64,000 nt of DNA from positions 1-64,000 of the forward strand of contig JAHPZE010000009.1 in NCBI GenBank assembly GCA_019058365.1, in the 5' to 3' direction. Positions 1 through 64,000 of the stretch are shown one piece after another. The translations under genes were made by a program, and so were the position numbers. Under the pieces are notes generated by a model, which was given only the letters and a program-made list of their open reading frames with translations, made no database searches and was not told where the DNA came from. Source of the DNA: Promethearchaeota archaeon (GTDB lineage: Archaea > Asgardarchaeota > Lokiarchaeia > Sigyniarchaeales > SOKP01). Every line of letters starts with the position of its first letter. Within the stretch, counting starts at the first letter, position 1.

Positions 1-81
1 TCGGAATAAAAAAAATAAAAAATTAAAGATAAATAAATACTTCATTAGATACTGTTGATAAAAATAAAAAAATTAGGAGTT

Positions 82-807
82 TTATTTCTCTAATTGTCGT
101 CCTACACCGATATACATCATATAACCCCCGATGAGCGCTAAAATTACACCAATTGGACCGATTAAAAGCCTAACTGTTGGGTTGTTTAAGAAATTTGAAA
201 AGAATATCGTGTACATGAATATCATTACCGCGATAACACCGAATATAAAGAATTTCCATTTCTTTTTTAGTTGTTCATCTTCAAATTTCTTATAAACTTG
301 AAAAGATAAGTACAATAAAGGTATAATTGTGAATATAGTTACACCTAAGAATACATAGAGAAAGAAAGGTAGATGCCATACGGGTGACCAATTTGTAGAA
401 GCATTAAGTTCAACACCCCATCCTGGAGTTATTACAAAAAAGATCATACAAAACATATAAATTCCATATCCAATAAATATGATATACTGTTTTGTTGGAG
501 TGATTACTTTTTCTGATTTCAGTAGAATTAAGTTAAAGACAATGAAAAATATTGGAGAATAAAAAGCGCCAAAATTTGTAAGATAATTTAAAAAAACTAC
601 AACTTGCTCATTCGCAATAGGCCCATATATAAAATTAAAAATTGTTCCTACTATCACAGATAAATAAAACCCGGCGAAAATCAAATTCAATCTTTTTCTA
701 TCTCGTTTAAGAATAAGATACGCTAAATACGCAAACCAAGCAAAAACGAGACCTTGTACTATGTAAATTGTAACAAATCGAGTTGGAGATAGTTGATACA
801 ATACCAT
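82..807 (-). CDS. Stand-alone ~7-TM membrane protein (HisKA_7TM-like, expanded paralog family)
   Basis: 241 aa with about 7 hydrophobic segments. Shares RF..IYIVQGL, W.P.W, K.KWK.F and Y.GVGRQLE with the neighbouring gene. Confidence 0.75.
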   Translation of the reverse strand: MVLYQLSPTRFVTIYIVQGLVFAWFAYLAYLILKRDRKRLNLIFAGFYLSVIVGTIFNFIYGPIANEQVVVFLNYLTNFGAFYSPIFFIVFNLILLKSEKVITPTKQYIIFIGYGIYMFCMIFFVITPGWGVELNASTNWSPVWHLPFFLYVFLGVTIFTIIPLLYLSFQVYKKFEDEQLKKKWKFFIFGVIAVMIFMYTIFFSNFLNNPTVRLLIGPIGVILALIGGYMMYIGVGRQLEK

Positions 808-960
808 ATAAACTCACTATAATGTAGTTATGTTGTTTTGTTATTAAATTTGTTATAGTAATTATTTAGTATTTTTTATTTAATATTATTATCTTTTTCT
901 TATTAAAAAAATCTGTTTACTCAATATTTTTATTTAGATTAATCATAAATAATATGAACA

Positions 961-1654
961 TCACTCAAGTTGACGTCCTACACCATAATATATCAAGTAC
1001 AATGCGATAAGAGTCGGTAATGATATCAACGACCAAATAATCCTAAATGTATCATGGTTCAATGTGTTAGAAATAGATGTTCCATAATAGAGAAAAAAGT
1101 AAGCTGATATACCAATTAAGAAGTATTTCCATTTTCTTTTTAAATATTCACTTTCGAGCTTAATATATATCTTAAAGGAATAATAAATAGTTGGAAAAAT
1201 TATGAATATAGTACACACTATAACAGAGTAAAGAAAAAAAAAACCAGCTCCAATTAGGTTTCCAATGTGTACTTCCATTTATTATAATTCCATCGGGAAC
1301 AAAGAAAAGACCTAAGATCAATAAACTAGAAATAATAATTATTAAAATCTGTAATTTAAAATTAATCTGTTTAGTTGGTTTTATGAGGATTAGGATAAAA
1401 ATTAGAATAAAAACCATTGAAAAATAAAAGAGATAATAAGTCATGAAATGCATAATAAAAACAATTGTTGGATCAAAAATATTCGTATATATCATATTTA
1501 GGACACCACCAATTGTAACAGAAAGGTAAAAACTACTTAAGTAAAGATTAATCTTTTTTTTTTCCCTTTTTAGTACTAAATATGCCATATAAAGAAAAAA
1601 CAAAGCAAATAGTCCTTGTACTATATAAATTTGAATGAATCTAGCGAAATCCAT
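961..1654 (-). pseudogene. Frameshifted paralog of the 7-TM protein
   Basis: ORF 1172..1654 gives the N-half and ORF 961..1278 the C-half. They join at an A10 run (1234-1243); a 9-base run restores a 230-aa protein colinear with 82..807. Confidence 0.85.
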
Positions 1655-1797
1655 TACTTTATATCCCCTAACTTTATTTAAAGTAAAATAATTAATTTTA
1701 CCTTATTAGAATTTTAAAACTTATGGAATAAATAATTTATCTCAAATTTATATAGATAAATAGTAAAAAATATAATTTTTTTAGTCCTGTGTAAGTT

Positions 1798-1992
1798 CTA
1801 TTTTTCGCGCCACTCCTGACCACATCTCCCACATCGGTATTTTTTCCCAAAAACGCGGGGGTAATCATTTATAATATTCGTTTTATCTGTTGATTCATGA
1901 ATCATATTTTTATTTTCTTCTCCACAACTTGGACATTTCCGGCGTCCTTCATCCCTTTCAATTGTTAATAACCCATTTGATTCTTCTCCCAT
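1798..1992 (-). CDS. Small Zn-ribbon protein (CxxC...CxxC, TFIIS/RPB9-like C-terminus)
   Basis: CPSCG...CGRCGQEWRE, with a GGAG upstream of the ATG. Confidence 0.7.
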   Translation of the reverse strand: MGEESNGLLTIERDEGRRKCPSCGEENKNMIHESTDKTNIINDYPRVFGKKYRCGRCGQEWREK

Positions 1993-2133
1993 TATTCAAC
2001 TCCATTCTTATTATTTTAATCTAATGGCATTTTTAATAATTATATTTAAATTTGTATCTTATTGTTTTTATAACTTTTTGATTTTCTATCTTTTTTGGAG
2101 TAATTTTATATGAATTTTAATTAAATTATAAAA

Positions 2134-2733
2134 TTAACTCATAAGCTTTTTTCCATAATTTTTTGCAGCTTCAAACAATTCTGGACTTGAATATTGAAAT
2201 CTTATCATAAAATCATCAAGAATAGTATTATAAATCTCATGTATATTGCTATCGTTGTTGATTATTTCAAAACAATAGATTAACTTCAGGTCCCTTGTGA
2301 TTCTTTCTAATTGATATCGACTTATTTTAAATTTTTTAGAAGGAGACCCATTAAATATATTTTCAATATCCATTCCAACTAAGATAGATATTCCTTGAAA
2401 TGAAAAAGTTTCATTAAATTCTCCCAACAAACCTTTATTAAGAGTATTAAGTGAAGCAGGTTCGTACAAATTTAGTGTAATAATGATAGTATCAAGTTTT
2501 TGTACTTTTTCAAAATTAAATATTAAATCTTCAAGTGTATCTGCTATGAATATCTTTATCTTAATCGGAATTTGCTTAAAGACAATAAAAAACTCATATT
2601 TATCATCATAAATATTGGATTCTATTGCTGATATTTTAAGACTTTCAAAAAAAATGTCCTTAATAGATTCTTTCTTACCTATGATTCCTATCCTCAAGCT
2701 ATAGCTAATTTTCTTCAAGAAGTCTCTTTCCAA
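2134..2733 (-). CDS. Degenerate Rab-like small-GTPase fold protein
   Basis: The strand order matches Ras-like proteins (LRIGIIG, IKIKIF, IIITLNL, ILVG, YCFEI, NIHEIY), but the GxxxxGKT, DxxG and NKxD motifs are lost. Confidence 0.6.
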   Translation of the reverse strand: MERDFLKKISYSLRIGIIGKKESIKDIFFESLKISAIESNIYDDKYEFFIVFKQIPIKIKIFIADTLEDLIFNFEKVQKLDTIIITLNLYEPASLNTLNKGLLGEFNETFSFQGISILVGMDIENIFNGSPSKKFKISRYQLERITRDLKLIYCFEIINNDSNIHEIYNTILDDFMIRFQYSSPELFEAAKNYGKKLMS

Positions 2734-2835
2734 AAATAATTATTATTGTTCTTAATTTTCTATTATTAATTTATTTTAATAAATCATTTTAGTAGAATCT
2801 TTTTGTTTAAGTGATAACGAAAATCTAATAGTAAT

Positions 2836-3771
2836 TTGATCTTTATGCTGCTGCTATATCTCGAATTAGTCTTAATGGTAATCATTTGGAGTTTTTCTTT
2901 TGTTGTTGTAGATATTGCTGTAGAATTTATTCCACCTTTATCTATCGCATTTTATCGGTTTATTATTGCTTCATTATCATTTGTGATCCTTGATCTTTAT
3001 TTTAAATTCACTAAAAGAAAAGAAAAAAACTCACATAATAAATCATTAGAGAATAATAGATTTACAAAGAATGATTGGGTGCTAATAATACTTGCAAGTT
3101 TTACGGGAATATCATTATTTTTCCTTGCTCAATATTCTGCAATTGAAACTATTGGTCCATCTCTTCCCGCTTTATTTGTTTGTTTAATAACTCCTGTCAT
3201 AATTACTATTTTAGCCTTAATTTTTTTCAAAGAAAAATTGAATACTCTAAAAATAGTAGGTTTTGTAATTGCTTCAATCGGAGGTTTTTTATTAGTTACC
3301 GGGGGGAATATCAATATACTTGCTCCAGATTCTCCAAGTTTTTTAGGTTACTTATTTGCATTAATAACTCCTTTACTATGGGCAGTATATTCTACAGCAA
3401 CAAAAAAGATATCAAAAAGCAATTCAAGCATTACTATGAATAAATATATTGCATATATTGGTACTATTGAATTATTTTTTTTTGTTTTAGTGAATGGTGA
3501 ACTTTTTAATTTCTTTAGGAACTTTTTTAACATTTTCTTATTCCTTTCTGCTTTATATTTAGGACTTGCTTGTTATGTTTTGGGCTATTATATATGGCAA
3601 AATTCACAGAAAATATTAAAATCCTCAAAAGTAGCTTCATTTTTATACATTGAACCGTTCCTTACGCTAATTTTTTCTTTATTACTTCAAAGGAGCGAAA
3701 TAATTGTTTTATGGAATATTATTGGAGGGATAATAGTATTAATAGCTGTTCTAATCATAAATTATAAATAA
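2836..3771 (+). CDS. EamA/DMT family transporter
   Basis: 10 TM with PLSIAFYRF, FFKEKL and FLYIEP motifs. Confidence 0.9.
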   Translation: MIFMLLLYLELVLMVIIWSFSFVVVDIAVEFIPPLSIAFYRFIIASLSFVILDLYFKFTKRKEKNSHNKSLENNRFTKNDWVLIILASFTGISLFFLAQYSAIETIGPSLPALFVCLITPVIITILALIFFKEKLNTLKIVGFVIASIGGFLLVTGGNINILAPDSPSFLGYLFALITPLLWAVYSTATKKISKSNSSITMNKYIAYIGTIELFFFVLVNGELFNFFRNFFNIFLFLSALYLGLACYVLGYYIWQNSQKILKSSKVASFLYIEPFLTLIFSLLLQRSEIIVLWNIIGGIIVLIAVLIINYK

Positions 3772-3790
3772 AAAAAGGTTATAGATTGAT

Positions 3791-4537
3791 TTATTCTAAT
3801 TTAAGTAAATGTTTCACCCAACTGGGTAATATAAATCCAATATAATAAAATGTACTAGAAAGCATCATTAACGTTCTGAAAAGTATCAATGTTGCGGATG
3901 ATAATGGAATAAATCCATCTCCAATAGCGCCTATTGCAAACAAATTGAATGATATTATCAAGAATCTGCCTTTCCATTGAATCGCGGGGTTATCTTTTAC
4001 TTTAAGGGAAGCGATAGCAAAATCATTACCTGTTATTGTACTAATAAGTAGAGAGAAAGCAAGAAAACCTAATGCTAATCCCTTATAATCGATGTCAATA
4101 ACACTTTCTTTAATACCAATTAATCCTTCTACTGGAGCCCCTGAAGCAAAGAATAGAAAGTATAATATATAAATATAAAAAACGATTGAAAAGCAAAAAA
4201 CTATCCATGTGACAACATTTTTTTGTTTCTCATGTAAAGCAGGCATATAAATTTGAAGCCATGATAATAAAGCAATAGGAACTGTTACAGTTCCTATTAA
4301 AACGTAGAACGGATAGGCAATTTCCTGGCCAGTAATTATCCAGTATATGTATCCTAACCCACTGGGATACCAAGGAGACATTGTAAAAATAATTGCTAAA
4401 AAGAAATAAAATAAGATTTTTTCCTTCGTTTTAAAATATTTATAGAGAGTAATTCCACCGTATAACCAAGCGATAATAACTGTAAGAAAACCAAAAATAC
4501 CAGATAAATGCAACTCAACAACCGACATAATATTCAC
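3791..4537 (-). CDS. ~7-TM membrane protein, distant relative of 82..807
   Basis: About 7 TM; QWKGRFL before TM6 and YYIGF at the end of TM7. Confidence 0.65.
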   Translation of the reverse strand: MNIMSVVELHLSGIFGFLTVIIAWLYGGITLYKYFKTKEKILFYFFLAIIFTMSPWYPSGLGYIYWIITGQEIAYPFYVLIGTVTVPIALLSWLQIYMPALHEKQKNVVTWIVFCFSIVFYIYILYFLFFASGAPVEGLIGIKESVIDIDYKGLALGFLAFSLLISTITGNDFAIASLKVKDNPAIQWKGRFLIISFNLFAIGAIGDGFIPLSSATLILFRTLMMLSSTFYYIGFILPSWVKHLLKLE

Positions 4538-4725
4538 ATTTATAATTATTAAGATAAGTAATTAATAATAATGTGTTTAATCTCTATTTAATATTTATGT
4601 GTTCTTTCTCTTTTTCTTACATTTCTATTAAATTTTTAATAATAGCTACTGACAAAACATATATACTTAAACATTATAATAGATTTAAAACAAAATCATG
4701 AATTAGATATAAATGGTGAATTATC

Positions 4726-5214
4726 ATAAGTCGAAGGTATTATGCGAAAGGAAAGAAGACATACGCAAAGGATCAAAACTTTACACAAGATCAAGTCGGA
4801 GAAGAAAAAGAGCGTTATTTGATCAGTGTAGATTTAATGAGTTTAAAAACTCTAAAAGATTACGATATAATGGGATGGCGAGGAGAATTTTATTTCAAAG
4901 TGGATGGTCCAAAGGTTTTTAAAGCTCGATTTCCAAATAAGGGTATCATTAAGTTGCAAAAAAATCAAGAATTTACTTCACGGGCTGATATGTCTCTATG
5001 GAGCGAAATTAAAACGGTTCGAACCGGAGAACCTGCCATAGAAAAACTTAATATTATTTTAAGAGAAAAAGATCATTTGAAAAAGGATGAGAAAATTGCA
5101 GAACAAGAATTTGAAATAAAATTACCTTCAAAAACGCAATACGTTATTTTGCAAGATGAGAAAGAAAATACTAAAGCAAAACTACGAATTCAAGCGACTC
5201 GTACGCGATATTAA
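4726..5214 (+). CDS. C2-domain-like protein (probable ATA start at 4726; ORF track starts at 4819)
   Basis: KDYDIMGWRGEFYFKV and LNIILREKDHLKKDEKIAE resemble the C2 Ca-loop motifs. The frame is open back to an ATA that follows GGTGA at 4715-4719. Confidence 0.55.
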   Translation: MSRRYYAKGKKTYAKDQNFTQDQVGEEKERYLISVDLMSLKTLKDYDIMGWRGEFYFKVDGPKVFKARFPNKGIIKLQKNQEFTSRADMSLWSEIKTVRTGEPAIEKLNIILREKDHLKKDEKIAEQEFEIKLPSKTQYVILQDEKENTKAKLRIQATRTRY

Positions 5215-5243
5215 AACTTTTTTTTCTTTTTATTTACTCTATA

Positions 5244-6392
5244 CTATAATTTAAATCTCTCATATTCAGAACTACATGGATGATTATCAGTAACCCAAAA
5301 CTCCTTTTTAGTAGGAAAAATAATTATTGATCCTAAGGTTCCCGCAGCGGGACCATGTGTACAGACTGTGAAATCATCTGGTTCTCTGTTATCATGATCG
5401 CTTAAAATATTTTTAATTGTTTCCATTGTAATTTTACCCTTGTTTAATTTTAACAACTCAATTTCTCTCTGATAACGTCTTATTGGAGATTCAATAGGAT
5501 TTATATCCATATCATCCATTTTGAATCTTACATAATCGGGCAAATTCGCGTCTTTAAGTTCTTCGGTCTGATAATGGTTTGTATGGGCTAAGATACTATC
5601 GATAGGTCGACGAATTGCATGGCGAGTGCTTGTAGTCTCAATCACACATGTGTCTCCTGAAGCATCCATAAATCCATAATGGCATCCATTTGAACGATCA
5701 GTAAAGTTAGTAATAAATTTAACAGCTTCTTGAGTTGTCACACAAGTTTCAAGCATTTCTTGTACGATAAATGTACCTGGAACACCTTTCAATCTGAAAT
5801 CGAGTGGTTCCTGTTTCCAAGAACGACCATAATTATAACCAATTGCTAATCCTTTTTCATTCAACCCCATATGACAACCAGTAAGAGGATATTGCGTAAA
5901 ATTTATATTTTTATAGCCCTCATCTGGAACTTCTTCTCGAACTACTTGAAATGGTTGGAGAACGTTTGGAAAATCATAATTACGCCCAAAAATCATTGAA
6001 TTGTCTGATGTAGCTTCTGGAAGGGCGAATATCATGGAACATGCTTGAACTGGAGGATTTTTATAAAGGGATTTTGGATCTCCTGACATAACTTCAATAA
6101 AGTGAGCTCCATGAAGTATATATTTTTTTATAGAGGCTGCTTTTCCTATTGATATCATTTTCTCATACTGATTTGGAACAAACTGTTGTAAAGATTTCTT
6201 TATATTCTTTTTACCCATGATACCTAAACCAAGCTTAATTATTGAGAGAGGAATTAATTTTGAGGTGACTTCTGAAAACATTTTTGAGTGAAAGACAATA
6301 TCGAACATGTTATGAATTTTATCTTTCAATTGTTCTCCCTGTTGGGTTCCTCTTTCGATAACAGTTCCCTTTAATTTAATGTAATCAACCAT
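5244..6392 (-). CDS. Peptidase C45 / AAT family Ntn-hydrolase
   Basis: A|CS autocleavage site, GRNYD, GLNEKGL and HTNHY. Confidence 0.9.
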   Translation of the reverse strand: MVDYIKLKGTVIERGTQQGEQLKDKIHNMFDIVFHSKMFSEVTSKLIPLSIIKLGLGIMGKKNIKKSLQQFVPNQYEKMISIGKAASIKKYILHGAHFIEVMSGDPKSLYKNPPVQACSMIFALPEATSDNSMIFGRNYDFPNVLQPFQVVREEVPDEGYKNINFTQYPLTGCHMGLNEKGLAIGYNYGRSWKQEPLDFRLKGVPGTFIVQEMLETCVTTQEAVKFITNFTDRSNGCHYGFMDASGDTCVIETTSTRHAIRRPIDSILAHTNHYQTEELKDANLPDYVRFKMDDMDINPIESPIRRYQREIELLKLNKGKITMETIKNILSDHDNREPDDFTVCTHGPAAGTLGSIIIFPTKKEFWVTDNHPCSSEYERFKL

Positions 6393-6558
6393 ATTTACCC
6401 TTCTTTTCTTACGGTTTAAAACTTTTATATAAACGAGGAATTTTAATATATATTATAATTCTTAAAAAGTTTAAAAAAATCTTATTCTTTTAAAAAGTAA
6501 GATTATAATTAAAGGAATCTAACATGATATAGAATTAATTTTGAGGAAATAATTAAAA

Positions 6559-7170
6559 TTGACTGGAAAAACCGACTTTAAAGTTGGAATTGCTACATTA
6601 GAAGATGCTCAAGGGATTATGAATGCTTTTAAGCAAAATTTAATTGAAGCAAGAGATATTGATGAAATCTCTAAAAAGCAAATAGAAGAATTGGAAGAAC
6701 AAGGCTTTTTGCGAAAAGAAGTGAACATAGAATATTATAAAAAACTTATCGAAGATCCTAATATAGAAATTTATGTTGCGAAAAATAGTACTAAAAAAAT
6801 AATTGGTTTTGCGAGTATTCATAGAAAAAAATATAATATAATAAAAGTTCGTGATGTTATTGGTAATCTTTCTTTCGAGAATGAAAGAACCAAAAACTTA
6901 CTTCTTAATGAAGATAAAGAATTCGCATATTTAGACCAAGTGAGTATTTTGCCAGAATATAAACGCAAGGGAGTTGGTACAGCAATTTTTCAAAAATCAT
7001 TAACATTACTAGATACTCCTATTGTTGCTTTTATTGTAGAAAAGCCACTCTTTAATAAAGCTTCTATTTATTGGCATGAGTATAACGGATTTGAATTCTC
7101 TGCGATAAGTGACAGCGAGTATAAAGGTAAAGCGTTTAAATTCCAGATTTTTATACATTGGAATAATTAA
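6559..7170 (+). CDS. GNAT acetyltransferase
   Basis: ILPEYKRKGVGT (motif A) and NKAS...NGF. Confidence 0.85.
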   Translation: MTGKTDFKVGIATLEDAQGIMNAFKQNLIEARDIDEISKKQIEELEEQGFLRKEVNIEYYKKLIEDPNIEIYVAKNSTKKIIGFASIHRKKYNIIKVRDVIGNLSFENERTKNLLLNEDKEFAYLDQVSILPEYKRKGVGTAIFQKSLTLLDTPIVAFIVEKPLFNKASIYWHEYNGFEFSAISDSEYKGKAFKFQIFIHWNN

Positions 7171-7262
7171 TTTTAATTTTCTTATTTTGTTTTAGCTAAG
7201 AGTGTGTATTTTTTATTCACTAAAGATTTTATTAAATTTTGATTCTTTATAAATGATATAGA

Positions 7263-8234
7263 ATGTTCGAAATTGTCTTATCAATTACATTTTTCATTAT
7301 TGGATATCTAATAATATTTTTTGCTGCAGATGTCTTTTTAGATAATTTAAAAGAAGTCTGTATACTATTTGGGATATCCCCTTTTATTATTGGAGCATTA
7401 ATTATTGGCATCGATCCAGAAGAATCGATTGCTTCGATCATTGCTGCTATTAATGGACTTTCCTACCTCGCAATAGGAAATGTTATAGGCAACTCAATAT
7501 TTGCATTGACAATAAGTTTTGCAATTCCCGCCTTTTTTAATAAAATAGATTTTAAAACAATTCCTCAATTTTACTTTATATTATTATACACTTGCCTTTT
7601 TTTAATCCTTTTTGGAATAATTGTTAATTTTGGAATATTTTTTATCGGAATCATCGCTATTTTGATATATTTTGTATATTTGATTAGGAATATAAAACAA
7701 TTCTCTAAAGAAAGTTCTATTGGATATAGCTCAACGGAAAATTATATGAAGAGGGATAAGAACATGCAAGAATTAAAAGCAGAATCTAAAACTAAAAAAA
7801 TAATTTTAATCATTATTAGCTTTATAGCCATTTTTTTGGGGGGAGAATTATTAATTTTTGCTGCAGAACAAATTATAATACAAACTAATATTCCAGAAAC
7901 TTTCTTTGGCCTCGTTATAATGGCATTTATAACAAATGTTGAGGAATTAACCTTAGTTATAAAATCTATAAAAAAAAAGAGCATTGAAATAGGCTTGGGA
8001 GGGATGATAGGAAAAGTAATATGGAATCTAACACTAACTTTTGGAATTAGCGCTATTTTTATTGTGAATTTCCAATTCTTATGGATCTTGTTTTGGAATT
8101 GGTTCTTATTATCAATAATATTAATCTATTTTAATTTTACATCAAAAAAGCAGAGTTTAGTATTCAGAGATGGAATAGCATTGACACTACTTCTAATTTC
8201 ATTTCTAACAGTTAATTTCGCAATAGTACTATAA
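7263..8234 (+). CDS. CaCA family Na+/Ca2+ antiporter (YrbG-like)
   Basis: Two alpha repeats (GIDPEE...GNVIGNS; TNVEEL...GGMIG) and 10 TM. Confidence 0.85.
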   Translation: MFEIVLSITFFIIGYLIIFFAADVFLDNLKEVCILFGISPFIIGALIIGIDPEESIASIIAAINGLSYLAIGNVIGNSIFALTISFAIPAFFNKIDFKTIPQFYFILLYTCLFLILFGIIVNFGIFFIGIIAILIYFVYLIRNIKQFSKESSIGYSSTENYMKRDKNMQELKAESKTKKIILIIISFIAIFLGGELLIFAAEQIIIQTNIPETFFGLVIMAFITNVEELTLVIKSIKKKSIEIGLGGMIGKVIWNLTLTFGISAIFIVNFQFLWILFWNWFLLSIILIYFNFTSKKQSLVFRDGIALTLLLISFLTVNFAIVL

Positions 8235-8269
8235 CCAAAATTGTGTTAAAAATAGAGAAAAAATAAAAT

Positions 8270-8971
8270 TTAATTTTTATTGCGTTCTTCAGATTCAGGT
8301 ACTTCTTTTAAGGATTCAATAATATTTATTATGTCTTCCGCAAGCTCATAGCGTTCAGCTCGATTCTTCTCTCGATTTAATCGTTTTTCTACACGCAAAG
8401 GAGTTCCAATCTTAACTTTTAGACCATCTCCAGTAAACATATTTAATATTTTAGTCTTTTCTGTAGAAATTGCTATTGGAATAATTGGAGCATCTCCCGC
8501 AATTGCGAACTTTATTATTGCAGCCATCGATTTTATCTGTACTTCACGATCATTTTTTGCTTCAGGTGTCATACCTACGAGATCACCTTTCTCATTTAAA
8601 ATTTCAAATACTTTTTCGATTGGTTCAGTATCTTCTTTATTTTCAGTTCCTCGAATCATTCCAAGACTCTTTAAAACTGGACCAGCAATTTGATGCTTCA
8701 TTAATTTTGGATCAAGCATAAAATGAATTTTTCTTCCTGAAACTTGAGCTATTATTAACATATCTCGGATTACATTCGGAGTGATTGTAGTTAAAATCGC
8801 TTTTCCTCTAAAGGGAATGTTTTCTTTCCCTTCAATTTTTAAATCCATGAGGACCTTAAAGAATAAACCGCTTAGTCCTTTTACAGCACCATAAAGCATA
8901 TCAAAAGCAATAATTTTTGGATTTAACTTATCTCCTTCATCCTTTATTTCTGTACTTGTACTTTCACTCAT
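8270..8971 (-). CDS. PlsC-family acyltransferase with degenerate catalytic motif
   Basis: IEGKENIP, TPEA, PIIPIAI and VKIGTP are present. HxxxxD is replaced by PNVIRD. Confidence 0.75.
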   Translation of the reverse strand: MSESTSTEIKDEGDKLNPKIIAFDMLYGAVKGLSGLFFKVLMDLKIEGKENIPFRGKAILTTITPNVIRDMLIIAQVSGRKIHFMLDPKLMKHQIAGPVLKSLGMIRGTENKEDTEPIEKVFEILNEKGDLVGMTPEAKNDREVQIKSMAAIIKFAIAGDAPIIPIAISTEKTKILNMFTGDGLKVKIGTPLRVEKRLNREKNRAERYELAEDIINIIESLKEVPESEERNKN

Positions 8972-8988
8972 TTTTTCATTACCTCTTA

Positions 8989-9183
8989 TTATAATTTATC
9001 TATAAAATCATTAACTTCTTCCATTTTTTTTTCATAATATTTTTTCAAATCATTTTCTGACACAAATGTAGGGATAACTTTTTCTGTATAAAGGTCAAAA
9101 ATCGTGCTTAGTTTAGTTTTATGTTTAATGGTTTCTAGGAATTCTTCTCCTAATTCTCTCAATTGTTTCAGAAATTCTGCCAT
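8989..9183 (-). CDS. Small acidic helical protein (~64 aa) inside the activase operon
   Basis: ATG at 9183 lies just after the activase stop, and the ORF ends 17 bp before the acyltransferase start. Confidence 0.6.
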   Translation of the reverse strand: MAEFLKQLRELGEEFLETIKHKTKLSTIFDLYTEKVIPTFVSENDLKKYYEKKMEEVNDFIDKL

Positions 9184-9187
9184 ATTA

Positions 9188-10210
9188 TTAAAATACCTCC
9201 CACTTTCCACATCTGCTGCCCCAACGAGCAATTACTTTATTTTCATCTTGAGGCATTTTAACTTGGACGATTTCGCAATTGTTAGGGCAATCCCCGCAGT
9301 GGAATGTTGATGTTTTGAATTCTATATCCCCTACATCAAGACCTCTGAATAAAGTCTCTGTAGGGTTATCTAAATAAAAATCTCTAACAAGGATTGCCAT
9401 ACCTAATGCTCCCATTAAAACATTATATTTCGGTACGATTACTTCACAACCCAAGTGTCTTTCAAAAGCTTGAATAATACCTTTATTATAGGATACTCCT
9501 CCTTGGAAAACTATTGGTTCGTTTAATTCCTTTCCCTTAGATAAATTATTCATATAATTTCTAACTAATGAATCACATAAGCCAGCTATAATGTCCTCTT
9601 TAGAATACCCTGCATTTTGTTTATGGATCATATCAGACTCAGCAAATACCGTACATCTTCCCGCGATGCTCACGGGATTTTTAGATTTCACAGCATAATC
9701 TCCAAACTGTTCAATCGGAATACCCAATCTAGATGCCTGATGATCAAGAAAAGAGCCAGTACCAGCAGCACATACTGAATTCATCGCAAAATCTACAATT
9801 ATACCATCACGCAAAATGATGATTTTAGAATCTTGTCCACCAATTTCTAAGATAGTACTTACATCAGGATACAAAGATTGAGTTGCGACTGCGTGTGCAA
9901 TAATTTCTGTTTTCGCAAGATCTCCCCCTACAATAGCTTTCGTTAAATATCTTGCTGAGCCAGTAGTTCCGCAACAACGTATTGCGTATTCTTGTAGTTC
10001 TTCACTTTGTTCGACTTTTTCTCTTAAATCTTCCATACCTGCCTTAGCAGAGTCGATAGGAGACCCTCTATTACGTAAGAATACACTTGTGAGGACATTA
10101 CCATCAAGATCCATTAAAACAAATTTACACGTAACACTTCCTATATCAATTCCAAGAAAAGCATCAAGTTTTCCGTCTTCTTTAGCTACGTCATCTGAAA
10201 CTTGTACCAT
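9188..10210 (-). CDS. Stand-alone acyl-CoA dehydratase activase (HgdC/BadF-type ASKHA ATPase, 4Fe-4S)
   Basis: GIDIGS, EIGGQDSK, MNSVCAAGTGSFL, RCTVFAESD and a C-terminal CxxCxxxC...RCG. Confidence 0.92.
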   Translation of the reverse strand: MVQVSDDVAKEDGKLDAFLGIDIGSVTCKFVLMDLDGNVLTSVFLRNRGSPIDSAKAGMEDLREKVEQSEELQEYAIRCCGTTGSARYLTKAIVGGDLAKTEIIAHAVATQSLYPDVSTILEIGGQDSKIIILRDGIIVDFAMNSVCAAGTGSFLDHQASRLGIPIEQFGDYAVKSKNPVSIAGRCTVFAESDMIHKQNAGYSKEDIIAGLCDSLVRNYMNNLSKGKELNEPIVFQGGVSYNKGIIQAFERHLGCEVIVPKYNVLMGALGMAILVRDFYLDNPTETLFRGLDVGDIEFKTSTFHCGDCPNNCEIVQVKMPQDENKVIARWGSRCGKWEVF

Positions 10211-10223
10211 AATTACACCTTTA

Positions 10224-11414
10224 TTATGTCTGAATTAATTGAATACACTCCTGAAAAAATTGTGATCCATTTGATCTATAAAAATTCATCTTATTATCTT
10301 CAAGTGAGATCTTTTCAAGCCCTAATTTATGCTTACGTCTTGATTCCATTAGATCTACAAATGCTTCTAATCTCGTCCTCATTCCCTCAGTACCAGAATG
10401 CTCATCAAAAGAGAAATATATAATCGGAAGATCATATAATTGCTTAAGTTTATTTGTAATAATAGTCCGCGCAGTTACTTCGGGCATACAAGTGAACGGG
10501 TAACAATGAACAGCCCCATCAAAACCACTTTTTGCACGATCTATGTATTCTCCTAGTACCCACTGGCATTCACCTCCAATATCCATAGGAACATAAGGTC
10601 TTGAAAGATGTTCTAACCATCTTCGATGAAAATTCAAATGGAATTTATGTGAAATCCAATCCCATAAACTTAAATTTTGATGGATCTCTACACCCATTTC
10701 TCCAAGCTTACGTCTAATATCTACATTAACATATGGTTCTAAGCTTATATGAATTTCACCAAATATAGCTACCCTTAAAGGAGTTCGAGTTTTGTCGATA
10801 TCAATTTTATTAAAATCTTCTTTAATTACTTTTTTGAAATTTCGTAGTTCTTTAAGAGTGTTAGCCTGATCAAGTTTATCTAAAACATTATTTAATACAT
10901 CAGTAGTATCTCCTTGATTTCGTTCATATGCTCGGAATAAACCTTCTGCAGTTTGAATATCTTGTAAAAGTTTTGCTTTCTTCAAGAAAAAAATCACTGC
11001 TTTTACGAATCTTGGATAAGCAAATAGACCACTTTTACCACTAATGTCTTGGAGAGTATTTACCCAATGAAATTCTAGTAAATCTGCTTGATCTAATGGA
11101 ATTATTCTCACATGTTTATAACCCATATCATGCAAAATACGTTCTTGTACCGCGTGATAAAAACCAAAACGACAAGGTCCACAATCTATAGCCATTACTA
11201 AAGTATCAGCCCCTTTTTTAATAGCGTTCACAAAATCTCCTAATGTTGCTTTAAATGGGAAGCATACAAACTCTGGACTATATTTTACGCCGACTTTGAT
11301 GGCTTCTCTATTAGTTGGATCAGGTAGGATCACTTTTATGGATGGATCTAAAACTTCGAACAATGTTTTAAACGCTACCCAATTGGGGCCCATATTCGGG
11401 AAGGAAAGAATCAT
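10224..11414 (-). CDS. PlsR/COG3581-like reductase subunit (2-hydroxyacyl-CoA dehydratase superfamily)
   Basis: PEFVCFPFK, GPCRFGFY, PFTCMPE and DEHSG...TRLEAF. Confidence 0.85.
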   Translation of the reverse strand: MILSFPNMGPNWVAFKTLFEVLDPSIKVILPDPTNREAIKVGVKYSPEFVCFPFKATLGDFVNAIKKGADTLVMAIDCGPCRFGFYHAVQERILHDMGYKHVRIIPLDQADLLEFHWVNTLQDISGKSGLFAYPRFVKAVIFFLKKAKLLQDIQTAEGLFRAYERNQGDTTDVLNNVLDKLDQANTLKELRNFKKVIKEDFNKIDIDKTRTPLRVAIFGEIHISLEPYVNVDIRRKLGEMGVEIHQNLSLWDWISHKFHLNFHRRWLEHLSRPYVPMDIGGECQWVLGEYIDRAKSGFDGAVHCYPFTCMPEVTARTIITNKLKQLYDLPIIYFSFDEHSGTEGMRTRLEAFVDLMESRRKHKLGLEKISLEDNKMNFYRSNGSQFFQECIQLIQT

Positions 11415-11452
11415 ATATAGTTGATCTCCTTAATCGTTTTTACTTTTGAACG

Positions 11453-11468
11453 ATTGATTATAATCAAT
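11453..11468. promoter_or_regulatory. Perfect 16-bp palindrome ATTGATTATAATCAAT, candidate operator
   Basis: Lies between a minus-strand TATA-like element (~11491-11499) and the 11414 start. Confidence 0.4.
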
Positions 11469-11751
11469 GATTATTAGTATTGACGTTTACTTAAATAAAT
11501 CTTTGTTTAAATAACAAAGCAAATAATAAAAATGTACCCATTATAAACAAATTATCAAAAGTATGAAATCTTTTATTAAAAATCTTTGTTTTGGTTAATA
11601 AATTTGAAGGGAACTGTTTTATTCTGTTTTACTTAATAAAGATTCAAGTAATAAATAATTGAAATTAAAAGATAAAAATATTAGGCTATTTTACTATTAG
11701 ATGATTACATAAGATTAGTTTTAAGTATTAATATTAATAGAAGGGAATCTA

Positions 11752-11979
11752 TTGAAAAAACAATTTAATATTGTCATAAAACAGGATGAGGACGGATACT
11801 ACATTGGTAGCGTCCCCGAATTGCCCGGTTGTCATACACAAGCAAAATCTTTAGATGAATTAAATAAAAGAATTGTTGAAGCGATAGAACTATATCTTGA
11901 AGTTGATAAAGATCGGATAAATAAGTCAATTAAATTCATTGGATTTCAAAAAGTTAGGGGTTCCTTTGAAGAAGCTTAA
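11752..11979 (+). CDS. hicB: HicB-family antitoxin (short form)
   Basis: DEDGYYIGSVPELPGCHTQAKSLDEL...EAIELYL. Confidence 0.9.
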   Translation: MKKQFNIVIKQDEDGYYIGSVPELPGCHTQAKSLDELNKRIVEAIELYLEVDKDRINKSIKFIGFQKVRGSFEEA

Positions 11980-12130
11980 CCCTATCGCTTCAGACAAATT
12001 AATCAAAATTCTTAAAAAGCGTGGATTTAAAGAGATCAGACAAAAAGGTTCACATAAATTTTTTCGCGATTCAGAAGGGAAAACTACTATACTTCCTTAT
12101 CATAAGGAGAGAAATGATTCAGGATATTAA
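11966..12130 (+). pseudogene. hicA: HicA-family toxin, C-terminally truncated
   Basis: LIKILKKRGF..RQKGSH...TILPYH is followed by an early stop. The TTG start overlaps the hicB end. Confidence 0.7.
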
Positions 12131-12475
12131 GAGTTTAACAATTAGACTTCCCCCTACGATAACTACTATCATAATTAATAAAATTATAAATAATATCGCT
12201 ATGCTTTGTGCTTGCAATGCTGCGGAATATTTAGCAAGTGCTTCATAGTACATTTTCTCGCCTTCGATAATATCATCTCCTAATCCCCCTGTAACTTCCC
12301 AAAATGTAATTTTTTCTGCCCACTGTCTGTTCTCATTCATTATATCTTTTTGGTTATCTATAATTATCTGTTTATTATTGATTTCAAATAAACTTAAAAT
12401 GATTAATATACCTGCGGTAAGTATTATCAAAAAACTTAACCCCAGAATTAATGGTTTTTTTCTAATCTCTTTCAT
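12119..12475 (-). CDS. Hypothetical 2-TM membrane protein
   Basis: 118 aa with N- and C-terminal hydrophobic helices. Confidence 0.6.
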   Translation of the reverse strand: MKEIRKKPLILGLSFLIILTAGILIILSLFEINNKQIIIDNQKDIMNENRQWAEKITFWEVTGGLGDDIIEGEKMYYEALAKYSAALQAQSIAILFIILLIMIVVIVGGSLIVKLLIS

Positions 12476-12727
12476 GTTTTACACTAAAGCTAATAATATA
12501 TATACATCGAGTGCATATGGTTGTAATAATTATTTAAGAATTGTTTGTTATTAATTTTATTTATCTTCAAGTTTATCATTTAGAATGGATTTTAAAGGCT
12601 GTAAAATGATTTCAAAAAGAAAACTGAATAATTTTGTTGACAAATGTTTTTATACATATTGTTTTACTAAATATATTGTTGATCAATCAACACTTAAATT
12701 AAAGAATTAAAGGAATGATGCTAAAGT

Positions 12728-13495
12728 TTGAGTTCTAAGTTAGAAAAAGAAAAAAAAAAAGGTAAAAAAGAAAAAAAGAAGAAGTTAATGGTTCAAGAAA
12801 TAAATGACGATACGGAAGTTCAGGAAATAACAAAAAAAAGTAATATTTTTTCTATGTTAAACAAGCTTGACGATATAGACAAGGCTAAGGGTCAATTGGA
12901 AGAGAATAAATTAAGAAAAGGTATAATCGAAAGTGAACAATTAGATAAAACAGAGAAAATAGAAGCTGAAAAGTTAGATTTTAATACAATCAGAAAAGAA
13001 ATAGAAAAATTAAATGAACTTAAAAATCGCTACTTTACTAAAGGAGAATATGATAAAGCCATTGAAATCTCTGAAAAAATAATTGTTATTGCATTCTCAA
13101 ATAAATTAAAGTCATTAGTAAATGAAGAGAATAAGTTTTTAAAGCTTATGCGAAATAAAAAAATTCAAGCAACTGCCAATACAGAAATTCTTGTAAAAGA
13201 TAAAGTGATAAATGCCATCAAGAAAGAACAAATAGAGAATCTTACTACTAAACAAGAAGAAGATCTAAAATTAGATTTAATAGAAGTTCAAGAAAACCAA
13301 AAATTAAAAGAAGAGAAATTAAAATTTAAAGAAGAAAAAGACAAATTTGAACATGAGAAACTAGAATTTGAAGAAGAAAAAGATAAATTTGAACAAGAGA
13401 AACTAAAATTTGAAGAGGAAAAAGAGGCTTTTAAATGGGAAAAACAAATGTTTGCAGAAGTAAAAAAATTTGAAAGAGACAAAGAGGCTCTTTAG
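12728..13495 (+). CDS. Charged coiled-coil protein with a TPR-like helix pair
   Basis: K/E-rich; YFTKGEYDKAIEISEK; C-terminal heptad repeats. Confidence 0.7.
   Translation: MSSKLEKEKKKGKKEKKKKLMVQEINDDTEVQEITKKSNIFSMLNKLDDIDKAKGQLEENKLRKGIIESEQLDKTEKIEAEKLDFNTIRKEIEKLNELKNRYFTKGEYDKAIEISEKIIVIAFSNKLKSLVNEENKFLKLMRNKKIQATANTEILVKDKVINAIKKEQIENLTTKQEEDLKLDLIEVQENQKLKEEKLKFKEEKDKFEHEKLEFEEEKDKFEQEKLKFEEEKEAFKWEKQMFAEVKKFERDKEAL
13313..13438 (+). repeat. Three imperfect 42-bp tandem repeats (EKLxFxEEKDKFEx)
   Basis: Units start at 13313, 13355 and 13397. Confidence 0.85.
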
Positions 13496-13558
13496 CTTAT
13501 TTTTTTAAGGTATTAATATACTAAAGAAATATTATTTTATAAAAACAATGCCTAATTA

Positions 13559-14443
13559 TTGTTTTTTAATATAGAATTATTAATGTCACAAGGATTAACA
13601 TTTATGTCATCTAGAATGAAAATTATATTTGGAGATTGGCGTTTAGGCAGAATTCTCATGTTTATTTTTATAACAAGTTCAGTTTCATTTGGGTTGGGAG
13701 GTTCACTGATAAATATTCTACTAGCAGGCTTAGTGGGAGCAACTTTATCAGCGGGGGGATTTTTCTTTGATTATCTTGGAGATTATAATAATGATCGTGA
13801 ATCTGGCTACTTAAAAAATCCTATAGCTAAAGGTAAATTATCTCCAAGAGGAGGTCTTATAATTATTATCTCGTGTTTTACTATGAGTAGTGTAACGTGT
13901 ATAATAATAAATCCTTGGGCACTTATCCCGTTAGTATGTTTAATAGGGGTTATTGGTGGCTTGGTACAAGGATTATTTGATTCTGCTCTCTTGCGTGCCT
14001 TCAGTTTAGGAATTCTTCAAGGATTCTATGTTCTGATTGGTGCTCTTTTTGCCTATAAATTTGAATTAAGTGTGATACTTTTAGCATTATTTCTGTTTTT
14101 TGCTATGACTGGAGCAAGAGTACTTGGAGACACAAGAGATCTCCCTTATGATCAGAAAATTGATACGAATACAATTCCTAAAAAATATGGAATTCAATGG
14201 GGGGGATACTTTCTTTTAATAAATGAATTAATAGCTTATATTATTGGAATAGTAATTTACTTACTAGGTTTATTTGGTATTGGGTACCTGATTTGCATGA
14301 TTAGTATTATTGTTATTGGGGTTCCATTAAATTTATTGTTTATTATTCGACCATCACCAAAAATAGCACGAACTATAAATGTATTATCTTTAGCTATTTT
14401 AGGCTCATTATTTGTATTAGCAATGTTTATAGGAAAGTTATAA
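13559..14443 (+). CDS. UbiA-family prenyltransferase
   Basis: DYLGDYNND...NPIAKG and GDTRDLPYD...TIPKKYG Asp-rich motifs; multi-TM. The true start may be a later Met. Confidence 0.85.
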   Translation: MFFNIELLMSQGLTFMSSRMKIIFGDWRLGRILMFIFITSSVSFGLGGSLINILLAGLVGATLSAGGFFFDYLGDYNNDRESGYLKNPIAKGKLSPRGGLIIIISCFTMSSVTCIIINPWALIPLVCLIGVIGGLVQGLFDSALLRAFSLGILQGFYVLIGALFAYKFELSVILLALFLFFAMTGARVLGDTRDLPYDQKIDTNTIPKKYGIQWGGYFLLINELIAYIIGIVIYLLGLFGIGYLICMISIIVIGVPLNLLFIIRPSPKIARTINVLSLAILGSLFVLAMFIGKL

Positions 14444-14514
14444 TTACCATGTTTTATACATTATTTAAATAGAAATAAAATAAGAAGAAAAATTCTTTTT
14501 ATGAATAACTCAAT

Positions 14515-15318
14515 TTATCCTTTATTTACATAATCCAGAAATGCTCTAACTACCATTTTAAATCTTGGATCGGGAACAACAGTTAGATGGTCTTTTCCTT
14601 GGATTTGGAAGTGACAAGCATTTGGTACCAATTGAGCTATTAATGTTTTATCTCCTGGAATAAAATCATCAGATCCTAAAACAGTTAAAATTGGTGTTTT
14701 TACTTTTTTAAAAGAAGTTTTTGATTGAGAAGGAGATCCTACCAAGTCAGGTGTTTCTTGAAAGGTTCCCGCCATGACTGCAGCTAAAGCATTTAGATCA
14801 TTACCACCAATTTCAGCAAATTGACGAAATCTACGAGCAATAGGATCTTTAATATGATCAATACTTTCTGCTTTAAATGCTTCTATTCTTAGAAGTGTAT
14901 TTTCCCTGTAAAGAGTTCTTTCTTTTTCATTTTGAGGTAAATATAATACAAAACCTCCTAATATAGCTGATATAAAAAGTTCTGGTTTTTGTAATAATAA
15001 CTGGGATGTAATTAATGCTCCCATAGAATACCCAAAGAAATTGGCTTTTCCAATTGATAAATTTTCCATCAGAATAATAACATCACTTATCATTTTGTCA
15101 TGTCCATAAAAAGAATCTTCATGTGGTTTATCACTTTTTCCATGACCACGGCAATCTAAAAGAATTAAACGATAGTTATCTTTTAATGTGCTTATCCATT
15201 TTGTGTGTTTCCAATTCTGTTCTATATTTGAAGCAAAACCATGAATCATTAATATAGGCGGACCTTCACCTACAGTTTCATAATATATATTAACTCCATC
15301 ATTATTGAAATAAGGCAT
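14515..15318 (-). CDS. Alpha/beta hydrolase
   Basis: HGF, DCRGHGKS, GYSMG nucleophile, late Asp and His. Confidence 0.92.
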   Translation of the reverse strand: MPYFNNDGVNIYYETVGEGPPILMIHGFASNIEQNWKHTKWISTLKDNYRLILLDCRGHGKSDKPHEDSFYGHDKMISDVIILMENLSIGKANFFGYSMGALITSQLLLQKPELFISAILGGFVLYLPQNEKERTLYRENTLLRIEAFKAESIDHIKDPIARRFRQFAEIGGNDLNALAAVMAGTFQETPDLVGSPSQSKTSFKKVKTPILTVLGSDDFIPGDKTLIAQLVPNACHFQIQGKDHLTVVPDPRFKMVVRAFLDYVNKG

Positions 15319-15350
15319 TTAGATATTTCACCTCTTAATCTAATTTAATA

Positions 15351-15626
15351 TTATTCTCTTACCCTTTTCAATTCAATTTTCACAGCATTAGTTCTATCTG
15401 GGCATTCAAGTTCCATTACATCAGGATCTTCGACCCATGTAGCAGGAAATTCTCCTCCAAATTGAAGCATCATAAGATTAGGAAATATATCATGGTAAAA
15501 AAATCCACACAATCCTCCTGAGTCATGGCAATCTAACTCTATTTCATCTCCTACTTTATGATTTTTATTACAAAATCCTTTTACTTCTTTTATAGTTCCA
15601 ATAATTTGAAATCCTACTCGTGGCAT
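15351..15626 (-). CDS. TIGR04076-family Cys-rich protein
   Basis: KGFC...HKVGD, GLC, and CPD..NAVKIEL. Confidence 0.75.
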   Translation of the reverse strand: MPRVGFQIIGTIKEVKGFCNKNHKVGDEIELDCHDSGGLCGFFYHDIFPNLMMLQFGGEFPATWVEDPDVMELECPDRTNAVKIELKRVRE

Positions 15627-15740
15627 ACTTATAACCTTTTCAAAATCTAATTTTAAATATTTGAAGGTTTTATTATATTTATTGTTATTTTACAATTAAT
15701 TTAAGTTAATTCGTATACTTTATCATTTAAAGCGATATCA

Positions 15741-17231
15741 ATGGTAAATTTAGCAGATCTAGAACAACCTCATGTTTTCTGGGAATATTTTTTACAAATA
15801 TTAGAAATTCCTAGGTGTAGTCGAAATGAAGAAAAAATAAGAAATTTTATTAAAAAAGAAGCAGAAAATTTTGGGTTTAATTCAAAAATCGATGACATAG
15901 GAAATATTGCTGTAAAGATTCCCGCTATTAATCAAAAACTAAATTGTGTTTTACAGTGCCATATGGATATGGTATGTGAGAAGAATGAGGATGTTATTCA
16001 TGACTTCTCAAAAGATCCTTTAAAACCTAAAATAATCGATATTGAAGGTGAAAAATGGATTACAGCAGAAGGAACTACTTTAGGTGCAGATAACGGTGTA
16101 GGAGTATGCTTTCTCTTAACTCTTATGAAAAAAATTCACAACAACGAGTTAAAGTTCGATACAATAGGTTTAGATTTATTGTTTACTGTTCGTGAAGAAT
16201 ATGATATGGGTGGGGCAAAAAATGTTGATCCGAATCTTGTTCACGGAAATTACCTAATCAATCTTGATTCTGGTCAAAAAGCGATTACAATCGGATGCAC
16301 AGGGGGCATTGGATTTCATACAAGAATAAAAAAAAAATCTATTTTAATAGATCGAGGAAAATTAAAACTCTCCCCCATAAAACTTTCCATTTCTGGATTA
16401 TGTGGTGGACATTCTGGAAGATGCAATGAAGGCCAAGCCCATGCAATTAGTATATTATCTCAAATCCTTTGGAAATTGAATAAAAAGTATAAAATCCATG
16501 TTAATTCTATAAATGGAGGAGGTGCTGCTAACGCAATACCTAGAGAAGCGAACTCAGCTTTTTTTATTAAAGAAGACCAGTTTGAAGAAATCAAATTATA
16601 TTTATTAGAGATTTTCAAAGAAATTAAAAAACTTTTTAACGGAATCGAAATGGATATTGATATTACGATCGACAAAATAAAAGACTTTACGAGTAATGAA
16701 ACTTTCTCAAAAGAAGTTCAAAATAAATTACTCGATCTTTTATATATCTTCCCTAATGGTCCGATTGCATTCCATCCTAAAATAAAAGACTTGATGTTTA
16801 CTTCAACAAATTTAGGTAAAATAAGGACAAAAGAAGATCACATTAAAATTAGATGGCTCCATCGAAGCTTAAGCAGCTATTATAATAATGATATTTATGA
16901 ACAAGTTTTAGAATTATTAAATCTTTCAGGTCTAGAGATGGAACATAAGTACCGTGGAAGTTATCCTCCTTGGGAACCAAATTTTAATTCTAAACTCCTG
17001 AAAATCGCTAAAGAAGCCTATAAAGATGTAAATAATGAAGATGCAGAAATGAGAATTATTCATGGTGGATTAGAAGCTACATTATTAATCGATAAAATCT
17101 CTGGAATTGAAGCAATAGCTTTCGGTGCCAATTCTAAAGGACTTCACTCTCCAGATGAGCGGTTAGAAATTAAATCAGTAGAAACAACTTGGAATTTTCT
17201 CATACATCTACTTAAGAAAATGGATACATAA
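15741..17231 (+). CDS. pepD: Aminoacyl-histidine dipeptidase (M20C)
   Basis: HMDMVCEK, TTLGADNG, GGHSG, IHGGLE and HSPDE. Confidence 0.92.
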   Translation: MVNLADLEQPHVFWEYFLQILEIPRCSRNEEKIRNFIKKEAENFGFNSKIDDIGNIAVKIPAINQKLNCVLQCHMDMVCEKNEDVIHDFSKDPLKPKIIDIEGEKWITAEGTTLGADNGVGVCFLLTLMKKIHNNELKFDTIGLDLLFTVREEYDMGGAKNVDPNLVHGNYLINLDSGQKAITIGCTGGIGFHTRIKKKSILIDRGKLKLSPIKLSISGLCGGHSGRCNEGQAHAISILSQILWKLNKKYKIHVNSINGGGAANAIPREANSAFFIKEDQFEEIKLYLLEIFKEIKKLFNGIEMDIDITIDKIKDFTSNETFSKEVQNKLLDLLYIFPNGPIAFHPKIKDLMFTSTNLGKIRTKEDHIKIRWLHRSLSSYYNNDIYEQVLELLNLSGLEMEHKYRGSYPPWEPNFNSKLLKIAKEAYKDVNNEDAEMRIIHGGLEATLLIDKISGIEAIAFGANSKGLHSPDERLEIKSVETTWNFLIHLLKKMDT

Positions 17232-17244
17232 TAAGGAATGTATC

Positions 17245-17967
17245 ATGGAAGATATCTCTAAGATTGCTATTATATCAGATATTCATGCAAATAAATATGC
17301 TTTAAACAGATTTCTTCATTACATAGAAGAAAACTATCAAGCTGAAAAAATTTTGAACTTAGGAGATTTCGTTCACATTGGTCCGCACCCCAAGGAAGTA
17401 GCGCAAATTATTTTCAGCGATAACAGATTCGAAAATATTATTGGTAATAATGAAATGATTATTCTGGGAAGACATGAGGCTCCTCAGAGCGTAGAGTCCC
17501 ATAGTACTTGGACAATAAATCAACTTGGAAAAGATCTTATGGCAAAAATACAAAACACACCTACTTCTAAAACATTTATTATTAATGGGAAAAAAATTTT
17601 AATGCTCCATTCACATTTTTATGATATCCCAGGTCGATCAGTTCAAGATAATCTTTTAATCTACCAAGGAAAAACTCTGGAAGAATTTTTAAATGACTAT
17701 CCTAAAGATGTAGATATAGTTTTAGTAGGGCACTCTCACGAACAATTATATATTTCATGGGAAGGGAAGAAAATCATAAATCCTGGCTCGATTAGCATTA
17801 ATTGGGCACCAAAAGTCTCCTTTTGTTTAATGGACCTTGATTCAGAAAACATGAATATAGCATTTAAAAATATCCCGTATGATACTTCAAAATTAAAAGA
17901 AGATTATAATCAGCGAAATGTTCCGCACCGAGAATTTTTAATGAAATATTTTTATCCTTTTCTCTAA
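17245..17967 (+). CDS. Calcineurin-like metallophosphoesterase
   Basis: SDIHAN, LGD, GNNE, GHSH and NPGS. Confidence 0.9.
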   Translation: MEDISKIAIISDIHANKYALNRFLHYIEENYQAEKILNLGDFVHIGPHPKEVAQIIFSDNRFENIIGNNEMIILGRHEAPQSVESHSTWTINQLGKDLMAKIQNTPTSKTFIINGKKILMLHSHFYDIPGRSVQDNLLIYQGKTLEEFLNDYPKDVDIVLVGHSHEQLYISWEGKKIINPGSISINWAPKVSFCLMDLDSENMNIAFKNIPYDTSKLKEDYNQRNVPHREFLMKYFYPFL

Positions 17968-18008
17968 TAATGGAAAATCTTTTTTTTACTCTATTTCTCT
18001 AAATTAAT

Positions 18009-18515
18009 ATGGAAATCATAAATCGTGAATTAATTGATTTTAAAGAAAGAAAATTTCCAGAAGAAATCTGTTTTAGGCCAATAGGTATTATTCACACACC
18101 ATTCAAGAAACTTAAAGGCATCCCAATTCAATCATCAATGTCAGATATAAAAGGGATAATTGAGATTTTTCATGAATATCAATTAGGTCTAAAAGATCTT
18201 CAAGGATTTTCTCATCTTTACTGCTTATATTTTTTTGATATGGTAAAACTGCCTGTTCCTCTTCAGTCAAAACCTTTTTTAGATAATGAAGTGAAAGGAG
18301 TGTTCGCTATTCGAACACCATTCCGACCTAATCCTATTGGGCTTTCAATCCTCGAGATAAATGGGATTAAAGAGAATAAGATTGAAGTCAATAATGTTGA
18401 TATTTTAGATGAAACTCCTATACTGGATATAAAACCATATGCTTCACAATTTGATAATTTTAAAACAACTAAAATTGGCTGGCTCAAAGGGAAAATAAAG
18501 AAAAAAATTAGCTAA
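18009..18515 (+). CDS. trmO: tRNA m6t6A37 methyltransferase TrmO/TsaA
   Basis: PIGIIHTPF, GVFAIRTPFRPNPIGLS and TPILDIKPY. Confidence 0.9.
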   Translation: MEIINRELIDFKERKFPEEICFRPIGIIHTPFKKLKGIPIQSSMSDIKGIIEIFHEYQLGLKDLQGFSHLYCLYFFDMVKLPVPLQSKPFLDNEVKGVFAIRTPFRPNPIGLSILEINGIKENKIEVNNVDILDETPILDIKPYASQFDNFKTTKIGWLKGKIKKKIS

Positions 18516-18517
18516 TA

Positions 18518-19930
18518 TTAATTGTTAGTTAATTGTTCGTTCTTGTTTTTACGAAATCTCTTAGCTTGAATGGCAATGGTTTCAAGAAGTCTGCGTTGAT
18601 TTGTTGATATCCAAGGACCTTCACAATCTATCGCGGCATATGGAATATCACTTTTGTTTGCTAAAGGACGAATAATCGCTTGTGAGTTCATTGCTGGTTG
18701 ACAATTAAAAGTTCCTAAATTTATCAGACAATCATAAATACCTACCTTAATAGAATGCAAAAATCTTCCAGTTATTACTGGTGTTTCACTTAGACTATTT
18801 GAAGACACATATTTATTTCCCTCTTCAAAAAGATCAATAAAATCTATAAATGGGTCAAACATTAATCCTGATTTTTTCATAATTCTTTTGAAAATTTTAC
18901 ATTGTGAATTCAAGAAATTTAAAGCACTTCTATTTCGCTTTGCCCTGAAAGCATCCCTACGATCATTTTCATCTAAAGAATTAAATTCAAGTAATTGTTC
19001 ATCAAATTGTTCTTTTGGGGTGATAAATCCCTTTTTGAATCCGTATCTTATTGTACTTTCAGCTAAAATTAAACTCATAGACTCAACTATATCAACGACT
19101 TTCGTAATAATACCTCTCTCAAGAAAAAATTCTTCAATTGGATAATGATCAAACATTAAATTTAAACCCCCAAAAATTAATATTTTTGGGGTTTCCTCAA
19201 CTTTTGCTTTAAGAGGTATTTTTGAGATTTCTTTTGCCCATATTATTAAGCCAGTATTTAGTGATTTCGTTCCTTTCTTAATGTTATTAATAAAATCACT
19301 TGTTATATCTTCAAATAATTCCAAAGCTCTAATTTTGTTTTCAGCAACACAGTGTAAAGCATTTTTTGCTTCGATAATATATTGTCCTAAGATAAAATTA
19401 ATGTTCTCCCATGCTAATAGATCGCGATTCAACCCTAAATAATTATTAGTATATTTAGGGAAAGCACAAAAAATTACATTCTTAAAATTTAACCTTTTTG
19501 CAAAAGTATCCCAAAGAACGGGCCATGCTCCATTCTGACATGGACCGTGGTTATCTATTGGAGTTCGATATATGGTGATTTCATTTTCGTCTCTATTTTC
19601 ATTAAGATCCTTTAAAACTGCCCCTGCTATAGCAACACTAGCAAGGCATTCTCTTCCAGAACAGAATCTTTTAGCATATTGTAAAACTGATGCATCAGTT
19701 TCCTTGCTGATTCTAATATTACAATTATATTTTTTGAATAAATCTATTACAAGTCGTCTCCCATAAGGATTACGGGGTTCTGGGTCGACATATACTATTC
19801 TTGGATTGCTAAAGTCAATTTTTTGGTTATCGCTATCAATAATGTATTTATGATTTTCGGAAAATCGAGCTTGTCTTACAAAATTTTCTTTTTCAGTTTT
19901 AAGATTATTAGATTGGTTTATTTCGGTCAT
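18518..19930 (-). CDS. PlsR-like reductase subunit (Red2)
   Basis: CSGRECL, GPCQNG, FNCQP and DCEG; directly follows the PlsA-like gene. Confidence 0.75.
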   Translation of the reverse strand: MTEINQSNNLKTEKENFVRQARFSENHKYIIDSDNQKIDFSNPRIVYVDPEPRNPYGRRLVIDLFKKYNCNIRISKETDASVLQYAKRFCSGRECLASVAIAGAVLKDLNENRDENEITIYRTPIDNHGPCQNGAWPVLWDTFAKRLNFKNVIFCAFPKYTNNYLGLNRDLLAWENINFILGQYIIEAKNALHCVAENKIRALELFEDITSDFINNIKKGTKSLNTGLIIWAKEISKIPLKAKVEETPKILIFGGLNLMFDHYPIEEFFLERGIITKVVDIVESMSLILAESTIRYGFKKGFITPKEQFDEQLLEFNSLDENDRRDAFRAKRNRSALNFLNSQCKIFKRIMKKSGLMFDPFIDFIDLFEEGNKYVSSNSLSETPVITGRFLHSIKVGIYDCLINLGTFNCQPAMNSQAIIRPLANKSDIPYAAIDCEGPWISTNQRRLLETIAIQAKRFRKNKNEQLTNN

Positions 19931-19965
19931 TTTTTAGTCAGGTATGCTCTGATTTAATACATTTT

Positions 19966-22890
19966 TCAAATTTTTATTTTTTTTCGATGACGTTCTTCAA
20001 TAATATCCAGAAAAGCGCCCACCCGTGTTTCAAAACCAGCGTGGGCTGTATGAGAATCTATTTCAAGATAACAAAACGTGTGTCCTGCGAGTTGTTGTCG
20101 AAAATGGTGATACATAGTACCATCTGGGCCACAAGAAAAACAAGAAATGAAACATATGTATATGTTGGGGTACTTTTTTACATATTGAACCGCATTATTA
20201 ATCTCTTGAGTAAAATTCCATACATTTCTCTTATGTATAGCCCCATCATTTAAGGGTGGCAGCAAATCTGAAGGAATAGCATTATATCCTCTGCTAACAA
20301 TCTTACGAGGGAGTGCTATATTAACATTTGAAGGATATGCAACATAAGGTCTTCCCGCGATAATCACCGATGGTTTACGTAATAGATCTTTTATCATCTT
20401 TTTGCCAAATTCATCATATATTTTTCTGATCATTTTATAATGAGACAAGGCAATAAATCCTGCATTAATACCTACTTTAGTTTCTAACCCTAGCAAATTA
20501 GCAATTCGTCCAAACTCCTTCAAAGTCGTTTCGATAAGGTCTTCTGAGATAGCAATATGGGGTGTTAACATCTTTTCACCAATATTCTCAAAAGCTGCGC
20601 AGATTATATCTGGAATAGTTGTTGTAGAAGGACATGTATAACCATGAATGTAACCTTTTGGAACCTCCATTTCAATTACATGAGGTAAGAAAATATAATC
20701 AACATCACGATTAATAAGATCATTTACAGCTCCATGAACTAGTTCACAGGGATAGCATATAGGTGCTCTTGTTTTAGTATTACCAATTTTTGAAGGATTT
20801 GATAACACTACATTATAACCAAGCTCATTAATGAATTTAGTATATAATGGGAAGAGATTATGAGATGTTAAAGCCATAGGTAGCCCAATCGTACCAAGAG
20901 GATTCTTTAAAGGACGAGACCCAAATTCATCAAATATCATTTTGTTTCTAAATTCAACAAGATCATGACCTTCTTTTAATTTAACACCTTTTTGGCGTAA
21001 TAATTTATATTTAGAGCATAAACCACCAAATGGATAGACTTTACCTCTTATTGCAATTTTTTGAATTTCACAATTATTTTCACAGGCTTTACATCTAAAA
21101 GTATCTTTAACTTGTATTTCCCCTTTTATAAGACTTTCTAGCTTATATTTTTGTTCGGAGATAATTTTATTTTGTAAAAGATCTCTGGTCATAAGAGCAG
21201 TACCTACAGCTCCCATAAGTTCAGGATGTGCTGGTACAACAACATTTCGTTGTGAACGAGCTGCTATAGCTAATGCAACAGACTTATTGAGTGCAACACC
21301 CCCAAGAAAAAGTAAATTTTCACCTATTTGACGGGGACCTACAATTCGTGAAATATAATTATCAGCAATAGAATAAACTAAACCAGCAACAACATCTTCC
21401 GGATTTGCTCCTTGTTGAAGGGCGTTCCTTAAATCAGTATTGATAAATGCGGCACATCGTTCTCCAAATGCTATTGGATGAGCGCTTTTTAAAGCAAAAT
21501 CACTAATTTCTTCGACAGTTATCCCCATATCCACTGATGCAGATTCTTCAAGAAAACTTCCAGTTCCAGCTGAACAGCCTTCATTCATTGCATAATCAAT
21601 CGGGACACCTTTTAAAAACGAGATGAATTTTGAATCCTGACCTCCTATTTCAAATACGGTATCTACATTCGGAAGTTCTTCAGTGGCAGCTCTTGCATGT
21701 GCTAATATCTCATTAAAACTTCGACAATTATTTAAATAAACTGATACCATTTCTCTAGCTGAACCTGTGACCCCACATTGAATGATATTTATAGAATTTT
21801 CTCCAATTTGTTCCATAAGTTCATTTAGACAATGCTTAGTAGCTAATATTGGATTACCTAATGTTCGTAAATAAATACTTGCACCAATTGAATCGTCATT
21901 TGCATTAAATAACACAGCTTTTGTTGTAGTAGAACCTGCATCAATTCCGAGTATATATTTTTCTCCAGCTTCTATTTTCAATTTATTATCAGTACTTATA
22001 CGGTAATCTAAAAGAATTTCTGCTCTCTTGAGAGATTCATGAGTTTCAAATTCAACTTTCGAGGATTTAAACCTCTGATCATTTGTGATAAAGGATTCTG
22101 ATAACTCAGATGCAAATATTGATGCTCCAAATACTTCAAGATAAGGACTTTCAGGCAACATTTTAATTTCTGAATCCCTAAGAAAACTTGATAGATTCTC
22201 AATGAAGACTTTATTTAATGCAACTCCACCTGATATCACGATTAACCTTGTAGGCCATTGAGCGGATTCTATCATTTCACTAACTTTTCTTGCCAAATCA
22301 TAGATTAAAGTCTTTACTATATCTTCAGGTTTACATTCACCCTTATTGAGTTTATGAGTGGCATCGGATTTACAGTGAACAGAGCATCTTGTTGCCAATT
22401 GAGTGAAATTTCCTTTTAAGCTAGCTTCAATTCCTTCCTCGATAGACAATCCCATTCTTTGAAGTTGTTGGACAATGAATTCACCCGTACCAGCAGCACA
22501 TTTTGAGGTTGAAATAATGTTTTTTACAATACCATTTTTCATTGGATATACACTAAAAGTTTCTCCACCAAGTGAGAGGAGAATATCTGGCTTTAGATTA
22601 TAGAAGGATAATGCCTTTTCTAAGCATTCTACCTCTGAAATATATGGTAAATTAAGAAAAAAACTTGTAGCTTGACCAGTTATTACGATATTTGATTTAT
22701 TATCTACATTATATCGATCAAATATTTTTTTTATCTTTTCTCTCGGAGAACCCTCATGTCGTACAACCTCACTTAATATATGACCATTCTCCATTCTACG
22801 AACCCATTTTACTGAAACTGCACCAATCTCCAAGCCTTCAAAATATTGGATATTTTGTTTATTTATTCCAGAAAGACTCTCATTCAACAT
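19966..22890 (-). CDS. PlsA/Ger-like multidomain protein (two activase domains plus DUF2229 reductase)
   Basis: KCAAGTG/RCSVHC; GIDAGSTTTK, GGQDSK, MNEGCSAGTG, RCAAF; then CYPCEL, CPS, FSCGPD and DSH...TRVGAF. Confidence 0.88.
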   Translation of the reverse strand: MLNESLSGINKQNIQYFEGLEIGAVSVKWVRRMENGHILSEVVRHEGSPREKIKKIFDRYNVDNKSNIVITGQATSFFLNLPYISEVECLEKALSFYNLKPDILLSLGGETFSVYPMKNGIVKNIISTSKCAAGTGEFIVQQLQRMGLSIEEGIEASLKGNFTQLATRCSVHCKSDATHKLNKGECKPEDIVKTLIYDLARKVSEMIESAQWPTRLIVISGGVALNKVFIENLSSFLRDSEIKMLPESPYLEVFGASIFASELSESFITNDQRFKSSKVEFETHESLKRAEILLDYRISTDNKLKIEAGEKYILGIDAGSTTTKAVLFNANDDSIGASIYLRTLGNPILATKHCLNELMEQIGENSINIIQCGVTGSAREMVSVYLNNCRSFNEILAHARAATEELPNVDTVFEIGGQDSKFISFLKGVPIDYAMNEGCSAGTGSFLEESASVDMGITVEEISDFALKSAHPIAFGERCAAFINTDLRNALQQGANPEDVVAGLVYSIADNYISRIVGPRQIGENLLFLGGVALNKSVALAIAARSQRNVVVPAHPELMGAVGTALMTRDLLQNKIISEQKYKLESLIKGEIQVKDTFRCKACENNCEIQKIAIRGKVYPFGGLCSKYKLLRQKGVKLKEGHDLVEFRNKMIFDEFGSRPLKNPLGTIGLPMALTSHNLFPLYTKFINELGYNVVLSNPSKIGNTKTRAPICYPCELVHGAVNDLINRDVDYIFLPHVIEMEVPKGYIHGYTCPSTTTIPDIICAAFENIGEKMLTPHIAISEDLIETTLKEFGRIANLLGLETKVGINAGFIALSHYKMIRKIYDEFGKKMIKDLLRKPSVIIAGRPYVAYPSNVNIALPRKIVSRGYNAIPSDLLPPLNDGAIHKRNVWNFTQEINNAVQYVKKYPNIYICFISCFSCGPDGTMYHHFRQQLAGHTFCYLEIDSHTAHAGFETRVGAFLDIIEERHRKKIKI

Positions 22891-23199
22891 TCCGCATCAG
22901 CCGCATAATTTCAATAATGAAAATTTTACTTAGATATAGATTGATTTAAATAAATAAAGTAAAAAAATTATAGACATATATTTAAATATTATACCACAAA
23001 AAATAAGATTACTGATATTATTCCTTTAAGCTCATTAAATAATTGGCAAATACCAACTATTAGATAAATGCGGAATTTTTACCAGTAAACAATTTTTAAG
23101 CAAGATTAGTTATTAAAAAAGTTATTACTTTTTAATAAAAAAAATGAATGAAGGTTTATTCAATTAAAAAAGTGAGAAAACAATTAAAATCTTAAAGGT

Positions 23200-24258
23200 T
23201 TATAAAGTTTTAATTGCAGTAATTTTTTTTGAATCCATTTCTAATTTCTTTTTCTTCCTTCTAACCATTTCAACAAAGCTTTCCACTCTTGTTAAAAGAC
23301 CTGCTTCTCCACTATGTTCATCCATTGTTATTTCAAGAAAAGGCAACCCCACAACCCTCATATCTCGCATGACTAATTCAGAGATGAGGCTATCTGGACC
23401 ACAAGCAAAACTTATAAGGAAAATAACTCCATCAATCTCGCCACGACCCTTAGTGAGAAAATATCTAATTGATTGCATTATTTCCTCTTCATGTCTCCAA
23501 TAATTTCTAAGACGTTTATTTATAATCACTGGTTCTTTGAATAGTGATTCTGGTAAATTTTCAATTGTTATAACTTCAACCCCTTGATCTTGTAGTTTTT
23601 TCTGGAAATCTAAATTAATAAAAGTATCGAAAATATTATAAGCATGCCCTAAAAGTAAGAATTTAATGTCACCCTTGTGCGTTCTCTTAGGTAAGGTAAA
23701 TGGACGATCTCTTTCCACTAACCGTAATGCGTGATTGACTGGAGCTCCATCTCGTAAAAATTTATGATATTCATCAAAATATTTTTGAGCCTCTCTATAT
23801 GCATTTAAAGATTGATTTTGAGTTCTCCCTAATTCATTTCCAAGCTCGATTGCGGATGTCGCTATTGGAAACTCCTTTACATTCACTTCAAAATTTAATA
23901 TCTTTGGCACTTCTGGTAAAATTTTGATAATATCTGGGAGCGATAAGGATTTAGGGCAGAAATAAGCATCTTTTATTTCTGCTACATATCTTGGAACAAA
24001 GATATAGTCCAAATCAGGATGTTCTCGAACTAATTTCAACACTTGACCATAATATATCTTTACAGGAATACAGAGTTCTCCAAATCCGTGTGTTACCCCT
24101 TCCTCAACTATCTTCTTATTAGTTGGTGGACTTAAAATGATCTCAACATCTAATTCTTCAAGTAATTTTTTCCAAAATGGAAAATACCTATAAAAATGAA
24201 GAGCTCTCGGAATTCCAACTTTTATTTTTTTTTTGCTTGGTTGCTCACGTGTTTCCAT
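23200..24258 (-). CDS. Stand-alone DUF2229/COG3580 reductase subunit (Red1)
   Basis: VGIPRAL, ELCIPVK, FCPK, SFACGPD and DEHSGEAGLLTRVESF. Confidence 0.88.
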   Translation of the reverse strand: METREQPSKKKIKVGIPRALHFYRYFPFWKKLLEELDVEIILSPPTNKKIVEEGVTHGFGELCIPVKIYYGQVLKLVREHPDLDYIFVPRYVAEIKDAYFCPKSLSLPDIIKILPEVPKILNFEVNVKEFPIATSAIELGNELGRTQNQSLNAYREAQKYFDEYHKFLRDGAPVNHALRLVERDRPFTLPKRTHKGDIKFLLLGHAYNIFDTFINLDFQKKLQDQGVEVITIENLPESLFKEPVIINKRLRNYWRHEEEIMQSIRYFLTKGRGEIDGVIFLISFACGPDSLISELVMRDMRVVGLPFLEITMDEHSGEAGLLTRVESFVEMVRRKKKKLEMDSKKITAIKTL

Positions 24259-24278
24259 TTATTTAGTTCCTCAATAAC

Positions 24279-25955
24279 TCATGCATCAGGGGTGTCATAC
24301 AGAAGTAAATCTCTGATCTGATCCATCATCTTTTCTGTTAATCTCTTAAGTTCATCGTAATCCGGCATTGGCTTACCCCAATACTTTTGATGATCCATGA
24401 ATGGGGGACCGCATTTGAGAATTTGGCCTTTATAAAACTTCAACATTTTCGCATGTTTAGGATAGGTGGCTTCTGTTCCCGTTATACCAATTGGGATAAT
24501 AGGTACTTGTGTTTCGATGGCCAATCGCATAGGACCAGTATGACCTTCTAAAAGCTGACCATGTCCAAGATTGGTAGTTCCTTCGGGGTATGTACAAACT
24601 ACTTCACCCTGCTCAAGAAGTTCTTTTGCATAAATGTAAGCGTCAACATCGTGTTCTCCTCGTTTTAAAGGGAACGCATGATGATTTCTAACCCAAGCAT
24701 TAACAAGTGGAATTTTAAATAGCGATTGTTTTGCCATCTGATACATTACACGTCGGGGTTCATGATGCATCATAGCTGCTGCCAGTATAAGTACATCCCA
24801 TTCAGAATTATGACTAGGACAAATAAGCGCAGCTCCTTCTGCTGGAATATATTTATCAAAATCAATTACTCTATATGGCATCATGAGATCTGACCAATTA
24901 CATACTAAATCTCCTGAGAAAGCTTGCACTGTGTTTTGAAATTTCTTCCTTACTCCAAACTCCTCTAAACTTCTTAAAAGAGCGTACCAAGAATCATCAA
25001 TGAGATTAAGAATACCTTTTCCTTGATCTTTCAAATAACTCATGAAATTAAATTTAGATTCCTTTTCAACTTTTTCGGGTGAACCAATTGAGAGTTCTTC
25101 AACCTTTTCTTTTCCATAGATATTTTCACGTAATTCCCAGACTGTAGTTCTCAACTCATCAGTCAATCTTCTTATATCTTCATATGAGATTGTATTAATA
25201 TCATAATCAGAATAATAAATTGGATCGCCAACACGTACTTTTACTTGAGTTGGTTTCATTACTAGGTTACCTTTAGGTAGAGCATTTCTCGAGCCAATTA
25301 CAGCCATCGGTACAATTGGTACTTGCATCTCAATAGCAAGCCTTACAGCTCCAGTTTTAAATTCCCCTAAAGTTCCATCTTTTGACCTTGTGGCTTCAGG
25401 GAATATCCCTACCCATTCACCTCCCAGGATCACTTCCTTCGCTTTTTCCCATCCTCGTTCGGGGTTTTCACGATCGACTTTAAACGCTCCAAGATTATTG
25501 AAAAGCGTCCTTACAATAGGCGTCTTAAAGTTATCCAATTTACTCATATAGCGAATTCTTCTATGACAAGCAGCTCCATAGAAGAATGGGTCTATATGTG
25601 ACTCGTGATTGCCTACCAGAATACCCGGACCCCATTCTGGAAAAATGTTCCCTTTCGGATACTCTGCTTTGAAGTTCCAGAATGTACGAGCAGCCCATTT
25701 AATGTAAATATAAGCAGCCCACCACTGTAAACGTCCTTCAATCTGTTTTAGGTCTAAACGTTTTATAATGTATCGATATAAATCGTTGAGTGGGTCGATT
25801 GGGTTATATTTTAAAATCTTATATGTCCAATCCTGATGTCGCTTTTCATATTTTAACTCTTCATGCATTTTCTCTTCAATACTCTTCTTGAGGTCGATAT
25901 CTCGGGCGATGTCCATACCTTTCTTCTCTACTTTTTCGAGTTCCATACTAATCAC
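24279..25955 (-). CDS. Tandem two-domain PlsC-family glycerolipid acyltransferase
   Basis: Domain 1 has NHESHID and FPEATRS. Domain 2 has SHNSEWD and YPEGTT. Confidence 0.9.
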   Translation of the reverse strand: MISMELEKVEKKGMDIARDIDLKKSIEEKMHEELKYEKRHQDWTYKILKYNPIDPLNDLYRYIIKRLDLKQIEGRLQWWAAYIYIKWAARTFWNFKAEYPKGNIFPEWGPGILVGNHESHIDPFFYGAACHRRIRYMSKLDNFKTPIVRTLFNNLGAFKVDRENPERGWEKAKEVILGGEWVGIFPEATRSKDGTLGEFKTGAVRLAIEMQVPIVPMAVIGSRNALPKGNLVMKPTQVKVRVGDPIYYSDYDINTISYEDIRRLTDELRTTVWELRENIYGKEKVEELSIGSPEKVEKESKFNFMSYLKDQGKGILNLIDDSWYALLRSLEEFGVRKKFQNTVQAFSGDLVCNWSDLMMPYRVIDFDKYIPAEGAALICPSHNSEWDVLILAAAMMHHEPRRVMYQMAKQSLFKIPLVNAWVRNHHAFPLKRGEHDVDAYIYAKELLEQGEVVCTYPEGTTNLGHGQLLEGHTGPMRLAIETQVPIIPIGITGTEATYPKHAKMLKFYKGQILKCGPPFMDHQKYWGKPMPDYDELKRLTEKMMDQIRDLLLYDTPDA

Positions 25956-26175
25956 TCACGAATTATTAAAAATAGTATTAAATTTTAATAAAATTCAATA
26001 TTTTCAGCTGAATTATATCTTTACTTAAATACATATTGATATAAAAAATTATTGGTCGAAGTAATACTCAAAAAAGTATGATTAAAGATTTTGATTTGTA
26101 CTCTTGAATATTTACATCTTTCAATATTACATACAAAAGAGAATAATGAAAAAAAAAAAGAAAATATTATATGTT

Positions 26176-28590
26176 TTAATATTTTTTACGAATTTTTCTG
26201 ACTACAATTCCAGATATAATAACAATTAGTAAGGATATGAGGAATATATTATATCCTGGGATTTCGGGAGGCAAATCTTCCGTATCAATATATCCCATAG
26301 CGGATATTAATCCAAAAGGGAAAGTGGGCATTTCAATTATAATTGAATTTGTAGCGAAATTATATGTTACAGAAGTAAGATAGAATTCTGGCGGTGCTGG
26401 ATCCCATTCTTCTGTTCCACTCATGTTATACGCATAGAATAGGAATACTACACTGCTAAGGTCTATACTTGAAGGAAGTGTAATTGTCATGGTAACATTT
26501 CCAATAATTGAGCTATAGTTGATTAATAATTGATCAAAGAAAGCAAAATATGTACCTAATGGTAATGGTTCATCCACAGGATTCATAGGGAAGAAAGTAG
26601 AAATATATGCAGAATCCGAACCTATTACATCCATTTCTATAGTAACAGTTATACCTGAAGGAAAATAACTGCTTACTGTAAAAGTGTTAGTACCTGAATG
26701 GAGTGCTTGGTAAAATTTAGGATAAACCGAAATATAAGACCATTCTGATCCAGGACCCGGCATTTTCGTCCAACCGTACATCATAGTCATTCTACCTGAA
26801 ATTTCATCGAAATAAAAATGTAATTCTCTATTTACTGTGGTATTTTTAAGCAATACATGACCAGTGCTAAATGTTATATTATCGTAGACACCGCTCCACA
26901 TAACAAAGAAATCGGAAAGCTCAGAACTAGTGGTACTTTCAGGCATTAATATTGGTGGACCACCAACCTCAAATATTAAGGGTGAGACAGGCCAATAGAT
27001 ATTTGCTATAGCAATAATATTTTCATCAAAGAAAGTCCAAGATTCTGTGGATGGATTCCAAATTTCAAGAGAAGCTACAATATAAGAGAAAAATTGATAT
27101 TCTGGTTGACCTGAAGGTAAAACCAAGGGAATATCATAATAATTATAATCCTCAACGAGCCAAGTCATATTCGCATAAACTGTATGAGTTCCAATAATTG
27201 TTGCTTTAATATCATATAATTCGTCTTGATTGCTTTTGTAATAAATAACATGACCAAAATCGACGGACCAATCTACTAAAGTTTGAGTTTTTATCTCATA
27301 GTACATAAAACCATAAGGATTTAGCATTAGAAATGATTGAGTAATACCAGTTGTTTTATTTATTATGATTTTTACATGATCAATGCTTATAGAATTGCTT
27401 AATTCAAACTCTAAAAATTCATTTTCCATAATAATAATCTCATCAAAGTTCATTCCCTCCCAGATACGCAGTGTATCAAGATTCCACATAAATTCTATTT
27501 TTTCCAGTGGAATATTTATAGGCCAGATGAGAGGCAATATTGGATCTCCTACTTCATCATAATATTGGGGATAAAAGTTATTAGCCGCACCTACTATGAT
27601 ATTATCCATGAATTCATAATCTGTTCCATTCCACATGAACCTGTCAGCCAAGACAACTTGAAATACCATATAGATCAGACCATATGAAAAACCATTATTA
27701 GACTTTTCAAGTAGAATATCAGAAATTTCTGTAACTTTTAATTTAAAGTCAATAGCATCATCAATAGTATATTCATTCTCTATTGAATCATAGAAAATTT
27801 CATCTCCAATTTTAACACCCCACTCAACTTCATCAGTTATATCGTAATCAAATACCTGTCTCATTGAGGCATTAATTAACATTGGACCATCTCCCATATC
27901 AATCATCAAAAATACACTTCCATAATCCATCGTTCCGTTATCATAGTAATATCCCTCAACGAAAAATCCATCCGTAGAATTAGAGAAATATATTTTATTC
28001 GTCACATTATCAGATGTATAACTATCAAACGCGTTATATGCTCCCATTTGTGCTGCAGGATAATACATTGATTCATTTATAATTGGTGTTAAAACATCAA
28101 CTTCCAAACCATTTGAACCATTTATTGGAAGTATAAAGGGCATACCATTCTGACCTGCTCTAATTCTATGTTTTATCGGGTCAGTACTATTATACCCAAA
28201 TAGAGCGAGCTCTGTAGAGGGACCATACGCTTCTAATTCGTCTGAAGTGACATTATAATAACACTGTGTTGCATTTACTTGAGAGACTTCATTCTTTCCT
28301 AACCAATCAACAGTCCTATTTTCAATAGACGTAATATTAAAGATCCAGAGATCCTTAAACATCATTTCCACTTCACCAGTAGTACCATTAGCAATTATAA
28401 ATTCTCCTTCGAAATACAACTGATCTCCTTCATTAACATCCCAATGCCATTGATTATTAACATGTTCTTCTGGTATAAAAGGTCCTGCTTGAGTACTTAA
28501 GATTAAAAAACTAAATGTCATTGTAGTAGTCAAAAAAATTAGTAAAAGAACAATAATTCGCTTGTTGCTTTTTAACATCATCTTTAACAA
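26176..28590 (-). CDS. Cell-surface glycoprotein with IPGY (Loki-CTERM/PGF-like) anchor
   Basis: Signal peptide, many NxS/T sequons, three W.V..G...Y repeats, and EIPGY-TM-basic tail. Confidence 0.8.
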   Translation of the reverse strand: MLKMMLKSNKRIIVLLLIFLTTTMTFSFLILSTQAGPFIPEEHVNNQWHWDVNEGDQLYFEGEFIIANGTTGEVEMMFKDLWIFNITSIENRTVDWLGKNEVSQVNATQCYYNVTSDELEAYGPSTELALFGYNSTDPIKHRIRAGQNGMPFILPINGSNGLEVDVLTPIINESMYYPAAQMGAYNAFDSYTSDNVTNKIYFSNSTDGFFVEGYYYDNGTMDYGSVFLMIDMGDGPMLINASMRQVFDYDITDEVEWGVKIGDEIFYDSIENEYTIDDAIDFKLKVTEISDILLEKSNNGFSYGLIYMVFQVVLADRFMWNGTDYEFMDNIIVGAANNFYPQYYDEVGDPILPLIWPINIPLEKIEFMWNLDTLRIWEGMNFDEIIIMENEFLEFELSNSISIDHVKIIINKTTGITQSFLMLNPYGFMYYEIKTQTLVDWSVDFGHVIYYKSNQDELYDIKATIIGTHTVYANMTWLVEDYNYYDIPLVLPSGQPEYQFFSYIVASLEIWNPSTESWTFFDENIIAIANIYWPVSPLIFEVGGPPILMPESTTSSELSDFFVMWSGVYDNITFSTGHVLLKNTTVNRELHFYFDEISGRMTMMYGWTKMPGPGSEWSYISVYPKFYQALHSGTNTFTVSSYFPSGITVTIEMDVIGSDSAYISTFFPMNPVDEPLPLGTYFAFFDQLLINYSSIIGNVTMTITLPSSIDLSSVVFLFYAYNMSGTEEWDPAPPEFYLTSVTYNFATNSIIIEMPTFPFGLISAMGYIDTEDLPPEIPGYNIFLISLLIVIISGIVVRKIRKKY

Positions 28591-28731
28591 CTCTTATTAA
28601 ATCTTTTTTGACAATAATGTTATATTCTTATTTTTCAATAAATAAGATTAAACAAATAGTAATTGATTTTATTTTTATATTTATTGTCTAAAAATTGTGA
28701 ATAAAAGAAGTCTAAAAAATTTAGATAAGAG

Positions 28732-29475
28732 CTATTTGTTTTCGATTAGCTGTAACAATTCAGCTAACGAACTAATTAGTAAATCTGGCTGATTTTCAAT
28801 TAAAACCTCTTTTTTTGACACTCCACTTGCCACTCCTATAGTCCACATTCCAGCTTCACGTCCAGCGATGATATCAGAGGGCATATCACCAACCATTAAA
28901 AAATCTTCTCTATGAGGTTTTTCGTAATTTTCTAAAGGGGGTTGAAGTGCCATTGGATCTGGTTTTTGAACGGGAATTTTATCACTCCCATAAATACCTT
29001 TAAAAAAGTCGTATAGGTCTTCGTTCTCAAGATGCTCAATAATTACCTCTGTTTTATTATGAGAAACAATAAATAGATCATATTTTTTCTTTAGTTTTTT
29101 AAAAAGCGGTTTTACAGATGGAAAAAATGAAGCCTGTTTTGAATATTCTAGATACTTAGCAAAAATCTTTATTGCTATGCGCAATTTTTTAAAATAAGTC
29201 AAACTTTTAAGCGCTGTTATATATTTGAAAACTTCATAAGATTCGAGTAAGATTTTGGGTAATGGATAACCTTGAATAGTCTCTAATAAAGCTCCAATCT
29301 CTTGAATTGTGTTGTCCATATCAAATTCTGCTTTTTGGACTTCTTTTTCCAATACCTCTTCGATTGATTTTTCAAGGATTTGACGAATATCTAATAAAGT
29401 ACCATCAAAGTCGAATATTATTGCCCGAAGAGAACTATTTTGTAATCGTTGTATTAGCTGATTTTCTCTGGTCAT
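28732..29475 (-). CDS. HAD-family phosphatase (PGP-like)
   Basis: FDFDGTL, KPDP and VGDMPSD. Confidence 0.92.
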   Translation of the reverse strand: MTRENQLIQRLQNSSLRAIIFDFDGTLLDIRQILEKSIEEVLEKEVQKAEFDMDNTIQEIGALLETIQGYPLPKILLESYEVFKYITALKSLTYFKKLRIAIKIFAKYLEYSKQASFFPSVKPLFKKLKKKYDLFIVSHNKTEVIIEHLENEDLYDFFKGIYGSDKIPVQKPDPMALQPPLENYEKPHREDFLMVGDMPSDIIAGREAGMWTIGVASGVSKKEVLIENQPDLLISSLAELLQLIENK

Positions 29476-29690
29476 GATCTCACTATATGTAAACTATAAT
29501 TAATTAAAAAGTCTAAACGATAAAAACTATTTTAGTATAGAATTCAGAAATAAAATTTATCTCTCTACTAAAGTAAATCATAGTATGTAGTGATATAGAA
29601 ATATTCATAGAATAAATAAATTAAAAACTTAGAGAGAATAAAAAAAATTTTAAAATTAAATATAATTTAAGCATTTTTATAGATTTATTA

Positions 29691-30473
29691 TTATTCTAAA
29701 CGTTCTAACAATTCTCGAATTTTTTTCAATTCATCTAAACGTAACTCGCTTTTATTTATTTCTTTATGTTCTATTGAATTTTCAATTACAGAGGAAGTTT
29801 CCATCATTCTTATTCTTTCCCATATTGTTGCACGAATGAATTCTGATTGTGTTTGGTGCGAAAGTTGAGAAAATCGTTTAATTTCATTCAATTCATTGCT
29901 ATTAACTAAAAACTTAACTTGGATGCTTTTTTTTAAAGCTTTTTGAATAATAATAGGAAGTTGATTTAACAGATCTTCAACATTATCAGTCGATGTTAAT
30001 TCAATATAACCTATTAAACCTTCTTTTTTAACAAATTCTTTATATTTTTCCCTATCAATTGTTTCCAGTTTCTCAACTAAATCGCGTTTATTTCCAATTA
30101 AAAGTATAGGACATTTATCTTGTTTAATCTGATTCCAAACTTTTTTAAACTGTGTTTGATAATAGTCAAAAGTTTCTGGTTTAGATAAATCAAATACAAA
30201 AAAAATAGCTGATGCCCCAGTGTAGTATAGTGTTTGAAGTGAACCAAATTTATCATTCGCAATAATATCCCAAAACTGAAGTTTATAATCATGACCGTCA
30301 ATATTCACATTTTTAATAAAGAAGTTCACACCTACTTTTGGACCAGCATCTTCATGAAGAGATTTATCTGAAAACTGTTCAATTAATGTGGTTTTACCTA
30401 CTCCCGCAGCCCCAAGAACTACTATCTTAAACATTTCTTTATACTTTTCTTTACTTATTTTCTTTACCTCCAT
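29691..30473 (-). CDS. Rab-like GTPase fused to a C-terminal ribbon-helix-helix domain
   Basis: GAAGVGKTT, FWD and GNKRD, then IQVKFLV-NSNELNEIKRFSQLS-HQTQSEFIRATI. Confidence 0.8.
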   Translation of the reverse strand: MEVKKISKEKYKEMFKIVVLGAAGVGKTTLIEQFSDKSLHEDAGPKVGVNFFIKNVNIDGHDYKLQFWDIIANDKFGSLQTLYYTGASAIFFVFDLSKPETFDYYQTQFKKVWNQIKQDKCPILLIGNKRDLVEKLETIDREKYKEFVKKEGLIGYIELTSTDNVEDLLNQLPIIIQKALKKSIQVKFLVNSNELNEIKRFSQLSHQTQSEFIRATIWERIRMMETSSVIENSIEHKEINKSELRLDELKKIRELLERLE

Positions 30474-30495
30474 TTTTTATTTTTTATTATATTAT

Positions 30496-30564
30496 ATGTA
30501 CCGATCATGTACCTATAATTAAAAAAGAAATATTCCTTTATAAATCTATGTACTGAATATGTAC
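30496..30564 (-). promoter_or_regulatory. Promoter with four ATGTAC boxes (two 11-bp-spaced pairs) flanking TTTATAAA
   Basis: ATGTAC (+ strand) at 30496, 30507, 30548 and 30559. TATA at 30537-30544. Confidence 0.7.
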
Positions 30565-30673
30565 ATATACGATAGAATAAGAGAAAAAAACTCCTAACCT
30601 TTAAAATTAAAATATTCAATACTTTTACAAATATGTATGAAATTAAATATCGAGGATAAATAAAAAGGAAATG

Positions 30674-33034
30674 TTATATTGCAATATGTTCGGTTCTTCT
30701 AATAATCTCGTCCTGTAAATCAAGTCCTAAATTCACAAAATAGTCGCTATATCCCGCAACTCGCACTATTAGGTCTCTATATTTTTCTGGATTTTTCTGT
30801 GCAGCCCGTAAAGTATCTGCTGATACTACATTAAATTGTACATGATGACCATCCATTTCAAAATATGCTCTAATTAAATGAGCCAATTTATTAATCCTAT
30901 TTTCTTCTGAAAAAAATTGAGGAGCAAATTTTTGGTTTAGTAAGGTTCCTCCCGTTTTTAGATGATCAATTTTTCCAGCGGATTTAATAACTGCAGTTGG
31001 ACCATTAATATCCATGCCTTGAACTGGAGAGATGCCTTCTGATAAAGGAGTATAAGCCTTACGTCCATCTGGTGTGGCACCAGTTACTTGACCAAAATAA
31101 ACATGAACAGTAGTAGGAAGTAGATTAATACGATGTACACCACCTTTAGTATTAGGACGATTATCGATCGCGTTATAAACAATATTAAAAACTTGTGTAG
31201 TTATCGAATCAGCATAATCATTATCATTCCCGTATTTGGGAGTTTTATAAATTAATTTCTGTTGTAAAACTTCATTTCCAATAAAATCTTTATCTAAGGC
31301 TTTTATTAGGTCTTCCATAGATATTTTTTTTTTCTCAAATATATTATATTTTAAAGAAGCTAAACAATCTGTAATGCTACCCATCCCTACAATTTGTATA
31401 TATGAAGTGTTGTATTTGGCTCCACCATCATTGTAATCCTTCCCATTCTTTATACAATCATCGATTAATATTGAAAGGAAAGGGGCGGGATTTTGTGCCC
31501 AGATTCGTTCAATTATTTGATTTCCTTTAATTTTTATGTCTACAAAATGCTTAATTTGTTTTTTATAAGCTTTAAAGAATTCATCAAAAGTTTTAAAAGT
31601 TGTAGGCTCACCAGTTTTCAATCCAATCTGTTTTTTAGTTACAAGATCGAAACCATTATGAAGTGTGACTTCCAAAATTTTTACTAAATTAAAATATCCC
31701 GTTAGTATATATGCTTCTTTTCCAAAAGCACCAGATTCAACACAACCACTTGCCCCACCATTTCGGGCATCTACTATAGATTTACCCTGTCTAGTTAATT
31801 CTTGTATAATAGCATCGGTATTGAACACTGAAGGTTGACCAAAACCAGTTTTAACAATTTCAAGGGCTCTTTTTAAGAATCTATCGGGGGTCTTTGTACT
31901 AATCTGAACATTACTACTTGGCTGGACTATCCTCATTTCTTCAATTACATCTAATAACATGTAGGATACTTCATTGACTCCATCAGAACCATCCTCTTTA
32001 AGTCCGCCAATGTTAATATTACAAAAATCGGTATAAGTATTGCTCTCTTCAGCAGTTACTCCAACCTTTGGAGGAGCAGGTTGATTATTAAACTTCACCC
32101 AAAAAGCTTGAAGTAATTCATATGCATCTTCCTTGGTCAATATACCATTAGCAATATCATCTTTGTAAAATGGATAGAGATGTTGATCTAAGCGTCCAGG
32201 ATTGAAAGAATCCCATGTATTATATTCAGTTATAACACCTAAATGAATGAACCAATAGTGTTGGAGGGCCTCCCAGAATGTTCTAGGTGCCAATGCAGGA
32301 ACTCTAGAACATATCTCCGAAATCTTTTCTAATTCACTTTTTCTAATTGGATTTGCTTCATTTACAGCTAAAAATTTGGCTTCTTGAGCATGGCGTTCAG
32401 AAAAAGCAATTATCGCATCTGCAACGATAATCATCGCAGTTAGCTGTTCCCTCTTATCAAAAGCTTGAGGATCATTGAAAAAATCTAATTTTTCTATACT
32501 TTCTTTTATTTCGTTCTTAAAATCTAAAAATCCTTTATTCCATATGTTTTTTCCACCAACCGTATGTCCAGGTGCTCTCTGTTCCATAAACTCTGTGAAA
32601 ATTCCCGCTTCATATGCATCAATCCATTCATCATCAACTTGGGTGAAGATTTTATCACGAATAGATCTTCCTTTCCAAAAGGGAATAATTAGATCTGCTG
32701 TTTTTTGTCTTATATCTTCTGAAACTTTAAATGAAATTTTTTTACGGGTATTTAAAATCTCTAAATCTCGTAAACTATGGCAACAAACTTCTGGATATGT
32801 AGATGTAGCTTTTGGTTCTGGGCCACGTTCGCCGATAATTAACTCCCCTTTATTAATGCAGATCTTTTTATTTTCCATAATGTGCTTAAAAGCTTTAGCT
32901 CTCGCAATTGGAGCTGAAAACTTATGTGCAGCACCCATTTTATAAAACTCTGTCATTAATAAAGCACGTTCCAATGATATATAAGGAATTGCTTCACGAC
33001 TTTGTGTTCGTAGGTTTTTAATTCGTTCATTCAT
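30674..33034 (-). CDS. hypD: Glycyl-radical enzyme, trans-4-hydroxy-L-proline dehydratase
   Basis: EQRAPGH, WDSF, TYTDF, GCVE, YILTGY, LPTT and RVAGYS. Confidence 0.85.
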   Translation of the reverse strand: MNERIKNLRTQSREAIPYISLERALLMTEFYKMGAAHKFSAPIARAKAFKHIMENKKICINKGELIIGERGPEPKATSTYPEVCCHSLRDLEILNTRKKISFKVSEDIRQKTADLIIPFWKGRSIRDKIFTQVDDEWIDAYEAGIFTEFMEQRAPGHTVGGKNIWNKGFLDFKNEIKESIEKLDFFNDPQAFDKREQLTAMIIVADAIIAFSERHAQEAKFLAVNEANPIRKSELEKISEICSRVPALAPRTFWEALQHYWFIHLGVITEYNTWDSFNPGRLDQHLYPFYKDDIANGILTKEDAYELLQAFWVKFNNQPAPPKVGVTAEESNTYTDFCNINIGGLKEDGSDGVNEVSYMLLDVIEEMRIVQPSSNVQISTKTPDRFLKRALEIVKTGFGQPSVFNTDAIIQELTRQGKSIVDARNGGASGCVESGAFGKEAYILTGYFNLVKILEVTLHNGFDLVTKKQIGLKTGEPTTFKTFDEFFKAYKKQIKHFVDIKIKGNQIIERIWAQNPAPFLSILIDDCIKNGKDYNDGGAKYNTSYIQIVGMGSITDCLASLKYNIFEKKKISMEDLIKALDKDFIGNEVLQQKLIYKTPKYGNDNDYADSITTQVFNIVYNAIDNRPNTKGGVHRINLLPTTVHVYFGQVTGATPDGRKAYTPLSEGISPVQGMDINGPTAVIKSAGKIDHLKTGGTLLNQKFAPQFFSEENRINKLAHLIRAYFEMDGHHVQFNVVSADTLRAAQKNPEKYRDLIVRVAGYSDYFVNLGLDLQDEIIRRTEHIAI

Positions 33035-33109
33035 AATATGCTTATTAACTGAAATAATAAAACCAGATCGTTAATGATAATAAAGAATTGAAGTAATAAA
33101 AAAATAATT

Positions 33110-34798
33110 TTATCTATTTTTTCTTTTTTCAGCTCCTTTAGTTTCTTTGTCTCGGATTACTCGTCTTAAGACTTTTCCTATGGCGCTTTTTGGAAGAGAA
33201 TTTACAAATTTTACTATTCTTGGATATTTATAAGCAGCCATTTGCTCTTTAGACCAATCAATAATCTGTTGTTCACTAATTTTTCCTTTATATTCTGTCT
33301 TAAGAATAATATGTGCCATAATATTTTCACCTCTTTCTGGGTCTTTAATACCAATTACAGCACATTCTTGAATTGCAGGATGTTCATATAAAACTTCCTC
33401 AATTTCTCTTGGATAAACACTATGACCTTTATATTTTATCATATCTTTAACTCTATCGATTAAAAAAATATAACCTTCCTCATCCATTTTTGCAAAATCA
33501 CCTGTCCGTAGCCACCTATAACCCCCTGCTTTAAAAAATACATTTTTATTCTCTTCGGGTCGATTATGATATCCCAACATAACCTGAGGTCCAGCAACAA
33601 CTAATTCTCCAGATTCTCCAATAGGCAAGAAATTAAGATTATCATCAATAATCCCACATAAAGTATTTGCAACAGGAATGCCACAACTACCAAGCTTTTT
33701 AATAGCCCAAGGAGGACTATTTGTGACAGTGGGGCTTGTTTCACTAAGTCCATAACCTTCTCCTAATGGAAATCCTGTTTTTTTTTCCCATTCTTTAGCG
33801 ATTTCTATGGGCATTGCTGAGGCTCCTACATTAGCATATTTTAAGCAAGAAAAATCTACATCCTTACTTAATGGCGAATTTAACAGATTAATAAACATCG
33901 TTGGTACTCCTAATAGAGTATTTGGCTTTTTTTCTTTAATAGTTTCGATAATCCGAGGAATGTCAAATGTAGGAAAGATAAATCCTTTTCCTCCTGTCAT
34001 AGGACCTTGAATAAGTTCACATGTTTGTCCATAGATATGATACCAAGGAAGAATACACATATTTACAAGATCTCCCTTAATATAAGTTTCTTTCATATAA
34101 TCTGATATCTGCTTCATTTGTAATATATTAGCAATAATATTATAATGAGTTAAACATGCCCCTTTAGGATCCCCTGTTGTCCCACCAGTATATTGAATAA
34201 CTGCTATATCTTCTTTAGGAGTGATATCAACTTTGAAATCTGGAAGTGGCTTTGGATTTTGCTCCAATAATGTATTGTAATGAATTATCTTAGTAGTTTC
34301 AGGCACATCTGGAATCTCACCGGCAACATTAACAATAACAATTTTCTCCAATTCCAGTTGATCTTCTACTTTCTTAAATTCCTTGATAAACCTATCAATC
34401 ATAATTAAATATTTTGCTCCAGAATCTTTAATTTGATATGCCATTTCTCTTGCTACAAATAGAGGACTTATGGCAGTTAACGTTGCTCCTAGCCCTAAGG
34501 CAGCAAAATAACAAATACTAAAGTGTGGAGAATTTGGTAACCATAGGGATATCACATCACCTTTTCTTATACCTAATTGTAAAAGGCCACTAGCAAATCT
34601 TCTTGTTAAGCTATCCATCTCTTTGAATGTAAATTCTCTCCCAAAATAATCCATTGCGACTTTATCACCATATTCTATAGCACCTGTCTCGAATAAGTCA
34701 ATTAAGGACTGGTCTTCTGGGATATCAATATCTAATGTAATTCCATCTGGTAAATAATCTTTCCAAATTCTGTTTTTAATATAATCCGGGAGTTCCAT
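33110..34798 (-). CDS. fadD: Long-chain fatty-acid-CoA ligase
   Basis: YTGGTTGDPKG, EGYGLSE, LRTGD and PKSAIGK. Likely start is MELPDY at 34798. Confidence 0.9.
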   Translation of the reverse strand: MELPDYIKNRIWKDYLPDGITLDIDIPEDQSLIDLFETGAIEYGDKVAMDYFGREFTFKEMDSLTRRFASGLLQLGIRKGDVISLWLPNSPHFSICYFAALGLGATLTAISPLFVAREMAYQIKDSGAKYLIMIDRFIKEFKKVEDQLELEKIVIVNVAGEIPDVPETTKIIHYNTLLEQNPKPLPDFKVDITPKEDIAVIQYTGGTTGDPKGACLTHYNIIANILQMKQISDYMKETYIKGDLVNMCILPWYHIYGQTCELIQGPMTGGKGFIFPTFDIPRIIETIKEKKPNTLLGVPTMFINLLNSPLSKDVDFSCLKYANVGASAMPIEIAKEWEKKTGFPLGEGYGLSETSPTVTNSPPWAIKKLGSCGIPVANTLCGIIDDNLNFLPIGESGELVVAGPQVMLGYHNRPEENKNVFFKAGGYRWLRTGDFAKMDEEGYIFLIDRVKDMIKYKGHSVYPREIEEVLYEHPAIQECAVIGIKDPERGENIMAHIILKTEYKGKISEQQIIDWSKEQMAAYKYPRIVKFVNSLPKSAIGKVLRRVIRDKETKGAEKRKNR

Positions 34799-34983
34799 TT
34801 TAATTAGCACTTTAATATTGTTTCTATAAAATAATGAATTTCCTTTAAAAATTAAATTTTTCAATTCTCAGATTCATAAATTCTACTTTACAAATTATTT
34901 TTTAATGAGTTATTATTATAAATTCAAGTATCTTTGAAAAACTCAAAATAAAATTTCTAAATTTAATTTCTAGGTTTAAGATT

Positions 34984-36594
34984 TTGAAATCACAAGATGA
35001 ATTAGGTGTTCCAATCCCAGCAAATAAACCATTAGTAGTAAGGACAATAAAAAAAGTTACAAAGGAACAACGTGAGTATGTACTCAAAAAAACTGAATAT
35101 AGTATGTTTTCTTTTCCAGCAGATTTAACTTTTGTAGATTTTTTGTCTGATTCGGGCTCTGGAACTATGACAGATTATCAATGGGCTGCTTTATTTCATG
35201 GGGATGAGTCTTATGCTCGCAATAAGGGTTATTACGTTCTTTTAGAAGCTGTTCGAGACACATTTGAGCGAGGTGATAATCCAAAAAGATCTATAGATTT
35301 AATTCTTACTAGTGAAACAAATGTAAAAAAACTCATTGATGAGCTTTACATAACTTCATATGAGGGAGGTTTTGCAAATGGAGGTATTCATCAATTAACC
35401 CGTCCTAATGCTTTCATTGTTCCACAAGGACGTTGTGCGGAACATTTACTATTCTCAACAATAGCTCCCCTCTTAAAAGAAAATAAAAATATTACTTATT
35501 ATATCCCAAATAATGGACATTTTGATACTACTGAAGCTAATATAGTAACAAACGGCATCCAAGCTATAAATTTGTTTTCAGCAAATCTTATGGAAGATTT
35601 TCCTTATGATGAAATGGATAAAAGAAATCCCTTTAAAGGTAATATGAATCTTGAAGGACTTGAGAACCTAATTCAAGATAAGGGTGTCGAATCAATTCCA
35701 TTAATTTATGTTACAATTACAAACAATGTAGCAGCTGGTCAACCAGTCTCAATGAAAAATATAAAATCGGTTTATAAAATCGCTAAAAAATATAATCTTC
35801 CTTTTTTCTTTGATGCCTGTCGTTTCAGTGAAAATGCTAATTTTATAAAAGAATTTGAAGAAGGATATAAAAATCACTCAATCCAAAGTATTGTACAAGA
35901 AATGTTTTCTTATGTTGATGGTTTTACTATAAGTTTCAAGAAAGATGGCCTAGCTAACATGGGTGGCGGACTTTTCTTTAGAGATAAAGGTCTTTTTCAT
36001 AAAAAATTTTCCATAAATGGAGATATTGGAATTAGACTGAAAGAAAGACAGATATTAACTTTCGGAAATGATTCATACGGTGGAATGAGTGGTCGAGACA
36101 TAATGGCTTTAGCTGCAGGGCTTTATGAAGTTATAAAACAACCTTACTTAAATGAACGAGAATATCAAGTAAGAGAATTTGCACGAAAGCTCGCAAAGAA
36201 TGGTATTCCTGTCATTCTTCCAGCTGGTGGTCATGCTGTATACATTAATATGGACAAATTTTTTGAGGGAACAGATATAAAAATCGAAGATTTTGGAGGT
36301 GTTGGATTTACTATCGAACTTTTAAAACACTTTGGTATACGAGCTGTTGAATTAGGTCCGTTCGCTTTTGAGTGGGATAAAAAAACACCCGAACAACGAA
36401 AAGGGATTTTGAATTTAGTCCGTTTTGCAATGCCTCGGAATTTATATAATGCTTCGCATATAGATTATACTGTAGCAGCAATTACTGAACTTTACCATAA
36501 TAAAGAAAAAATTCCTAAAGTTAGAATTTCTCGAGGCGCAGATTTACGTCTGAGACATTTTCAAGCAGGACTTCAACCGATTTATAAATCTTAA
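34984..36594 (+). CDS. tnaA: Tryptophanase-type beta-eliminating lyase
   Basis: DFLSDSG, GDESY, QGR, HFDTT, SFKKD (PLP lysine) and LRHF. LRHF is tryptophanase-type, whereas tyrosine phenol-lyase has LRFF. Confidence 0.8.
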   Translation: MKSQDELGVPIPANKPLVVRTIKKVTKEQREYVLKKTEYSMFSFPADLTFVDFLSDSGSGTMTDYQWAALFHGDESYARNKGYYVLLEAVRDTFERGDNPKRSIDLILTSETNVKKLIDELYITSYEGGFANGGIHQLTRPNAFIVPQGRCAEHLLFSTIAPLLKENKNITYYIPNNGHFDTTEANIVTNGIQAINLFSANLMEDFPYDEMDKRNPFKGNMNLEGLENLIQDKGVESIPLIYVTITNNVAAGQPVSMKNIKSVYKIAKKYNLPFFFDACRFSENANFIKEFEEGYKNHSIQSIVQEMFSYVDGFTISFKKDGLANMGGGLFFRDKGLFHKKFSINGDIGIRLKERQILTFGNDSYGGMSGRDIMALAAGLYEVIKQPYLNEREYQVREFARKLAKNGIPVILPAGGHAVYINMDKFFEGTDIKIEDFGGVGFTIELLKHFGIRAVELGPFAFEWDKKTPEQRKGILNLVRFAMPRNLYNASHIDYTVAAITELYHNKEKIPKVRISRGADLRLRHFQAGLQPIYKS

Positions 36595-36659
36595 TATAAT
36601 GTAATCTAAATTAACATTATTCTATATTAATTAAAAAAGTAGAAATTAATTAAAAAAAT

Positions 36660-36959
36660 TTAAATATCTAACATTCGTAATTTCTGCGAAATATCCTTTC
36701 TTCTAAGTATTTTCATAAAGTCATCTTTTCGCTGTTGAAGACGAGTCAAAAAAGTATCCAGTTTATCAAAATTATTAAAGAAAAATTCCCTGCCATCATT
36801 TATAATCTTAACACCTTTTTTATCGTTTTCAATAATTGCATATATTCCTCCTACTCCCTCAGAATGTTTTATAAATACTTTCTCTGCATCAGGAATTTTT
36901 TCATTCCCTTTTTTCGCCCAGAAATTATTTTTCAATAAATATGACCTATACATACTCAT
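36660..36959 (-). CDS. Hypothetical protein (~99 aa)
   Basis: Clean ORF with GAGG upstream. Start is ATG 36959 or GTG 36971. Confidence 0.65.
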   Translation of the reverse strand: MSMYRSYLLKNNFWAKKGNEKIPDAEKVFIKHSEGVGGIYAIIENDKKGVKIINDGREFFFNNFDKLDTFLTRLQQRKDDFMKILRRKDISQKLRMLDI

Positions 36960-37045
36960 TTTTCCACACACAACCTCTTTTTTTTAATTATGATGAGTCA
37001 TTGAGATATGTTTATTAATATACTCGTTATGACCATCGGCATATA

Positions 37046-37149
37046 GTTCCGAGTAATATAAAATTCAAGTCGATTATAACATCGTGTAATATGCAAAGAA
37101 CATATCACCGACATATTATACGACTTTAACTTTATATTCCACAAGAAAC
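37046..37149 (-). ncRNA. Long imperfect RNA hairpin (structured leader or sRNA)
   Basis: About 40 paired positions. Four non-Watson-Crick pairs are G-U on the minus strand only. Confidence 0.6.
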
Positions 37150-37272
37150 ATAGTTACAGAAATCCCTTATAAATCATTAAGTAAAAAGCCCAGAACTATT
37201 TACTAAATTATTTTTACTTGGGGTTATTTAAATAAAATTTCAATTGGAAAATTTCATTAAAATAAAATAAAA

Positions 37273-38064
37273 TTAAGGATATTTTTCATGTAAGCTTTTT
37301 ATAAAATCATCTAATTCCTTTATAGTTTTTTTCTTTGAGTCATAAGCTACTTTCCCACATTCATCTTCCATATCAAAACATGATTTAATATAAGCTTTAT
37401 TCATAATCGTTAACATAGTCTTTGTAAAGAAGATAAATTCTGTCTGATACTTAACAATCTGCTTCGCGAAATTAAGAGTTTCAGTATCAAGGTGATCGAG
37501 TGGAAAAATTCTTGCTGGAAAATTAATGTTCAGTAATTCATTCACACCAAATTTATCTGTAGTAAAAAGGAGATTCTTTGCATAGGTCAACCCTAGTCCT
37601 AATAAGGGTAAAAGAGTCGCTCCAGTCTGAGGAAAAGCTGAAATTGCGAGTTCTGGTAATCTCAAATATAATTCATCAATAGGTCTATCAGCAAAAATCC
37701 TTATATCAGAAGCCATAATCACCATTACTCCAAAACCTATAGCAATGCCTTGAATCTGTGTAATTACTAGTTTTTTCATAAGAACAATAGTCTCATTGAC
37801 CTTTCTACCCCATTCAGTTATTTGTACTACTTTTTCAGGAGAACCTTGTATTTCTTTAAGATCATACCCTGCTGAGAAAAATCTTTGTCCCGTACTCTTA
37901 ATCAAAATACACTTAACGTTCTCATCTCTGTCAGCACTAATTAAACTTTCATATATTAATTTTAACATAGGAATATTGCACGCATTCGCCTTATTTGGTC
38001 TGTTTATTGTAATTGTAGCAATACGCCCTTTTACTTCATATAGAATAAATTCTTGTTCACTCAT
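37273..38064 (-). CDS. Enoyl-CoA hydratase/isomerase family protein
   Basis: ITINRP..ANA, FSAGYDL, AIGFG and LPE. Confidence 0.9.
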   Translation of the reverse strand: MSEQEFILYEVKGRIATITINRPNKANACNIPMLKLIYESLISADRDENVKCILIKSTGQRFFSAGYDLKEIQGSPEKVVQITEWGRKVNETIVLMKKLVITQIQGIAIGFGVMVIMASDIRIFADRPIDELYLRLPELAISAFPQTGATLLPLLGLGLTYAKNLLFTTDKFGVNELLNINFPARIFPLDHLDTETLNFAKQIVKYQTEFIFFTKTMLTIMNKAYIKSCFDMEDECGKVAYDSKKKTIKELDDFIKSLHEKYP

Positions 38065-38414
38065 AAGATCTTTAACTCACGATTTAATATAAACTATATA
38101 AAGATACGTAGATATTATTTGAGTTTTAATTGTATGTTTATTAGATTAATCTTATAATTTCGGATAATTATGATTACTAATAATATTCAAAGAAGTTAAA
38201 TGGATTGTACAAATTGAAAAAAAAATTTGATGAAATTAAGGATTTTAAAAAAATTATTGGAAAAATGATCCATTTCGTCTATTTTAAACGGATTCTAATA
38301 TGTTAGTCTTACCATAACGGAAAATATCTGAAATGATTGGATTAAAATGTATTAATCAATACATATATAATTGCTGAAGCAAGGGAGAAGTGTGTATTTT
38401 TCATAACATAAGGA

Positions 38415-38735
38415 TTGAGGTGGTATAAGCTAAAAATGATAGCTGAAATAGAGTTTTTTACGGAAATTTTCGAAGAATTTCTGGGTATGGACAATCAAAT
38501 TTATGAGAATGAATTATGGAAAGCTCATTCAATAATTAAGTTAATGCGAGTTTCAAACGAATTTGTTGATAAAGAACTTGTAGAAGAAGGTTTAAAAATA
38601 ATTATTAATTTATGCAGATTTAAAGAGTGCGGAGATCTGTTAGACTCTTATGAAAAAGAAAGTTATCCAATAAATGAATTAGAAGAATCAGAAAAAATCC
38701 TACTTGGATCAATTTTAAAAGCAGAATTTACTTAA
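38415..38735 (+). CDS. Hypothetical acidic protein
   Basis: ORF whose likely start is ATG 38436 after GAGGTGG. Confidence 0.6.
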   Translation: MRWYKLKMIAEIEFFTEIFEEFLGMDNQIYENELWKAHSIIKLMRVSNEFVDKELVEEGLKIIINLCRFKECGDLLDSYEKESYPINELEESEKILLGSILKAEFT

Positions 38736-39234
38736 ACTGTTTCTCAAATTCCCAAATAGAATCTTGGATTGTGTGAAGATTCCTTATAACTTTTCCAGAG
38801 CTTTTTATTTCCATTTCAGGAGCATCAAACATTGCTTTTCCAATAGCTAAAGCTCTACTTTTAGTTTCTTCTATAATCACTACGATATCTCCTTTTTTGA
38901 TATCAGGATCTATTTTGGTAATGCCTGGTCGCATTATATCAGCACCATTAGCAACATGTCGAATAGCTCCAAAATCAACAACTATGGTCTTCAAATCTAC
39001 TTGATTATTCAATAATAATGTTAAGACTGGAATATATCCCTCCTTTGATTTAAAGAGCTTTAACACATTGTTTATTGCGTATAATGTGTCTCCTGCTTCT
39101 GTTTGAATGACTTCTATATTACATTTTTTAGGAAATATTTGATTAACGAACTTTTCATCATATTGCTTTAAGATTTCGTCTTTCAAGGGTTTTAATTCGG
39201 ATTTTCGTATGAAATGTCTTTGTTTTATCTTCAT
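38728..39234 (-). CDS. PUA-domain protein (DUF1947, MCT-1/Tma20 homolog)
   Basis: VVDFGAIRHVANGADIMRPGI and GKVIRNLH..D.IW. Confidence 0.92.
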   Translation of the reverse strand: MKIKQRHFIRKSELKPLKDEILKQYDEKFVNQIFPKKCNIEVIQTEAGDTLYAINNVLKLFKSKEGYIPVLTLLLNNQVDLKTIVVDFGAIRHVANGADIMRPGITKIDPDIKKGDIVVIIEETKSRALAIGKAMFDAPEMEIKSSGKVIRNLHTIQDSIWEFEKQFK

Positions 39235-39311
39235 TAGATAAAAAATAAAATTTAAGAAAATTAAAATTTAGTATTTTATGAGATAAGACATAATTTATTT
39301 TTTGTGTAAGA

Positions 39312-39860
39312 ATGATGAATAAAGTTTACACATCTGCGGTTGTTATTATTCCTCCACAAGAAAGTTGGGCATCAATTCAAGAAATTCGAAAAATTTATGA
39401 CCGAAATGTTAATAGATGGATGCCTCACATAACTTTACTCTATCCATTCAGACCTGAAAATGAATATATGGCACTTGAAAAGAAATTTTCAGAAGTATGT
39501 AAAAAAATTCCCGCATTTGAAGTCACTCTTCAAGATTTTCACTACTTTAACCATGGACATCAAATTTTTACATTATGGCTTAAGCCAAAGCCATTTGATA
39601 AAATTCAAGATTTACAGGCTAAAATTCTTAAACTAATACCAGACTGTAATGATGTAAATAATTTTAAGAATGGCTTTAACTCGCATTTAAGTGTAGGTCA
39701 AATTAAGGGTAAAAATAATCTCTTAGAGATTACTAAAAATTTAGAAGGTAGATGGAAAATAATTAAATTTTTTTTGAGTGAAATTTTTTTTATCTCCCGT
39801 GAACAAAATAAAACTTCAAGATTTGAAATAAAAAAACGAATTCAACTTAGAATAGAATGA
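39312..39860 (+). CDS. 2H phosphoesterase (2'-5' RNA ligase family)
   Basis: PHITLLYPF and HLSVGQ motifs. Confidence 0.88.
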   Translation: MMNKVYTSAVVIIPPQESWASIQEIRKIYDRNVNRWMPHITLLYPFRPENEYMALEKKFSEVCKKIPAFEVTLQDFHYFNHGHQIFTLWLKPKPFDKIQDLQAKILKLIPDCNDVNNFKNGFNSHLSVGQIKGKNNLLEITKNLEGRWKIIKFFLSEIFFISREQNKTSRFEIKKRIQLRIE

Positions 39861-39926
39861 TTAAAATTTTTATATTCGAAACTCATTAATTAATTAATTA
39901 AAAATTGAAAAATTTCAAAAAGATAC

Positions 39927-40517
39927 TTGAGAAAAATCATGACAGATGATAAGAAAGAAGGACAATTAGTGTTTCATGGGCGTACAGAAATGATCTTTAA
40001 GATAATCGTGATCGGAGACCCCGCAGTTGGTAAAACCAGCCTTTTAACAAATTTCTGTGGTGAAAAATTCAATTATGAGTATATACCAACCGTAGGTGTT
40101 AACATCACGAAAGAACCAGTCACAATAAAGAACGATATGGGTAAAGATATAAAAATTAATCTAATGATTTGGGATATAGCTGGTCAGCCTCAATTCTATA
40201 TGTTACATCGGCCATATTTCAACGGTGCTGATGGAATGATGTTAGTTTATGATTTAACTCGCTCAAGCTCTTTCTCAAATATAAATAATTGGTTTTCAAC
40301 CGCAGTTAAATATGGACTTTCGGGAATTCCACGTCTTTTAATTGGTAATAAAATAGATTTGAATGAAGAGCGAAAGATTATATTACCCATGGCAGAGCAT
40401 TTAAGTGAAAAAATTGATGCGCCATTTTTCGAGACTTCGGCATTAACAGGAAAAAATGTTAAATTAATTTTTGAGAAGATGGCTAAACTTACCTTTAGTT
40501 CAAAATTGGAGGAATAA
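39927..40517 (+). CDS. Rab-like small GTPase
   Basis: GDPAVGKTS, PTVG, WDIAGQ, GNKID and ETSA are all intact. Confidence 0.95.
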   Translation: MRKIMTDDKKEGQLVFHGRTEMIFKIIVIGDPAVGKTSLLTNFCGEKFNYEYIPTVGVNITKEPVTIKNDMGKDIKINLMIWDIAGQPQFYMLHRPYFNGADGMMLVYDLTRSSSFSNINNWFSTAVKYGLSGIPRLLIGNKIDLNEERKIILPMAEHLSEKIDAPFFETSALTGKNVKLIFEKMAKLTFSSKLEE

Positions 40518-40806
40518 GTACATTTTTCACAATCTACTTCTATATCATTAGTAATTTTTGTTTTAATCTCATAAACCGTAGGATTTAAATATATAGTAAT
40601 TTAAAATTCATTAACAAATTTGATCGCTATTTGCCTCTTTTCAGAAGAGAGGTTAAAGAGAAGCTATTATTCCATTGATTTCATTTACTTTTTTTATAAT
40701 ACTACTTATCATTAATTCTCTCTAACAGTGTTAATTCGCTTTTAAAAGATGGCTATTATAAAAATGATTCTTAAGGATATATAATTAAATTTTAATTTAT
40801 ATGACG

Positions 40807-41409
40807 TTAGAGTTTATTTATCCAAAATACGATCTTTTCTTTTAATGAATCTTTGATATCATCGGAGAGATCTTCTTGACCAATTAACATCTTTCCAAAT
40901 TGTGAGATTTCATATAGAATTCTATGACCTCCTTTAAAGATAAATATATCTTCTTTTATATTCTCGAGTTGTCCAATAACCACATCAGGTTCCTTAATAT
41001 CATCAATTTCATTCTTTAGAGTATTGAATTGTTCAATAATTGATTCTTTTTTATCAGTTGCAGATGCGTCCCGATCTACTTCTCCACGTTTGTCTTCTTT
41101 TGAGTGAAGTGATATCTCTGATCTTTGAATCAAAGACCTGATTAAATCAAGTTCTGCTTCTAAAATTTTTTGATTTTCAATCACATTCTTAAATTGAGGA
41201 GTTAATGATTTAATATCGAGTGTTGCTTTACTCAACTCATTGATTTTGTCAGTTAGCATATTGATTTTTAAATTCGTTTGTCCCATCTTGGTAATAATAT
41301 CAAGACCAAATTTTTCTAGAATTGAGGCGAATTTATCTATTTTTTCATCCGCTTCTTTAATGAAGGTAATCGCTTCTTTTACATCTATTTTATCTGTATC
41401 TCCCATCAA
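40807..41409 (-). CDS. Hypothetical coiled-coil protein
   Basis: 200 aa with heptad-rich N-half. Confidence 0.7.
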   Translation of the reverse strand: MMGDTDKIDVKEAITFIKEADEKIDKFASILEKFGLDIITKMGQTNLKINMLTDKINELSKATLDIKSLTPQFKNVIENQKILEAELDLIRSLIQRSEISLHSKEDKRGEVDRDASATDKKESIIEQFNTLKNEIDDIKEPDVVIGQLENIKEDIFIFKGGHRILYEISQFGKMLIGQEDLSDDIKDSLKEKIVFWINKL

Positions 41410-41708
41410 TTATCCTCTTTTCGATATTTTATAACGAGATCCATCAATTTGGAAATATATTTTTCATTTAAGAATTATTTTTCATATAAAATTCTTATTT
41501 AAATAATTAAAATGCTCTTATAAAAAATTTCTTACCAAAAAATTACTGTGAAATTCAAGTTTCTCAAAATTCTATTGTTTAGATTTTTCTGCAATAAGTA
41601 CTCCTAAAAACAAAAATTTATGTTCATTTTATTTTTAATAGTAAATATTCAGTTATATTGAAATAAAATAATAATAATAAAAGCCCTAAACCAGCCGTAA
41701 TCCTCAAT

Positions 41709-42578
41709 ATGATCCAGTACATTAACATTCTTACGAAAGACGGTAAATCGTTGTTGTTTAGGAACTATGGTAGTTCTGAAGTTGATAGAGATTTGTTAGC
41801 GGGATTTCTAAGCGCCTTTTCAGGCTTTATGAAAGAAATTAGTCAAAGTGATATTAAAAGTACACAAACTGAGGATTTCAAATATTATTATACAATCATT
41901 GACACTATTATAATTGTGGTATGTACGGACCTCGAGGACGATGATTCGGTCGTGAATTCGAAGATATTAAGCATAAGAACAAAATTTAATGATAAGTATG
42001 GGAAAATTCTTGAGAATGAAAGTTGGGGAGGAAATCGTAGTATTTTTACTGAATTTGAACATGAATTAGATAATATTATTTTAGGTGCTATTAAAGTATC
42101 GATTATAGGATTTGGGGGCGTTGGGAAAACTACATTAACAAAATTAATCTGTGGAAAGAATGTTGACCTTGAATATGTTCCTACAATTACAGCTGATATT
42201 GCTGCTTATGATGGCGATGAATTTGAAAGATCTATAACATTATGGGATTTTGCAGGACAATCCCAATTCAGATCTTTATGGAAAAGTCTTTTACAGGGAA
42301 CTGATATTACATTACTGGTTACAGATTCTACATTTGAGGGGATTAAGAATTCAAAAGAAATAATCCATGATATTTTAGATAAATTTTATCATGATAAATT
42401 AGTCATAGGCATTGCGAACAAACAAGATTTACCAAATAGGCTTACACCAGAATTTTGTGAAAAAATCATCTCCAGCGAAAGCCGTGTTATTAAGACTTAT
42501 GGTATGATTGCGATTGAACCTATGTATCGAGAGAAAATTTTAGCAATTTTGAAAGAAGCTATTAAAAAAATTTCATAA
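41709..42578 (+). CDS. Longin-domain / small GTPase (Arf/Rab-like) fusion
   Basis: N-terminal G..L....DLLAGFLSA..F..E longin signature, then GFGGVGKTT, WDFAGQ and ANKQD. Confidence 0.88.
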   Translation: MIQYINILTKDGKSLLFRNYGSSEVDRDLLAGFLSAFSGFMKEISQSDIKSTQTEDFKYYYTIIDTIIIVVCTDLEDDDSVVNSKILSIRTKFNDKYGKILENESWGGNRSIFTEFEHELDNIILGAIKVSIIGFGGVGKTTLTKLICGKNVDLEYVPTITADIAAYDGDEFERSITLWDFAGQSQFRSLWKSLLQGTDITLLVTDSTFEGIKNSKEIIHDILDKFYHDKLVIGIANKQDLPNRLTPEFCEKIISSESRVIKTYGMIAIEPMYREKILAILKEAIKKIS

Positions 42579-42619
42579 ATTTTTAATATAAATAAAAAAA
42601 TGATTTCAATCTGTTTTAG

Positions 42620-44380
42620 GTGTGTAATTTGATTGATTTTGAAAAAGAGGATATTAAATTCGAACAGAAGGAAGAGGGAATAAAAATTTTAAAATTACCC
42701 GAATTAACGGAAGAAGAAAAGGAAATTGTCGACCCAATTGTTGCTCCTACGTCAGGATTACGAATTCAACTTCTTGACATTAAAATCACAGATGAGAAAG
42801 AAAAATATGTTTTGACCAATAGAAAACTCTTTCTATTTCTTAGAATGTTCAAAGCTATCAGTCGAAAATTTAAAGAAATGAAAAACAGTCAAAATTTAAA
42901 AATTTTAATTTTTACAGATGACCGACCAACTAAAGATCTATTACTACAATATTGTTCTGAAATTTTCGCTTATGATGGATTTGAGATTTATTATCAGAAA
43001 GATAATCCCGGAGAATCAAAGATTTCTTCTCCCTATGGAGCAGCATCAGTTGCTTTATATGAAGATATAAAATTAGTTATTGTCTTAACTGCAAGCCATA
43101 ATGATTTATCTTGGAATGGTATAAAACTATATATTGATTATCCTATCCCAATATCAGGTGATTTACTCAAGGATATTTCAAAAAAAGCACTTAAGGTGAA
43201 AGAAATTTCATTTAAATCAGACTTCATACCTAGATCTCTTGAAGCAGAACAAAAAAATAATGATTATGTAATTAACTTGTTATCAAAAGTAATAGAAATA
43301 AACAATATAAAAGGTAAGAATATAGTTATTTGGCCTTATTTAGGTAAAGCTAGAGGTATTGTAAACCTATTTAAGCAATATGGAGCAAATCTTACTGTTG
43401 TCGATGAAGAGCTTAATCCACCTAATCCTTTAAAAAATATAAAAGAATCAAAACTTCAACAGATAATGACTCAAGCCGACTCAAATATTGCAATTTTATT
43501 AGATGCTGATAGAGATAGAATTGTTTTATATGTTAAAGAGAATGAGAAATATTTTACATATATACCAAATGAAATCTATTCTGCAATGCACAATATTTTA
43601 GCAAAGGAATTTAACAAAAAAATTATAAATGTTAGGACAATCCCTAGTGATTTACGGGGAGATGATTCCAGCTTTATAAATATTTTAACTGGGGTAGGAT
43701 ATAAACATTTAGGTATAATAATGTATTTTCTTCTTGGAATTGAAGTAGACCAGTCAAAAATTGATACTGCAATAATGTATTTTGAAGATGAGAATAAAAA
43801 TTTAATAAAGATTAACAATTCTGCTCCACTTAGACAACAAATTATTCAATTAATGGAAAATAGGCATCTAGAAGAAGAATCTTTTTTAATGGTATATTGG
43901 GAAGAAAGTGGAGGACATACATTAAATATCTTAAACGTTTCAAAAAATAAAAATACAGGGATTTATGACTTTAAAACTGATTTTACAATCATTGCAGACA
44001 AGTATCCTGTTCCAGCACTAGCGTTAATCACCGAACTTATTTGTATGGGACATAATATTTCGGAATCAATTGATTGGTCAATTAAAGGAATAAACCGCAC
44101 TATACCCGCTAATGACGAAGAAAAAATCAAAATTATGAAGCATTTTGAAAAAAATAATGGAAAACGAATTACCATTTATAATAAGGATTATGAAGTTCAA
44201 GCATTATCAGATAATAATGGCATGATTGATATTTATCAATTGAAAAGTAATGACTCAACTCTTTATTTCAGGCCAAGCGGAACAGGTCCAGAGGTTAGAT
44301 TTTATATTTTTGGAAAGGTAGAGACTCACTTAGATGAAATTGAAAGAGTTCAAGAATATGTAAAAGAAAATTATAGTTAA
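42620..44380 (+). CDS. Phosphohexomutase (PGM/PMM family), divergent
   Basis: TSGLR, TASHN, DADRDR, EESGG and RPSGTGP. Confidence 0.88.
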   Translation: MCNLIDFEKEDIKFEQKEEGIKILKLPELTEEEKEIVDPIVAPTSGLRIQLLDIKITDEKEKYVLTNRKLFLFLRMFKAISRKFKEMKNSQNLKILIFTDDRPTKDLLLQYCSEIFAYDGFEIYYQKDNPGESKISSPYGAASVALYEDIKLVIVLTASHNDLSWNGIKLYIDYPIPISGDLLKDISKKALKVKEISFKSDFIPRSLEAEQKNNDYVINLLSKVIEINNIKGKNIVIWPYLGKARGIVNLFKQYGANLTVVDEELNPPNPLKNIKESKLQQIMTQADSNIAILLDADRDRIVLYVKENEKYFTYIPNEIYSAMHNILAKEFNKKIINVRTIPSDLRGDDSSFINILTGVGYKHLGIIMYFLLGIEVDQSKIDTAIMYFEDENKNLIKINNSAPLRQQIIQLMENRHLEEESFLMVYWEESGGHTLNILNVSKNKNTGIYDFKTDFTIIADKYPVPALALITELICMGHNISESIDWSIKGINRTIPANDEEKIKIMKHFEKNNGKRITIYNKDYEVQALSDNNGMIDIYQLKSNDSTLYFRPSGTGPEVRFYIFGKVETHLDEIERVQEYVKENYS

Positions 44381-44506
44381 AATAATTAAAGCTAAATTCT
44401 CTCTAACTCCTTTTTATTCTCAAAGATTTAATTGTAATAAAAAATTTAGACTAATTAATATAAGTACTTTCAAATTTTAAAAATTATAAATGAAATTGAC
44501 GAAAAA

Positions 44507-45766
44507 ATGTTTCAAGAGAAAATTGTTAATGATCAAATTCTCGAGAAGATGTCATTGGAAAATGTCTTCAAAATCTTTAATGATAATGTTTTTCCAATGC
44601 TAAATAACGAAGAACAAGAGTATTGCAATAAACTTCAAGAATTTTGCTTAGATTTACATCCAAAAATCGATAAATCAAAAGATGTCTATGGGCTACTTCC
44701 AGAACTTGGAAAGCATGGTTATATACAACGAATAAATCCATGGAAAGACTTCAAACCCTATGGAATGAAAAAAGAAATATTATTAGGCGCTCATCTCTCG
44801 TTGTTAGACCCTCAATTGGAACTTGCACGATTAGCAACCGGAATATTATGCGGAAATCCTACTTTTCATTATTATGAACATGGAGGAGGTTCTGATATTC
44901 CTTTGAAAGTGCAAGATGAGCTTTTATCTGGACAAAAAATTGGCTGTATAGGTATTACTGAACCTGAGAGAGGTTCTGATGCTGTTAATCTGACAACTAA
45001 ATGTACAAAAACCGATGAGGGCGTTATATTTAACGGAGAGAAAGTTTATACCACCAATGGTGCGGTTGCTGATTATTTTGCATGTTATGGTGTGTATGAT
45101 GAAGGAAATCCAAGAGATACGATGGTACAAGCTATCATTGCCCGTGATTTTGGAGTAAGAACCGAACGATTAAAAATTAATTCGGTACCGCGAGTCCAAA
45201 TTGCACATACTATATTAGATAATGTTTTAGTACCTCGAGATTATGTACTTGCAGATGATGGACTTGGATATAAAAGACTTTTTGAAGGATTAGTTCCTGA
45301 GAGACTATCAATAATGGGAAGTGGAGTAGGAATTTGCTGGGCAGGATTAGTTTATGGTATTATTTATACCAATTTAAGGAAACAATTTGGTAAACCAGTG
45401 ATCAGATATCAAGGTGTCGGATATGGATTGGCAGATTTATTAACAAAAACAAATGCTGCGACCGCTTTAGCTCTACAAGCCGCAACTGTATACGATGAGA
45501 GAATCTTATTTGCAGAAAAACCTTCTAAAGAAGCAGAAAAATGGGTTGCGTCTATTTCTTCTCAGGGTAAATACTATTTAGCAAAACTTACGCATGAAGT
45601 CTGCTATGAAGTTCAACAACATATGGGGGGTATATCAATTACAGATAATACCCCTGTTGATGAATTATCCGATATCAGTAAAATTGAAGAAGTAATTGGC
45701 GGATCAAGAAACATCCAACTTCTTTTAATTCAATCCCAAATTCAGAGATATACTGGATTATTATAA
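44507..45766 (+). CDS. Acyl-CoA dehydrogenase
   Basis: ITEPERGSDA, NGEKVYTTNG, RKQFGKP and GGSRNIQ. Confidence 0.93.
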   Translation: MFQEKIVNDQILEKMSLENVFKIFNDNVFPMLNNEEQEYCNKLQEFCLDLHPKIDKSKDVYGLLPELGKHGYIQRINPWKDFKPYGMKKEILLGAHLSLLDPQLELARLATGILCGNPTFHYYEHGGGSDIPLKVQDELLSGQKIGCIGITEPERGSDAVNLTTKCTKTDEGVIFNGEKVYTTNGAVADYFACYGVYDEGNPRDTMVQAIIARDFGVRTERLKINSVPRVQIAHTILDNVLVPRDYVLADDGLGYKRLFEGLVPERLSIMGSGVGICWAGLVYGIIYTNLRKQFGKPVIRYQGVGYGLADLLTKTNAATALALQAATVYDERILFAEKPSKEAEKWVASISSQGKYYLAKLTHEVCYEVQQHMGGISITDNTPVDELSDISKIEEVIGGSRNIQLLLIQSQIQRYTGLL

Positions 45767-45892
45767 TCCCTTTTTTTATTTTTAAAAATTAAATATTTAT
45801 CAAAATTTTTAAAAGTGTAAAGAGAGAGGTAGTCTAGACGTTAAAACTTATTTTTTGATGTTATTGTTTAAATGGAGTAAATTATACGAAAA

Positions 45893-47083
45893 TTATCTTC
45901 TCATTTTAACGAAATTACCAGATTTCATTAGCTTACAGGGATTAAGATAATTCTTTCCGGTCTTTTCTGCGACATCTTCTAGCAATTTGGACCACTTTTC
46001 GAAATTAAGTTTACCAGCACTAAATGGACCAGGCATATTAGTTCCTTTTAACATAATCTCATCAATAATTTTATAGCCAGAAACGATCCCCTCTTCCAAA
46101 AGCTTACAACCTTCATTTAATTGTATTGCTAAATGAATTTCAGGGTTAAATAAGCCTGCTTTTTTACTTAAATTTACATTTGGTCTCCCGGTCGTCCAAT
46201 CATAAAAGCCTTTTCCTGTCTTTTTTCCAAAATTTCCTTCTGTTATGAGTTTAGTAAGCACTTTACCTGGAGCAAAATCAGGTGAAATATATTTTTCATA
46301 ACTCTTCAGACTATTATAACTAACATCTATTCCAAGATAATCATTTAATTGACATGGACCCATTGCTATTAACTGTCCTGCTCCAGCATCAGCATCAATC
46401 TGTTCCCATGGAATGTCCTTTTCATATGCTTGGTCAAAAATCCAGTTTGAATATATAAGTGAAGGAATTAATAATCTATTCGCAATAAATCCTGGGCTTT
46501 CCTTTTCAATTCGTACTGAAAGTCTGTTTCCTTTAACACAAGGTAATTTTTCACCAATAGCTACACATATATCTAATACTTCATCGGAAGTTCTTTCCCC
46601 CTTCATTATTTCAACACAGCACTGATTAGCAACTGGAGGAAAAAAATGCATTCCAATAACCTGTTCTGGTCTTTTTGACTCTTCCGCAATTTCAGTTATT
46701 CTAAATGTTGATGTATTTGAGGCAAAAATACAATGAGAAAGTGAATTTTGCATTACTAAGTTACACACTTTTTTTTTAATCTCTATTTTCTCCACAACTG
46801 CTTCAAATACAAAATCAGCATCCTTAACTGCAGAAATCAAATCTATAGATTTTGCACAGTTTCTTAAAAGATCGTCAGTAGAGATACCTACTCCCAACTT
46901 TCCCTTATTTTTGATCCTTTCTAAGCCTTCCTCAATTTTTTTGAACCCATTATCTACAATTTCTTCTTTTAAATCAATTAAAATGACATTATAGCCTGCC
47001 ATTAGTGCTACTTGAGCAATCCCATGCCCCATTATTCCTGCTCCGACCACACAAATATTTTTAATTTTGTTAATATCAAGCAT
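45893..47083 (-). CDS. 3-hydroxyacyl-CoA dehydrogenase (duplicated C-domain)
   Basis: GAGIMGHGIA, ASNTS, GMHFF and GKKTGKGFY. Confidence 0.93.
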   Translation of the reverse strand: MLDINKIKNICVVGAGIMGHGIAQVALMAGYNVILIDLKEEIVDNGFKKIEEGLERIKNKGKLGVGISTDDLLRNCAKSIDLISAVKDADFVFEAVVEKIEIKKKVCNLVMQNSLSHCIFASNTSTFRITEIAEESKRPEQVIGMHFFPPVANQCCVEIMKGERTSDEVLDICVAIGEKLPCVKGNRLSVRIEKESPGFIANRLLIPSLIYSNWIFDQAYEKDIPWEQIDADAGAGQLIAMGPCQLNDYLGIDVSYNSLKSYEKYISPDFAPGKVLTKLITEGNFGKKTGKGFYDWTTGRPNVNLSKKAGLFNPEIHLAIQLNEGCKLLEEGIVSGYKIIDEIMLKGTNMPGPFSAGKLNFEKWSKLLEDVAEKTGKNYLNPCKLMKSGNFVKMRR

Positions 47084-47198
47084 TTTTAATCAACAATAGG
47101 AATCTATCTCAATTCTTCGTTTAATTATTAATAGATACTTGTTATATAGAATTTTTTTTTAAAATTTCTTGAAGTGAAAAAAAAGAAAATTATACTGT

Positions 47199-47645
47199 TT
47201 ATTTATCTAAAATTTCCTTTGCTGGAAAAGCTAATCCTGCTACTAGCAGTCCTAATCCAACTATAAAAGTAATCATACTAACGCCATAATAACCTATGTA
47301 TATTTTATATATTATGAATGTTCCCCAAGTTAAAGCTCCTGAAATTAAAAGTGCATACCAAGACCATTTTTCACCAATTTTATAACTCTTATTGTTTATG
47401 AAAAGAACTAATACTCCATTAGCTAATAACACAAATCCAATCAATTTCTTTGTTATTATATAGATCTCCGCGTAGGTGGGGTTACTAGCTAAGTAACTCG
47501 CATAGGTCTCATTTGTGTACCACAAAAAATCGCTCACAAACATAATTTCGGTTACGAATATCCACAAAACGCCCATAATTAGGATATAAAATCCCATAAA
47601 ATTCATTAAAAAATGTCCAATTTTAAGGTTTTCCATAAATTTCAC
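47199..47645 (-). CDS. Hypothetical 4-TM membrane protein
   Basis: Four hydrophobic helices; GEKWSWY. Confidence 0.7.
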   Translation of the reverse strand: MKFMENLKIGHFLMNFMGFYILIMGVLWIFVTEIMFVSDFLWYTNETYASYLASNPTYAEIYIITKKLIGFVLLANGVLVLFINNKSYKIGEKWSWYALLISGALTWGTFIIYKIYIGYYGVSMITFIVGLGLLVAGLAFPAKEILDK

Positions 47646-47769
47646 TTGAATTGCTTATGTAGTTTTGTTATTTCTAAAAGAATATAAATTTATTTCAGAT
47701 TTATATAACTGTATTAGTGAATGCTTCTTCTAATGGTTAAAAAAAGAAAAGAGAATTTTATAAGTGAAA

Positions 47770-50616
47770 TTATTTTCTCTTAAATGAAAAGTTTTTAAGT
47801 TTCTCCAGTGAAATTTTCCCCTTTTTTAAAAGTATTCCCAAAATTACACCAATTATAGCTATTCCACCAACTATTGATACAACAATAATAATTATAACAG
47901 TTGGATCTAATCCTCCAGAGGGAATACCTTTTATTATTATTACTTCTTCAAATGCTTCATTTCCTACAATATCTCTCGCAAAGAACGTGATGGTAACACT
48001 ACCTTCAGGTAGTACATCCCAAGCAGCTTGATTAATAGTTCCGTTTTCTGTAAACGTATAATTATTTAATCCGCCATCAAGTGTATACCACATCTCATAT
48101 ACATAAATATCAGTTACTTCTATGTTGAAATTGGGAGCTGTATTGCCAAATCTCTCACCTTCTAAAGGTGAATTAATAATTATCCTTGGTGCACCATCTT
48201 CAGCTATTGGCAAATAATCGATACTTCCCGCAGAACCACCTATATACGTATATGGGTTATCCACAATCCCATCTTGTGGGCTTACATCTGGACCTGTGTG
48301 ATTATCCCAGTAATTACCAATTATGGTATCATTCCACTTGTTATCAGATCCATCATCAACAGCATGTTTTCCATTTTTCAGAAAGAAATTTTTATAAACT
48401 GAATTGCTACCGCAATTAGATTCAAAAAATATTCCTTGGGTGTTATTATATATAATGTTTCCAATAATAAAATTCTCATTAGAATCATCCTGGATATATA
48501 CCCCTGTATTCTTGCTATTGTCAACTGTATTTCCCGAGATTGTATTATTATTGCTTCCCTCCAGACCTATTCCAAGTTCATCATTATTGTTTGCTGTATT
48601 TCCTATTACATCATTAAAATCACTGTAATATAAATACATTCCTTCCTGATTCCCATTAAAATAATTTCCTAAAATAATATTATTATAGCATTCATCCTCA
48701 AGAAAAATCCCATTATAAATATTATCATTTGCAGAATTCTCGCTAATATAATTGTGATCACTCCTACTTAAATAAATTCCTGCCCTATCATTATTATTTG
48801 CTATATTTTCAATTATACAATTGTAATCACTATCCTCTAAATGAATCCCATCGCAATTTCCATTTGCTATGTTTCCAGAAATAGTATTATTATAACAAAA
48901 ATACCATAAAACTATCCCTTGATCGTTATCATTTGCGCTATTTCCTGATAATGTATTATTATAACATTCTTCTAAATATATTCCTTCTTCAGTGTTTCCA
49001 TTTACAATATTATCGATAATATAACTGAAATTGCATATGTTTATATAGATCCCCTCATCATTATTATTTGCGGTGTTTCCTGTAATATTGACGTAGTTGA
49101 TTGCATATCCATAAATCCCATCAATATTATTATCATTTGCAGTGTTTTCATAAATAGTGATGCTATTGCTATATTCTACGTATATCCCATTATCATTATT
49201 AGAACAATTATTATTGATTAATCGAGAATTATTCACATTATCAAAATAGATTCCTGCTTCATCAGAATTATAAATCAGGCACTCTTGAATTATGAAAGAG
49301 ACATTTGAATTTCTGATATCAATGCCATATTTTTCTGTTCCAAAACCGCTAATTATAAGATTTTCAATGATATATGGATCCAAAGATGTTCCTGTTCCAG
49401 AGCACCAAGGTTGACTTTTTGCCCACGTCCAATTATGTGCACCAACTCCAGTAGCATAATCATTTATAAAAATTGGTAATTCCACTGTAGGAGATGAGCA
49501 ATCGTTATATTCTATAATATTTCCTTCGCAGTAGGTTTCATAAATACACCAATTATTATCTTCTAAGGAATTTCCTGTGATATTATTATAGTTACTATTA
49601 TAATCAAGTCTTATACCTAAATCGCTTTTATTTATTGTATTATTCTTAATCTCATTGCTATCAGAATTATAGTATAAATATATCCCTATTTCAAGGTTAT
49701 TATTGATGGTATTACCTATGATATTACTATTATCGCAATCCTGTAAATATATCCCACGTTTATTATTGTTAATACTATTACCAGTTACATTAATATAATG
49801 ACAAGTATCCAAACAAATCCCTATTCCTCCATTATTATTTGCTGTATTGTTGATAACGGAATTTTCATTATTATTATATCTGATATATATGCCATTAACA
49901 TTGTTCTCATTCGCTGTATTATTTAAAATAATGTTATTATCGCTTCCACCTTGAAAGCTGTTTATAAATATACCATATTGATTATTGTTGTTTACAATAT
50001 TTAGTGTAATGTTATTATAATTACAGTCAGTTTCCAGTTGTATTCCATCATTATTATTATTTATTACATTCCCTGTAATGTTATTATATTCGCAGTTCGT
50101 ATCGAAATATAATCCATTCCATTCATTATCTTTTAGTGTATTCTCTATGATTTTATTTCCATCACTATCAATTAAATAAATACCCTGTTTATTACCTGAA
50201 ATAGTGTTATTTATGATGGTTCCATTATTTGTATTCTCCAGCCAAATTCCCGAATCAAAAAAAGAGTGATCTGCATTGAATATCGTACAATTCCTAATAA
50301 TAAAATATTCATTCACCGAATTATTTATTAAAATTCCATTTCCTGTAGGTGAATCACTTGCATCAATAGTTACATTTTCAATAAAGTAAATTCCATTCTT
50401 AAAATAACACCAAGAATAATTACCAGCAGTCCAAGACCAATTTTTAGGATTACTATCATCAATATGGATGAATGAAAGATTATAACCTCCTGAGCTTTTA
50501 GGATCAATTTTAATAGATTTATGATTATCAATTAAATTCATATTTTTACTTATCGATAAAGGAACTAAAAACCCCAATATTATTAAAATTACTAATTTAT
50601 ATCTTTTAGACATCAT
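47770..50616 (-). CDS. NosD/PbH1 parallel beta-helix surface protein with Ig-like domain and TM anchor
   Basis: Signal peptide, many GIYL..S..N.I..N repeats, GNYWD, YTLDGG...ARD.VGN and a C-terminal TM. Confidence 0.9.
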   Translation of the reverse strand: MMSKRYKLVILIILGFLVPLSISKNMNLIDNHKSIKIDPKSSGGYNLSFIHIDDSNPKNWSWTAGNYSWCYFKNGIYFIENVTIDASDSPTGNGILINNSVNEYFIIRNCTIFNADHSFFDSGIWLENTNNGTIINNTISGNKQGIYLIDSDGNKIIENTLKDNEWNGLYFDTNCEYNNITGNVINNNNDGIQLETDCNYNNITLNIVNNNNQYGIFINSFQGGSDNNIILNNTANENNVNGIYIRYNNNENSVINNTANNNGGIGICLDTCHYINVTGNSINNNKRGIYLQDCDNSNIIGNTINNNLEIGIYLYYNSDSNEIKNNTINKSDLGIRLDYNSNYNNITGNSLEDNNWCIYETYCEGNIIEYNDCSSPTVELPIFINDYATGVGAHNWTWAKSQPWCSGTGTSLDPYIIENLIISGFGTEKYGIDIRNSNVSFIIQECLIYNSDEAGIYFDNVNNSRLINNNCSNNDNGIYVEYSNSITIYENTANDNNIDGIYGYAINYVNITGNTANNNDEGIYINICNFSYIIDNIVNGNTEEGIYLEECYNNTLSGNSANDNDQGIVLWYFCYNNTISGNIANGNCDGIHLEDSDYNCIIENIANNNDRAGIYLSRSDHNYISENSANDNIYNGIFLEDECYNNIILGNYFNGNQEGMYLYYSDFNDVIGNTANNNDELGIGLEGSNNNTISGNTVDNSKNTGVYIQDDSNENFIIGNIIYNNTQGIFFESNCGSNSVYKNFFLKNGKHAVDDGSDNKWNDTIIGNYWDNHTGPDVSPQDGIVDNPYTYIGGSAGSIDYLPIAEDGAPRIIINSPLEGERFGNTAPNFNIEVTDIYVYEMWYTLDGGLNNYTFTENGTINQAAWDVLPEGSVTITFFARDIVGNEAFEEVIIIKGIPSGGLDPTVIIIIVVSIVGGIAIIGVILGILLKKGKISLEKLKNFSFKRK

Positions 50617-50805
50617 TGTATATTTTTATCAAATTTTTTTTGGTTAAATATGTTGATGAGAATGAAATATTTAAGATTTTTGAAATCTGAATTTATTATC
50701 TATTTTAGTTAGAATGCTGTGAAGGACGCATAACCAATTGTGTTTATATGAACACTATTTAATTATAAAACTTTTGAAATGAACACATTATACCAATTCG
50801 TAAAA

Positions 50806-51588
50806 TTAAAACAAATGAATTAAAGCAATAATTGATAAGATAATAGATTTTAAACCGATCACTAAAAGAAACAAAATTACAGCAATCTGAAATTTCTTAA
50901 CAGAGATTTTAGGTGTTATTTGATGACCTAATTTAGTTCCAAGAAATATAATTGGAAATACCAATATAAATACGATGAGAAGTTCATATGGGAAGATATC
51001 TCCAAGAAAGTAAAATGGTATCCTCGAGAGTGACAATATAGTCCCAATAGCACCAAAATTTTCGATAAAACTTTCTCGGTAATGCCCTGTCTTTTCTAAT
51101 AAGGCTACATTAATAGGTCCCGCTGCACTAATTAAACCCGTTAATAATCCATAAGAAAATCCGCCAAAAAAGATAATGGGGGATGTTGTATTAATTTTAT
51201 TTTTAATTACCATATTTTCGGGATTTTTAAAGTATATAATGAGCTTTAAAGAAGAATAAGTGAGAATGAAAATTCCCAGAACCAATTCTATCCATTCTAC
51301 TCGAAAACTTATAATTAAATAAGTTCCTAGGATTGTTGCTGGAATGCCTAATGATAGGAATCGGAAAAAATAACCTTTATCCAAAAATTTACGGTATTTT
51401 ATAAAATTCAATAAAGCAGGAAAAGTTCCCCAGATATTTACCAGTATTACTGCATTTTTAATCCCTATTATGGGAGTTATAATAGGTATTAAGACTAAAG
51501 CATCTCCAAATCCGATAATACCGTAAACCATACTCGAGAAAAAGATTGCAATCAATGAAAGATAAATAATCATATTATGGGATTTCAA
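50806..51588 (-). CDS. TauE/SafE (TSUP) family exporter
   Basis: GIIGFGDAL, GLISAAGP and about 8 TM. Confidence 0.88.
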   Translation of the reverse strand: MKSHNMIIYLSLIAIFFSSMVYGIIGFGDALVLIPIITPIIGIKNAVILVNIWGTFPALLNFIKYRKFLDKGYFFRFLSLGIPATILGTYLIISFRVEWIELVLGIFILTYSSLKLIIYFKNPENMVIKNKINTTSPIIFFGGFSYGLLTGLISAAGPINVALLEKTGHYRESFIENFGAIGTILSLSRIPFYFLGDIFPYELLIVFILVFPIIFLGTKLGHQITPKISVKKFQIAVILFLLVIGLKSIILSIIALIHLF

Positions 51589-51675
51589 AAATTAGATAAT
51601 GTAAAAAGCTTTTTAGATTAAGACTTTTTACAAAAAAATCAATTATTCAGACATTTTTTAAAATTTAAAAAAATC

Positions 51676-52416
51676 CTAATATTCTTCATTAATCCTTTTT
51701 TGAGGACTTTTTTTCTTTTTACCAAAAAGAAGCTTTTGGTTTTTTTCTAAAAACTTAGGGCCGAATCCAGTTAAATCCTCCAATGGTCCTTTTATTCCTT
51801 TAATTCGACCTGTCCTTGTATATACGATTTCAGTATATTTAATAGCTCTAAATACTTCATATGGTGTTTTAAAATTATCTATTAATGTACTTGCCTTTTT
51901 AGAACCTATATCTGCTAAACCTTCTATTATAAAAGACCTTCTTTCTTTTTTAGACATTGATTTAGGCGCTTTTCTTGAGAATATAGGCATACTATCTTTT
52001 ACTTGTTCCCTATAAGCTATTCTCTCAATAACTATTGCAGTATCCTCCAGATTTCTAGTAGGGATTACAGAAATCCCTAATTTGTAAGATATAAAAGAAA
52101 GAGCACCATAAATCGAGGAAATTTTCATACCTGTATTTTCAAATACCTCATCATTCAGACCTTCCAATATCAAAATCGGATATTGATATGTATCTTTTAA
52201 TCGAAGTAATTGTTCGAATAATCTATTATCCATAATTGATGATACAAAATCAAATCCTTCTTTTCTTTCTATTGCAACCTCGCTGGAAACAACAATATCG
52301 GCAATATCTAATTGTTTTGAATCATATGTTATTACATCTTTCTTAGTGTCTAATAGAGCCATTAATTTCTGTTCTCTATTATCAATAATTACATGGAGTA
52401 GTTTATTTTCACTCAT
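51676..52416 (-). CDS. xpf: Short XPF/ERCC4 endonuclease (nuclease plus HhH)
   Basis: IDNRE, AD...AIERK..DF..SI.DNRL..Q and an HhH region. Confidence 0.9.
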   Translation of the reverse strand: MSENKLLHVIIDNREQKLMALLDTKKDVITYDSKQLDIADIVVSSEVAIERKEGFDFVSSIMDNRLFEQLLRLKDTYQYPILILEGLNDEVFENTGMKISSIYGALSFISYKLGISVIPTRNLEDTAIVIERIAYREQVKDSMPIFSRKAPKSMSKKERRSFIIEGLADIGSKKASTLIDNFKTPYEVFRAIKYTEIVYTRTGRIKGIKGPLEDLTGFGPKFLEKNQKLLFGKKKKSPQKRINEEY

Positions 52417-52512
52417 ACTACTATTTAAAAATTAATGAGTTAAGTATTAAATATTTCACATTTTAGTTATTAAACTATTAATCTTAAATTTAAAAATAAA
52501 AATTTTCAAAAT

Positions 52513-53043
52513 TTAGCTAGGAATTTCTTTTTCTTTAGAAATCATAATTAATGTTTGATTAAATCCTTTCAAATAATTTGTAATATCTCTTATATGGTAT
52601 AATTTATTATGTACTACAATAAATAATATAAATAAAAGCCCCGCAATCTCAGTAATTATCACTAATGGATCTGTCCATAATTTTCTAAGCCAATAAATGA
52701 AGGGTTCTTCAATGTAAGGAAAATCATAAGAAAAAAAGGGATAAAATAATGGGACATATGGAAGATCCAATATGATATGAGAAATGAGTCCGAAAAGAAA
52801 GGGAAGAGAAATACTTTTATTTCTTTTAGTGGAAAAATGGACAATTAAAAAACTTATAATTACAAAAAGTAGGTTATGAGAATAAAGTCTTCCTCCTCCT
52901 AAATCTAAAAGGAATAGTGGTTTATCAATTATATCTGGAAGTAACGCACCAATTATCAATGATAACCGATTGATTTTTAATCGTTTAATTCGCGGAATTT
53001 CCGTTAAAACTAAAGGCAGAGCAACATGGAATATTAGATAAAT
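52513..53043 (-). CDS. Membrane metal-dependent hydrolase (YdjM-like); probable ATT start
   Basis: GALLPDIIDK, R.YSH and SHIILD. The family's N-terminal His (YLIFH) lies upstream of the ORF-track start at 52959. Confidence 0.75.
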   Translation of the reverse strand: MYLIFHVALPLVLTEIPRIKRLKINRLSLIIGALLPDIIDKPLFLLDLGGGRLYSHNLLFVIISFLIVHFSTKRNKSISLPFLFGLISHIILDLPYVPLFYPFFSYDFPYIEEPFIYWLRKLWTDPLVIITEIAGLLFILFIVVHNKLYHIRDITNYLKGFNQTLIMISKEKEIPS

Positions 53044-53065
53044 ATTTTATCACGCTTTTCTTCAA

Positions 53066-54346
53066 TTAAAATAATGCTATTTTTAAAAAGTATAATAAAT
53101 AAAACACTAATCCAAACAAAACTAAAAATTCAATAGCTAATTTTAAGGATCTTTTAATCAAATAACTATAAGGAATTAATTTTTCATGAAATAAACCTAA
53201 TTTCTCGAATAGATCACTAATTCTTATAGTTCCTAATCCTTGAGCAGTTGGGTCAAAATTCAAATCTAATCTGGATGTCTTTATTAAATCTATTATAGCA
53301 TTATATGAAATTTGAGGATTAAATTCTTTAATTAATGCTATTATCCCTACTGCAATTGAAGCAGAAACACTAGTACCGGTAACTCTTACCCGTAAATTAT
53401 TCGATAATGGCACAATTATATTTGAACTAGGCAAACATAAATCGGGTTTTATTCTTTCGTCTAAGGTAGGACCTCTTCCGCTAAATCTAGGTATTGTAAG
53501 TTCTTTTGTAAGAGCTCCAACTGTAATAACTTTTTCTGCTGCCCCAGGACTTCCTATAGTATAAGAATCAGGACCAAAATTACCTGCAGGGCTCACTATG
53601 ATTAAACCATTATTAACATATAGATTGCAAGCTAACGATAAGATATCTTTTCCATCAGATGGATCTTTAGTTGTTAGAGAAATTAAAAGAATGTCAATGT
53701 GAATTCTATCCTTATTAATCTTTTCAAATATTTTTAAAACATCAGAAATATGATATTCCTCATCTAATTTAGTTAATTTTAAATCAATTAGATTGATATT
53801 TGGAGCAATTCCAATAAAATTATCATCAATATCCTTAAACTGGTTGCTGATTATACTTGCCATAATAGTCCCATGAGTAATGTCTTTTATTGGTTCCTCA
53901 TTTTTATTTCCTTTTTTATTTCCATCTAAAGGATCCTTCAGCTTAGGTATTGATGGTAAACTTTCGTTTATCCCATCATCTACAATTCCTACATTAATAT
54001 TTGTTCCTCTATATATGATGTGGGAATTTTGATAATCATTTAGTCCTAAAATCTCTGAAACATCTAGCATTGAGAAATGAAGCTTTTGATCTTCTTCGAT
54101 TTGGTTTATTAACTTTTCTTTTTCAAAATGATAAATCTGGTCTTTCTCTAAATTAGCATAAATTGAAGGTATAATATCAAACTTACCCAAAATTTTCAAA
54201 TCTTTATATTTTTCTACGAATATTTCTCGATTTGACAAATCTTTAAATGAAATTATTACCTGAAATTTTTGATCTTTATGTTGAGTTTCAATCTTTTCTT
54301 TAAATGGACTATAAATTGTCATAATCTCAATTTTTATTAAGTTCAT
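53066..54346 (-). CDS. Subtilisin-family (S8) protease with propeptide and C-terminal TM
   Basis: VDDGI, HGT, AGN, SGRGP and GTS. Confidence 0.88.
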   Translation of the reverse strand: MNLIKIEIMTIYSPFKEKIETQHKDQKFQVIISFKDLSNREIFVEKYKDLKILGKFDIIPSIYANLEKDQIYHFEKEKLINQIEEDQKLHFSMLDVSEILGLNDYQNSHIIYRGTNINVGIVDDGINESLPSIPKLKDPLDGNKKGNKNEEPIKDITHGTIMASIISNQFKDIDDNFIGIAPNINLIDLKLTKLDEEYHISDVLKIFEKINKDRIHIDILLISLTTKDPSDGKDILSLACNLYVNNGLIIVSPAGNFGPDSYTIGSPGAAEKVITVGALTKELTIPRFSGRGPTLDERIKPDLCLPSSNIIVPLSNNLRVRVTGTSVSASIAVGIIALIKEFNPQISYNAIIDLIKTSRLDLNFDPTAQGLGTIRISDLFEKLGLFHEKLIPYSYLIKRSLKLAIEFLVLFGLVFYLLYFLKIALF

Positions 54347-54362
54347 TAAAATTTTATTTGGA

Positions 54363-55934
54363 TTACCATGGCTTTTTTAATGTAGTTGACCTACTCATTT
54401 TAGATTTTTTTGGATAATCTATATTAAAATGAATTCCTCGGCTTTCTTTTCGTGATATTGCACTAACAATAATAATCTTTGCAACAGTTGCCAGATTTCT
54501 TAATTCAAGTAAATTTTTTTCTATTTTAAAATCCCAGTAATACTGGTTAATTTCATCTAATAATAAGTTAATTCTCTTCTTCGCTCTTTGTAAACGCAAA
54601 TCAGTGCGAACAATACCAACGTAGTTCCACATAAATCTCCTAATTTCATCCCAATTCTGTGAAATTATAACTGCTTCCGTAGATGGGACAGCATGGCCAG
54701 GTTCCCATTCGGGAAATTCTTTTATTTTCAATTTAGAAATGTTATTCTTAAGTGTAATGCTACATTCATGGGCGTTGACTAATCCCTCTAATAATGAATT
54801 ACTCGCTAATCTATTCGCTCCATGCAGTCCTGTACATGAAGATTCACCAATGACATATAGATTTTTAACTTCTGAAGTCCCATCAATCCTAGTTATCACA
54901 CCTCCGCAACAATAATGAGCAGCGGGGACGATAGGAATTGGTTCTTTGGTAATATCAATGTTAAATTTCAGACATTGTTCATAAATCCCTGGAAAATGAC
55001 TGATAATAAAATCTGAGCTTTTGTATGAAGCAATGTCTAATAATACATAATCATCGCCAGATTTCTTCAATTCAGCATCAATTGCTCTCGAAACTATATC
55101 CCTAGGTGCTAATTCTTTTTGGGGATGATAATTTTCCATAAATTGCTTTCCGTTAAAATCCTTTAATATTGCTCCTTCTCCTCGCATTGCTTCAGAAATT
55201 AAAAATGATTTTGCATATGGATGATATAAACATGTTGGATGAAATTGATAAAACTCCATATTTGAAATTGAACATCCTGCACGATAAGCCATAGCTATTC
55301 CATCCCCTGAAGCAATATCAGGATTAGTAGTATAGAGATATATCTTACCTGCACCTCCTGTTGCTAATATTGTAGCTCTTGCGGCAATATTATGGATCTC
55401 GCCACTATCTTGGTTTAAAACGTAAGCACCAAAACATTTGAAATTCTCAGCATATAAATTTACAGCGCAGCATTTTTCTTTTATTTCTACATTATGCAAT
55501 TTTTTAACTTTATCGATGAGTACTTGTTCAACACTTTGCCCTGTCTGATCATTTATATGAAGAATTCTTCTTTGGGAATGCCCTCCTTCTTGCCCTAAAT
55601 CGTATTCTCCTTCTTCATTGCGTGTAAATTCAATCCCTAAATCTATTAAATCTTTAATTCTATTAGGAGCTTGAGTAATTATCTCTCTAACAACGTTTTC
55701 ATCACACAAACCATCACCAGCTATTATCGTATCATGAATATGCTTTTCAAAATTATCACTTTTATCCCATACACAAGCAATGCCTCCTTGGGCATAGAAT
55801 GTACTGCTTTCATGTAAACTTTCTTTTGTTATCAATAAGATTTTTTCTTCAGGTACTAATTTAGAAAGATTTAATGCTAAAGAAAGTCCAGATATTCCAC
55901 TTCCAATAATTAAGAAATCTGTTTTATACTTCAA
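54363..55934 (-). CDS. nadB: L-aspartate oxidase
   Basis: YAQGGI, EGGHSQRRILH, QFHPT, LAPRDIVSR and HGANRLASNSLLEG. Confidence 0.95.
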   Translation of the reverse strand: MKYKTDFLIIGSGISGLSLALNLSKLVPEEKILLITKESLHESSTFYAQGGIACVWDKSDNFEKHIHDTIIAGDGLCDENVVREIITQAPNRIKDLIDLGIEFTRNEEGEYDLGQEGGHSQRRILHINDQTGQSVEQVLIDKVKKLHNVEIKEKCCAVNLYAENFKCFGAYVLNQDSGEIHNIAARATILATGGAGKIYLYTTNPDIASGDGIAMAYRAGCSISNMEFYQFHPTCLYHPYAKSFLISEAMRGEGAILKDFNGKQFMENYHPQKELAPRDIVSRAIDAELKKSGDDYVLLDIASYKSSDFIISHFPGIYEQCLKFNIDITKEPIPIVPAAHYCCGGVITRIDGTSEVKNLYVIGESSCTGLHGANRLASNSLLEGLVNAHECSITLKNNISKLKIKEFPEWEPGHAVPSTEAVIISQNWDEIRRFMWNYVGIVRTDLRLQRAKKRINLLLDEINQYYWDFKIEKNLLELRNLATVAKIIIVSAISRKESRGIHFNIDYPKKSKMSRSTTLKKPW

Positions 55935-56170
55935 TTGAGTTAATCTATTTTTTCCATAATATAATTAGAATTTATTTTAGAATACAATTAATAAAATTAA
56001 AATTTTATTACAATTAAAATAAGAGAAATCATTTTTAAGGGTTTATTTTCTTAATTTTCTATTTATTTCGTTAATATTGTTCTCTACTACTTCAATACAT
56101 TGTTTTTGTTCCTTTTTGAAATTATCCAAAATTCTTTTTTGATAAAAAATATTTATTATCAATTAAGGAA

Positions 56171-56686
56171 TTGGAATATCAAAATATTCTTATGATAAAA
56201 CGTGTACTCTTTTACTGTGCGGGAAACACTTGTAGAAGTCCTTTTGCTGAAGCATATGCAAATTGGTTAAAAAAAACTAAGTTTAAAAAAGAACTACGAG
56301 AAGTAGAATTTGATTCCGCTGGGATCTACCACTATTATAAAACTGCTCAACCTGGAACAATAAATTATCTAAAGTTAAAAGGCATTGATATTAGTGATTT
56401 TACAACAAAAAAAATTAATTCAAAATTACTTGAGAAGCAAGATCTAATTTTAGGGTTCGAGCAAAAACATCACATTAACAAATTGAAAAGAAAATTTAAG
56501 AATCTTAAAGGAATTGACGATAAAGTCTTCTTATTATTAAAATATGTTGGTGAAAAAGAGAATTTAGAGATAAAAGATCCTTTTTATTTACCACAAGATG
56601 AGTATAATAAAATTCTTGAGAGGATCGAGAAAGGAGTATTGAAACTCATAGAAAAAATTATTGAAGTTAATAGAAAGGAAGAATAA
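56171..56686 (+). CDS. Low-molecular-weight protein-tyrosine phosphatase
   Basis: CAGNTCRS P-loop and DPFY. Confidence 0.9.
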   Translation: MEYQNILMIKRVLFYCAGNTCRSPFAEAYANWLKKTKFKKELREVEFDSAGIYHYYKTAQPGTINYLKLKGIDISDFTTKKINSKLLEKQDLILGFEQKHHINKLKRKFKNLKGIDDKVFLLLKYVGEKENLEIKDPFYLPQDEYNKILERIEKGVLKLIEKIIEVNRKEE

Positions 56687-56710
56687 GATCTAATTAATTT
56701 TATTTTTAAT

Positions 56711-58366
56711 TTATAAAAATTCAGAATACTTTTGACTGAAATATTTTTTTATTATATATTTAGTTGATGCAAATTTCTGAATATTTCCCTGAAAGTTCTT
56801 AAGGTCTTTAGAAAATGTTTGTTCAAACTCTTGTGAAAAATTATCAAGTTTTTTGAATAAAACAGGTAAGTCCGTAGTGGCTATTAAAGCAGCAATATGA
56901 TATTTTCCGAATGCAAAAAAAAGATGGTTTCCTTCTTTATCAATTTTCTTAATATACTTTTTACTTTGAGTTATTTCAGAGATAATAGTTATTATTCCTG
57001 ATAATGCGCCAGAAATAAGATCTTCATCAATTACACATTCAGTTTCCTCTTCTTTAGGCTGATATTTTTGTATAAAACTATGATTATAAATACAAACTCC
57101 ACTATTGCTGAAGATAAAAATGCTCTTTAACGCCTTTGCCCAATCTCTTTCTTTAGAAACCAAAATATCTTTTCCCGCCATTATCCAAACAAGAGTAATA
57201 ACTAAAACAAATGAATTGAGTAGGTTAGGCAAGTTTGGTAACACAGTTTCAATATTTGTTTCTGCATAAAGGACATCAATCCATCGATATAATAAATATC
57301 CTAAGGCAAGCCCAAAGCACATCAATGACATAAAAAGACCATTTATTCCTCCTCTATATTTTAAATTACCTCTTTCAGTCGAAAAATCTCCAGAGATTGT
57401 AATTATTGCTAATATTAGTGGAAGAATGGCCAAAGCGTAATGAATCGAGATATGGATTTTTATCGGAATCCAAAATACAGATTCTACATTTGGAAGATAA
57501 AAGGAACTATGCGATATATAAAAAAAGGAAACTACTAAAATTCCTATAATTAATGTATTCTTTCGGCCAACATTATCAAAAAACCAACCCGCAGCAATAA
57601 CATAAAAAAACGATATTACTGAAAAAGTTATAATATCAATGTTATACCCGTTGAAATAATCCAAGGATGTATACAATAAACCTCCTAAAATGCCACTTAA
57701 AAGGGCAAAAGTAATCGAATATCGAGAAAAATGTTTCTCAAAAATTAATTTTAAATATTTCTTATCAGATTTAAGTCTCTTTTCAGTCTCAATATATTTA
57801 TAGGTCCTTGAAAACCATACTATAATGATTAAGAAAATGGCTTCTATAATGATAAGAAAGATGAATAAATCCTTAAAAAAAATAAATATAAGCCCCGTTA
57901 AGCCTATAAGAAAGCAAGTCATTAATAATATTGCTGATATTCTTCCTCTATTTAAGATAGTTGTTTCATGAACTAGCGTTGAAAACCAAACTATAATTAA
58001 TTGAGGGATCGAAATCAATACAATTATTAAACTAATCAGATTAGTTAAAGGATATGAAAATGTACTTAGATACAAGCCTAATATACAAATAGACAGAGTT
58101 ATAATGTACAATCTTGTTTTATTTTTAATGATATCAACAAGGAATCCAGATAATAAGAAAATGAGAGAAATTACAAATAAGATGATAATTACTGGAATCT
58201 CTCGAGCAAACTCATGGGTCATATTAACAAAATAATCGAGTATAAAAAATTCAACTATTAAAATAATAGCAAGAAAAGAGAAAAACAAATAAAAAAATGA
58301 TTTCTTTCCTATGTTTAAATCTTTAGCAAATACTTTTCCAAACCAATATTTTATACTTTTTTTCAT
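56711..58366 (-). CDS. MFS-like 12-TM protein fused to a C-terminal longin domain
   Basis: GFLVD..K and GWFFDNVGRK (motif A-like), then SGVCIY...DLISGALSGI..I.SEI...F...FQGN. Confidence 0.78.
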   Translation of the reverse strand: MKKSIKYWFGKVFAKDLNIGKKSFFYLFFSFLAIILIVEFFILDYFVNMTHEFAREIPVIIILFVISLIFLLSGFLVDIIKNKTRLYIITLSICILGLYLSTFSYPLTNLISLIIVLISIPQLIIVWFSTLVHETTILNRGRISAILLMTCFLIGLTGLIFIFFKDLFIFLIIIEAIFLIIIVWFSRTYKYIETEKRLKSDKKYLKLIFEKHFSRYSITFALLSGILGGLLYTSLDYFNGYNIDIITFSVISFFYVIAAGWFFDNVGRKNTLIIGILVVSFFYISHSSFYLPNVESVFWIPIKIHISIHYALAILPLILAIITISGDFSTERGNLKYRGGINGLFMSLMCFGLALGYLLYRWIDVLYAETNIETVLPNLPNLLNSFVLVITLVWIMAGKDILVSKERDWAKALKSIFIFSNSGVCIYNHSFIQKYQPKEEETECVIDEDLISGALSGIITIISEITQSKKYIKKIDKEGNHLFFAFGKYHIAALIATTDLPVLFKKLDNFSQEFEQTFSKDLKNFQGNIQKFASTKYIIKKYFSQKYSEFL

Positions 58367-58565
58367 ATTTCTCTTATTTAGCGATATGCTTAAATCTAAA
58401 AAAAAAAAAATAGCTTTTCTATGAATATTAGAATAGTGTTGATTTGAATTGCATATATTTGATATTTGTACTATTTTTAGGACGTCTTTTTATTTAATAT
58501 TTTTCCCATAACTATTTGAATTAAAAAAGGTTATTAAATAATCAGAAAAGAGAGTTGTTTACTAA

Positions 58566-60209
58566 TTATTTTATAAATTCACTATACTTTTGACTGAAAT
58601 ATTTTAATATGAGAAATCTTGCAGGTTGAAAGTGTTGAACATTGCCTTGAAAATTTTTAAGATCTTTACTGAATTTTTGCTCAAATTCTCTTGAAAACTC
58701 ATCAATTTTTTTAAATAAAACGGGTAATTCCATTGAAGTAATCAATGCAACTATATGATACTTTCCATAAGTAAATAGGAGAGTAGCCTCTTCTTTTTGG
58801 ATTTGTCTAAGCTGTCTTTTACTATGAGTTATTTCGGATATTATAGTAATTATTCCACTTAAGGCTCCACTAACAAGATCTTCATCGAAGTTTTCGTCAA
58901 TTGTATCTTCCTTTATTTCACTTTTATGCTCAAAACTGTAATTATAAAGACAAACTCCACTTTTATTAAAAACAAAAATATTTTTAAGAGAATCTGCCCA
59001 ATTTTTTTCTGTAGATACTAAGAATTCTTTCATCGTCATCATCCAAGCCAAAAGAATAACCAATATGAATCCATTTAGAAGATCAGGAAAATCCGGTACA
59101 AAATTATTAAGATTAGGAAATCTATTATACAAATCATTTATAAAAATATTAAAAATATATCCCAGAATTGTTCCAAAGAACAATAATGACATAAAGAGTC
59201 CATTTATTCGACCCCGAAATTTCAAATTACCTCTCTCCGTAGAAAAATCTCCTGAAATTGTAAAAATAGCAAGTAAGAGGGGCAGTATTGAGAAACCATA
59301 ATGAATAGAGAGTACAATTTTTCTTGGCATACCAAAAATATAGTCTGAATCAATAAATGAGCCATACGAAATAAGAAAAAATGAAAGAACCACAATTCCT
59401 AATACAATTGATATTTTACGGCCAATATTATCCAAACAGCATCCCGCAGCCATAAGATATAAAAATGATGCTAAAGCAAATATAAAAAAATCTACTTCAA
59501 ATCCATATCCCGCTAATAAATTTCCTAAAATGAAACTTAATACAGTAAAACTAGAAGAGTATCTAAAAAAATGTTTTTCGAAAATTATATTTAAATATTT
59601 TTTATCAGATTTCAATCTTTTTTCCGTTTCTATGTATTTGTATTTACGGGAATACCAAAAAACAATTACAAAAATGCCTAATTCTACAACGCCTAAATAA
59701 ACATATAAAAATTCAAAAATGATAAAAATAACAGAAATAAATCCTAAGGAAAAACCACAAATCATTAAATAGGTCGTTATTCTTCCTCGATTTAAAATAT
59801 TGGTTTCATGAACTAATATCGTAAACCATAATATAATTAAATGAGGAATGGTTAAGAGCACAAGCAATAAACCTAAATAATATAAAATTAATCTAGGAAT
59901 AGCACTTATAAAAAGACCAGAAATGCAAATCAGAAATATTAGATTAAAGCATCTGGTCCTATTCTTTATTTTATCCACGACAATACCAGATATGAGAAAA
60001 CCAATAGCAAGAATTACTAAAAAAACATAAATTTCTAATCCTACAACTAAAACACCGCTAGTTAATATTGTATACTTAAATAAAAAAGCTTCAGCTATTA
60101 ACGTTATAGCGAGTAAAGAGAAAAATAAATAAACTAAATTAATCCTGGGCAAATTAATGTCTCTTGTGAAAACTTTAACAAACCAGTGTTTTAACGATTC
60201 TCTTTTCAT
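58566..60209 (-). CDS. MFS-longin fusion, tandem paralog
   Basis: Shares YKYIETEKRLKSDKKYL, TISGDFSTERGNLK and DEDL.SGALSGIITIISEIT with 56711..58366. Confidence 0.78.
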   Translation of the reverse strand: MKRESLKHWFVKVFTRDINLPRINLVYLFFSLLAITLIAEAFLFKYTILTSGVLVVGLEIYVFLVILAIGFLISGIVVDKIKNRTRCFNLIFLICISGLFISAIPRLILYYLGLLLVLLTIPHLIILWFTILVHETNILNRGRITTYLMICGFSLGFISVIFIIFEFLYVYLGVVELGIFVIVFWYSRKYKYIETEKRLKSDKKYLNIIFEKHFFRYSSSFTVLSFILGNLLAGYGFEVDFFIFALASFLYLMAAGCCLDNIGRKISIVLGIVVLSFFLISYGSFIDSDYIFGMPRKIVLSIHYGFSILPLLLAIFTISGDFSTERGNLKFRGRINGLFMSLLFFGTILGYIFNIFINDLYNRFPNLNNFVPDFPDLLNGFILVILLAWMMTMKEFLVSTEKNWADSLKNIFVFNKSGVCLYNYSFEHKSEIKEDTIDENFDEDLVSGALSGIITIISEITHSKRQLRQIQKEEATLLFTYGKYHIVALITSMELPVLFKKIDEFSREFEQKFSKDLKNFQGNVQHFQPARFLILKYFSQKYSEFIK

Positions 60210-60329
60210 TAGAACTAAATAGTATTGATTTCAGTATTATTTGTTAGGGTAACTTGTTATTTAATCTTTATGTCAGAACTTTCTCATAAATTTTAATTGA
60301 AATACAATTCTTTTTATACTTGATAAAAC

Positions 60330-60809
60330 ATGAATAAAATAAAGCGAGTTTTATTTGTTTGTCTAGGAAATATTGCAAGATCTCCAGTAGCAGAATACTT
60401 AGCTCGCTACTATGCTAGAAATCTTGAAGCAGATTTGAAAATCGATTCATGTGGCTTTTTCAATGCTTTTAGTTATATGCAACCAGAATCTCGTAATTAT
60501 TTGGATTCAAAAAAGATAAATCACTCAAACTTTATTCCAAAAGTAATTAATCGTAATTTATTAAAGTCCCAGGATTTAATCCTTACAATGGAAAGAACGC
60601 ATTCGAATGATATTAAGAACAATTTTAGTGATATTATTGATATTGAAAAAAAGACTTTTACATTAATGGAGTTTAATGGGGAAACTCATAATGTCGATAT
60701 TATTGATCCCTATTGTACCACTGATGACACCTATATAAAAGTTCTTAGAATAATCGATGAAAATGTTGAGAAAGCTATTATAAAAATTATTAAAATTAAT
60801 GAATCATAG
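60330..60809 (+). CDS. Low-molecular-weight protein-tyrosine phosphatase
   Basis: CLGNIARS and DPY. Confidence 0.9.
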   Translation: MNKIKRVLFVCLGNIARSPVAEYLARYYARNLEADLKIDSCGFFNAFSYMQPESRNYLDSKKINHSNFIPKVINRNLLKSQDLILTMERTHSNDIKNNFSDIIDIEKKTFTLMEFNGETHNVDIIDPYCTTDDTYIKVLRIIDENVEKAIIKIIKINES

Positions 60810-60899
60810 AAAATCGTAATTTAAAAAGATAAGGTTTTAATTAGATAAGCGTCTTTCCAATAAAAAAATATAAATATAATTTCAAAGGTTCTATTTTTA

Positions 60900-61445
60900 A
60901 TGAATCAATTATTATTAAACAATTCTATTCTTGAAATTTTCGTAGGAGATTTAACCAATATCGAACAATATGATGCACTCGTTATTCCAACCAATAGTAG
61001 ACTATTACCCAGTGGCGAACTAAGGTGTAAAGTTTTAAGAAAAGCTGGAACACAGGTTCAAGTTGAATGTAATAGAATAATCAATAAGATTGTTCATATT
61101 TCTGTAGGATCATCTGTAATGACATCGGGAGGAAATTTAATAAAAAATATTATACACACGCATGGTCCAAGACCAGGGCAAGGAAACGAGGGAAAGAAGT
61201 TAATATTAGCTACATGGAATTCATTAACATTAGCAGATGAAAGTGGAATAAACTCTATAGTATTCCCCCCAATATCTATAGAGATGCGTGGTTTCACCGC
61301 AAAAGTTTGTGCTGAAACCATGTTACCTGCAATAAAGAAATATCTTTTGGAAAAAAATGAGAATTTAAGAAATGTTTCAATTTGTTTAGAAACTGAAGCG
61401 GATTATAAGGAATTTGAGAAAATTTTAGATACTTTATCTCATTAA
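60900..61445 (+). CDS. Macro-domain protein, degenerate
   Basis: GDLT..DALV, IIHTHGP and SIVFPPIS are present; the GGG and GxxG loops are altered. Confidence 0.85.
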   Translation: MNQLLLNNSILEIFVGDLTNIEQYDALVIPTNSRLLPSGELRCKVLRKAGTQVQVECNRIINKIVHISVGSSVMTSGGNLIKNIIHTHGPRPGQGNEGKKLILATWNSLTLADESGINSIVFPPISIEMRGFTAKVCAETMLPAIKKYLLEKNENLRNVSICLETEADYKEFEKILDTLSH

Positions 61446-61619
61446 TATTGCCTTTTTCAAATTGAAACACTCCTTTTTTAGTAATTTTATAATATTTGTT
61501 CTCTAATAACTAACTTAATTTTTTTGAATTAAGTTTTTAAATAAACTAAATGCTAATAATTATTAAATAGATATTTGTTAATTTTTATACTTAATTTTAG
61601 AAATTAGGGTTTATAAATA

Positions 61620-62147
61620 TTGGAACAATATAAAAAAGAGTTAAATGAAAGAATATTTAATCCAATTGAAAATATTAATTCAGTTAAAGGATTTGAAATT
61701 ATAACTGAATCCTTAGTCTATAAAGTTTATGATGTATTTGGCCGTAATAGCTTACTTTCAATTCTATATCAAACTGGAGTCTTTCCTGGCACTATTATTG
61801 CGGAGAGAATAAAAAAGGAATATAATAAAGAAAAATTTGAAATCATGGAAGCTTTAGTAATTCTAATGGATGAATTAAAAGAATTTTATTCAATACAAGT
61901 TCGAGATATTGAACAATATGAAGATAGATATAGGGTTATCATCGAAAATCACTGCTTTTTACGTAGACCAATAAGTCATCGCGAAAAGCTAGATTATGGA
62001 AAAGCATTTTGTAGGATTAATAAGGGATATTTTGAGACTGCCTTCCAGAAACTCTTAGGGGATAATGTAAAGAAAATTGAAATAAATTTTCTTGAAAATG
62101 ATGCTGAGAAAGACGTATGTGTAGAAGAACTTACTTTTTATATTTAA
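61620..62147 (+). CDS. V4R/Bet3-superfamily domain protein
   Basis: LYQTG..PG, CFLR, FCRINKGYF and a terminal C. Confidence 0.6.
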   Translation: MEQYKKELNERIFNPIENINSVKGFEIITESLVYKVYDVFGRNSLLSILYQTGVFPGTIIAERIKKEYNKEKFEIMEALVILMDELKEFYSIQVRDIEQYEDRYRVIIENHCFLRRPISHREKLDYGKAFCRINKGYFETAFQKLLGDNVKKIEINFLENDAEKDVCVEELTFYI

Positions 62148-62352
62148 TATAATCTTTAATATTTTTTAGAAATTAAGGATATAAAAACAGGTTTTTAATT
62201 TTTTTATAAATATAGAAGACGAATTAAATACATTAAATCGATTAAAGAAAACATATCATTTTCTTTTTTTGAAAAAAAAATATAATATATGTTAAATTAA
62301 ACATAACAAAATTCTAAATTAAAATTAATATTTAAGAGGTTGAAATATAAAA

Positions 62353-63528
62353 ATGACTGATATTAAAAAGATTGTAGCTTTAGGTGTAGGGCTTATGGGT
62401 GAAGGAATTGCCCAAGTTGCTTTAATGGCAGGCTACAATGTTACATTAGTAGATATCAAGGATGAGCTAGTTAATAAAGCGTATTCAGGCATAGAAATAG
62501 GTTTGAAAAAGTCTGAGGAGAAAGGGCAATTAGGTGAAGGTGTGACTGCTGCAGATGTAATGGCAAGATGTAAAAAATCAACTGACTTAGCTTCTGCTGT
62601 GAAAGATGCTGATATGGTTATTGAGGCAATAGTTGAAAAAATGGCTCCAAAGAAAGAAGTATGTAAGACAATAATGCAGAATGGACCCTCGCATATCATT
62701 TTTGCGTCTAATACTTCCTTTATGAGCATAACTGAAATGGGAAAAGATAGCGGAGCTCCGGATAGGGTATGTGGAATGCATTTTTTCAATCCCGTTCCTT
62801 TAATGGCGTGTATTGAAGTAATTAAAGGAGAAAAAACTTCCGATAATACATTTAATAAGGCAATGGAAGTTGCTAAATCACTTCCTGTTCTGAGAGGTAA
62901 AAGATTCATCGCACCTGTATTGAAGGATAGACCTGGATTTATTGTAAATAGAATGAATGCTCCTGGAAACATATATATAAACTGGATCCTTGATAAAGCT
63001 GCAGAGAAAGGAATTGCATGGGATCAAATAGATGCTGATGTGGGAAAACTTGCTGCTATGCCACCTTGTGTTTTAATGGATTATGTTGGGATTGATACTA
63101 TGGTACATGGAATGAATTATAATGCTGAACTTCTACATCCTGATTTTAAACCAGGAAAAGTACTCACTGAAATGTATGAAAAAGGCAATTTAGGGAGAAA
63201 AACTGGTAGAGGTTTCTACGATTGGAGTAAGGGTCGACCACAGCCTGATTTATCTAAAAAGTCTGGATTATTCAATTTAAATGCGCTATTTGCAATTGCC
63301 TTAAATGAAGGTTGCCGTATTTTAGAAGAAGGTGTTGCAAGTGGTTTTAAAATAATCGATGATGCAAATATGGCAGGAATGAATACTCCTGGTCCATTTG
63401 GAGCAGGTAAAAATAAATATGGAGAATGGTCTGAATTACTAGAAAAACTTGCGGTTGAGACAGGAAAGGAATATTTAAAGCCTTGTAAATTGATGAAATC
63501 AGGAGAATTTGTTAAAATGCGAAAGTAA
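62353..63528 (+). CDS. 3-hydroxyacyl-CoA dehydrogenase, paralog of 45893..47083
   Basis: GVGLMGEGIA, ASNTS, GMHFFNP; C-terminus PCKLMKSG.FVKMR shared with the paralog. Confidence 0.93.
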   Translation: MTDIKKIVALGVGLMGEGIAQVALMAGYNVTLVDIKDELVNKAYSGIEIGLKKSEEKGQLGEGVTAADVMARCKKSTDLASAVKDADMVIEAIVEKMAPKKEVCKTIMQNGPSHIIFASNTSFMSITEMGKDSGAPDRVCGMHFFNPVPLMACIEVIKGEKTSDNTFNKAMEVAKSLPVLRGKRFIAPVLKDRPGFIVNRMNAPGNIYINWILDKAAEKGIAWDQIDADVGKLAAMPPCVLMDYVGIDTMVHGMNYNAELLHPDFKPGKVLTEMYEKGNLGRKTGRGFYDWSKGRPQPDLSKKSGLFNLNALFAIALNEGCRILEEGVASGFKIIDDANMAGMNTPGPFGAGKNKYGEWSELLEKLAVETGKEYLKPCKLMKSGEFVKMRK

Positions 63529-63697
63529 ACTAAAAGAATTTAACCTATATATTCTCATTTTTTTTTTATTATGTTAAAGTACGATTATTTCAAAAATCAA
63601 TTTGAAAATTTTTAATTCGAAAAAAAATAATACTAGATATTTTAAAACAATAAATAATGAGAAATAAAATAATAGAAATTAAAAGGTGGAAAATAAA

Positions 63698-64000
63698 ATG
63701 GCTGAAGAATCAAAATTTGAGCATTTAAAAATTGAATGGCCCACAGCAGTAGATGAGGAAGGAAATGTTATAAGAGAAGGTACAATTGATGGAAATTATG
63801 CTGTAATTTCAATAAACCGTCCAGATAGATTGAATGCCCTAACTGACAAAGTAGTTGCTGAAATTTCTCAAGCACTAAGATTGATGGAATGGGACGGTTC
63901 AATACGAGCAGTTGTATTACGAGGTACAAAAGAGATTACAAAAAAACCATCCTTTTCTGTTGGAGCGGATTTAACTGCGTTATTTGATCCAAGATTAAAA
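63698..64000 (+). CDS. Enoyl-CoA hydratase family protein (partial, runs off window; not in ORF track)
   Basis: MAEESKF...ISINRPDRLNAL...FSVGADL, with AGGTGG upstream. Confidence 0.85.
   Translation, partial: MAEESKFEHLKIEWPTAVDEEGNVIREGTIDGNYAVISINRPDRLNALTDKVVAEISQALRLMEWDGSIRAVVLRGTKEITKKPSFSVGADLTALFDPRLK

Follow-up and report, generated by a model that had tools for sequence, protein, structure and literature searches.

A Lokiarchaeia operon that joins PlsC-family acyltransferases to a single-activase DUF2229 reductase and is a candidate route from acyl esters to ether lipids

Whether Lokiarchaeia can convert fatty-acyl glycerolipids into ether lipids is a question raised by a gene cluster in a 64,000-nucleotide stretch of a Promethearchaeota genome, referred to below as the window. 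Fatty-acid-based or mixed lipids in Asgard archaea would bear on eukaryogenesis, and according to a 2026 review Asgard lipids still await characterisation (PMC12993045). Homologs of PlsC and PlsY (PMC6737245) and of the glycerol ester reductase Ger, the latter including one in P. syntrophicum (PMC13159169), have been published for Lokiarchaeia. Lipid analysis of P. syntrophicum co-cultures yielded phytane and biphytanes only (PMC11316595). A first-pass annotation of the window had described two activase-reductase sets, A and B, clustered with PlsC-family acyltransferases, and a literature search found no paper naming the operon.

All seven open reading frames of that annotation were recovered with their boundaries on the minus strand, as was the 20 bp gap between the tandem plsC gene and Red1B (Table 1). 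On gene content, order, conservation, motifs and family placement, set B and its neighbours are predicted to be one ancestral Lokiarchaeia lipid operon, in the order HAD phosphatase, tandem PlsC, Red1, Red2, activase, 64-aa ORF and, last, a PlsC-fold protein without the catalytic His. In this Lokiarchaeia-wide operon, which is split here, set B makes up one half. The HAD gene, its usual head, is cut off in the window by an inserted gene for an 804-aa protein (26176-28590); in related loci with room it adjoins the tandem plsC in 37/59 cases and lies nearby in another 11. Since the three PF01553 matches of the whole genome (4.74 Mb) all fall inside the locus, the clustering is not due to chance.

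Table 1. Features of the operon and of the block that splits it (positions in the window).
Feature	Coordinates	Strand	Basis
HAD-IA phosphatase	28732..29475	-	NCBIfam HAD matches, DxD motif
Tandem two-domain PlsC/LPLAT acyltransferase	24279..25955	-	PF01553 x2
Red1B, DUF2229 reductase subunit, set B	23200..24258	-	PF09989
Set A large subunit, Act1-Act2-Red1	19966..22890	-	PF01869 x2 + PF09989
Set A Red2, PlsR-position subunit	18518..19930	-	follows large subunit; identity to bacterial Red2 partners
Block splitting the operon between Red1B and Red2B, 11.8 kb	11415..23199	.	insertion site
Red2B, second reductase subunit, HAD/BCR-family fold, set B	10224..11414	-	motifs, structural model
ActB, single ASKHA-ATPase [4Fe-4S] activase, set B	9188..10210	-	TIGR00241, motifs, tree
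Conserved 64-aa Cys-free ORF	8989..9183	-	ATG at 9183
PlsC-fold protein without catalytic His	8270..8971	-	PF01553 E 2.4e-9

The tandem PlsC protein scored 163 bits against TIGR00530 (cut-off 103), and its sole sequence match in the PDB was PlsC of T. maritima (5kym, E 1.5e-14). Both of its domains keep the HxxxxD motif (NHESHID and SHNSEWD) and an FPEG-type motif, and HxxxxD is kept in 74/74 full-length copies of each domain. The operons of Harpocratesius and L. ossiferum carry a second plsC copy without the His, and that of P. syntrophicum has one catalytic plsC. The gene at 8270-8971 had been annotated as a further PlsC-family acyltransferase closing the Red2-Act operon. Its fold (best match PlsC 5kym) and its place at the operon end were borne out, but the His of HxxxxD is absent from all 46 aligned copies, and the 64-aa ORF between it and ActB had been overlooked. 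Canonical acyltransferase activity is therefore unlikely for this protein, which has a counterpart in 28/30 ActB loci and is probably a strongly conserved pseudo-enzyme or lipid-binding protein.

An ORF of 57-91 aa follows the activase in operons of families f1 (29/30 loci), f2 and f3 and of Helarchaeales and is missing from paralogous sets without plsC. Pfam and Atlas searches with the 64-aa product gave no match; it is a candidate accessory or membrane-anchor subunit, and the HAD-IA enzyme is a candidate (lyso)phosphatidate phosphatase. Complex prediction for Red1B, Red2B, the small ORF and the His-less PlsC scored 0.00 and gave no call either way.

To which family does the set B reductase belong? 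ActB has one PF01869 domain, is a stand-alone gene in all orthologs and shares a C-terminal four-Cys extension with set A. In Red2B, PF09989 is matched in part and HGD-D weakly, and Red1B has three invariant Cys (positions 63, 101 and 286). The Fe-S cysteine motifs of Act, Red1 and Red2 are intact in both sets and match those of the Listeria and Fusobacterium proteins. Red1B (E 8e-22) and Red2B (E 7e-13) both matched the Listeria PlsA-type protein, an ortholog by report (PMC9702350). HGD-D dehydratase subunits were not matched in sequence by either; PF06050 matches at the locus were short and below the cut-off, and set A Red2 had none. In the activase tree, one long branch (SH-aLRT 100) parts 90/90 DUF2229-associated activase domains, including that of the Listeria protein, from HgdC, YjiL and Bzd activases, so that the branching with dehydratase-type activases that would have spoken against the first-pass proposal was not seen. 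Because the trees have long branches and were built in 'quick' mode, with SH-aLRT as the only support measure, their deep nodes are provisional. In the literature consulted, the only activities established for DUF2229 enzymes are the synthesis of plasmalogens and of alkyl ethers (PMC13159169, PMC12838417).

Within this family, sequence and gene structure place set B in a single-activase three-gene subfamily, apart from the two-activase clade. Its Red domains are only 22-29% identical to two-activase Red domains, and its nearest named relative, from Monoglobus (31-53% identity), has no lipid neighbours. All enzymes tested as PlsA or Ger have two activase domains, and the BBD core of that work, which every alkyl-ether producer retains, comprises two PF01869 and one PF09989 (PMC13159169). 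Set A contains this core; set B, with its single activase in a gene of its own, does not. Neither set grouped with the Listeria/Fusobacterium/Collinsella subclade, in trees that did not include the validated PlsA or other validated sequences of C. perfringens, T. maritima and D. alkenivorans. Ger and PlsA are not separable by sequence, and no motif diagnostic for saturated alkyl ethers is known (PMC13274423); a PDB search found no structure of either.

Linkage of the acyltransferase to set B proved to be conserved across the class. In 73/80 related species loci, plsC lies at most 350 bp upstream of Red1B. It was also found near Red1B in 16/19 loci of other Loki families, the three exceptions lying on contigs shorter than 9 kb. 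The linked loci include those of P. syntrophicum (QEE15036.1), L. ossiferum (UYP46616.1), Harpocratesius and Helarchaeales. Red1B falls in a Lokiarchaeia-wide clade (31 rows, SH-aLRT 99), and Red1 and Act genes with a plsC link each fall into one clade that broadly tracks host groups. Neither plsC nor the small ORF accompanies the paralogous three-gene sets that these genomes also carry, and the acyltransferase link is thus specific to the set B ortholog group. Across 300 Asgard genomes, whose kin are not independent, wherever DUF2229 is common in a family, PlsC or PlsY occurs too, and DUF2229 is absent from large families in which PlsC/PlsY are rare or missing (f12, 0/76; f17, 0/19). Heimdallarchaeia keep three-gene sets, and PF01553 was not found in them (0/28 and 0/11). 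The contig scan for relatives returned Asgard-type loci only and no named bacterial PlsA or Ger, and for most further Red1 representatives the gene context was too short to be informative. Among the genomes searched, the linkage occurs in Lokiarchaeia only and therefore says little directly about the eukaryote-ancestral lineage.

Set A has a different history. All modules of Act1-Act2-Red1-Red2 are present in it, as had been annotated, and the PF01869 and PF09989 matches of both sets agree with the domain make-up described for each. The large subunit is 66-70% identical to Desulfobacterota-like and Abyssobacteria proteins, and the Loki clade is nested in the tree among bacterial proteins, including deltaproteobacterial and anammox (Scalindua) members. 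Set A Red2 has no Pfam match, shares 42-50% identity with its counterparts in the bacterial relatives and follows the large subunit in 14/15 Loki loci; in bacteria, too, it follows, separate or fused. On its sequence relationships, set A came from bacteria and does not belong to the ancestral operon. Very recent transfer was ruled out by a GC3 of 0.19-0.20 against a genome mean of 0.21. The clustering of reductases with acyltransferases stands for set B and not for set A, whose bacterial relatives have no PlsC or other acyltransferase among their neighbours. Set A may be a second ester reductase, a role that is less certain.

The Red1B/Red2B junction is an insertion hotspot. Both genes are adjacent in 12/80 species loci, and also in other Loki families, and 33/80 species loci have a contig end within 1 kb on the downstream side of Red1B, compared to 4 on the upstream side. 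Here, the block contains set A, TrmO, a metallophosphatase, a peptidase, a hydrolase, a UbiA-like gene and others. The UbiA-like gene (13559-14443) was rejected as an operon member, since none of the related loci has a homolog of it; the true DGGGPS is encoded on contig C34. In many relatives, the junction holds a cassette with a DHCR24/BfaA-like flavoprotein fused to Red1, and one member of the Red1B clade carries such a fused Delta24-sterol-reductase/BfaA-like protein. Bacterial homologs of this flavoprotein adjoin SAM methyltransferases, like the bfaAB pair, which acts on phospholipid-bound acyl chains (PMC7791843).

The PlsA/PlsR-type architecture proposed for the locus fits set A, which has the two-gene layout of Act-Act-Red1 plus Red2 known from PlsA/PlsR of C. 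perfringens (CPE1194-1195). With the Listeria and Fusobacterium proteins, which fall in another subclade, set A shares about 28% identity. Set B shares with PlsA/PlsR and with the single-gene PlsA of Enterococcus, Lactococcus and Listeria the PF01869, PF09989 Red1 and Red2 modules and their Cys motifs, but it has one activase and three separate genes, which share their operon with plsC, the HAD gene and a small ORF. The BBD core of set A recurs in Ger (T. maritima Tmari_0479; D. alkenivorans SHJ90043), which is a single fused polypeptide; set A consists of two proteins, and set B, with its lone activase, of three. Gene order and single activase are shared by set B with the three-gene Red1-Red2-Act sets of Bacillota, e.g., Monoglobus pectinilyticus, and Heimdallarchaeia. 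These sets are its closest subfamily (Act 53%, Red 31-32%), but plsC, HAD and small ORF were absent from the Bacillota and Heimdallarchaeia loci seen. HgdABC, HadBCI, DCCP and benzoyl-CoA reductase share superfamily, fold and ATP-driven electron transfer; they differ in that their activases occupy a separate branch and their subunits are PF06050, compared to PF09989 at the locus. Acyltransferase, phosphatase-type and reductive functions are reportedly also grouped for ether lipids in the myxobacterial elb cluster, as described by Lorenzen et al. in 2014. There, the acyl reductase is said to be a multidomain enzyme and not an ATP-driven Fe-S reductase, and no homology to the operon is claimed.

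We give an even chance to the reading that the operon assembles acylglycerols and then reduces the ester to a (vinyl) ether. The two catalytic PlsC domains would transfer acyl chains, probably from acyl-CoA derived from scavenged fatty acids, to glycerol phosphate or a lyso-lipid, and the HAD enzyme may remove the phosphate. ATP hydrolysis by ActB would push low-potential electrons from its [4Fe-4S] cluster to Red1B/Red2B. Modelled on PlsA/PlsR and Ger, these subunits would reduce the ester carbonyl on the glycerol and dehydrate it, which gives a vinyl ether, or carry the reduction on to an alkyl ether. An accessory role in the membrane or in substrate presentation may fall to the 64-aa ORF and the His-less PlsC. 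Beside its normal archaeal lipids, the host would make a minor glycerolipid that is non-isoprenoid or chimeric, and set A would be a later bacterial Ger-like enzyme set into the Red1B/Red2B junction. It counts against this reading that the genome encodes a GGR-GGGPS-DGGGPS cluster and CarS, so that the host membrane can do without the operon. The FadD at 33110-34864, formerly suggested as acyl-CoA source, was dropped as dedicated donor; the genome has 21 FadD homologs, and linkage was seen in only 4/59 related loci.

The trio could act on acyl-CoA instead, by 2-hydroxyacyl-CoA dehydration or thioester/enoyl reduction, and feed the modified chain to PlsC, giving an ester lipid and no ether. The model of Red2B (pLDDT 80.6) indeed has the 2-hydroxyacyl-CoA dehydratase/BCR fold, matching 2-hydroxyisocaproyl-CoA dehydratase, DCCP and BzdNO, but at only 11-15% identity, as expected for PlsA too. 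A 2-hydroxyacid-racemase-like LarA lies inside one Helarchaeales operon but is missing from the Helarchaeales operons L217 and L218. CoA-transferase III, acyl-CoA dehydrogenases, enoyl-CoA hydratase and AMP-binding ligases adjoin the bacterial set A relatives, in keeping with acyl-CoA substrates. With the activases apart from the HgdC/Bzd types and the lack of HGD-D sequence matches in Red1B and Red2B, we consider this unlikely. Somewhat less probable still is acylation by PlsC of the free hydroxyl of geranylgeranylglyceryl phosphate, followed by reduction to a mixed isoprenoid/n-alkyl glycerol diether. Chimeric lipids were proposed earlier for Loki PlsC (PMC6737245), PlsY is patchy in Lokiarchaeia (f1, 40/68; f2, 2/7), and the single catalytic plsC of P. 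syntrophicum and the His-less second copies of Harpocratesius and L. ossiferum suit one acylation step. The family of this genome, however, keeps two intact catalytic domains, GGGP synthase was reported missing in P. syntrophicum (PMC11316595), and the GGGPS/DGGGPS cluster shows no linkage to the operon.

Remodelling of lipids from bacterial partners or necromass, or synthesis of a neutral storage lipid in which HAD would yield diacylglycerol for an ether-linked or tri-acyl product, is given a low probability, a shade below that of the mixed diether. The frequent adjacency of the HAD gene, the many FadD-like ligases, the lack of a clear CdsA beyond CarS in the genome, the isoprenoid-only cores reported from cultured Loki (PMC11316595) and repeated cassette gain at one site, which fits varied substrates, all agree with it. 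The operon, however, has no conserved lipase or transporter gene, and CarS and the five CDP-alcohol transferases could process acyl phosphatidates; such a role would be compatible with ester-to-ether reduction and not exclusive of it. Very improbable is a non-glycerol acceptor (sugar, protein or cofactor) in a pathway unrelated to membrane lipids. The LPLAT fold does include PatA and LpxM, and Coleman et al. doubted a role of archaeal PlsC/PlsY in membrane synthesis (PMC6431249), but motifs I and III are kept in the tandem protein, which scores above the AGPAT cut-off of TIGR00530 and matches PlsC alone in the PDB.

A wider form of the ester-to-ether reading is possible, though we hold it to be rather doubtful: that Lokiarchaeia have had, since their common ancestor, a dedicated pathway that makes fatty-acyl or chimeric glycerolipids and then, by a single-activase reductase of four parts, their vinyl or alkyl ethers, and in which the slot after Red1 swaps cassettes (set A, DHCR24-fused) and so alters the ether product. 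Earlier work had PlsC, PlsY and Ger homologs as scattered genes; here, they are parts of one vertically kept operon, present in cultured strains as well, which names genes to express and lipids to seek. If the ester-to-ether reading is true, it would give the widespread single-activase three-gene DUF2229 sets their first function.

All seven genes described in the first-pass annotation were found on the minus strand at the coordinates given there, and domain profile searches returned the domains it had named. A small ORF and an upstream HAD phosphatase gene, both absent from that annotation, were added. Since all three matches to the PlsC domain PF01553 in the 4.74-Mb assembly fall within this locus, the clustering of acyltransferases and reductases is not due to chance. 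Fe-S motifs were intact in set A and set B. HxxxxD was retained by both domains of the tandem plsC gene in 74/74 full-length copies, and the catalytic His was missing from the small PlsC-fold gene in 46/46 copies. The secreted-looking protein encoded between the HAD gene and plsC had no match in Pfam; genes of its type occupy this site singly or in pairs in several genomes of the same genus. The GTPase block upstream of the operon was linked to it only in some close relatives.

Features of the locus and of compared loci (L-numbers, compared loci; G000, this genome; C-numbers, its contigs; other positions refer to the window)
Feature	Position	Strand	Remark
PlsC-fold gene, His-less	8270-8971	-	
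Small ORF	8989-9183	-	64 aa
ActB	9188-10210	-	set B, single activase
Red2B	10224-11414	-	set B
UbiA-family prenyltransferase	13559-14443		orphan, in inserted block
Red2	18518-19930	-	set A
Act1-Act2-Red1	19966-22890	-	set A
Red1B	23200-24258	-	set B
Tandem plsC	24279-25955	-	
Secreted-looking protein	26176-28590		804 aa
HAD phosphatase	28732-29475	-	
Small Ras/Rab-like GTPase with C-terminal extension, PFL-like glycyl radical enzyme, AMP-binding ligase	29691-34864		
DHCR24/BfaA-like flavoprotein-Red1 fusion, Act and Red2 cassette	L001:8686-13707 = G000 C12:94685-99706		between 47-bp direct repeats
BzdPQ-like activase gene pair	L003:6351-8028, G000 C46:82350-84027		resembles benzoyl-CoA reductase subunits; outgroup
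HgdC-like activase	L004:5709-6532, G000 C26:17708-18531		consecutive ORFs of 130 + 129 aa; possible frameshift or assembly error
LarA-family nickel racemase	L052:11480-12862		in Helarchaeales operon
PlsY-family protein	L227:4539-5747, G000 C15		402 aa, ~2x usual length

In related genomes, the gene order is HAD, plsC (x2), Red1B, Red2B, ActB, small ORF and His-less plsC. The acyltransferase-reductase linkage, read in the first-pass annotation as a possible ester-to-ether lipid locus, was also present in relatives: plsC lay at most 350 bp upstream of Red1B in 73/80 species loci and upstream in 16/19 loci outside this genome's family, the three exceptions being on contigs shorter than 9 kb. Linked loci outside the family included P. 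syntrophicum, L. ossiferum, Harpocratesius and Helarchaeales, the last with three PlsC domains fused into one protein. Red1B and ActB orthologs each formed a supported clade (99 and 97). Since these clades broadly track host groups, sequence comparison points to inheritance of the operon from the class ancestor.

Two control groups were inspected: the paralogous three-gene sets that these Loki genomes also carry, and 16 loci in two families of Heimdallarchaeia. Neither group carried plsC or the small ORF. PF01553 was found in 0/28 and 0/11 genomes of these two families, and PlsY in 28/28 and 11/11. Four further Asgard families possessed PlsC and little DUF2229, the Red1 domain. Thus, physical plsC/DUF2229 linkage was seen only in Lokiarchaeia. 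The Heimdallarchaeia family f32 (G241, G303, G249, G330 and others) showed 4-11 PlsY matches per genome, several DUF2229 enzymes and no PlsC. PlsY-family forms of 400-430 aa recur across the Lokiarchaeia family f1, some as tandem arrays. Fused two-activase Ger-like genes (about 1420-1480 aa; L207-L209, L210-L212) number three in L. ossiferum, two in Harpocratesius and one in P. syntrophicum; they come from different subclades, and none adjoins plsC.

The junction between Red1B and Red2B is a hotspot for insertions, and in this window the operon is split there, with set A lying in the gap. The two genes directly adjoin in 12/80 species loci; downstream of Red1B, set A follows in 11 loci and another cassette in at least 11. 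Contigs ended less than 1 kb downstream of Red1B in 33/80 assemblies, as against 4 upstream. Set A shared 66-70% identity with proteins of Desulfobacterota-like bacteria and Abyssobacteria, and the Loki copies nested among these bacteria in the tree. Therefore, set A is, judged by sequence, a gain from bacteria, old enough for its codon use to match that of the host. In five contexts seen, its bacterial relatives neighboured CoA-metabolism or unrelated genes, and plsC in 0/5. The acyltransferase-linked reading of the reductases thus held for set B, with its conserved plsC linkage, but not for set A. Neither the related loci nor the rest of this genome contained a homolog of the UbiA-family gene.

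The second hotspot cassette is a paralogous Red1/Act/Red2 set, its Red1 fused to a FAD_binding_4 domain that Atlas placed with Delta24-sterol-reductase-like proteins (score 0.97). Bacterial homologs of this domain adjoin SAM methyltransferases, as in bfaAB, which reduces a C=C bond on phospholipid-bound acyl chains (PMC7791843). The FAD part was 93-98% identical between species, with about 80% for resident Red1B of the same species, and its GC3 was 0.49 versus 0.21 genome-wide. In this genome, the C12 cassette is followed by a Red2B N-terminal fragment; the cassette is a candidate vinyl-ether reductase.

In trees, which are quick-mode estimates over sequences other than the validated PlsA/Ger enzymes, 90/90 DUF2229-associated activase domains (PF01869) split from HgdC, YjiL and BzdPQ activases; among the 90 were ActB, the two set A domains and a Listeria PlsA-type protein. 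Red1B and Red2B matched the Listeria protein and had no match to HGD-D subunits; the predicted Red2B structure adopts the fold common to the dehydratases and BCR, with 11-15% identity. Grouping with 2-hydroxyacyl-CoA dehydratases, which would speak against ester reduction, was thus not seen. Because set B fell in a single-activase three-gene subfamily outside the two-activase group (nearest named relative, Monoglobus), it was classed as PlsA/Ger-like, presumably working alike, but not as a member; set A has the PlsA/Ger architecture, as read from its sequence.

The proposal builds on the observed genes, their order, conservation, motifs and family placement. The PlsC domains would place acyl groups on glycerol phosphate or on a lyso-lipid, and the phosphate may be removed from the acylated product by the HAD enzyme. 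ActB would drive ATP-dependent electron transfer, enabling Red1B/Red2B to convert the ester reductively into a vinyl or alkyl ether. This whole route has about an even chance of being correct. Alternatively, the reductase might perform acyl-CoA chemistry feeding PlsC, as LarA within one Helarchaeales operon could suggest; this is unlikely. A gene resembling LarA in size and position occurs in the L046 operon, and LarA is absent from the Helarchaeales operons L217 and L218. In falling order of probability, a chimeric isoprenoid/alkyl lipid is a rather improbable product, a salvage or storage lipid marginally more doubtful, and acyl transfer to non-glycerol acceptors very improbable.

Since this genome also encodes GGR, GGGPS, DGGGPS and CarS, the product of ester reduction would add to archaeal lipids. 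For P. syntrophicum, published lipid data comprise only phytane and biphytanes (PMC11316595). Ger homologs are known from Lokiarchaeia, P. syntrophicum and Heimdallarchaeia, and bacterial-type ether lipids in Asgards have been raised as a possibility (PMC13159169); PlsC and PlsY in Lokiarchaeia were also published (PMC6737245, PMC6431249). No paper describing the operon, small ORF, His-less PlsC or hotspot was found in the open literature. The window newly contributes an operon in split form and the bacterial origin of set A, and the operon represents a conserved, testable candidate pathway with a predicted product.

Follow-up and report, generated by a model that had tools for sequence, protein, structure and literature searches.

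The gene considered here lies on the minus strand at positions 29691-30473 of the window, that is, of the whole stretch of 64,000 nucleotides of Promethearchaeota DNA that was analysed, in a host genome of 4.74 Mb with 29.5% GC and ~55 small-GTPase-like domains. Its open reading frame, read from 30473 to 29691, encodes 260 aa counted from the first ATG and comprises a Rab-like G domain (residues 14-180; 29934-30434, minus strand), a ribbon-helix-helix (RHH) domain (residues 184-226; 29796-29924, minus strand) and, behind a variable spacer, a conserved C-terminal amphipathic helix (residues 244-260; 29694-29744, minus strand). Such a fusion had been proposed in a sequence-only reading of the same DNA, and both halves bear it out: the Ras family profile PF00071 matches residues 16-169 (E 1e-30), and 28 of 28 aligned tails match NikA-like, an RHH-type model. 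Because ~60 homologues found in a homologue search share the fusion, an assembly artefact is excluded; the database labels of these homologues are mainly Promethearchaeota/Lokiarchaeota. Their Met aligns with an ATA codon of the window gene (30456-30458, minus strand), which sits 8 nt after a ribosome-binding-like GGAGGT (window 30456-30473, minus strand), the called ATG lying 5 codons upstream of the ATA and overlapping the GGAGGT site; relatives start with GTG or TTG. A T8 run (29640-29647, minus strand) ~45 nt beyond the stop, a candidate archaeal terminator, suggests that the transcript is monocistronic.

Two neighbours served as synteny markers, namely HypD (trans-4-hydroxy-L-proline dehydratase; 30674-33034, minus strand; NF043068, over cut-off) upstream and a HAD-family hydrolase (28732-29475, minus strand) downstream, between which and the RHH gene other genes often intervene in relatives. 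The neighbours vary across loci (HypD, HAD, CheR-like, MFS and steroid-reductase-like genes), the neighbourhoods of related loci hold no partner gene conserved beside the RHH gene, and the loci examined have no adjacent co-transcribed toxin gene such as a type II toxin-antitoxin layout would include. In relatives, the next gene after the RHH gene frequently encodes, in the same orientation, a CheR-like methyltransferase (below the NCBIfam cut-off; L013:5392-6465, L017:5527-6432 and 15 other loci), which is not found in the window.

The N-terminal domain has the fold of a Rab, the best structural matches of its AlphaFold model being Rabs (Foldseek E 3e-14 to Rab35), and it keeps part of the GTPase motif set. 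The G1 P-loop GAAGVGKT (residues 21-28; 30390-30413, minus strand) keeps its two Gly residues and its Lys without exception (59/59 homologues) and the P-loop S/T in 56/59 (lost in 3/59), and G4 NKRD (128-131; 30081-30092, minus strand) retains N in 55, K in 50 (lost in 9) and D in 57 of the 59. In switch I, PKVG (45-48; 30330-30341, minus strand), Lys46 stands in place of the G2 Thr; the homologues have Thr here in 2/59 and K/R in 51/59, against Thr in 53 of the genome's 54 other G domains. G3 reads WDIIAN (68-73; 30255-30272, minus strand), with Asp in 55/59 (lost in 4/59), Gly in 1/59 and the catalytic Gln in 0/59, against Gly in 48/54 and Gln in 39/54 of the other G domains. The states of the window protein at these motifs had already been described from the letters and were recovered; to them we add an altered G5, ELTST (29988-30002, minus strand), where Ser is kept in 58/59, Ala in 2/59 and Lys in 4/59. 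Compared with the canonical Ras/Rab switch, G1 and G4 are present, and the G2 Thr, the DxxG(Q) of G3 and the SA[KL] of G5 are not.

In the established GTPase mechanism, the G2 Thr and the G3 Gly grip the gamma-phosphate and drive the switch. The domain is most likely a pseudoGTPase that would hold guanine nucleotide and not cycle between GTP and GDP states. Binding of a nucleotide seems to us fairly probable from the motifs kept, and poor hydrolysis, also anticipated by the sequence-only reading, probably goes with it, since G1 and G4 are kept and the switch residues and catalytic Gln are lost. A GTPase fold with some G motifs missing is that of a pseudoGTPase as defined in PMC5593906, and the G1/G4-retaining pattern is that of proteins which bind nucleotide but hydrolyse or switch poorly (PMC5593906). 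Rnd and RGK (classes ii and iii of PMC5593906) share it, but the present G domain is archaeal and is fused to a DNA-binding domain.

The surface of the domain is of RabF type, and the aromatics of the Rab partner face, the triad F51/W68/Y83, are retained (W68 in 59/59, F51 in 51/59 and Y/F83 in 59/59 homologues); RabF motifs form the Rab surface used for regulators and effectors (PMC4915359). The Rab-closest Ras fold, the RabF-like segments and the aromatic triad are shared with the Asgard Rab-like small GTPases (Surkont and Pereira-Leal, PMC4915359), from which the family differs in having lost the G2 Thr, the Gly-Gln of G3 and the Ala-Lys of G5, unlike nearly all 54 paralogues in the genome, and in forming a clade of its own that always comes with RHH. 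This clade is long-stemmed (support 100; FastTree, midpoint root), and its family-specific conserved residues concentrate in alpha4/beta6 (E151, G152, G155, F147 and V148).

The elements by which the RHH domain had been recognised were located as the strand IQVKFLV (residues 184-190; 29904-29924, minus strand), a helix A (192-204) and TQSEFIRATI (208-217), which opens helix B (209-226) in the model. Among the 28 aligned tails, Q, K, F, L, S, F, I and R are invariant, the strand contributing Q185, K187, F188 and L189, and we infer that Q185, K187 and L189 face the DNA. The best match to NikA-like has an E of 6e-7, and RHH_1 is matched by 15/28 tails. In the orthologue P0017 (73% identity) the matches to NikA-like (29.9 vs 27), RHH_1 (20.5 vs 20.5) and Ras all attain their Pfam cut-offs, and the stand-alone relatives P0090 and P0096, found by profile search, are also above the Pfam RHH cut-offs; the tail of the window protein itself scores 20.4 bits (E 6e-4) with NikA-like, under the cut-off. 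Judged by these profiles and by the residue pattern, the tail is confirmed as a genuine RHH domain. A Foldseek search with the tail model returned mostly RHH proteins in its top rows (AtaR, TacA, Arc, KacA, Reg576 and ParD) at E > 1, and CopG superposes on the model at 0.8-0.9 A over 35 columns. The monomer model shows an extended segment followed by helices and no strand, as expected, since the strand of an RHH finds its pairing partner only on dimerisation; the intermolecular beta-ribbon of such a dimer lies outside what a monomer model can show, and the homodimer prediction (0.27 against a mark of 0.42) was given no weight as evidence. A wide VIA-align search with the tail model gave generic helical hairpins only (Z <= 6.8), PDB sequence searches with the tail gave no significant match, and its Atlas matches were RHH-labelled clusters under the 0.9 mark or at TM 0.5-0.6, which serve as leads only.

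Constraint within the gene is strongest on the RHH domain (pN/pS 0.23), followed by the terminal helix (0.35), the G domain (0.38) and the spacer (0.73). The terminal helix, modelled at residues 246-258, would be an oligomerisation helix and is possibly a remnant of a 50-aa module found in other members of the family, to the last helix of which it has a weak match of 8.4 bits (shuffled 95th percentile 4.4, maximum 8.8).

The DNA in front of the gene carries two copies of GTAC-N7-GTAC, which we regard as candidate operators. Operator 1 (30550-30564) ends 5 bp upstream of the TATA box (TTTATAAA; 30537-30544, minus strand) on its BRE side, with the same 5-bp offset in 25/32 loci, and operator 2 (30498-30512), at a distance of 52 bp from operator 1, overlies the inferred start of transcription. 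Box 2 is usually 52-53 bp past box 1 among related loci, and the DNA farther upstream has diverged. In 321 kb made up of 35 related loci and the window, GTAC-N7-GTAC occurs 61 times, always before an RHH gene, and GTAC pairs at any other spacing occur <=3 times; the box is present in 32 of the 33 loci with upstream DNA, the exception being a broken gene. The 4.74-Mb genome holds 14 exact matches, of which just the two fusion-gene boxes are intergenic, and a matrix scan ranks these two at the top with 33 bits, the next-best sites (21 bits and below) lying within coding sequences. Across the genus, 31 of 33 genomes with a fusion-type gene have the pattern (the misses being one variant spacer and one contig end), as do, in unpaired form, 3 of 21 without that gene. 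No 11-bp excess pointing to a wider regulon was seen beyond the gene's own promoter in weight-matrix and one-mismatch scans at seven spacings, which weak or single-core targets would escape.

The boxes stay with the RHH gene despite changed neighbours (L022, L033 and L034) or a gene inserted after HypD (L010 and L013), and a functional tie of the RHH gene to HypD or HAD was dropped as unsupported, since the operator remains with the RHH gene in loci where HypD or HAD has been displaced or is missing. By archaeal promoter geometry, a box over the BRE side and another over the expected start would make a repressor layout, and repression rather than activation appears likely. A sigma-70 promoter scan was discarded as irrelevant for archaeal promoters.

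The best sequence evidence that the tail binds the GTAC boxes is their coupling to the RHH strand. Proteins with a Q-x-K strand have GTAC pairs in 33/34 cases, including the stand-alone forms at L045 and L055; the lone exception is L048, where the box lies before an inserted SDR gene. Paralogues with an F-x-K-x-M strand have tandem GATC arrays in 18/18 cases and no GTAC pair, and several genomes contain both strand types, either type having an array to itself. On a 48-column tree, strand and operator change on one branch only (support 92/95), so the coupling counts as a single event rather than as repeated ones, kin being not independent. Binding of the boxes by the RHH domain is in our judgment very likely. 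The GATC type includes stand-alone genes of ~125 aa consisting of RHH and the 50-aa module (L036-L072, e.g., L041, L058 and L038), which occur in varied neighbourhoods, their tandem GATC arrays (period 9 or 11 bp) placed right after a TATA box, and are absent from the host genome. At L048 (1296-2021), from another genus, an SDR oxidoreductase gene has been inserted between the operators and the GTPase-RHH gene, and RHH control may extend there to the SDR enzyme gene.

The slot directly downstream of HypD is filled by GTPase-RHH, GTPase-module-RHH, LRR-module-RHH or module-RHH, all with twin boxes, and L032, L034, L043, L045 and L055 have no N-terminal domain yet the same operators. In the HypD tree the GTPase-bearing loci cluster together (95), separately from those with LRR or with the module only; since a basal GTPase form is found in another genus, the swap may have run in either direction. 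On the G-domain tree (FastTree, midpoint root), the forms that have the 50-aa module between G domain and RHH branch basally, and the short forms, the window protein among them, are derived and have lost the linker, so that alpha5 of the G domain abuts the RHH. Long forms have the module before the RHH, and stand-alone forms have a homologous one after it (46.7 bits); P0062/P0063 have the module on both sides, and it is absent from the window protein and the host genome. It reads R-x-x-I/V-M-x-E-L-K ... L-x-K-P-x-E-E-E-L-x-x-R-E over ~50 aa (P0045, P0051, P0066, P0077 and P0090; duplicated in P0077). By eye, we took it to resemble the WH2/RPEL actin-binding motifs, and this identity was abandoned when Pfam, PDB and Atlas gave no support. 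Between operator 2 and the LRR gene of five LRR-RHH loci (L027:3790-3940 and the equivalents in L028-L031) there is a ~47-codon ORF that opens with LKKPEQEE, a segment resembling the module.

No Roco-like ancestor combining LRR, G domain and RHH in one chain was found, there being no relative of 456-2000 aa (a weak test); COR is absent from the 260-aa protein, and in all the loci inspected LRR and G domain replace each other rather than occur together. The family also has broken copies: an in-frame stop separates the G domain from the RHH at L073:1501-2271, where the operators are intact, and degraded LRR-RHH and GTPase-RHH remnants occur elsewhere (L035/L052 and L069).

The search for the same architecture in Asgard genomes, which the sequence-only reading had called for, placed the ~60 fusions essentially in one Lokiarchaeia family, and a search with the RHH profile gave matches in 57 of the 134 genomes that represent the host family and in 1 further genome among 400 of the phylum. 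The GTPase-RHH family is a lineage-specific invention of essentially that one family, and this restriction means that it is not an ancestral eukaryotic trait. Near-identical syntenic loci occur in records titled Hodarchaeota, Hermodarchaeota, Thorarchaeota, Odinarchaeota and Thermoplasmatales (L004, L006-L009, L018, L021, L022 and L032), and these titles are probably mislabelled because the genome search places the family essentially in one Loki family.

What can be read from the DNA, namely the architecture, the RHH identity, the position, conservation and strand coupling of the operators, the loss of switch residues and the domain swapping, leads us to prefer a self-limiting expression cassette, to which we give about an even chance of being right: the gene would repress itself and thereby set the dose of a nucleotide-bound, switch-less, partner-binding domain. 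RHH dimers would insert their paired beta-strands at the GTAC cores, each box holding two dimers one helical turn (11 bp) apart and cooperative as with RelB, and with one box over the BRE side of the TATA box and the other over the start site, the fusion protein would repress its own gene. The Rab-like domain would bind nucleotide structurally and present a fixed Rab-type partner-binding face. The output of the circuit would be the amount of this N-terminal domain, because the gene itself is the only visible target. By analogy with RHH antitoxins and PutA, repression would probably be relieved once the protein is bound or sequestered by a partner, be it a GEF-, GDI- or effector-like protein or a site on a membrane. 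The partner-binding role and the feedback have, in our estimate, slightly better than even prospects. Counting against the cassette, the K/R found at position 46 in 51/59 homologues could, together with an acidic switch II, make up a nucleotide sensor of a non-canonical kind. It is a serious though lesser possibility that the Rab-like domain is a true input, its nucleotide state or a Rab-regulator-like partner directly controlling DNA binding by the RHH.

The sequence-only reading had cast the protein as a GTP-sensing one-component regulator. A regulator in one polypeptide it does appear to be, given the RHH domain and its coupled operators, but a GTP-sensing role of the G domain is doubtful. 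In a broader version of that proposal, GTP, GDP or a related nucleotide such as (p)ppGpp would tune DNA binding, with occupancy altering G-G or G-RHH contacts via alpha5, which leads straight into the RHH strand. The invariant G1 and mostly retained G4, the purifying selection on the G domain, the alpha5 brought against the RHH by loss of the linker, the conserved alpha4/beta6 cluster as a plausible dimer face and a K/R at the G2 position that could contact a phosphate all fit it. Nevertheless, we consider it unlikely: both canonical gamma-phosphate sensors (the G2 Thr and G3 Gly) are lost family-wide, some members lack the G3 Asp, the G4 Lys or the P-loop Thr/Ser, the G domain can be exchanged for LRRs or be absent under the same operators, and no target was found beyond the gene's own promoter, which leaves a GTP signal without a visible regulon to control.

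The same operators before relatives with no N-terminal domain would suit instead a G domain captured once that lost its switch and now serves as a nucleotide-stabilised oligomerisation or stability tag with no input or partner. The broken copies (the L073 stop and the degraded L035), the long stem branch and the relaxed G motifs agree with such a passenger, yet the G domain is held at about half the pN/pS of the spacer, it retains its Rab partner-face aromatics, and an autorepressor with neither cargo nor another target would have no evident use; we think this quite improbable. Least probable by far, in our opinion, is that a foreign regulator binds the GTAC boxes and the RHH-like tail is a dimerisation element only. 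The sub-threshold Pfam scores of the window tail alone, the strandless monomer model and the Foldseek E-values above 1 would allow it, but the boxes are essentially restricted to genomes and positions having the RHH gene and change together with the RHH strand, in which Q, K, F and L are invariant in the 28 tails.

The autorepressing cassette resembles the Arc/Mnt/CopG/RelB-type repressors in its strand-helix-helix arrangement, in the S-x-F-I-R start of helix B and in short cores about one helical turn apart over the protein's own promoter, and Mnt has a C-terminal helix after the RHH, as in the fusion protein. With RelB, the binding of dimers to neighbouring half-sites on one face of the DNA is cooperative (PMC2812701). 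Unlike in these repressors, a Rab-like domain of 170 aa here precedes the RHH, whose position is internal or C-terminal, the promoter is an archaeal one with TATA/BRE, and the loci examined have no toxin or phage/plasmid context. PutA, NikR and MetJ likewise combine RHH with another domain in one polypeptide; the input of NikR is nickel and that of MetJ is SAM, with the RHH N-terminal in both. PutA is an RHH-enzyme fusion and an autogenous repressor of its genes (PMC5293562), but its input is the proline/FAD state and its RHH is N-terminal. The accessory domain of the present family differs from those of all three in being a Ras-superfamily fold that is exchangeable with LRRs. CodY is a GTP-responsive bacterial transcription factor with GAF and winged HTH domains, no P-loop and a large regulon, and its likeness is one of idea only (guanine nucleotide and DNA binding in one protein), the folds being unrelated.

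The remark that no example had been described agrees with our literature search, which found no paper on a GTPase-RHH fusion or on a Ras-superfamily accessory domain on RHH, subscription papers and asCOG supplements being mostly outside its reach. RHH autorepressors with accessory domains are already known, and a Ras-superfamily accessory domain is apparently undescribed; what the present analysis adds is the common locus, the statistics on the switch residues, the coupling of GTAC or GATC to the strand and the history of the module. Ras-superfamily proteins normally act on transcription via long cascades, and to our knowledge almost no small GTPase in this eukaryote-related lineage has a known partner or output. 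Here, a Ras-type protein is physically part of a DNA-binding protein, and the candidate operator is a built-in read-out, so that a 75-bp DNA probe (30494-30568) can report the responses of an Asgard Rab-like domain. If that domain is the true input, a Ras-superfamily protein would itself be a transcription factor, and the family would be a set of modular Asgard regulators in which a Rab-like domain, LRRs or possibly an actin-binding 50-aa module are swapped before one RHH under one promoter design. Confined to one Lokiarchaeia family, it has little bearing on the eukaryotic ancestor, and its own gene is its only visible target; it does offer domain shuffling in action, one locus being occupied by stand-alone RHH, LRR-RHH or GTPase-RHH, and a natural case in which the specificity of RHH-DNA recognition has changed in one step (GTAC vs GATC).

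Elsewhere in the window, an 804-aa protein (26176-28590, minus strand) with a signal-like N-terminal segment, a C-terminal membrane anchor and no Pfam match is conserved near the fusion locus in 8 loci. A tryptophanase-family gene (34984-36594, plus strand) points together with HypD to amino-acid fermentation, and the host genome has seven glycyl-radical-enzyme homologues. A canonical Rab-like paralogue with PTVG, WDIAGQ and NKID is encoded at 39939-40517 on the plus strand.

Follow-up and report, generated by a model that had tools for sequence, protein, structure and literature searches.

Arc and Mnt of phage P22 each place two RHH dimers on half-sites about 11 bp apart, on one DNA face and as a dimer of dimers, and both proteins autoregulate; Mnt uses a C-terminal coiled coil for tetramerization. 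The archaeal viral and plasmid RHH factors SvtR (SIRV1), AvtR (AFV6), and ORF56 (pRN1) bind at or near their own promoters and repress them. A further small archaeal RHH regulator is CdrS of haloarchaea (PMC7439475). In the ParG/OF system, each tetramer box takes up one RHH dimer, AT-rich spacers mediate cooperativity, and the protein's own operon is repressed (PMC3130281). In ParR/parC of plasmid R1, two sets of 11-bp repeats flank an autoregulated promoter, again with one RHH dimer per repeat (PMC2241845).

Here, we analyze a promoter with four GTAC boxes in a 64,000-nucleotide stretch of a Promethearchaeota genome (assembly GCA_019058365.1, contig JAHPZE010000009.1; hereafter, the window). 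The promoter precedes a gene for a 260-aa protein with a Ras-family GTPase domain and weak C-terminal RHH matches; a PFL-like glycyl radical enzyme is encoded next to it and a HAD hydrolase is a further neighbor (Table 1). A first-pass annotation of the sequence had proposed that the boxes are autoregulatory sites and that they provide a motif with which to map a regulon. We estimate a probability of about 0.8 that the four boxes constitute two operators for the C-terminal RHH module of the protein that the gene itself encodes. The operators are unique in the genome and conserved, they are co-inherited with the RHH module, and box and RHH strand covary among paralogs, all of which adds to the autoregulatory part of the proposal. 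The regulon part found no support.

Layout, conservation, and uniqueness of the promoter

The first-pass annotation located ATGTAC on the + strand at 30496, 30507, 30548, and 30559, with 11 bp from start to start in each pair, and these positions proved exact. It was likewise correct in reading 30558-30567 (TATGTACATA) as a palindrome and 30537-30544 as TTTATAAA, and its geometry holds, with one pair on the BRE side and the other over the expected start site. Across 32 related promoters, however, the conserved core is not the hexamer ATGTAC but the tetramer GTAC with a 7-nt spacer (consensus GTAC(A/T)T..TC.GTACAT). The four boxes thus form two 15-bp operators, each GTAC-N7-GTAC, which we designate distal (O_D; consensus aTaTGTAC.TATTCaGTACATA in the 32 promoters) and proximal (O_P). 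On the - strand, the 200-bp intergenic region reads T7 (30590-30584), GTACAT-N5-GTACAT, 5 nt, TTTATAAA, 24 nt, GTACAT-N5-GTACAT, 24 nt, and ATG; the TATA box is TTTATAAA, TTTATATA, or TTTAAATA across the related promoters. In archaea, the usual distance from the center of the TATA box to the start of transcription is about 26 nt. This geometry predicts a start near 30513-30515, such that O_P would span the start and the first ~15-17 nt of the leader. Since the T7 run is a likely terminator of the upstream PFL-like gene, the promoter below it would be independent. A scan of the region for bacterial-type promoters and terminators is uninformative for an archaeon.

Table 1. Features of the GTPase-RHH locus, in window coordinates unless indicated otherwise
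Feature	Position	Strand	Comment
Gene for the GTPase-RHH protein	29691..30473	-	
Conserved C-terminal helix, residues 246-258, LRLDELKKIRELLERLE	29700..29738	-	Candidate contact between RHH dimers; putative role in oligomerization
RHH core, residues 181-231	29781..29933	-	Strand KKSIQVKFLV, helix 192-204, helix 209-231
Ras-family GTPase domain, residues 16-169	29967..30428	-	Pfam Ras, E = 1.2e-30
Candidate start codon ATG (30473-30471) overlapping Shine-Dalgarno-like GGAGGT (30471-30466)	30466..30473	-	
Proximal operator O_P, GTAC-N7-GTAC	30498..30512	-	Boxes 30509-30512 and 30498-30501; begins 24 nt past TATA box
TATA box TTTATAAA	30537..30544	-	Putative role, from archaeal promoter knowledge
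Distal operator O_D, GTAC-N7-GTAC	30550..30564	-	Boxes 30561-30564 and 30550-30553; 5 bp upstream of TATA box, overlaps BRE position
T7 run	30584..30590	-	Putative terminator of upstream PFL-like gene; T-run kept in ortholog alignment
Gene for PFL-like glycyl radical enzyme	30674..33034	-	
H(K/R)NG.YLEKPDEEE..RE.EK.KRKEEL locus	G000:C35:20518-20637		Outside window; also P0041, P0045, P0052, P0060

In a whole-genome protein search, 13 further genomes of the genus yielded full-length orthologs with 58-80% identity. The first-pass annotation had named presence of the motif upstream of orthologs as a check, and the four GTAC cores and the TATA box are kept in 14/14 upstream regions. In a MAFFT alignment of the 14 orthologous promoters, mean column identity is 0.996 for the GTAC cores (15/16 columns invariant), 0.957 for O_D (12/15 columns invariant), 0.95 for the TATA box, and 0.924 for O_P, compared with 0.75 for the stretch from O_P to the ATG and 0.59-0.69 for the region upstream of O_D. 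Within O_P, the spacer varies among orthologs (atgatcg, ataataa, agaaaca) while the GTAC cores are fixed. This spacer (30502-30508) reads TGATCG here and TGATCA in two other genomes (G008 and G021); TGATCA is also the box of a paralog family described below, so a genome containing the two could be subject to cross-talk. In G006 and G009, the ortholog has another upstream neighbor but an identical cassette arrangement, which ties the cassette to the gene downstream of it rather than to the 3' end of the PFL-like gene.

The 11-bp spacing of GTAC-N7-GTAC is found in both pairs here and in 32/32 related promoters. The offset from pair to pair is 52 bp here, 50-54 bp in 28/32 related promoters, and 37-58 bp overall; therefore, only the spacing within pairs is strictly fixed. 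Conserved helical phasing between the two operators, which we had also entertained, was rejected in view of this range of offsets, and a phased loop between them finds no support in it.

The genome scan for ATGTAC-N5-ATGTAC that the first-pass annotation called for yields two copies in the whole genome (4,739,778 bp; 29.5% G+C in 4.74 Mb), and both lie in this promoter. Chance would supply about 0.18 such pairs and about 2e-7 four-box arrangements per genome, and the arrangement of the boxes is not due to chance. The cluster is made more striking by the scarcity of GTAC genome-wide, at 6,525 copies versus about 12,800 expected from base composition alone, or about half. With a 23-nt weight matrix built from the orthologous pairs, the two sites reach 36.1 and 34.1 bits, whereas nothing else in the genome exceeds 16.9 bits, a level also seen in the reversed-genome control. 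The relaxed pattern GTAC-N7-GTAC occurs 14 times versus roughly 9 expected by chance. On inspection of the 12 sites outside this promoter, none lies in a recognizable promoter, and all but one or two are clearly within long open frames. We found nothing above chance that would amount to a regulon by weight-matrix scan, by a histogram of GTAC spacings, or among these 12 sites, and the composite motif described below occurs once per genome. The claim that the boxes give a regulon motif is accordingly not borne out, and the only visible target of the operator motif in this genome is the gene itself.

Co-occurrence of boxes and RHH module across genomes

To describe the whole cassette we used the composite pattern GTAC-N7-GTACAT-N33-40-GTAC-N7-RTAC, which is present exactly once per genome in 27/54 genomes of the genus and has 0 occurrences in the control with the pattern reversed. 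The gene downstream of it always ends in the module KK..QVKFL...SEFIR...ELKKIR, and what differs is the N-terminus. This can be a Ras-like GTPase (proteins of 255-260 aa), a GTPase enlarged by some 55 inserted residues (311-317 aa; L032, L041, L048), leucine-rich repeats (LRR; 417-455 aa; L034, L040, L052, L057, L058), or absent, leaving an RHH-only protein (130-152 aa; e.g., L054 and L062). Four of the LRR loci (L034, L040, L057, L058) have a leader ORF of 47-97 aa between promoter and gene, starting MTQMLLKKPEQEE in several. At the same chromosomal spot downstream of the PFL-like gene, the four-box promoter is followed, depending on the genome, by a GTPase-RHH, GTPase-insert-RHH, LRR-RHH, or RHH-only gene.

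The converse search employed a profile of the RHH module and is thus unbiased by the motif. The module was found in 33 genomes of the genus and a few others, and 32/32 loci of the genus or family with readable upstream DNA contain at least one GTAC-N7-GTAC pair. Six module loci had been missed by the strict pattern. Four of them (G065, G058, G002, G013) do have all four boxes but differ in offsets or flanking sequence, an LRR form (G061) has one intact pair and a decayed proximal pair (GGAC, ATAC), and one sits at a contig end. The complete cassette is also present at a GTPase-RHH ortholog from a second genus (G135). Conversely, the composite motif was absent from all 21 genomes of the genus that lack the module, and this genome holds a single copy of this type of RHH module. 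The 560 nt upstream of the 356-aa homolog in G074 (strand HQVKFLV) contain no GTAC box. Co-inheritance of promoter and gene is partly trivial, as the two are adjacent.

The family is found in 117/134 genomes of one family, in 3 further genomes of the same order, and in 0/246 genomes of the phylum's other families. In the source annotations, its proteins are GTP-binding or Rab family GTPases of Lokiarchaeota/Promethearchaeota. One genome has a second, apparently decayed LRR-RHH copy (L068; G069:C6:143900-144950), with the strand KQVKFVV and a degenerate GTAC-N7-GTGC pair in front of it. We also observed a recurring motif beginning H(K/R)NG (given in full in Table 1), which precedes the RHH in LRR, insert, and RHH-only forms, and follows it in N-terminal forms. 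The motif also exists by itself, as an ORF of about 52 aa, in most of the family's genomes, including the present one.

The module profile also detects small paralogs with an N-terminal RHH. Those with the strand (I/V)QIKFLV have GTAC boxes at an 11-bp period. A QIKFLV-type strand accompanies five GTAC boxes after a TATA-like TATTTAAATATATA in a genome of a different family (G026), four GTAC boxes on a metagenome contig of higher G+C, and one GTAC pair in G086. Genes of the RHH-only type in G077 and G080 encode the strand KQVKFLA and have one GTAC pair abutting the TATA box. Other strands go with other boxes. At 18/18 loci with the strand KF(I/V)K(I/V)M(V/L), there are three to five copies of TGATCA and no GTAC pair. 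These TGATCA paralogs (L077-L096; e.g., G012:C79, G024:C25, G023:C1) are N-terminal RHH proteins of 112-135 aa from 16 genomes, absent from this genome, and their boxes stand directly after a TTTAAATA box at a 9-bp period, or at 11 bp in the two FIKIML members. The strand KLIK(I/V)LV pairs with G(G/T/A)(T/C)CAT-type repeats at 11 bp, clear in L080 and L087 and partial, weaker, or seen by eye in L075, L076, and L091, and the strand KQITFWL pairs with three copies of TATAG at 11 bp. For L069 (strand QMTFLV), neither a start codon nor a repeat was found. Most paralog arrays lie past the TATA box and ahead of the start site, where repressors classically bind.

We also built a tree of the module with the strand residues left out. 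In it, the QIKFLV/GTAC genes belong to the N-terminal-RHH clade, where the TGATCA and GxxCAT types are their neighbors, and are separate from the fused QVKFL clade. By this placement, the same strand is paired with the same box in two deep clades, and changes of strand within a clade match changes of box. That paralogs with another β-strand carry other phased boxes is as expected if the RHH reads the boxes. Because the number of independent switches is only three or four, and this rather than the number of genomes is what counts, we take the covariation as good qualitative evidence and not as statistical proof. As a separate observation, one metagenome contig has a perfect 22-bp palindrome, TTAATTGGGTATACCCAATTAA (L100:520-545), just upstream of a gene for a distant NikA-like RHH protein with the strand NIQIKFFL.

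The RHH module and its fused domain

Pfam backs the RHH call of the first-pass annotation: NikA-like (best E = 3.5e-8) and DUF6290 (best 3.7e-7) match 19/19 modules, and RHH_1 matches 12/19. The window's own module, at 20.0 bits, is below the Pfam gathering score of 27; distant profile matches that exceed the gathering score are P0060 and P0062 (NikA-like, 32-33 bits) and P0067 (RHH_1, 27.6 bits). When searched against 1.84 billion proteins, the module profile reaches stand-alone RHH proteins. Invariant module residues are K16, K17, and Q20-L24 in the strand region and L79, E83, L84, I87, and R88 in the C-terminal helix.

An AF2 monomer model of the module (pLDDT 64) has an extended segment at residues 19-26, helices at 27-39 and 44-66, and a C-terminal helix at 81-93 (module numbering). 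Foldseek returned nothing significant with this model, and a PDB sequence search with the module profile gave no significant RHH entry. With VIA, solved structures of the RHH antitoxins MazE9 (6a6x_D) and nMazE6 (7wj0) aligned at Z 5.2 and 4.8, with rmsd values of 2.9 and 1.8 over 53 and 49 residues, respectively. Rv0298, TacA1, and MatP aligned as well, and all these alignments span residues 18-71 with Z of 4.4-5.2, a commonly seen level. We regard the structural support for an RHH fold as no more than moderate.

The GTPase domain was judged by alignment with three canonical small GTPase paralogs of the same genome. It retains the P-loop and NKxD. The position of the switch I Thr is mostly occupied by Lys or Arg; Ala, Asp, or Asn substitutes for the DxxG glycine, and Asn, Asp, or Glu for the catalytic Gln; SAK is replaced by TST. 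This pattern suggests that the domain probably binds nucleotide without the usual switching or hydrolysis.

The start of the coding region is uncertain. Orthologs start ATG AGT AAA after GAGGTGA, and the same codon here is ATA (30458-30456). The in-frame ATG at 30473 is the only ATG upstream of the ATA codon, and a 1-nt difference in this genome removes the stop that follows the upstream ATG in relatives. The true start codon could be ATG 30473, the ATA, or Met14.

Autoregulation, its alternatives, and known systems

The model we propose is a prediction from sequence with regard to binding, its stoichiometry, whether regulation is negative or positive, where transcription starts, and any nucleotide effect. 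In it, the antiparallel β-ribbon (Q-V-K-F-L) of a single RHH dimer would read each two-fold symmetric GTAC through the major groove. A pair of such dimers, spaced by 11 bp along one DNA face, would assemble as a dimer of dimers, two per operator, and the conserved C-terminal helix probably helps to tie them together. Occupancy of O_D over the BRE and of O_P over the predicted start would exclude TFB/TBP and RNA polymerase, and the net effect would be negative autoregulation. The N-terminal domain would serve as a variable input, a Ras-like GTPase here and LRR or nothing in relatives.

The sign at the distal site could be positive, in which case O_D would activate by recruiting TBP/TFB and only O_P would repress. 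Archaeal activators bind just upstream of BRE/TATA, which favors such dual control, and the G077 and G080 genes have just one pair, located directly before the TATA box. However, box 2 ends 5 bp from the TATA box and overlaps the BRE instead of lying upstream of it, and the position of most paralog arrays is a repressing one. We consider dual control unlikely, though well worth weighing.

A further alternative is that the boxes are operators of a different, unlinked transcription factor and that the RHH binds something else. As a palindrome, GTAC is so generic that it might be recognized by many dimeric factors, and the G074 homolog does without boxes. Yet a trans-acting factor would be expected to have other sites, and this genome has none; among paralogs the box shifts exactly where the RHH strand shifts; and the cassette tracks the RHH through swaps of the N-terminus and into other genera and families. 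On this evidence, an unlinked factor seems improbable.

It is still harder to see in the boxes a centromere-like or segrosome site of the ParR-parC or ParG-parH type, at which the RHH would mark DNA, the fused NTPase would have a mechanical or positional role, and autoregulation would be a by-product. The 11-bp repeats on both sides of the promoter do recall R1 parC, bound by an autoregulating RHH, the tetramer boxes resemble those of ParG, and an RHH is joined to an NTPase. But the locus is chromosomal, single copy, and located beside metabolic genes, and the NTPase is a Ras-like domain lacking switch and catalytic residues. Also against a plasmid-type partition site, there are only four boxes and no long array; the neighbors are the PFL-like enzyme and the HAD hydrolase, with no partner motor or ATPase gene found conserved nearby; and the GTPase is dispensable, being replaced by LRR or missing in relatives that keep the boxes.

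Least credible is an action at the RNA level (a 5'-leader hairpin of self-complementary GTAC) or as unusual core-promoter elements: the proximal GTAC pair can form a 4-bp stem and is probably transcribed, but we discarded an RNA element given the weak leader fold (-2.5 kcal/mol, z = -0.6, 44/200 shuffles as good) and the window's lack of any Rfam match, the distal pair is no less conserved and is located before the TATA box, the cores are invariant and hence show no compensatory change, and core-promoter elements would recur at other promoters, where none do.

Returning to autoregulation by the RHH module, we speculate that the locus belongs to a modular family of one-component regulators, in which a portable RHH with its own phased operator is combined with interchangeable eukaryote-like domains, the nucleotide of the window's GTPase gates DNA binding, and strand and box follow a code. 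We advance this broader reading tentatively, at somewhat less than even odds. If it is true, nucleotide-gated DNA binding would directly link a Ras-type domain to transcription, and the family would carry a readable strand-to-box recognition code (QxKFL/GTAC, FIKVM/TGATCA, etc.). To our knowledge, almost no Asgard transcription factor has a known DNA target. The predicted factor-operator pair comes with exact coordinates, a clear geometry on an archaeal TATA/BRE promoter, and natural specificity variants, and the fusion to a Ras-like GTPase (LRR in sister genomes) would offer a simple in vitro read-out for one of the many Asgard small GTPases. In our literature search, we came across neither a described GTPase-RHH fusion nor an RHH operator from Lokiarchaea. 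The survey of Asgard GTPase architectures that we searched has fusions to longin and roadblock and none to a DNA-binding domain.

Among described systems, ParG/OF and parH of plasmid TP228 share with this locus a 4-bp box per RHH dimer, AT-rich spacers, cooperative neighbors, and self-repression (PMC3130281), as the model would have it here. ParG, however, acts on 8-20 degenerate ACTC boxes with 4-bp spacers in mixed orientation, in contrast to four exact GTAC boxes with 7-nt spacers in two pairs. It is also bacterial and plasmid-borne and works with a separate ParA-type ATPase, whereas the present gene is on an archaeal chromosome, behind a TATA/BRE promoter, and has a fused NTPase-like domain; homology to ParG is at the level of the RHH superfamily only. 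In R1 ParR/parC, too, the promoter lies between sets of direct repeats of 11-bp period, but these number five plus five and have a centromere role with the actin-like ParM, as opposed to two plus two boxes here and no sign of partition.

The conserved C-terminal helix may tetramerize the protein in the manner of the Mnt coiled coil. Arc and Mnt differ in being small, stand-alone proteins with a single operator at a bacterial promoter, whereas here two operators surround an archaeal TATA box and the protein has a large N-terminal domain. SvtR, AvtR, ORF56, and CdrS have no Ras-like GTPase or LRR fusion and their operators differ; unlike them, the family in the window is almost confined to one Lokiarchaeal family. 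The cis-logic of the locus is of a known kind, that of ordinary RHH autoregulation, and what is new is the family itself, the geometry on an archaeal promoter, the interchangeable N-terminal domains, and the covariation of strand and box.

Follow-up and report, generated by a model that had tools for sequence, protein, structure and literature searches.

In Escherichia coli, hairpins in the rnc and pnp leaders stabilize the mRNA until they are cleaved by RNase III. Autoregulatory leaders are known in archaea as well, where L7Ae binds to a K-turn in the 5' untranslated region (UTR) of its own mRNA and the ribosomal protein L1 of Methanococcus likewise binds to its own mRNA, and 5'-terminal stabilizer stem-loops, as in E. 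coli ompA and Bacillus subtilis aprE and ermC, block decay that depends on the 5' end. Asgard archaea are the closest prokaryotic relatives of eukaryotes; to our knowledge, almost nothing is known about post-transcriptional control in these organisms, and our searches of the literature returned no account of leader RNAs from Asgard archaea. Here, we describe a previously undescribed, genus-specific structured RNA that is located in the leader of a conserved Lokiarchaeial gene.

The locus lies in a 64,000-nt stretch of DNA (the window) from a Lokiarchaeial (Promethearchaeota, Asgard) metagenome-assembled genome of 4.74 Mb with approximately 30% G+C. The leader serves an open reading frame (ORF) of 99 amino acids (aa) at 36660..36959 of the minus strand, whose start codon is at 36959. 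An enoyl-CoA hydratase gene is located upstream of the leader on the same strand, a beta-eliminating lyase gene lies downstream of the 99-aa ORF in convergent orientation, and PUA/pre-PUA and LigT genes are close to the locus. From 5' to 3', the parts are ordered as TATA box, predicted start site, hairpin 1, linker, hairpin 2, A-rich spacer, GAGG/GU-repeat, and ATG; with the 5' end as predicted, the untranslated leader before the ORF is approximately 185 nt long. The TATA-like box TTTATAA (37167..37173, minus strand), the sequence of which had been read correctly in the initial annotation, is a promoter candidate. It is kept in 50 orthologs with A/T swaps only (TTTATAA, TTTAAAA, and TTTATAT), a pattern to be expected if it is a TATA box and not a helix. 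Because of the usual archaeal TATA-to-start spacing, transcription is predicted to start at 37140..37142 (minus strand), at a G after a U about 25 to 31 nt from the box; this predicted start derives solely from the TATA-like box, which sits in a genome of 70% A+T.

Hairpin 1 (37053..37140, minus strand) is built from a basal helix P1 (37128-38/37055-65, approximately 11 to 13 bp across orthologs), a variable helix P2 (37121-26/37067-72, 5 to 6 bp), P3 (37113-20/37075-82, UAUAAUAUC/GAUGUUAUA), and the nearly invariant P4 (37101-08/37086-93, GUGAUAU/AUAUUAC), which encloses a 7-nt loop (37094-37100, UUCUUUG). The consensus of the apex in orthologs is (A)UGUUCCUUGC; the mid stem is paired in the clade of the window and is an internal loop in most other orthologs. 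A further, outermost helix of 5 bp (37145-49/37046-50, minus strand) probably lies upstream of the predicted start site and is weakly kept in orthologs, at 50 to 94% per pair. Including this helix, the hairpin has 38 pairs; read on the minus strand, 34 are Watson-Crick pairs and 4 are G·U, whereas the plus strand has an A·C mismatch at each of these 4 positions. The initial annotation had described five helices around a 7-nt loop and four such strand-dependent positions, and the pair table agrees with it on all of them. When both strands of 37021-37173 were folded with RNAfold, the minus strand reached -45.6 kcal/mol (z -6.24), a value that none of 200 shuffled sequences attained (-27.4 ± 2.9 kcal/mol), and the plus strand reached -22.8 kcal/mol (z -2.43). 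The 3' arm of hairpin 1 carries a 20-nt block, AUAUUACACGAUGUUAUAAU (37073..37092, minus strand), that is nearly invariant in the ortholog alignments; because its 5' partner segment varies, this block is conserved beyond the needs of pairing.

Hairpin 2 (36992..37037, minus strand; GAUGGUCAU-AA-CGAG ... CUCG-AUGAC-U-CAUC) is likewise conserved, with 90.8% of its cells paired and five pairs changed on both sides (for instance, CGAG/CUCG to CACG/CGUG). The Shine-Dalgarno-like GAGG is combined with a GU repeat, GGUUGUGUGUGG (36964..36977, minus strand); this unit, 5 nt before the ATG, does not vary within the genus. A AGGUGUGUGUG-type block also precedes the start codon in orthologs across the order, including those of other families (loci L055-L068), and may be a protein-binding motif specific to the gene family of the 99-aa protein. 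As a general translation signal or a regulon mark, the GU repeat was rejected, there being 105 GTGTGTG sites genome-wide; those near an ATG are mostly in-frame codons of larger genes, for example eIF5A. Orthologs across the order often show a second GUGUG in the loop of an upstream hairpin (GGGGAU-GUGUG-AUCCC, UAUG-UGUGUGG-CAUA). Neither hairpin includes the ribosome-binding site, for which folding predicts only partial pairing (mean unpaired probability 0.47), and no simple sequestering mechanism is visible.

We gathered and aligned 51 orthologous leaders (alignments A1 and A2). Among congeneric genomes, the intergenic region is alignable from approximately 18 nt past the upstream stop codon to the ATG, at 71 to 92% identity, and the 163-nt two-hairpin core has a mean identity of 82% to the window sequence. 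The adjacent ORF is 88%, 92%, and 62% identical at first, second, and third codon positions, respectively; the comparison of 82% in the leader with 62% at third positions therefore indicates purifying selection nearly as strong as that on the protein. The same long hairpin folds independently in every ortholog when sequences are folded singly. RNAalifold gave no consensus on the MAFFT alignment, and the structure was taken from the per-sequence folds and then refined with a covariance model, R1, which spans the two-hairpin core (36987..37149, minus strand) with 163 positions and 55 pairs. R1 matched all 50 congeneric copies, at 112 to 181 bits, and scored 176 bits on the minus strand of the window versus 25 bits on the reverse reading.

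In the model-guided alignment, standard pairs fill 87.9% of pair cells, versus 28 to 48% when the partners are slid by 1 to 3 columns, and 16 pairs are changed on both sides. Both-side changes occupy 67 cells versus 30 ± 5.5 in shuffles, and the covariation score is 0.158 versus 0.130 (neither value was reached in 500 shuffles), although the close relationship of the 50 sequences means that these statistics overstate independence; at most helix positions there is no variation and hence no information. Because the sequences are close kin and the structure was derived from them, we added an arm test that is independent of the alignment, in which the 5' and 3' segments of a leader were compared with segments swapped between orthologs. 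A leader's own segments pair better in P2, in the mid stem, and in hairpin 2 (0/2000 swaps in each). The compensatory series in P2 comprises GUCG/CGAC, AUCG/CGAU, AUUG/CAAU, GUCU/GGAC, GUCC/GGAC, and GUGCC/GGUC. In the closest relatives, whose proteins are 98 to 100% identical, UUUAUAU replaces the 3' segment ACGAUGU, which is invariant elsewhere, and pairs at all seven positions with a 5' partner that reads AUGUAGG. The orthologous leaders thus combine a conserved structure with compensatory changes in P2, the mid stem, and hairpin 2.

The substitutions also distinguish the strands. At paired positions, G·U outnumbers A·C by 291 to 94, and by about 95:5 in the well-aligned P1; the commonest change is from A to G in the 5' arm opposite a constant U, which would not affect pairing in a minus-strand RNA but would disrupt a plus-strand RNA or a DNA palindrome. 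With fold, pair retention, G·U excess, and the pairing of own over swapped arms all pointing the same way, an RNA structure on the minus strand is very probably under selection. Oligo-T runs are the archaeal termination signal. One of 50 leaders contains a run of at least five T in the interval from the predicted start to the ATG, although shuffling predicts 0.51 such runs per leader; runs of at least five A are found in 40 of 50. The excess of G·U over A·C and the avoidance of T5 runs both argue that the minus strand is transcribed through to the ORF. An intrinsic terminator or attenuator, which would need an oligo-U run after the stem, was rejected on the same T5 count; a motif scan with sigma-70-like and terminator motifs, which is uninformative for archaea, returned no terminator-like sites.

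The element is present in a single copy. BLAST against the 4.74-Mb genome returns the element alone and R1 finds one locus, which rules out the dispersed, MITE-like repeat that the initial annotation had listed as a refutation. Rfam 15 gave no match at gathering thresholds in the whole window; at an E value of ≤10, the interval 36400-37500 yielded four sub-threshold matches, all within the ORF (36727-36945) and none on the hairpin. Two known classes of small RNA were rejected on their signature motifs: for C/D-box RNAs (RUGAUGA plus CUGA), the C box and CUGA are each found in 5 of 50 leaders and neither in the window, and for H/ACA RNAs, an ACA follows hairpin 1 in only 5 of 50 and the consensus is without a large internal pocket. 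R1 detects the RNA in 47 of the 53 genomes of the genus, and all 51 copies directly precede the 99-aa ORF on its coding strand; the six congeneric genomes in which R1 does not detect the RNA likewise yield no ORF, or an ORF that is a fragment or is cut at a contig end. The public contigs bearing the 99-aa gene are ordinary metagenomic DNA. Among the other genera of the family, 11 gave no match to R1 and the sister genus (42 genomes) gave one weak match of 37.5 bits, and no match was obtained at the loci of distant orthologs. The leaders of these distant orthologs are variably structured (z from +1 to -4.5), and across the order they keep a TATA-like box 147 to 268 nt before the ATG. Together with the GU repeat at the ribosome-binding site, this box indicates that the long leader is ancient, although the hairpin family is genus-specific.

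The initial annotation regarded the downstream gene as an orphan ORF. The 99-aa protein has indeed no match among Pfam, NCBIfam, or PDB sequences, and the ESM Atlas gave no lead; its family, however, is order-wide, being encoded in 40 of 41 sampled genomes of the order, usually once, and it has 282 database relatives, all annotated as hypothetical, in records named Promethearchaeota or Lokiarchaeota archaeon. The AlphaFold model (pLDDT 72) consists of a short helix, a four-stranded meander, and a long C-terminal helix rich in Arg and Lys. Foldseek found nothing at an E value of ≤0.001. The best VIA-align hits were the C-terminal domain of the Mediator subunit Med17 (Z 7.6) and frataxin (Z about 6), both within the background of the tool, so that no fold can be assigned, and neither Foldseek nor VIA-align gave a sign of RNA binding in the predicted fold. 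Paralogs that are 47 to 60% identical occur in two genomes (L051-L054; G018 contig 69, G008 contigs 68 and 116). They have short upstream regions without the long leader, and upstream of two of them lie small ORFs that, from the DNA, would encode Cys/His-rich, zinc-finger-like products; the paralogs may therefore reside on mobile elements.

We consider it probable that the element is a genus-specific structured 5' leader that acts in cis as part of the leader of the 99-aa ORF. Hairpin 1 would be the 5'-proximal part of the structured leader on a monocistronic mRNA for the 99-aa Lokiarchaeia-specific protein, and the leader would act post-transcriptionally on the stability, processing, or translation of that mRNA. 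As predicted, hairpin 1 would start a few nucleotides from the 5' end as an imperfect duplex of approximately 38 bp with an invariant apex and 3'-arm block. A duplex near the 5' end, an invariant block and apex, a second hairpin, the lack of a terminator, and a ribosome-binding site free of the hairpins fit a protein-recognized element better than a metabolite sensor, and hairpin 1 would most likely serve as a recognition and stability element for a protein that is either duplex- or sequence-specific. Each particular partner that we can name is, at best, a candidate of low probability.

One such candidate is RNase III, which may process or destabilize the mRNA in the manner of the bacterial rnc and pnp leaders. 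RNase III is rare in archaea; in this genus, the family is found in 50 of 54 genomes and is a core gene, and the archaeal control genomes contain none. An RNase III-domain protein of 243 aa (64 bits) is encoded at G000 contig 46, 143033-143764 (locus L174:1432-2163, plus strand), so that a duplex-specific nuclease is available, and the duplex of about 38 bp exceeds the at least 20 bp that we required of an RNase III-controlled leader. As in the rnc and pnp leaders, a long (>20 bp) imperfect duplex near the mRNA 5' end is found together with an encoded RNase III; unlike those leaders, this one belongs to an Asgard host and precedes the gene of an orphan protein rather than that of a nuclease, and the link to RNase III is an analogy. 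Unlike the usual RNase III substrates, hairpin 1 is invariant in sequence at its apex and in one arm.

A sequence-specific binder, possibly the encoded basic protein itself in an autogenous circuit, is the other candidate. The locus shares with the L7Ae and L1 leaders a structured element with invariant features on the mRNA of a small, basic, highly conserved protein, whereas it has no K-turn and no rRNA mimic, and the encoded protein is without a known RNA-binding fold; binding by this protein would follow those cases by analogy. Like the ompA, aprE, and ermC stem-loops, hairpin 1 begins a few nucleotides from the 5' end, which is here a predicted one, but it is far longer than protection needs and contains invariant blocks.

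The alternative that survives best, although unlikely, is that hairpin 1 is an independent small RNA of 90 to 100 nt, transcribed from the TATA-like box at 37167-37173 and either trans-acting or processed (for example, by RNase III), the ORF then being transcribed by read-through or from a TATA-like run in the 3' arm. The run in question, UUUUAUAUU, is part of that arm and precedes hairpin 2 by approximately 30 nt; the mRNA could start there, and hairpin 1 would then be a separate RNA. Conservation of the 20-nt block opposite a varying 5' partner is what a strand with its own function typically shows, and RNase III is core to the genus. Several observations oppose such a small RNA: no oligo-T terminator follows the hairpin in 49 of 50 orthologs, conservation is unbroken up to the ATG, and the element is never found away from the ORF or in a second copy. 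A conserved complementary target was not found either. A single sense-strand site, within a coding gene (C34:68536-68555), complements the 20-mer at 18 of 20 positions, and shuffled 20-mers give 0.15 such matches per genome; this site was rejected as a trans target, since it carries 6 to 10 mismatches in orthologs and is not conserved in the 24 compared.

Hairpin 1 also resembles pre-miRNA hairpins in being 90 to 100 nt long and imperfect, with G·U pairs and bulges, in having one arm far more conserved than the other, and in co-occurring with RNase III. It differs from these and from guides of the Asgard Argonaute HrAgo1 in lying within a leader, in a genus where PIWI proteins are sporadic (5 of 54 genomes; the genome of the window encodes one, of 757 aa, on contig 30), and in having no conserved target complement that we could find. 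The natural guide sources of the RNA-guided HrAgo1 have been stated to be unknown (PMC11217426). A role as an Argonaute guide precursor is unlikely, given PIWI in 5 of 54 genomes against the hairpin in 47 of 53 and a sole 18/20 complement that is not conserved. In one genome of the genus (G077, contig 19), a second RNase III gene lies approximately 2.6 kb from a PIWI-domain gene (12960-13301, minus strand, and 15893-16714, plus strand), an arrangement that resembles the rnc-Argonaute neighborhood described for HrAgo1 (PMC11217426).

A riboswitch, or another sensor of ligand or temperature whose hairpins rearrange to control expression, is very unlikely. The length and conservation of the leader, and its invariant nucleotides in unpaired and apical positions, would suit such a sensor, and in many orthologs the AUG and Shine-Dalgarno region is predicted to pair with early codons. 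Within 36918-36983 (minus strand), AAUGAGUAUG pairs with CAUAUUUAUU, burying the AUG, and AGAGGUUGU pairs with AUAAUUUCU (codons 11 to 13), both in the predictions for most orthologs. These pairings of the AUG and GAGG were rejected as regulatory structures, however, since they break without compensation in approximately 16 of 50 orthologs and their 3' strands are under coding constraint. The two hairpins are long and unbranched, with no multi-helix junction and no conserved internal pocket, Rfam returned no match to the element at an E value of ≤10, and the downstream protein gives no hint of a metabolite. The initial annotation had called the element a novel cis-regulatory leader, switch, or small RNA, and had proposed that a second stem, TACTCG/CGAGTA (37021-26/37050-55), competes with the base of the long one. 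A selected, previously unannotated minus-strand structure in a long leader is indeed what we find, and the second stem is present in the window; only about 72% of its cells are kept, though, with no compensatory change, and hairpin 2 rather than this stem is the conserved structure in that stretch. Because the stem is not conserved, a switch operating through it is not supported, and no conserved alternative pairing able to act as a switch was found in the 50 orthologs.

It is highly improbable that the function lies at the DNA level, in an operator or promoter palindrome recognized by a transcription factor, with the hairpin as a by-product. TATA-like runs do occur within the arms, and the promoter region is rich in conserved palindromes (CCAATTG, AGTAAA/TTTACT, GAAAC/GTTTC). 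An inverted repeat, AGTAAA/TTTACT, around a T5 run (37180..37204, minus strand) is conserved just upstream of the TATA box and, from its sequence, may be the terminator of the upstream gene or a factor-binding site. A palindrome of the form GAAAY-N3-RTTTC (37145..37157, minus strand) lies between the TATA box and the predicted start; the copy in the window is degenerate (GTAAC TAT GTTTC), the variants in orthologs are GAAAC/GTTTC, GAAAT/ATTTC, and GAAAT/GTTTC, and it is a candidate operator. With two further conserved elements of the minus strand, ACCCCAAG (37217-37225) and TTCCAATTGAA (37240-37250), these make four promoter-region elements that are candidates for an operator, a terminator, and factor-binding sites. 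For the hairpin itself, however, a DNA palindrome should be strand-symmetric, which the ratios of G·U to A·C in P1 (about 95:5) and overall (291:94) are not; a palindrome of approximately 40 bp with compensations in P2 that shift the register is unlike operator half-sites, and the strand-specific avoidance of T5 argues for transcription. Finally, regulation of the main ORF by a 9-codon upstream ORF in the apex and 3' arm (M/V-F-x-x-Y-Y-x-x-L-stop; 37067-37099, minus strand) is extremely unlikely, for although a frame of 9 to 10 codons with an AUG or GUG start occurs in about 38 of 50 orthologs, it shows no synonymous variation and the changes observed are non-synonymous, the short frame is lost in the closest relatives, running on there to 22 to 39 codons even though pairing in the RNA has been compensated, and its start codon, without a Shine-Dalgarno sequence, is buried in the hairpin apex.

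The element is thus a structured leader RNA with good support: its consensus is defined, its covariance model works, and 50 orthologs are available. It has no Rfam family, and it is linked to a protein that is restricted to this lineage and whose leader, unusually long, is ancient in the order. If the structured leader in front of this gene is only a stabilizer or a protein-binding leader, it would be a useful but ordinary addition to the catalogue. A more specific proposal, which we regard as quite unlikely, is that the Lokiarchaeial RNase III naturally acts on the hairpin and that cleavage would control the mRNA and free an RNA of approximately 20 nt from the conserved 3' arm (AUAUUACACGAUGUUAUAAU). 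If true, this would be the first RNase III-dependent, hairpin-based gene control in an Asgard archaeon, and it could be a forerunner, independent of Argonaute, of the hairpin-processing pathways of eukaryotes.
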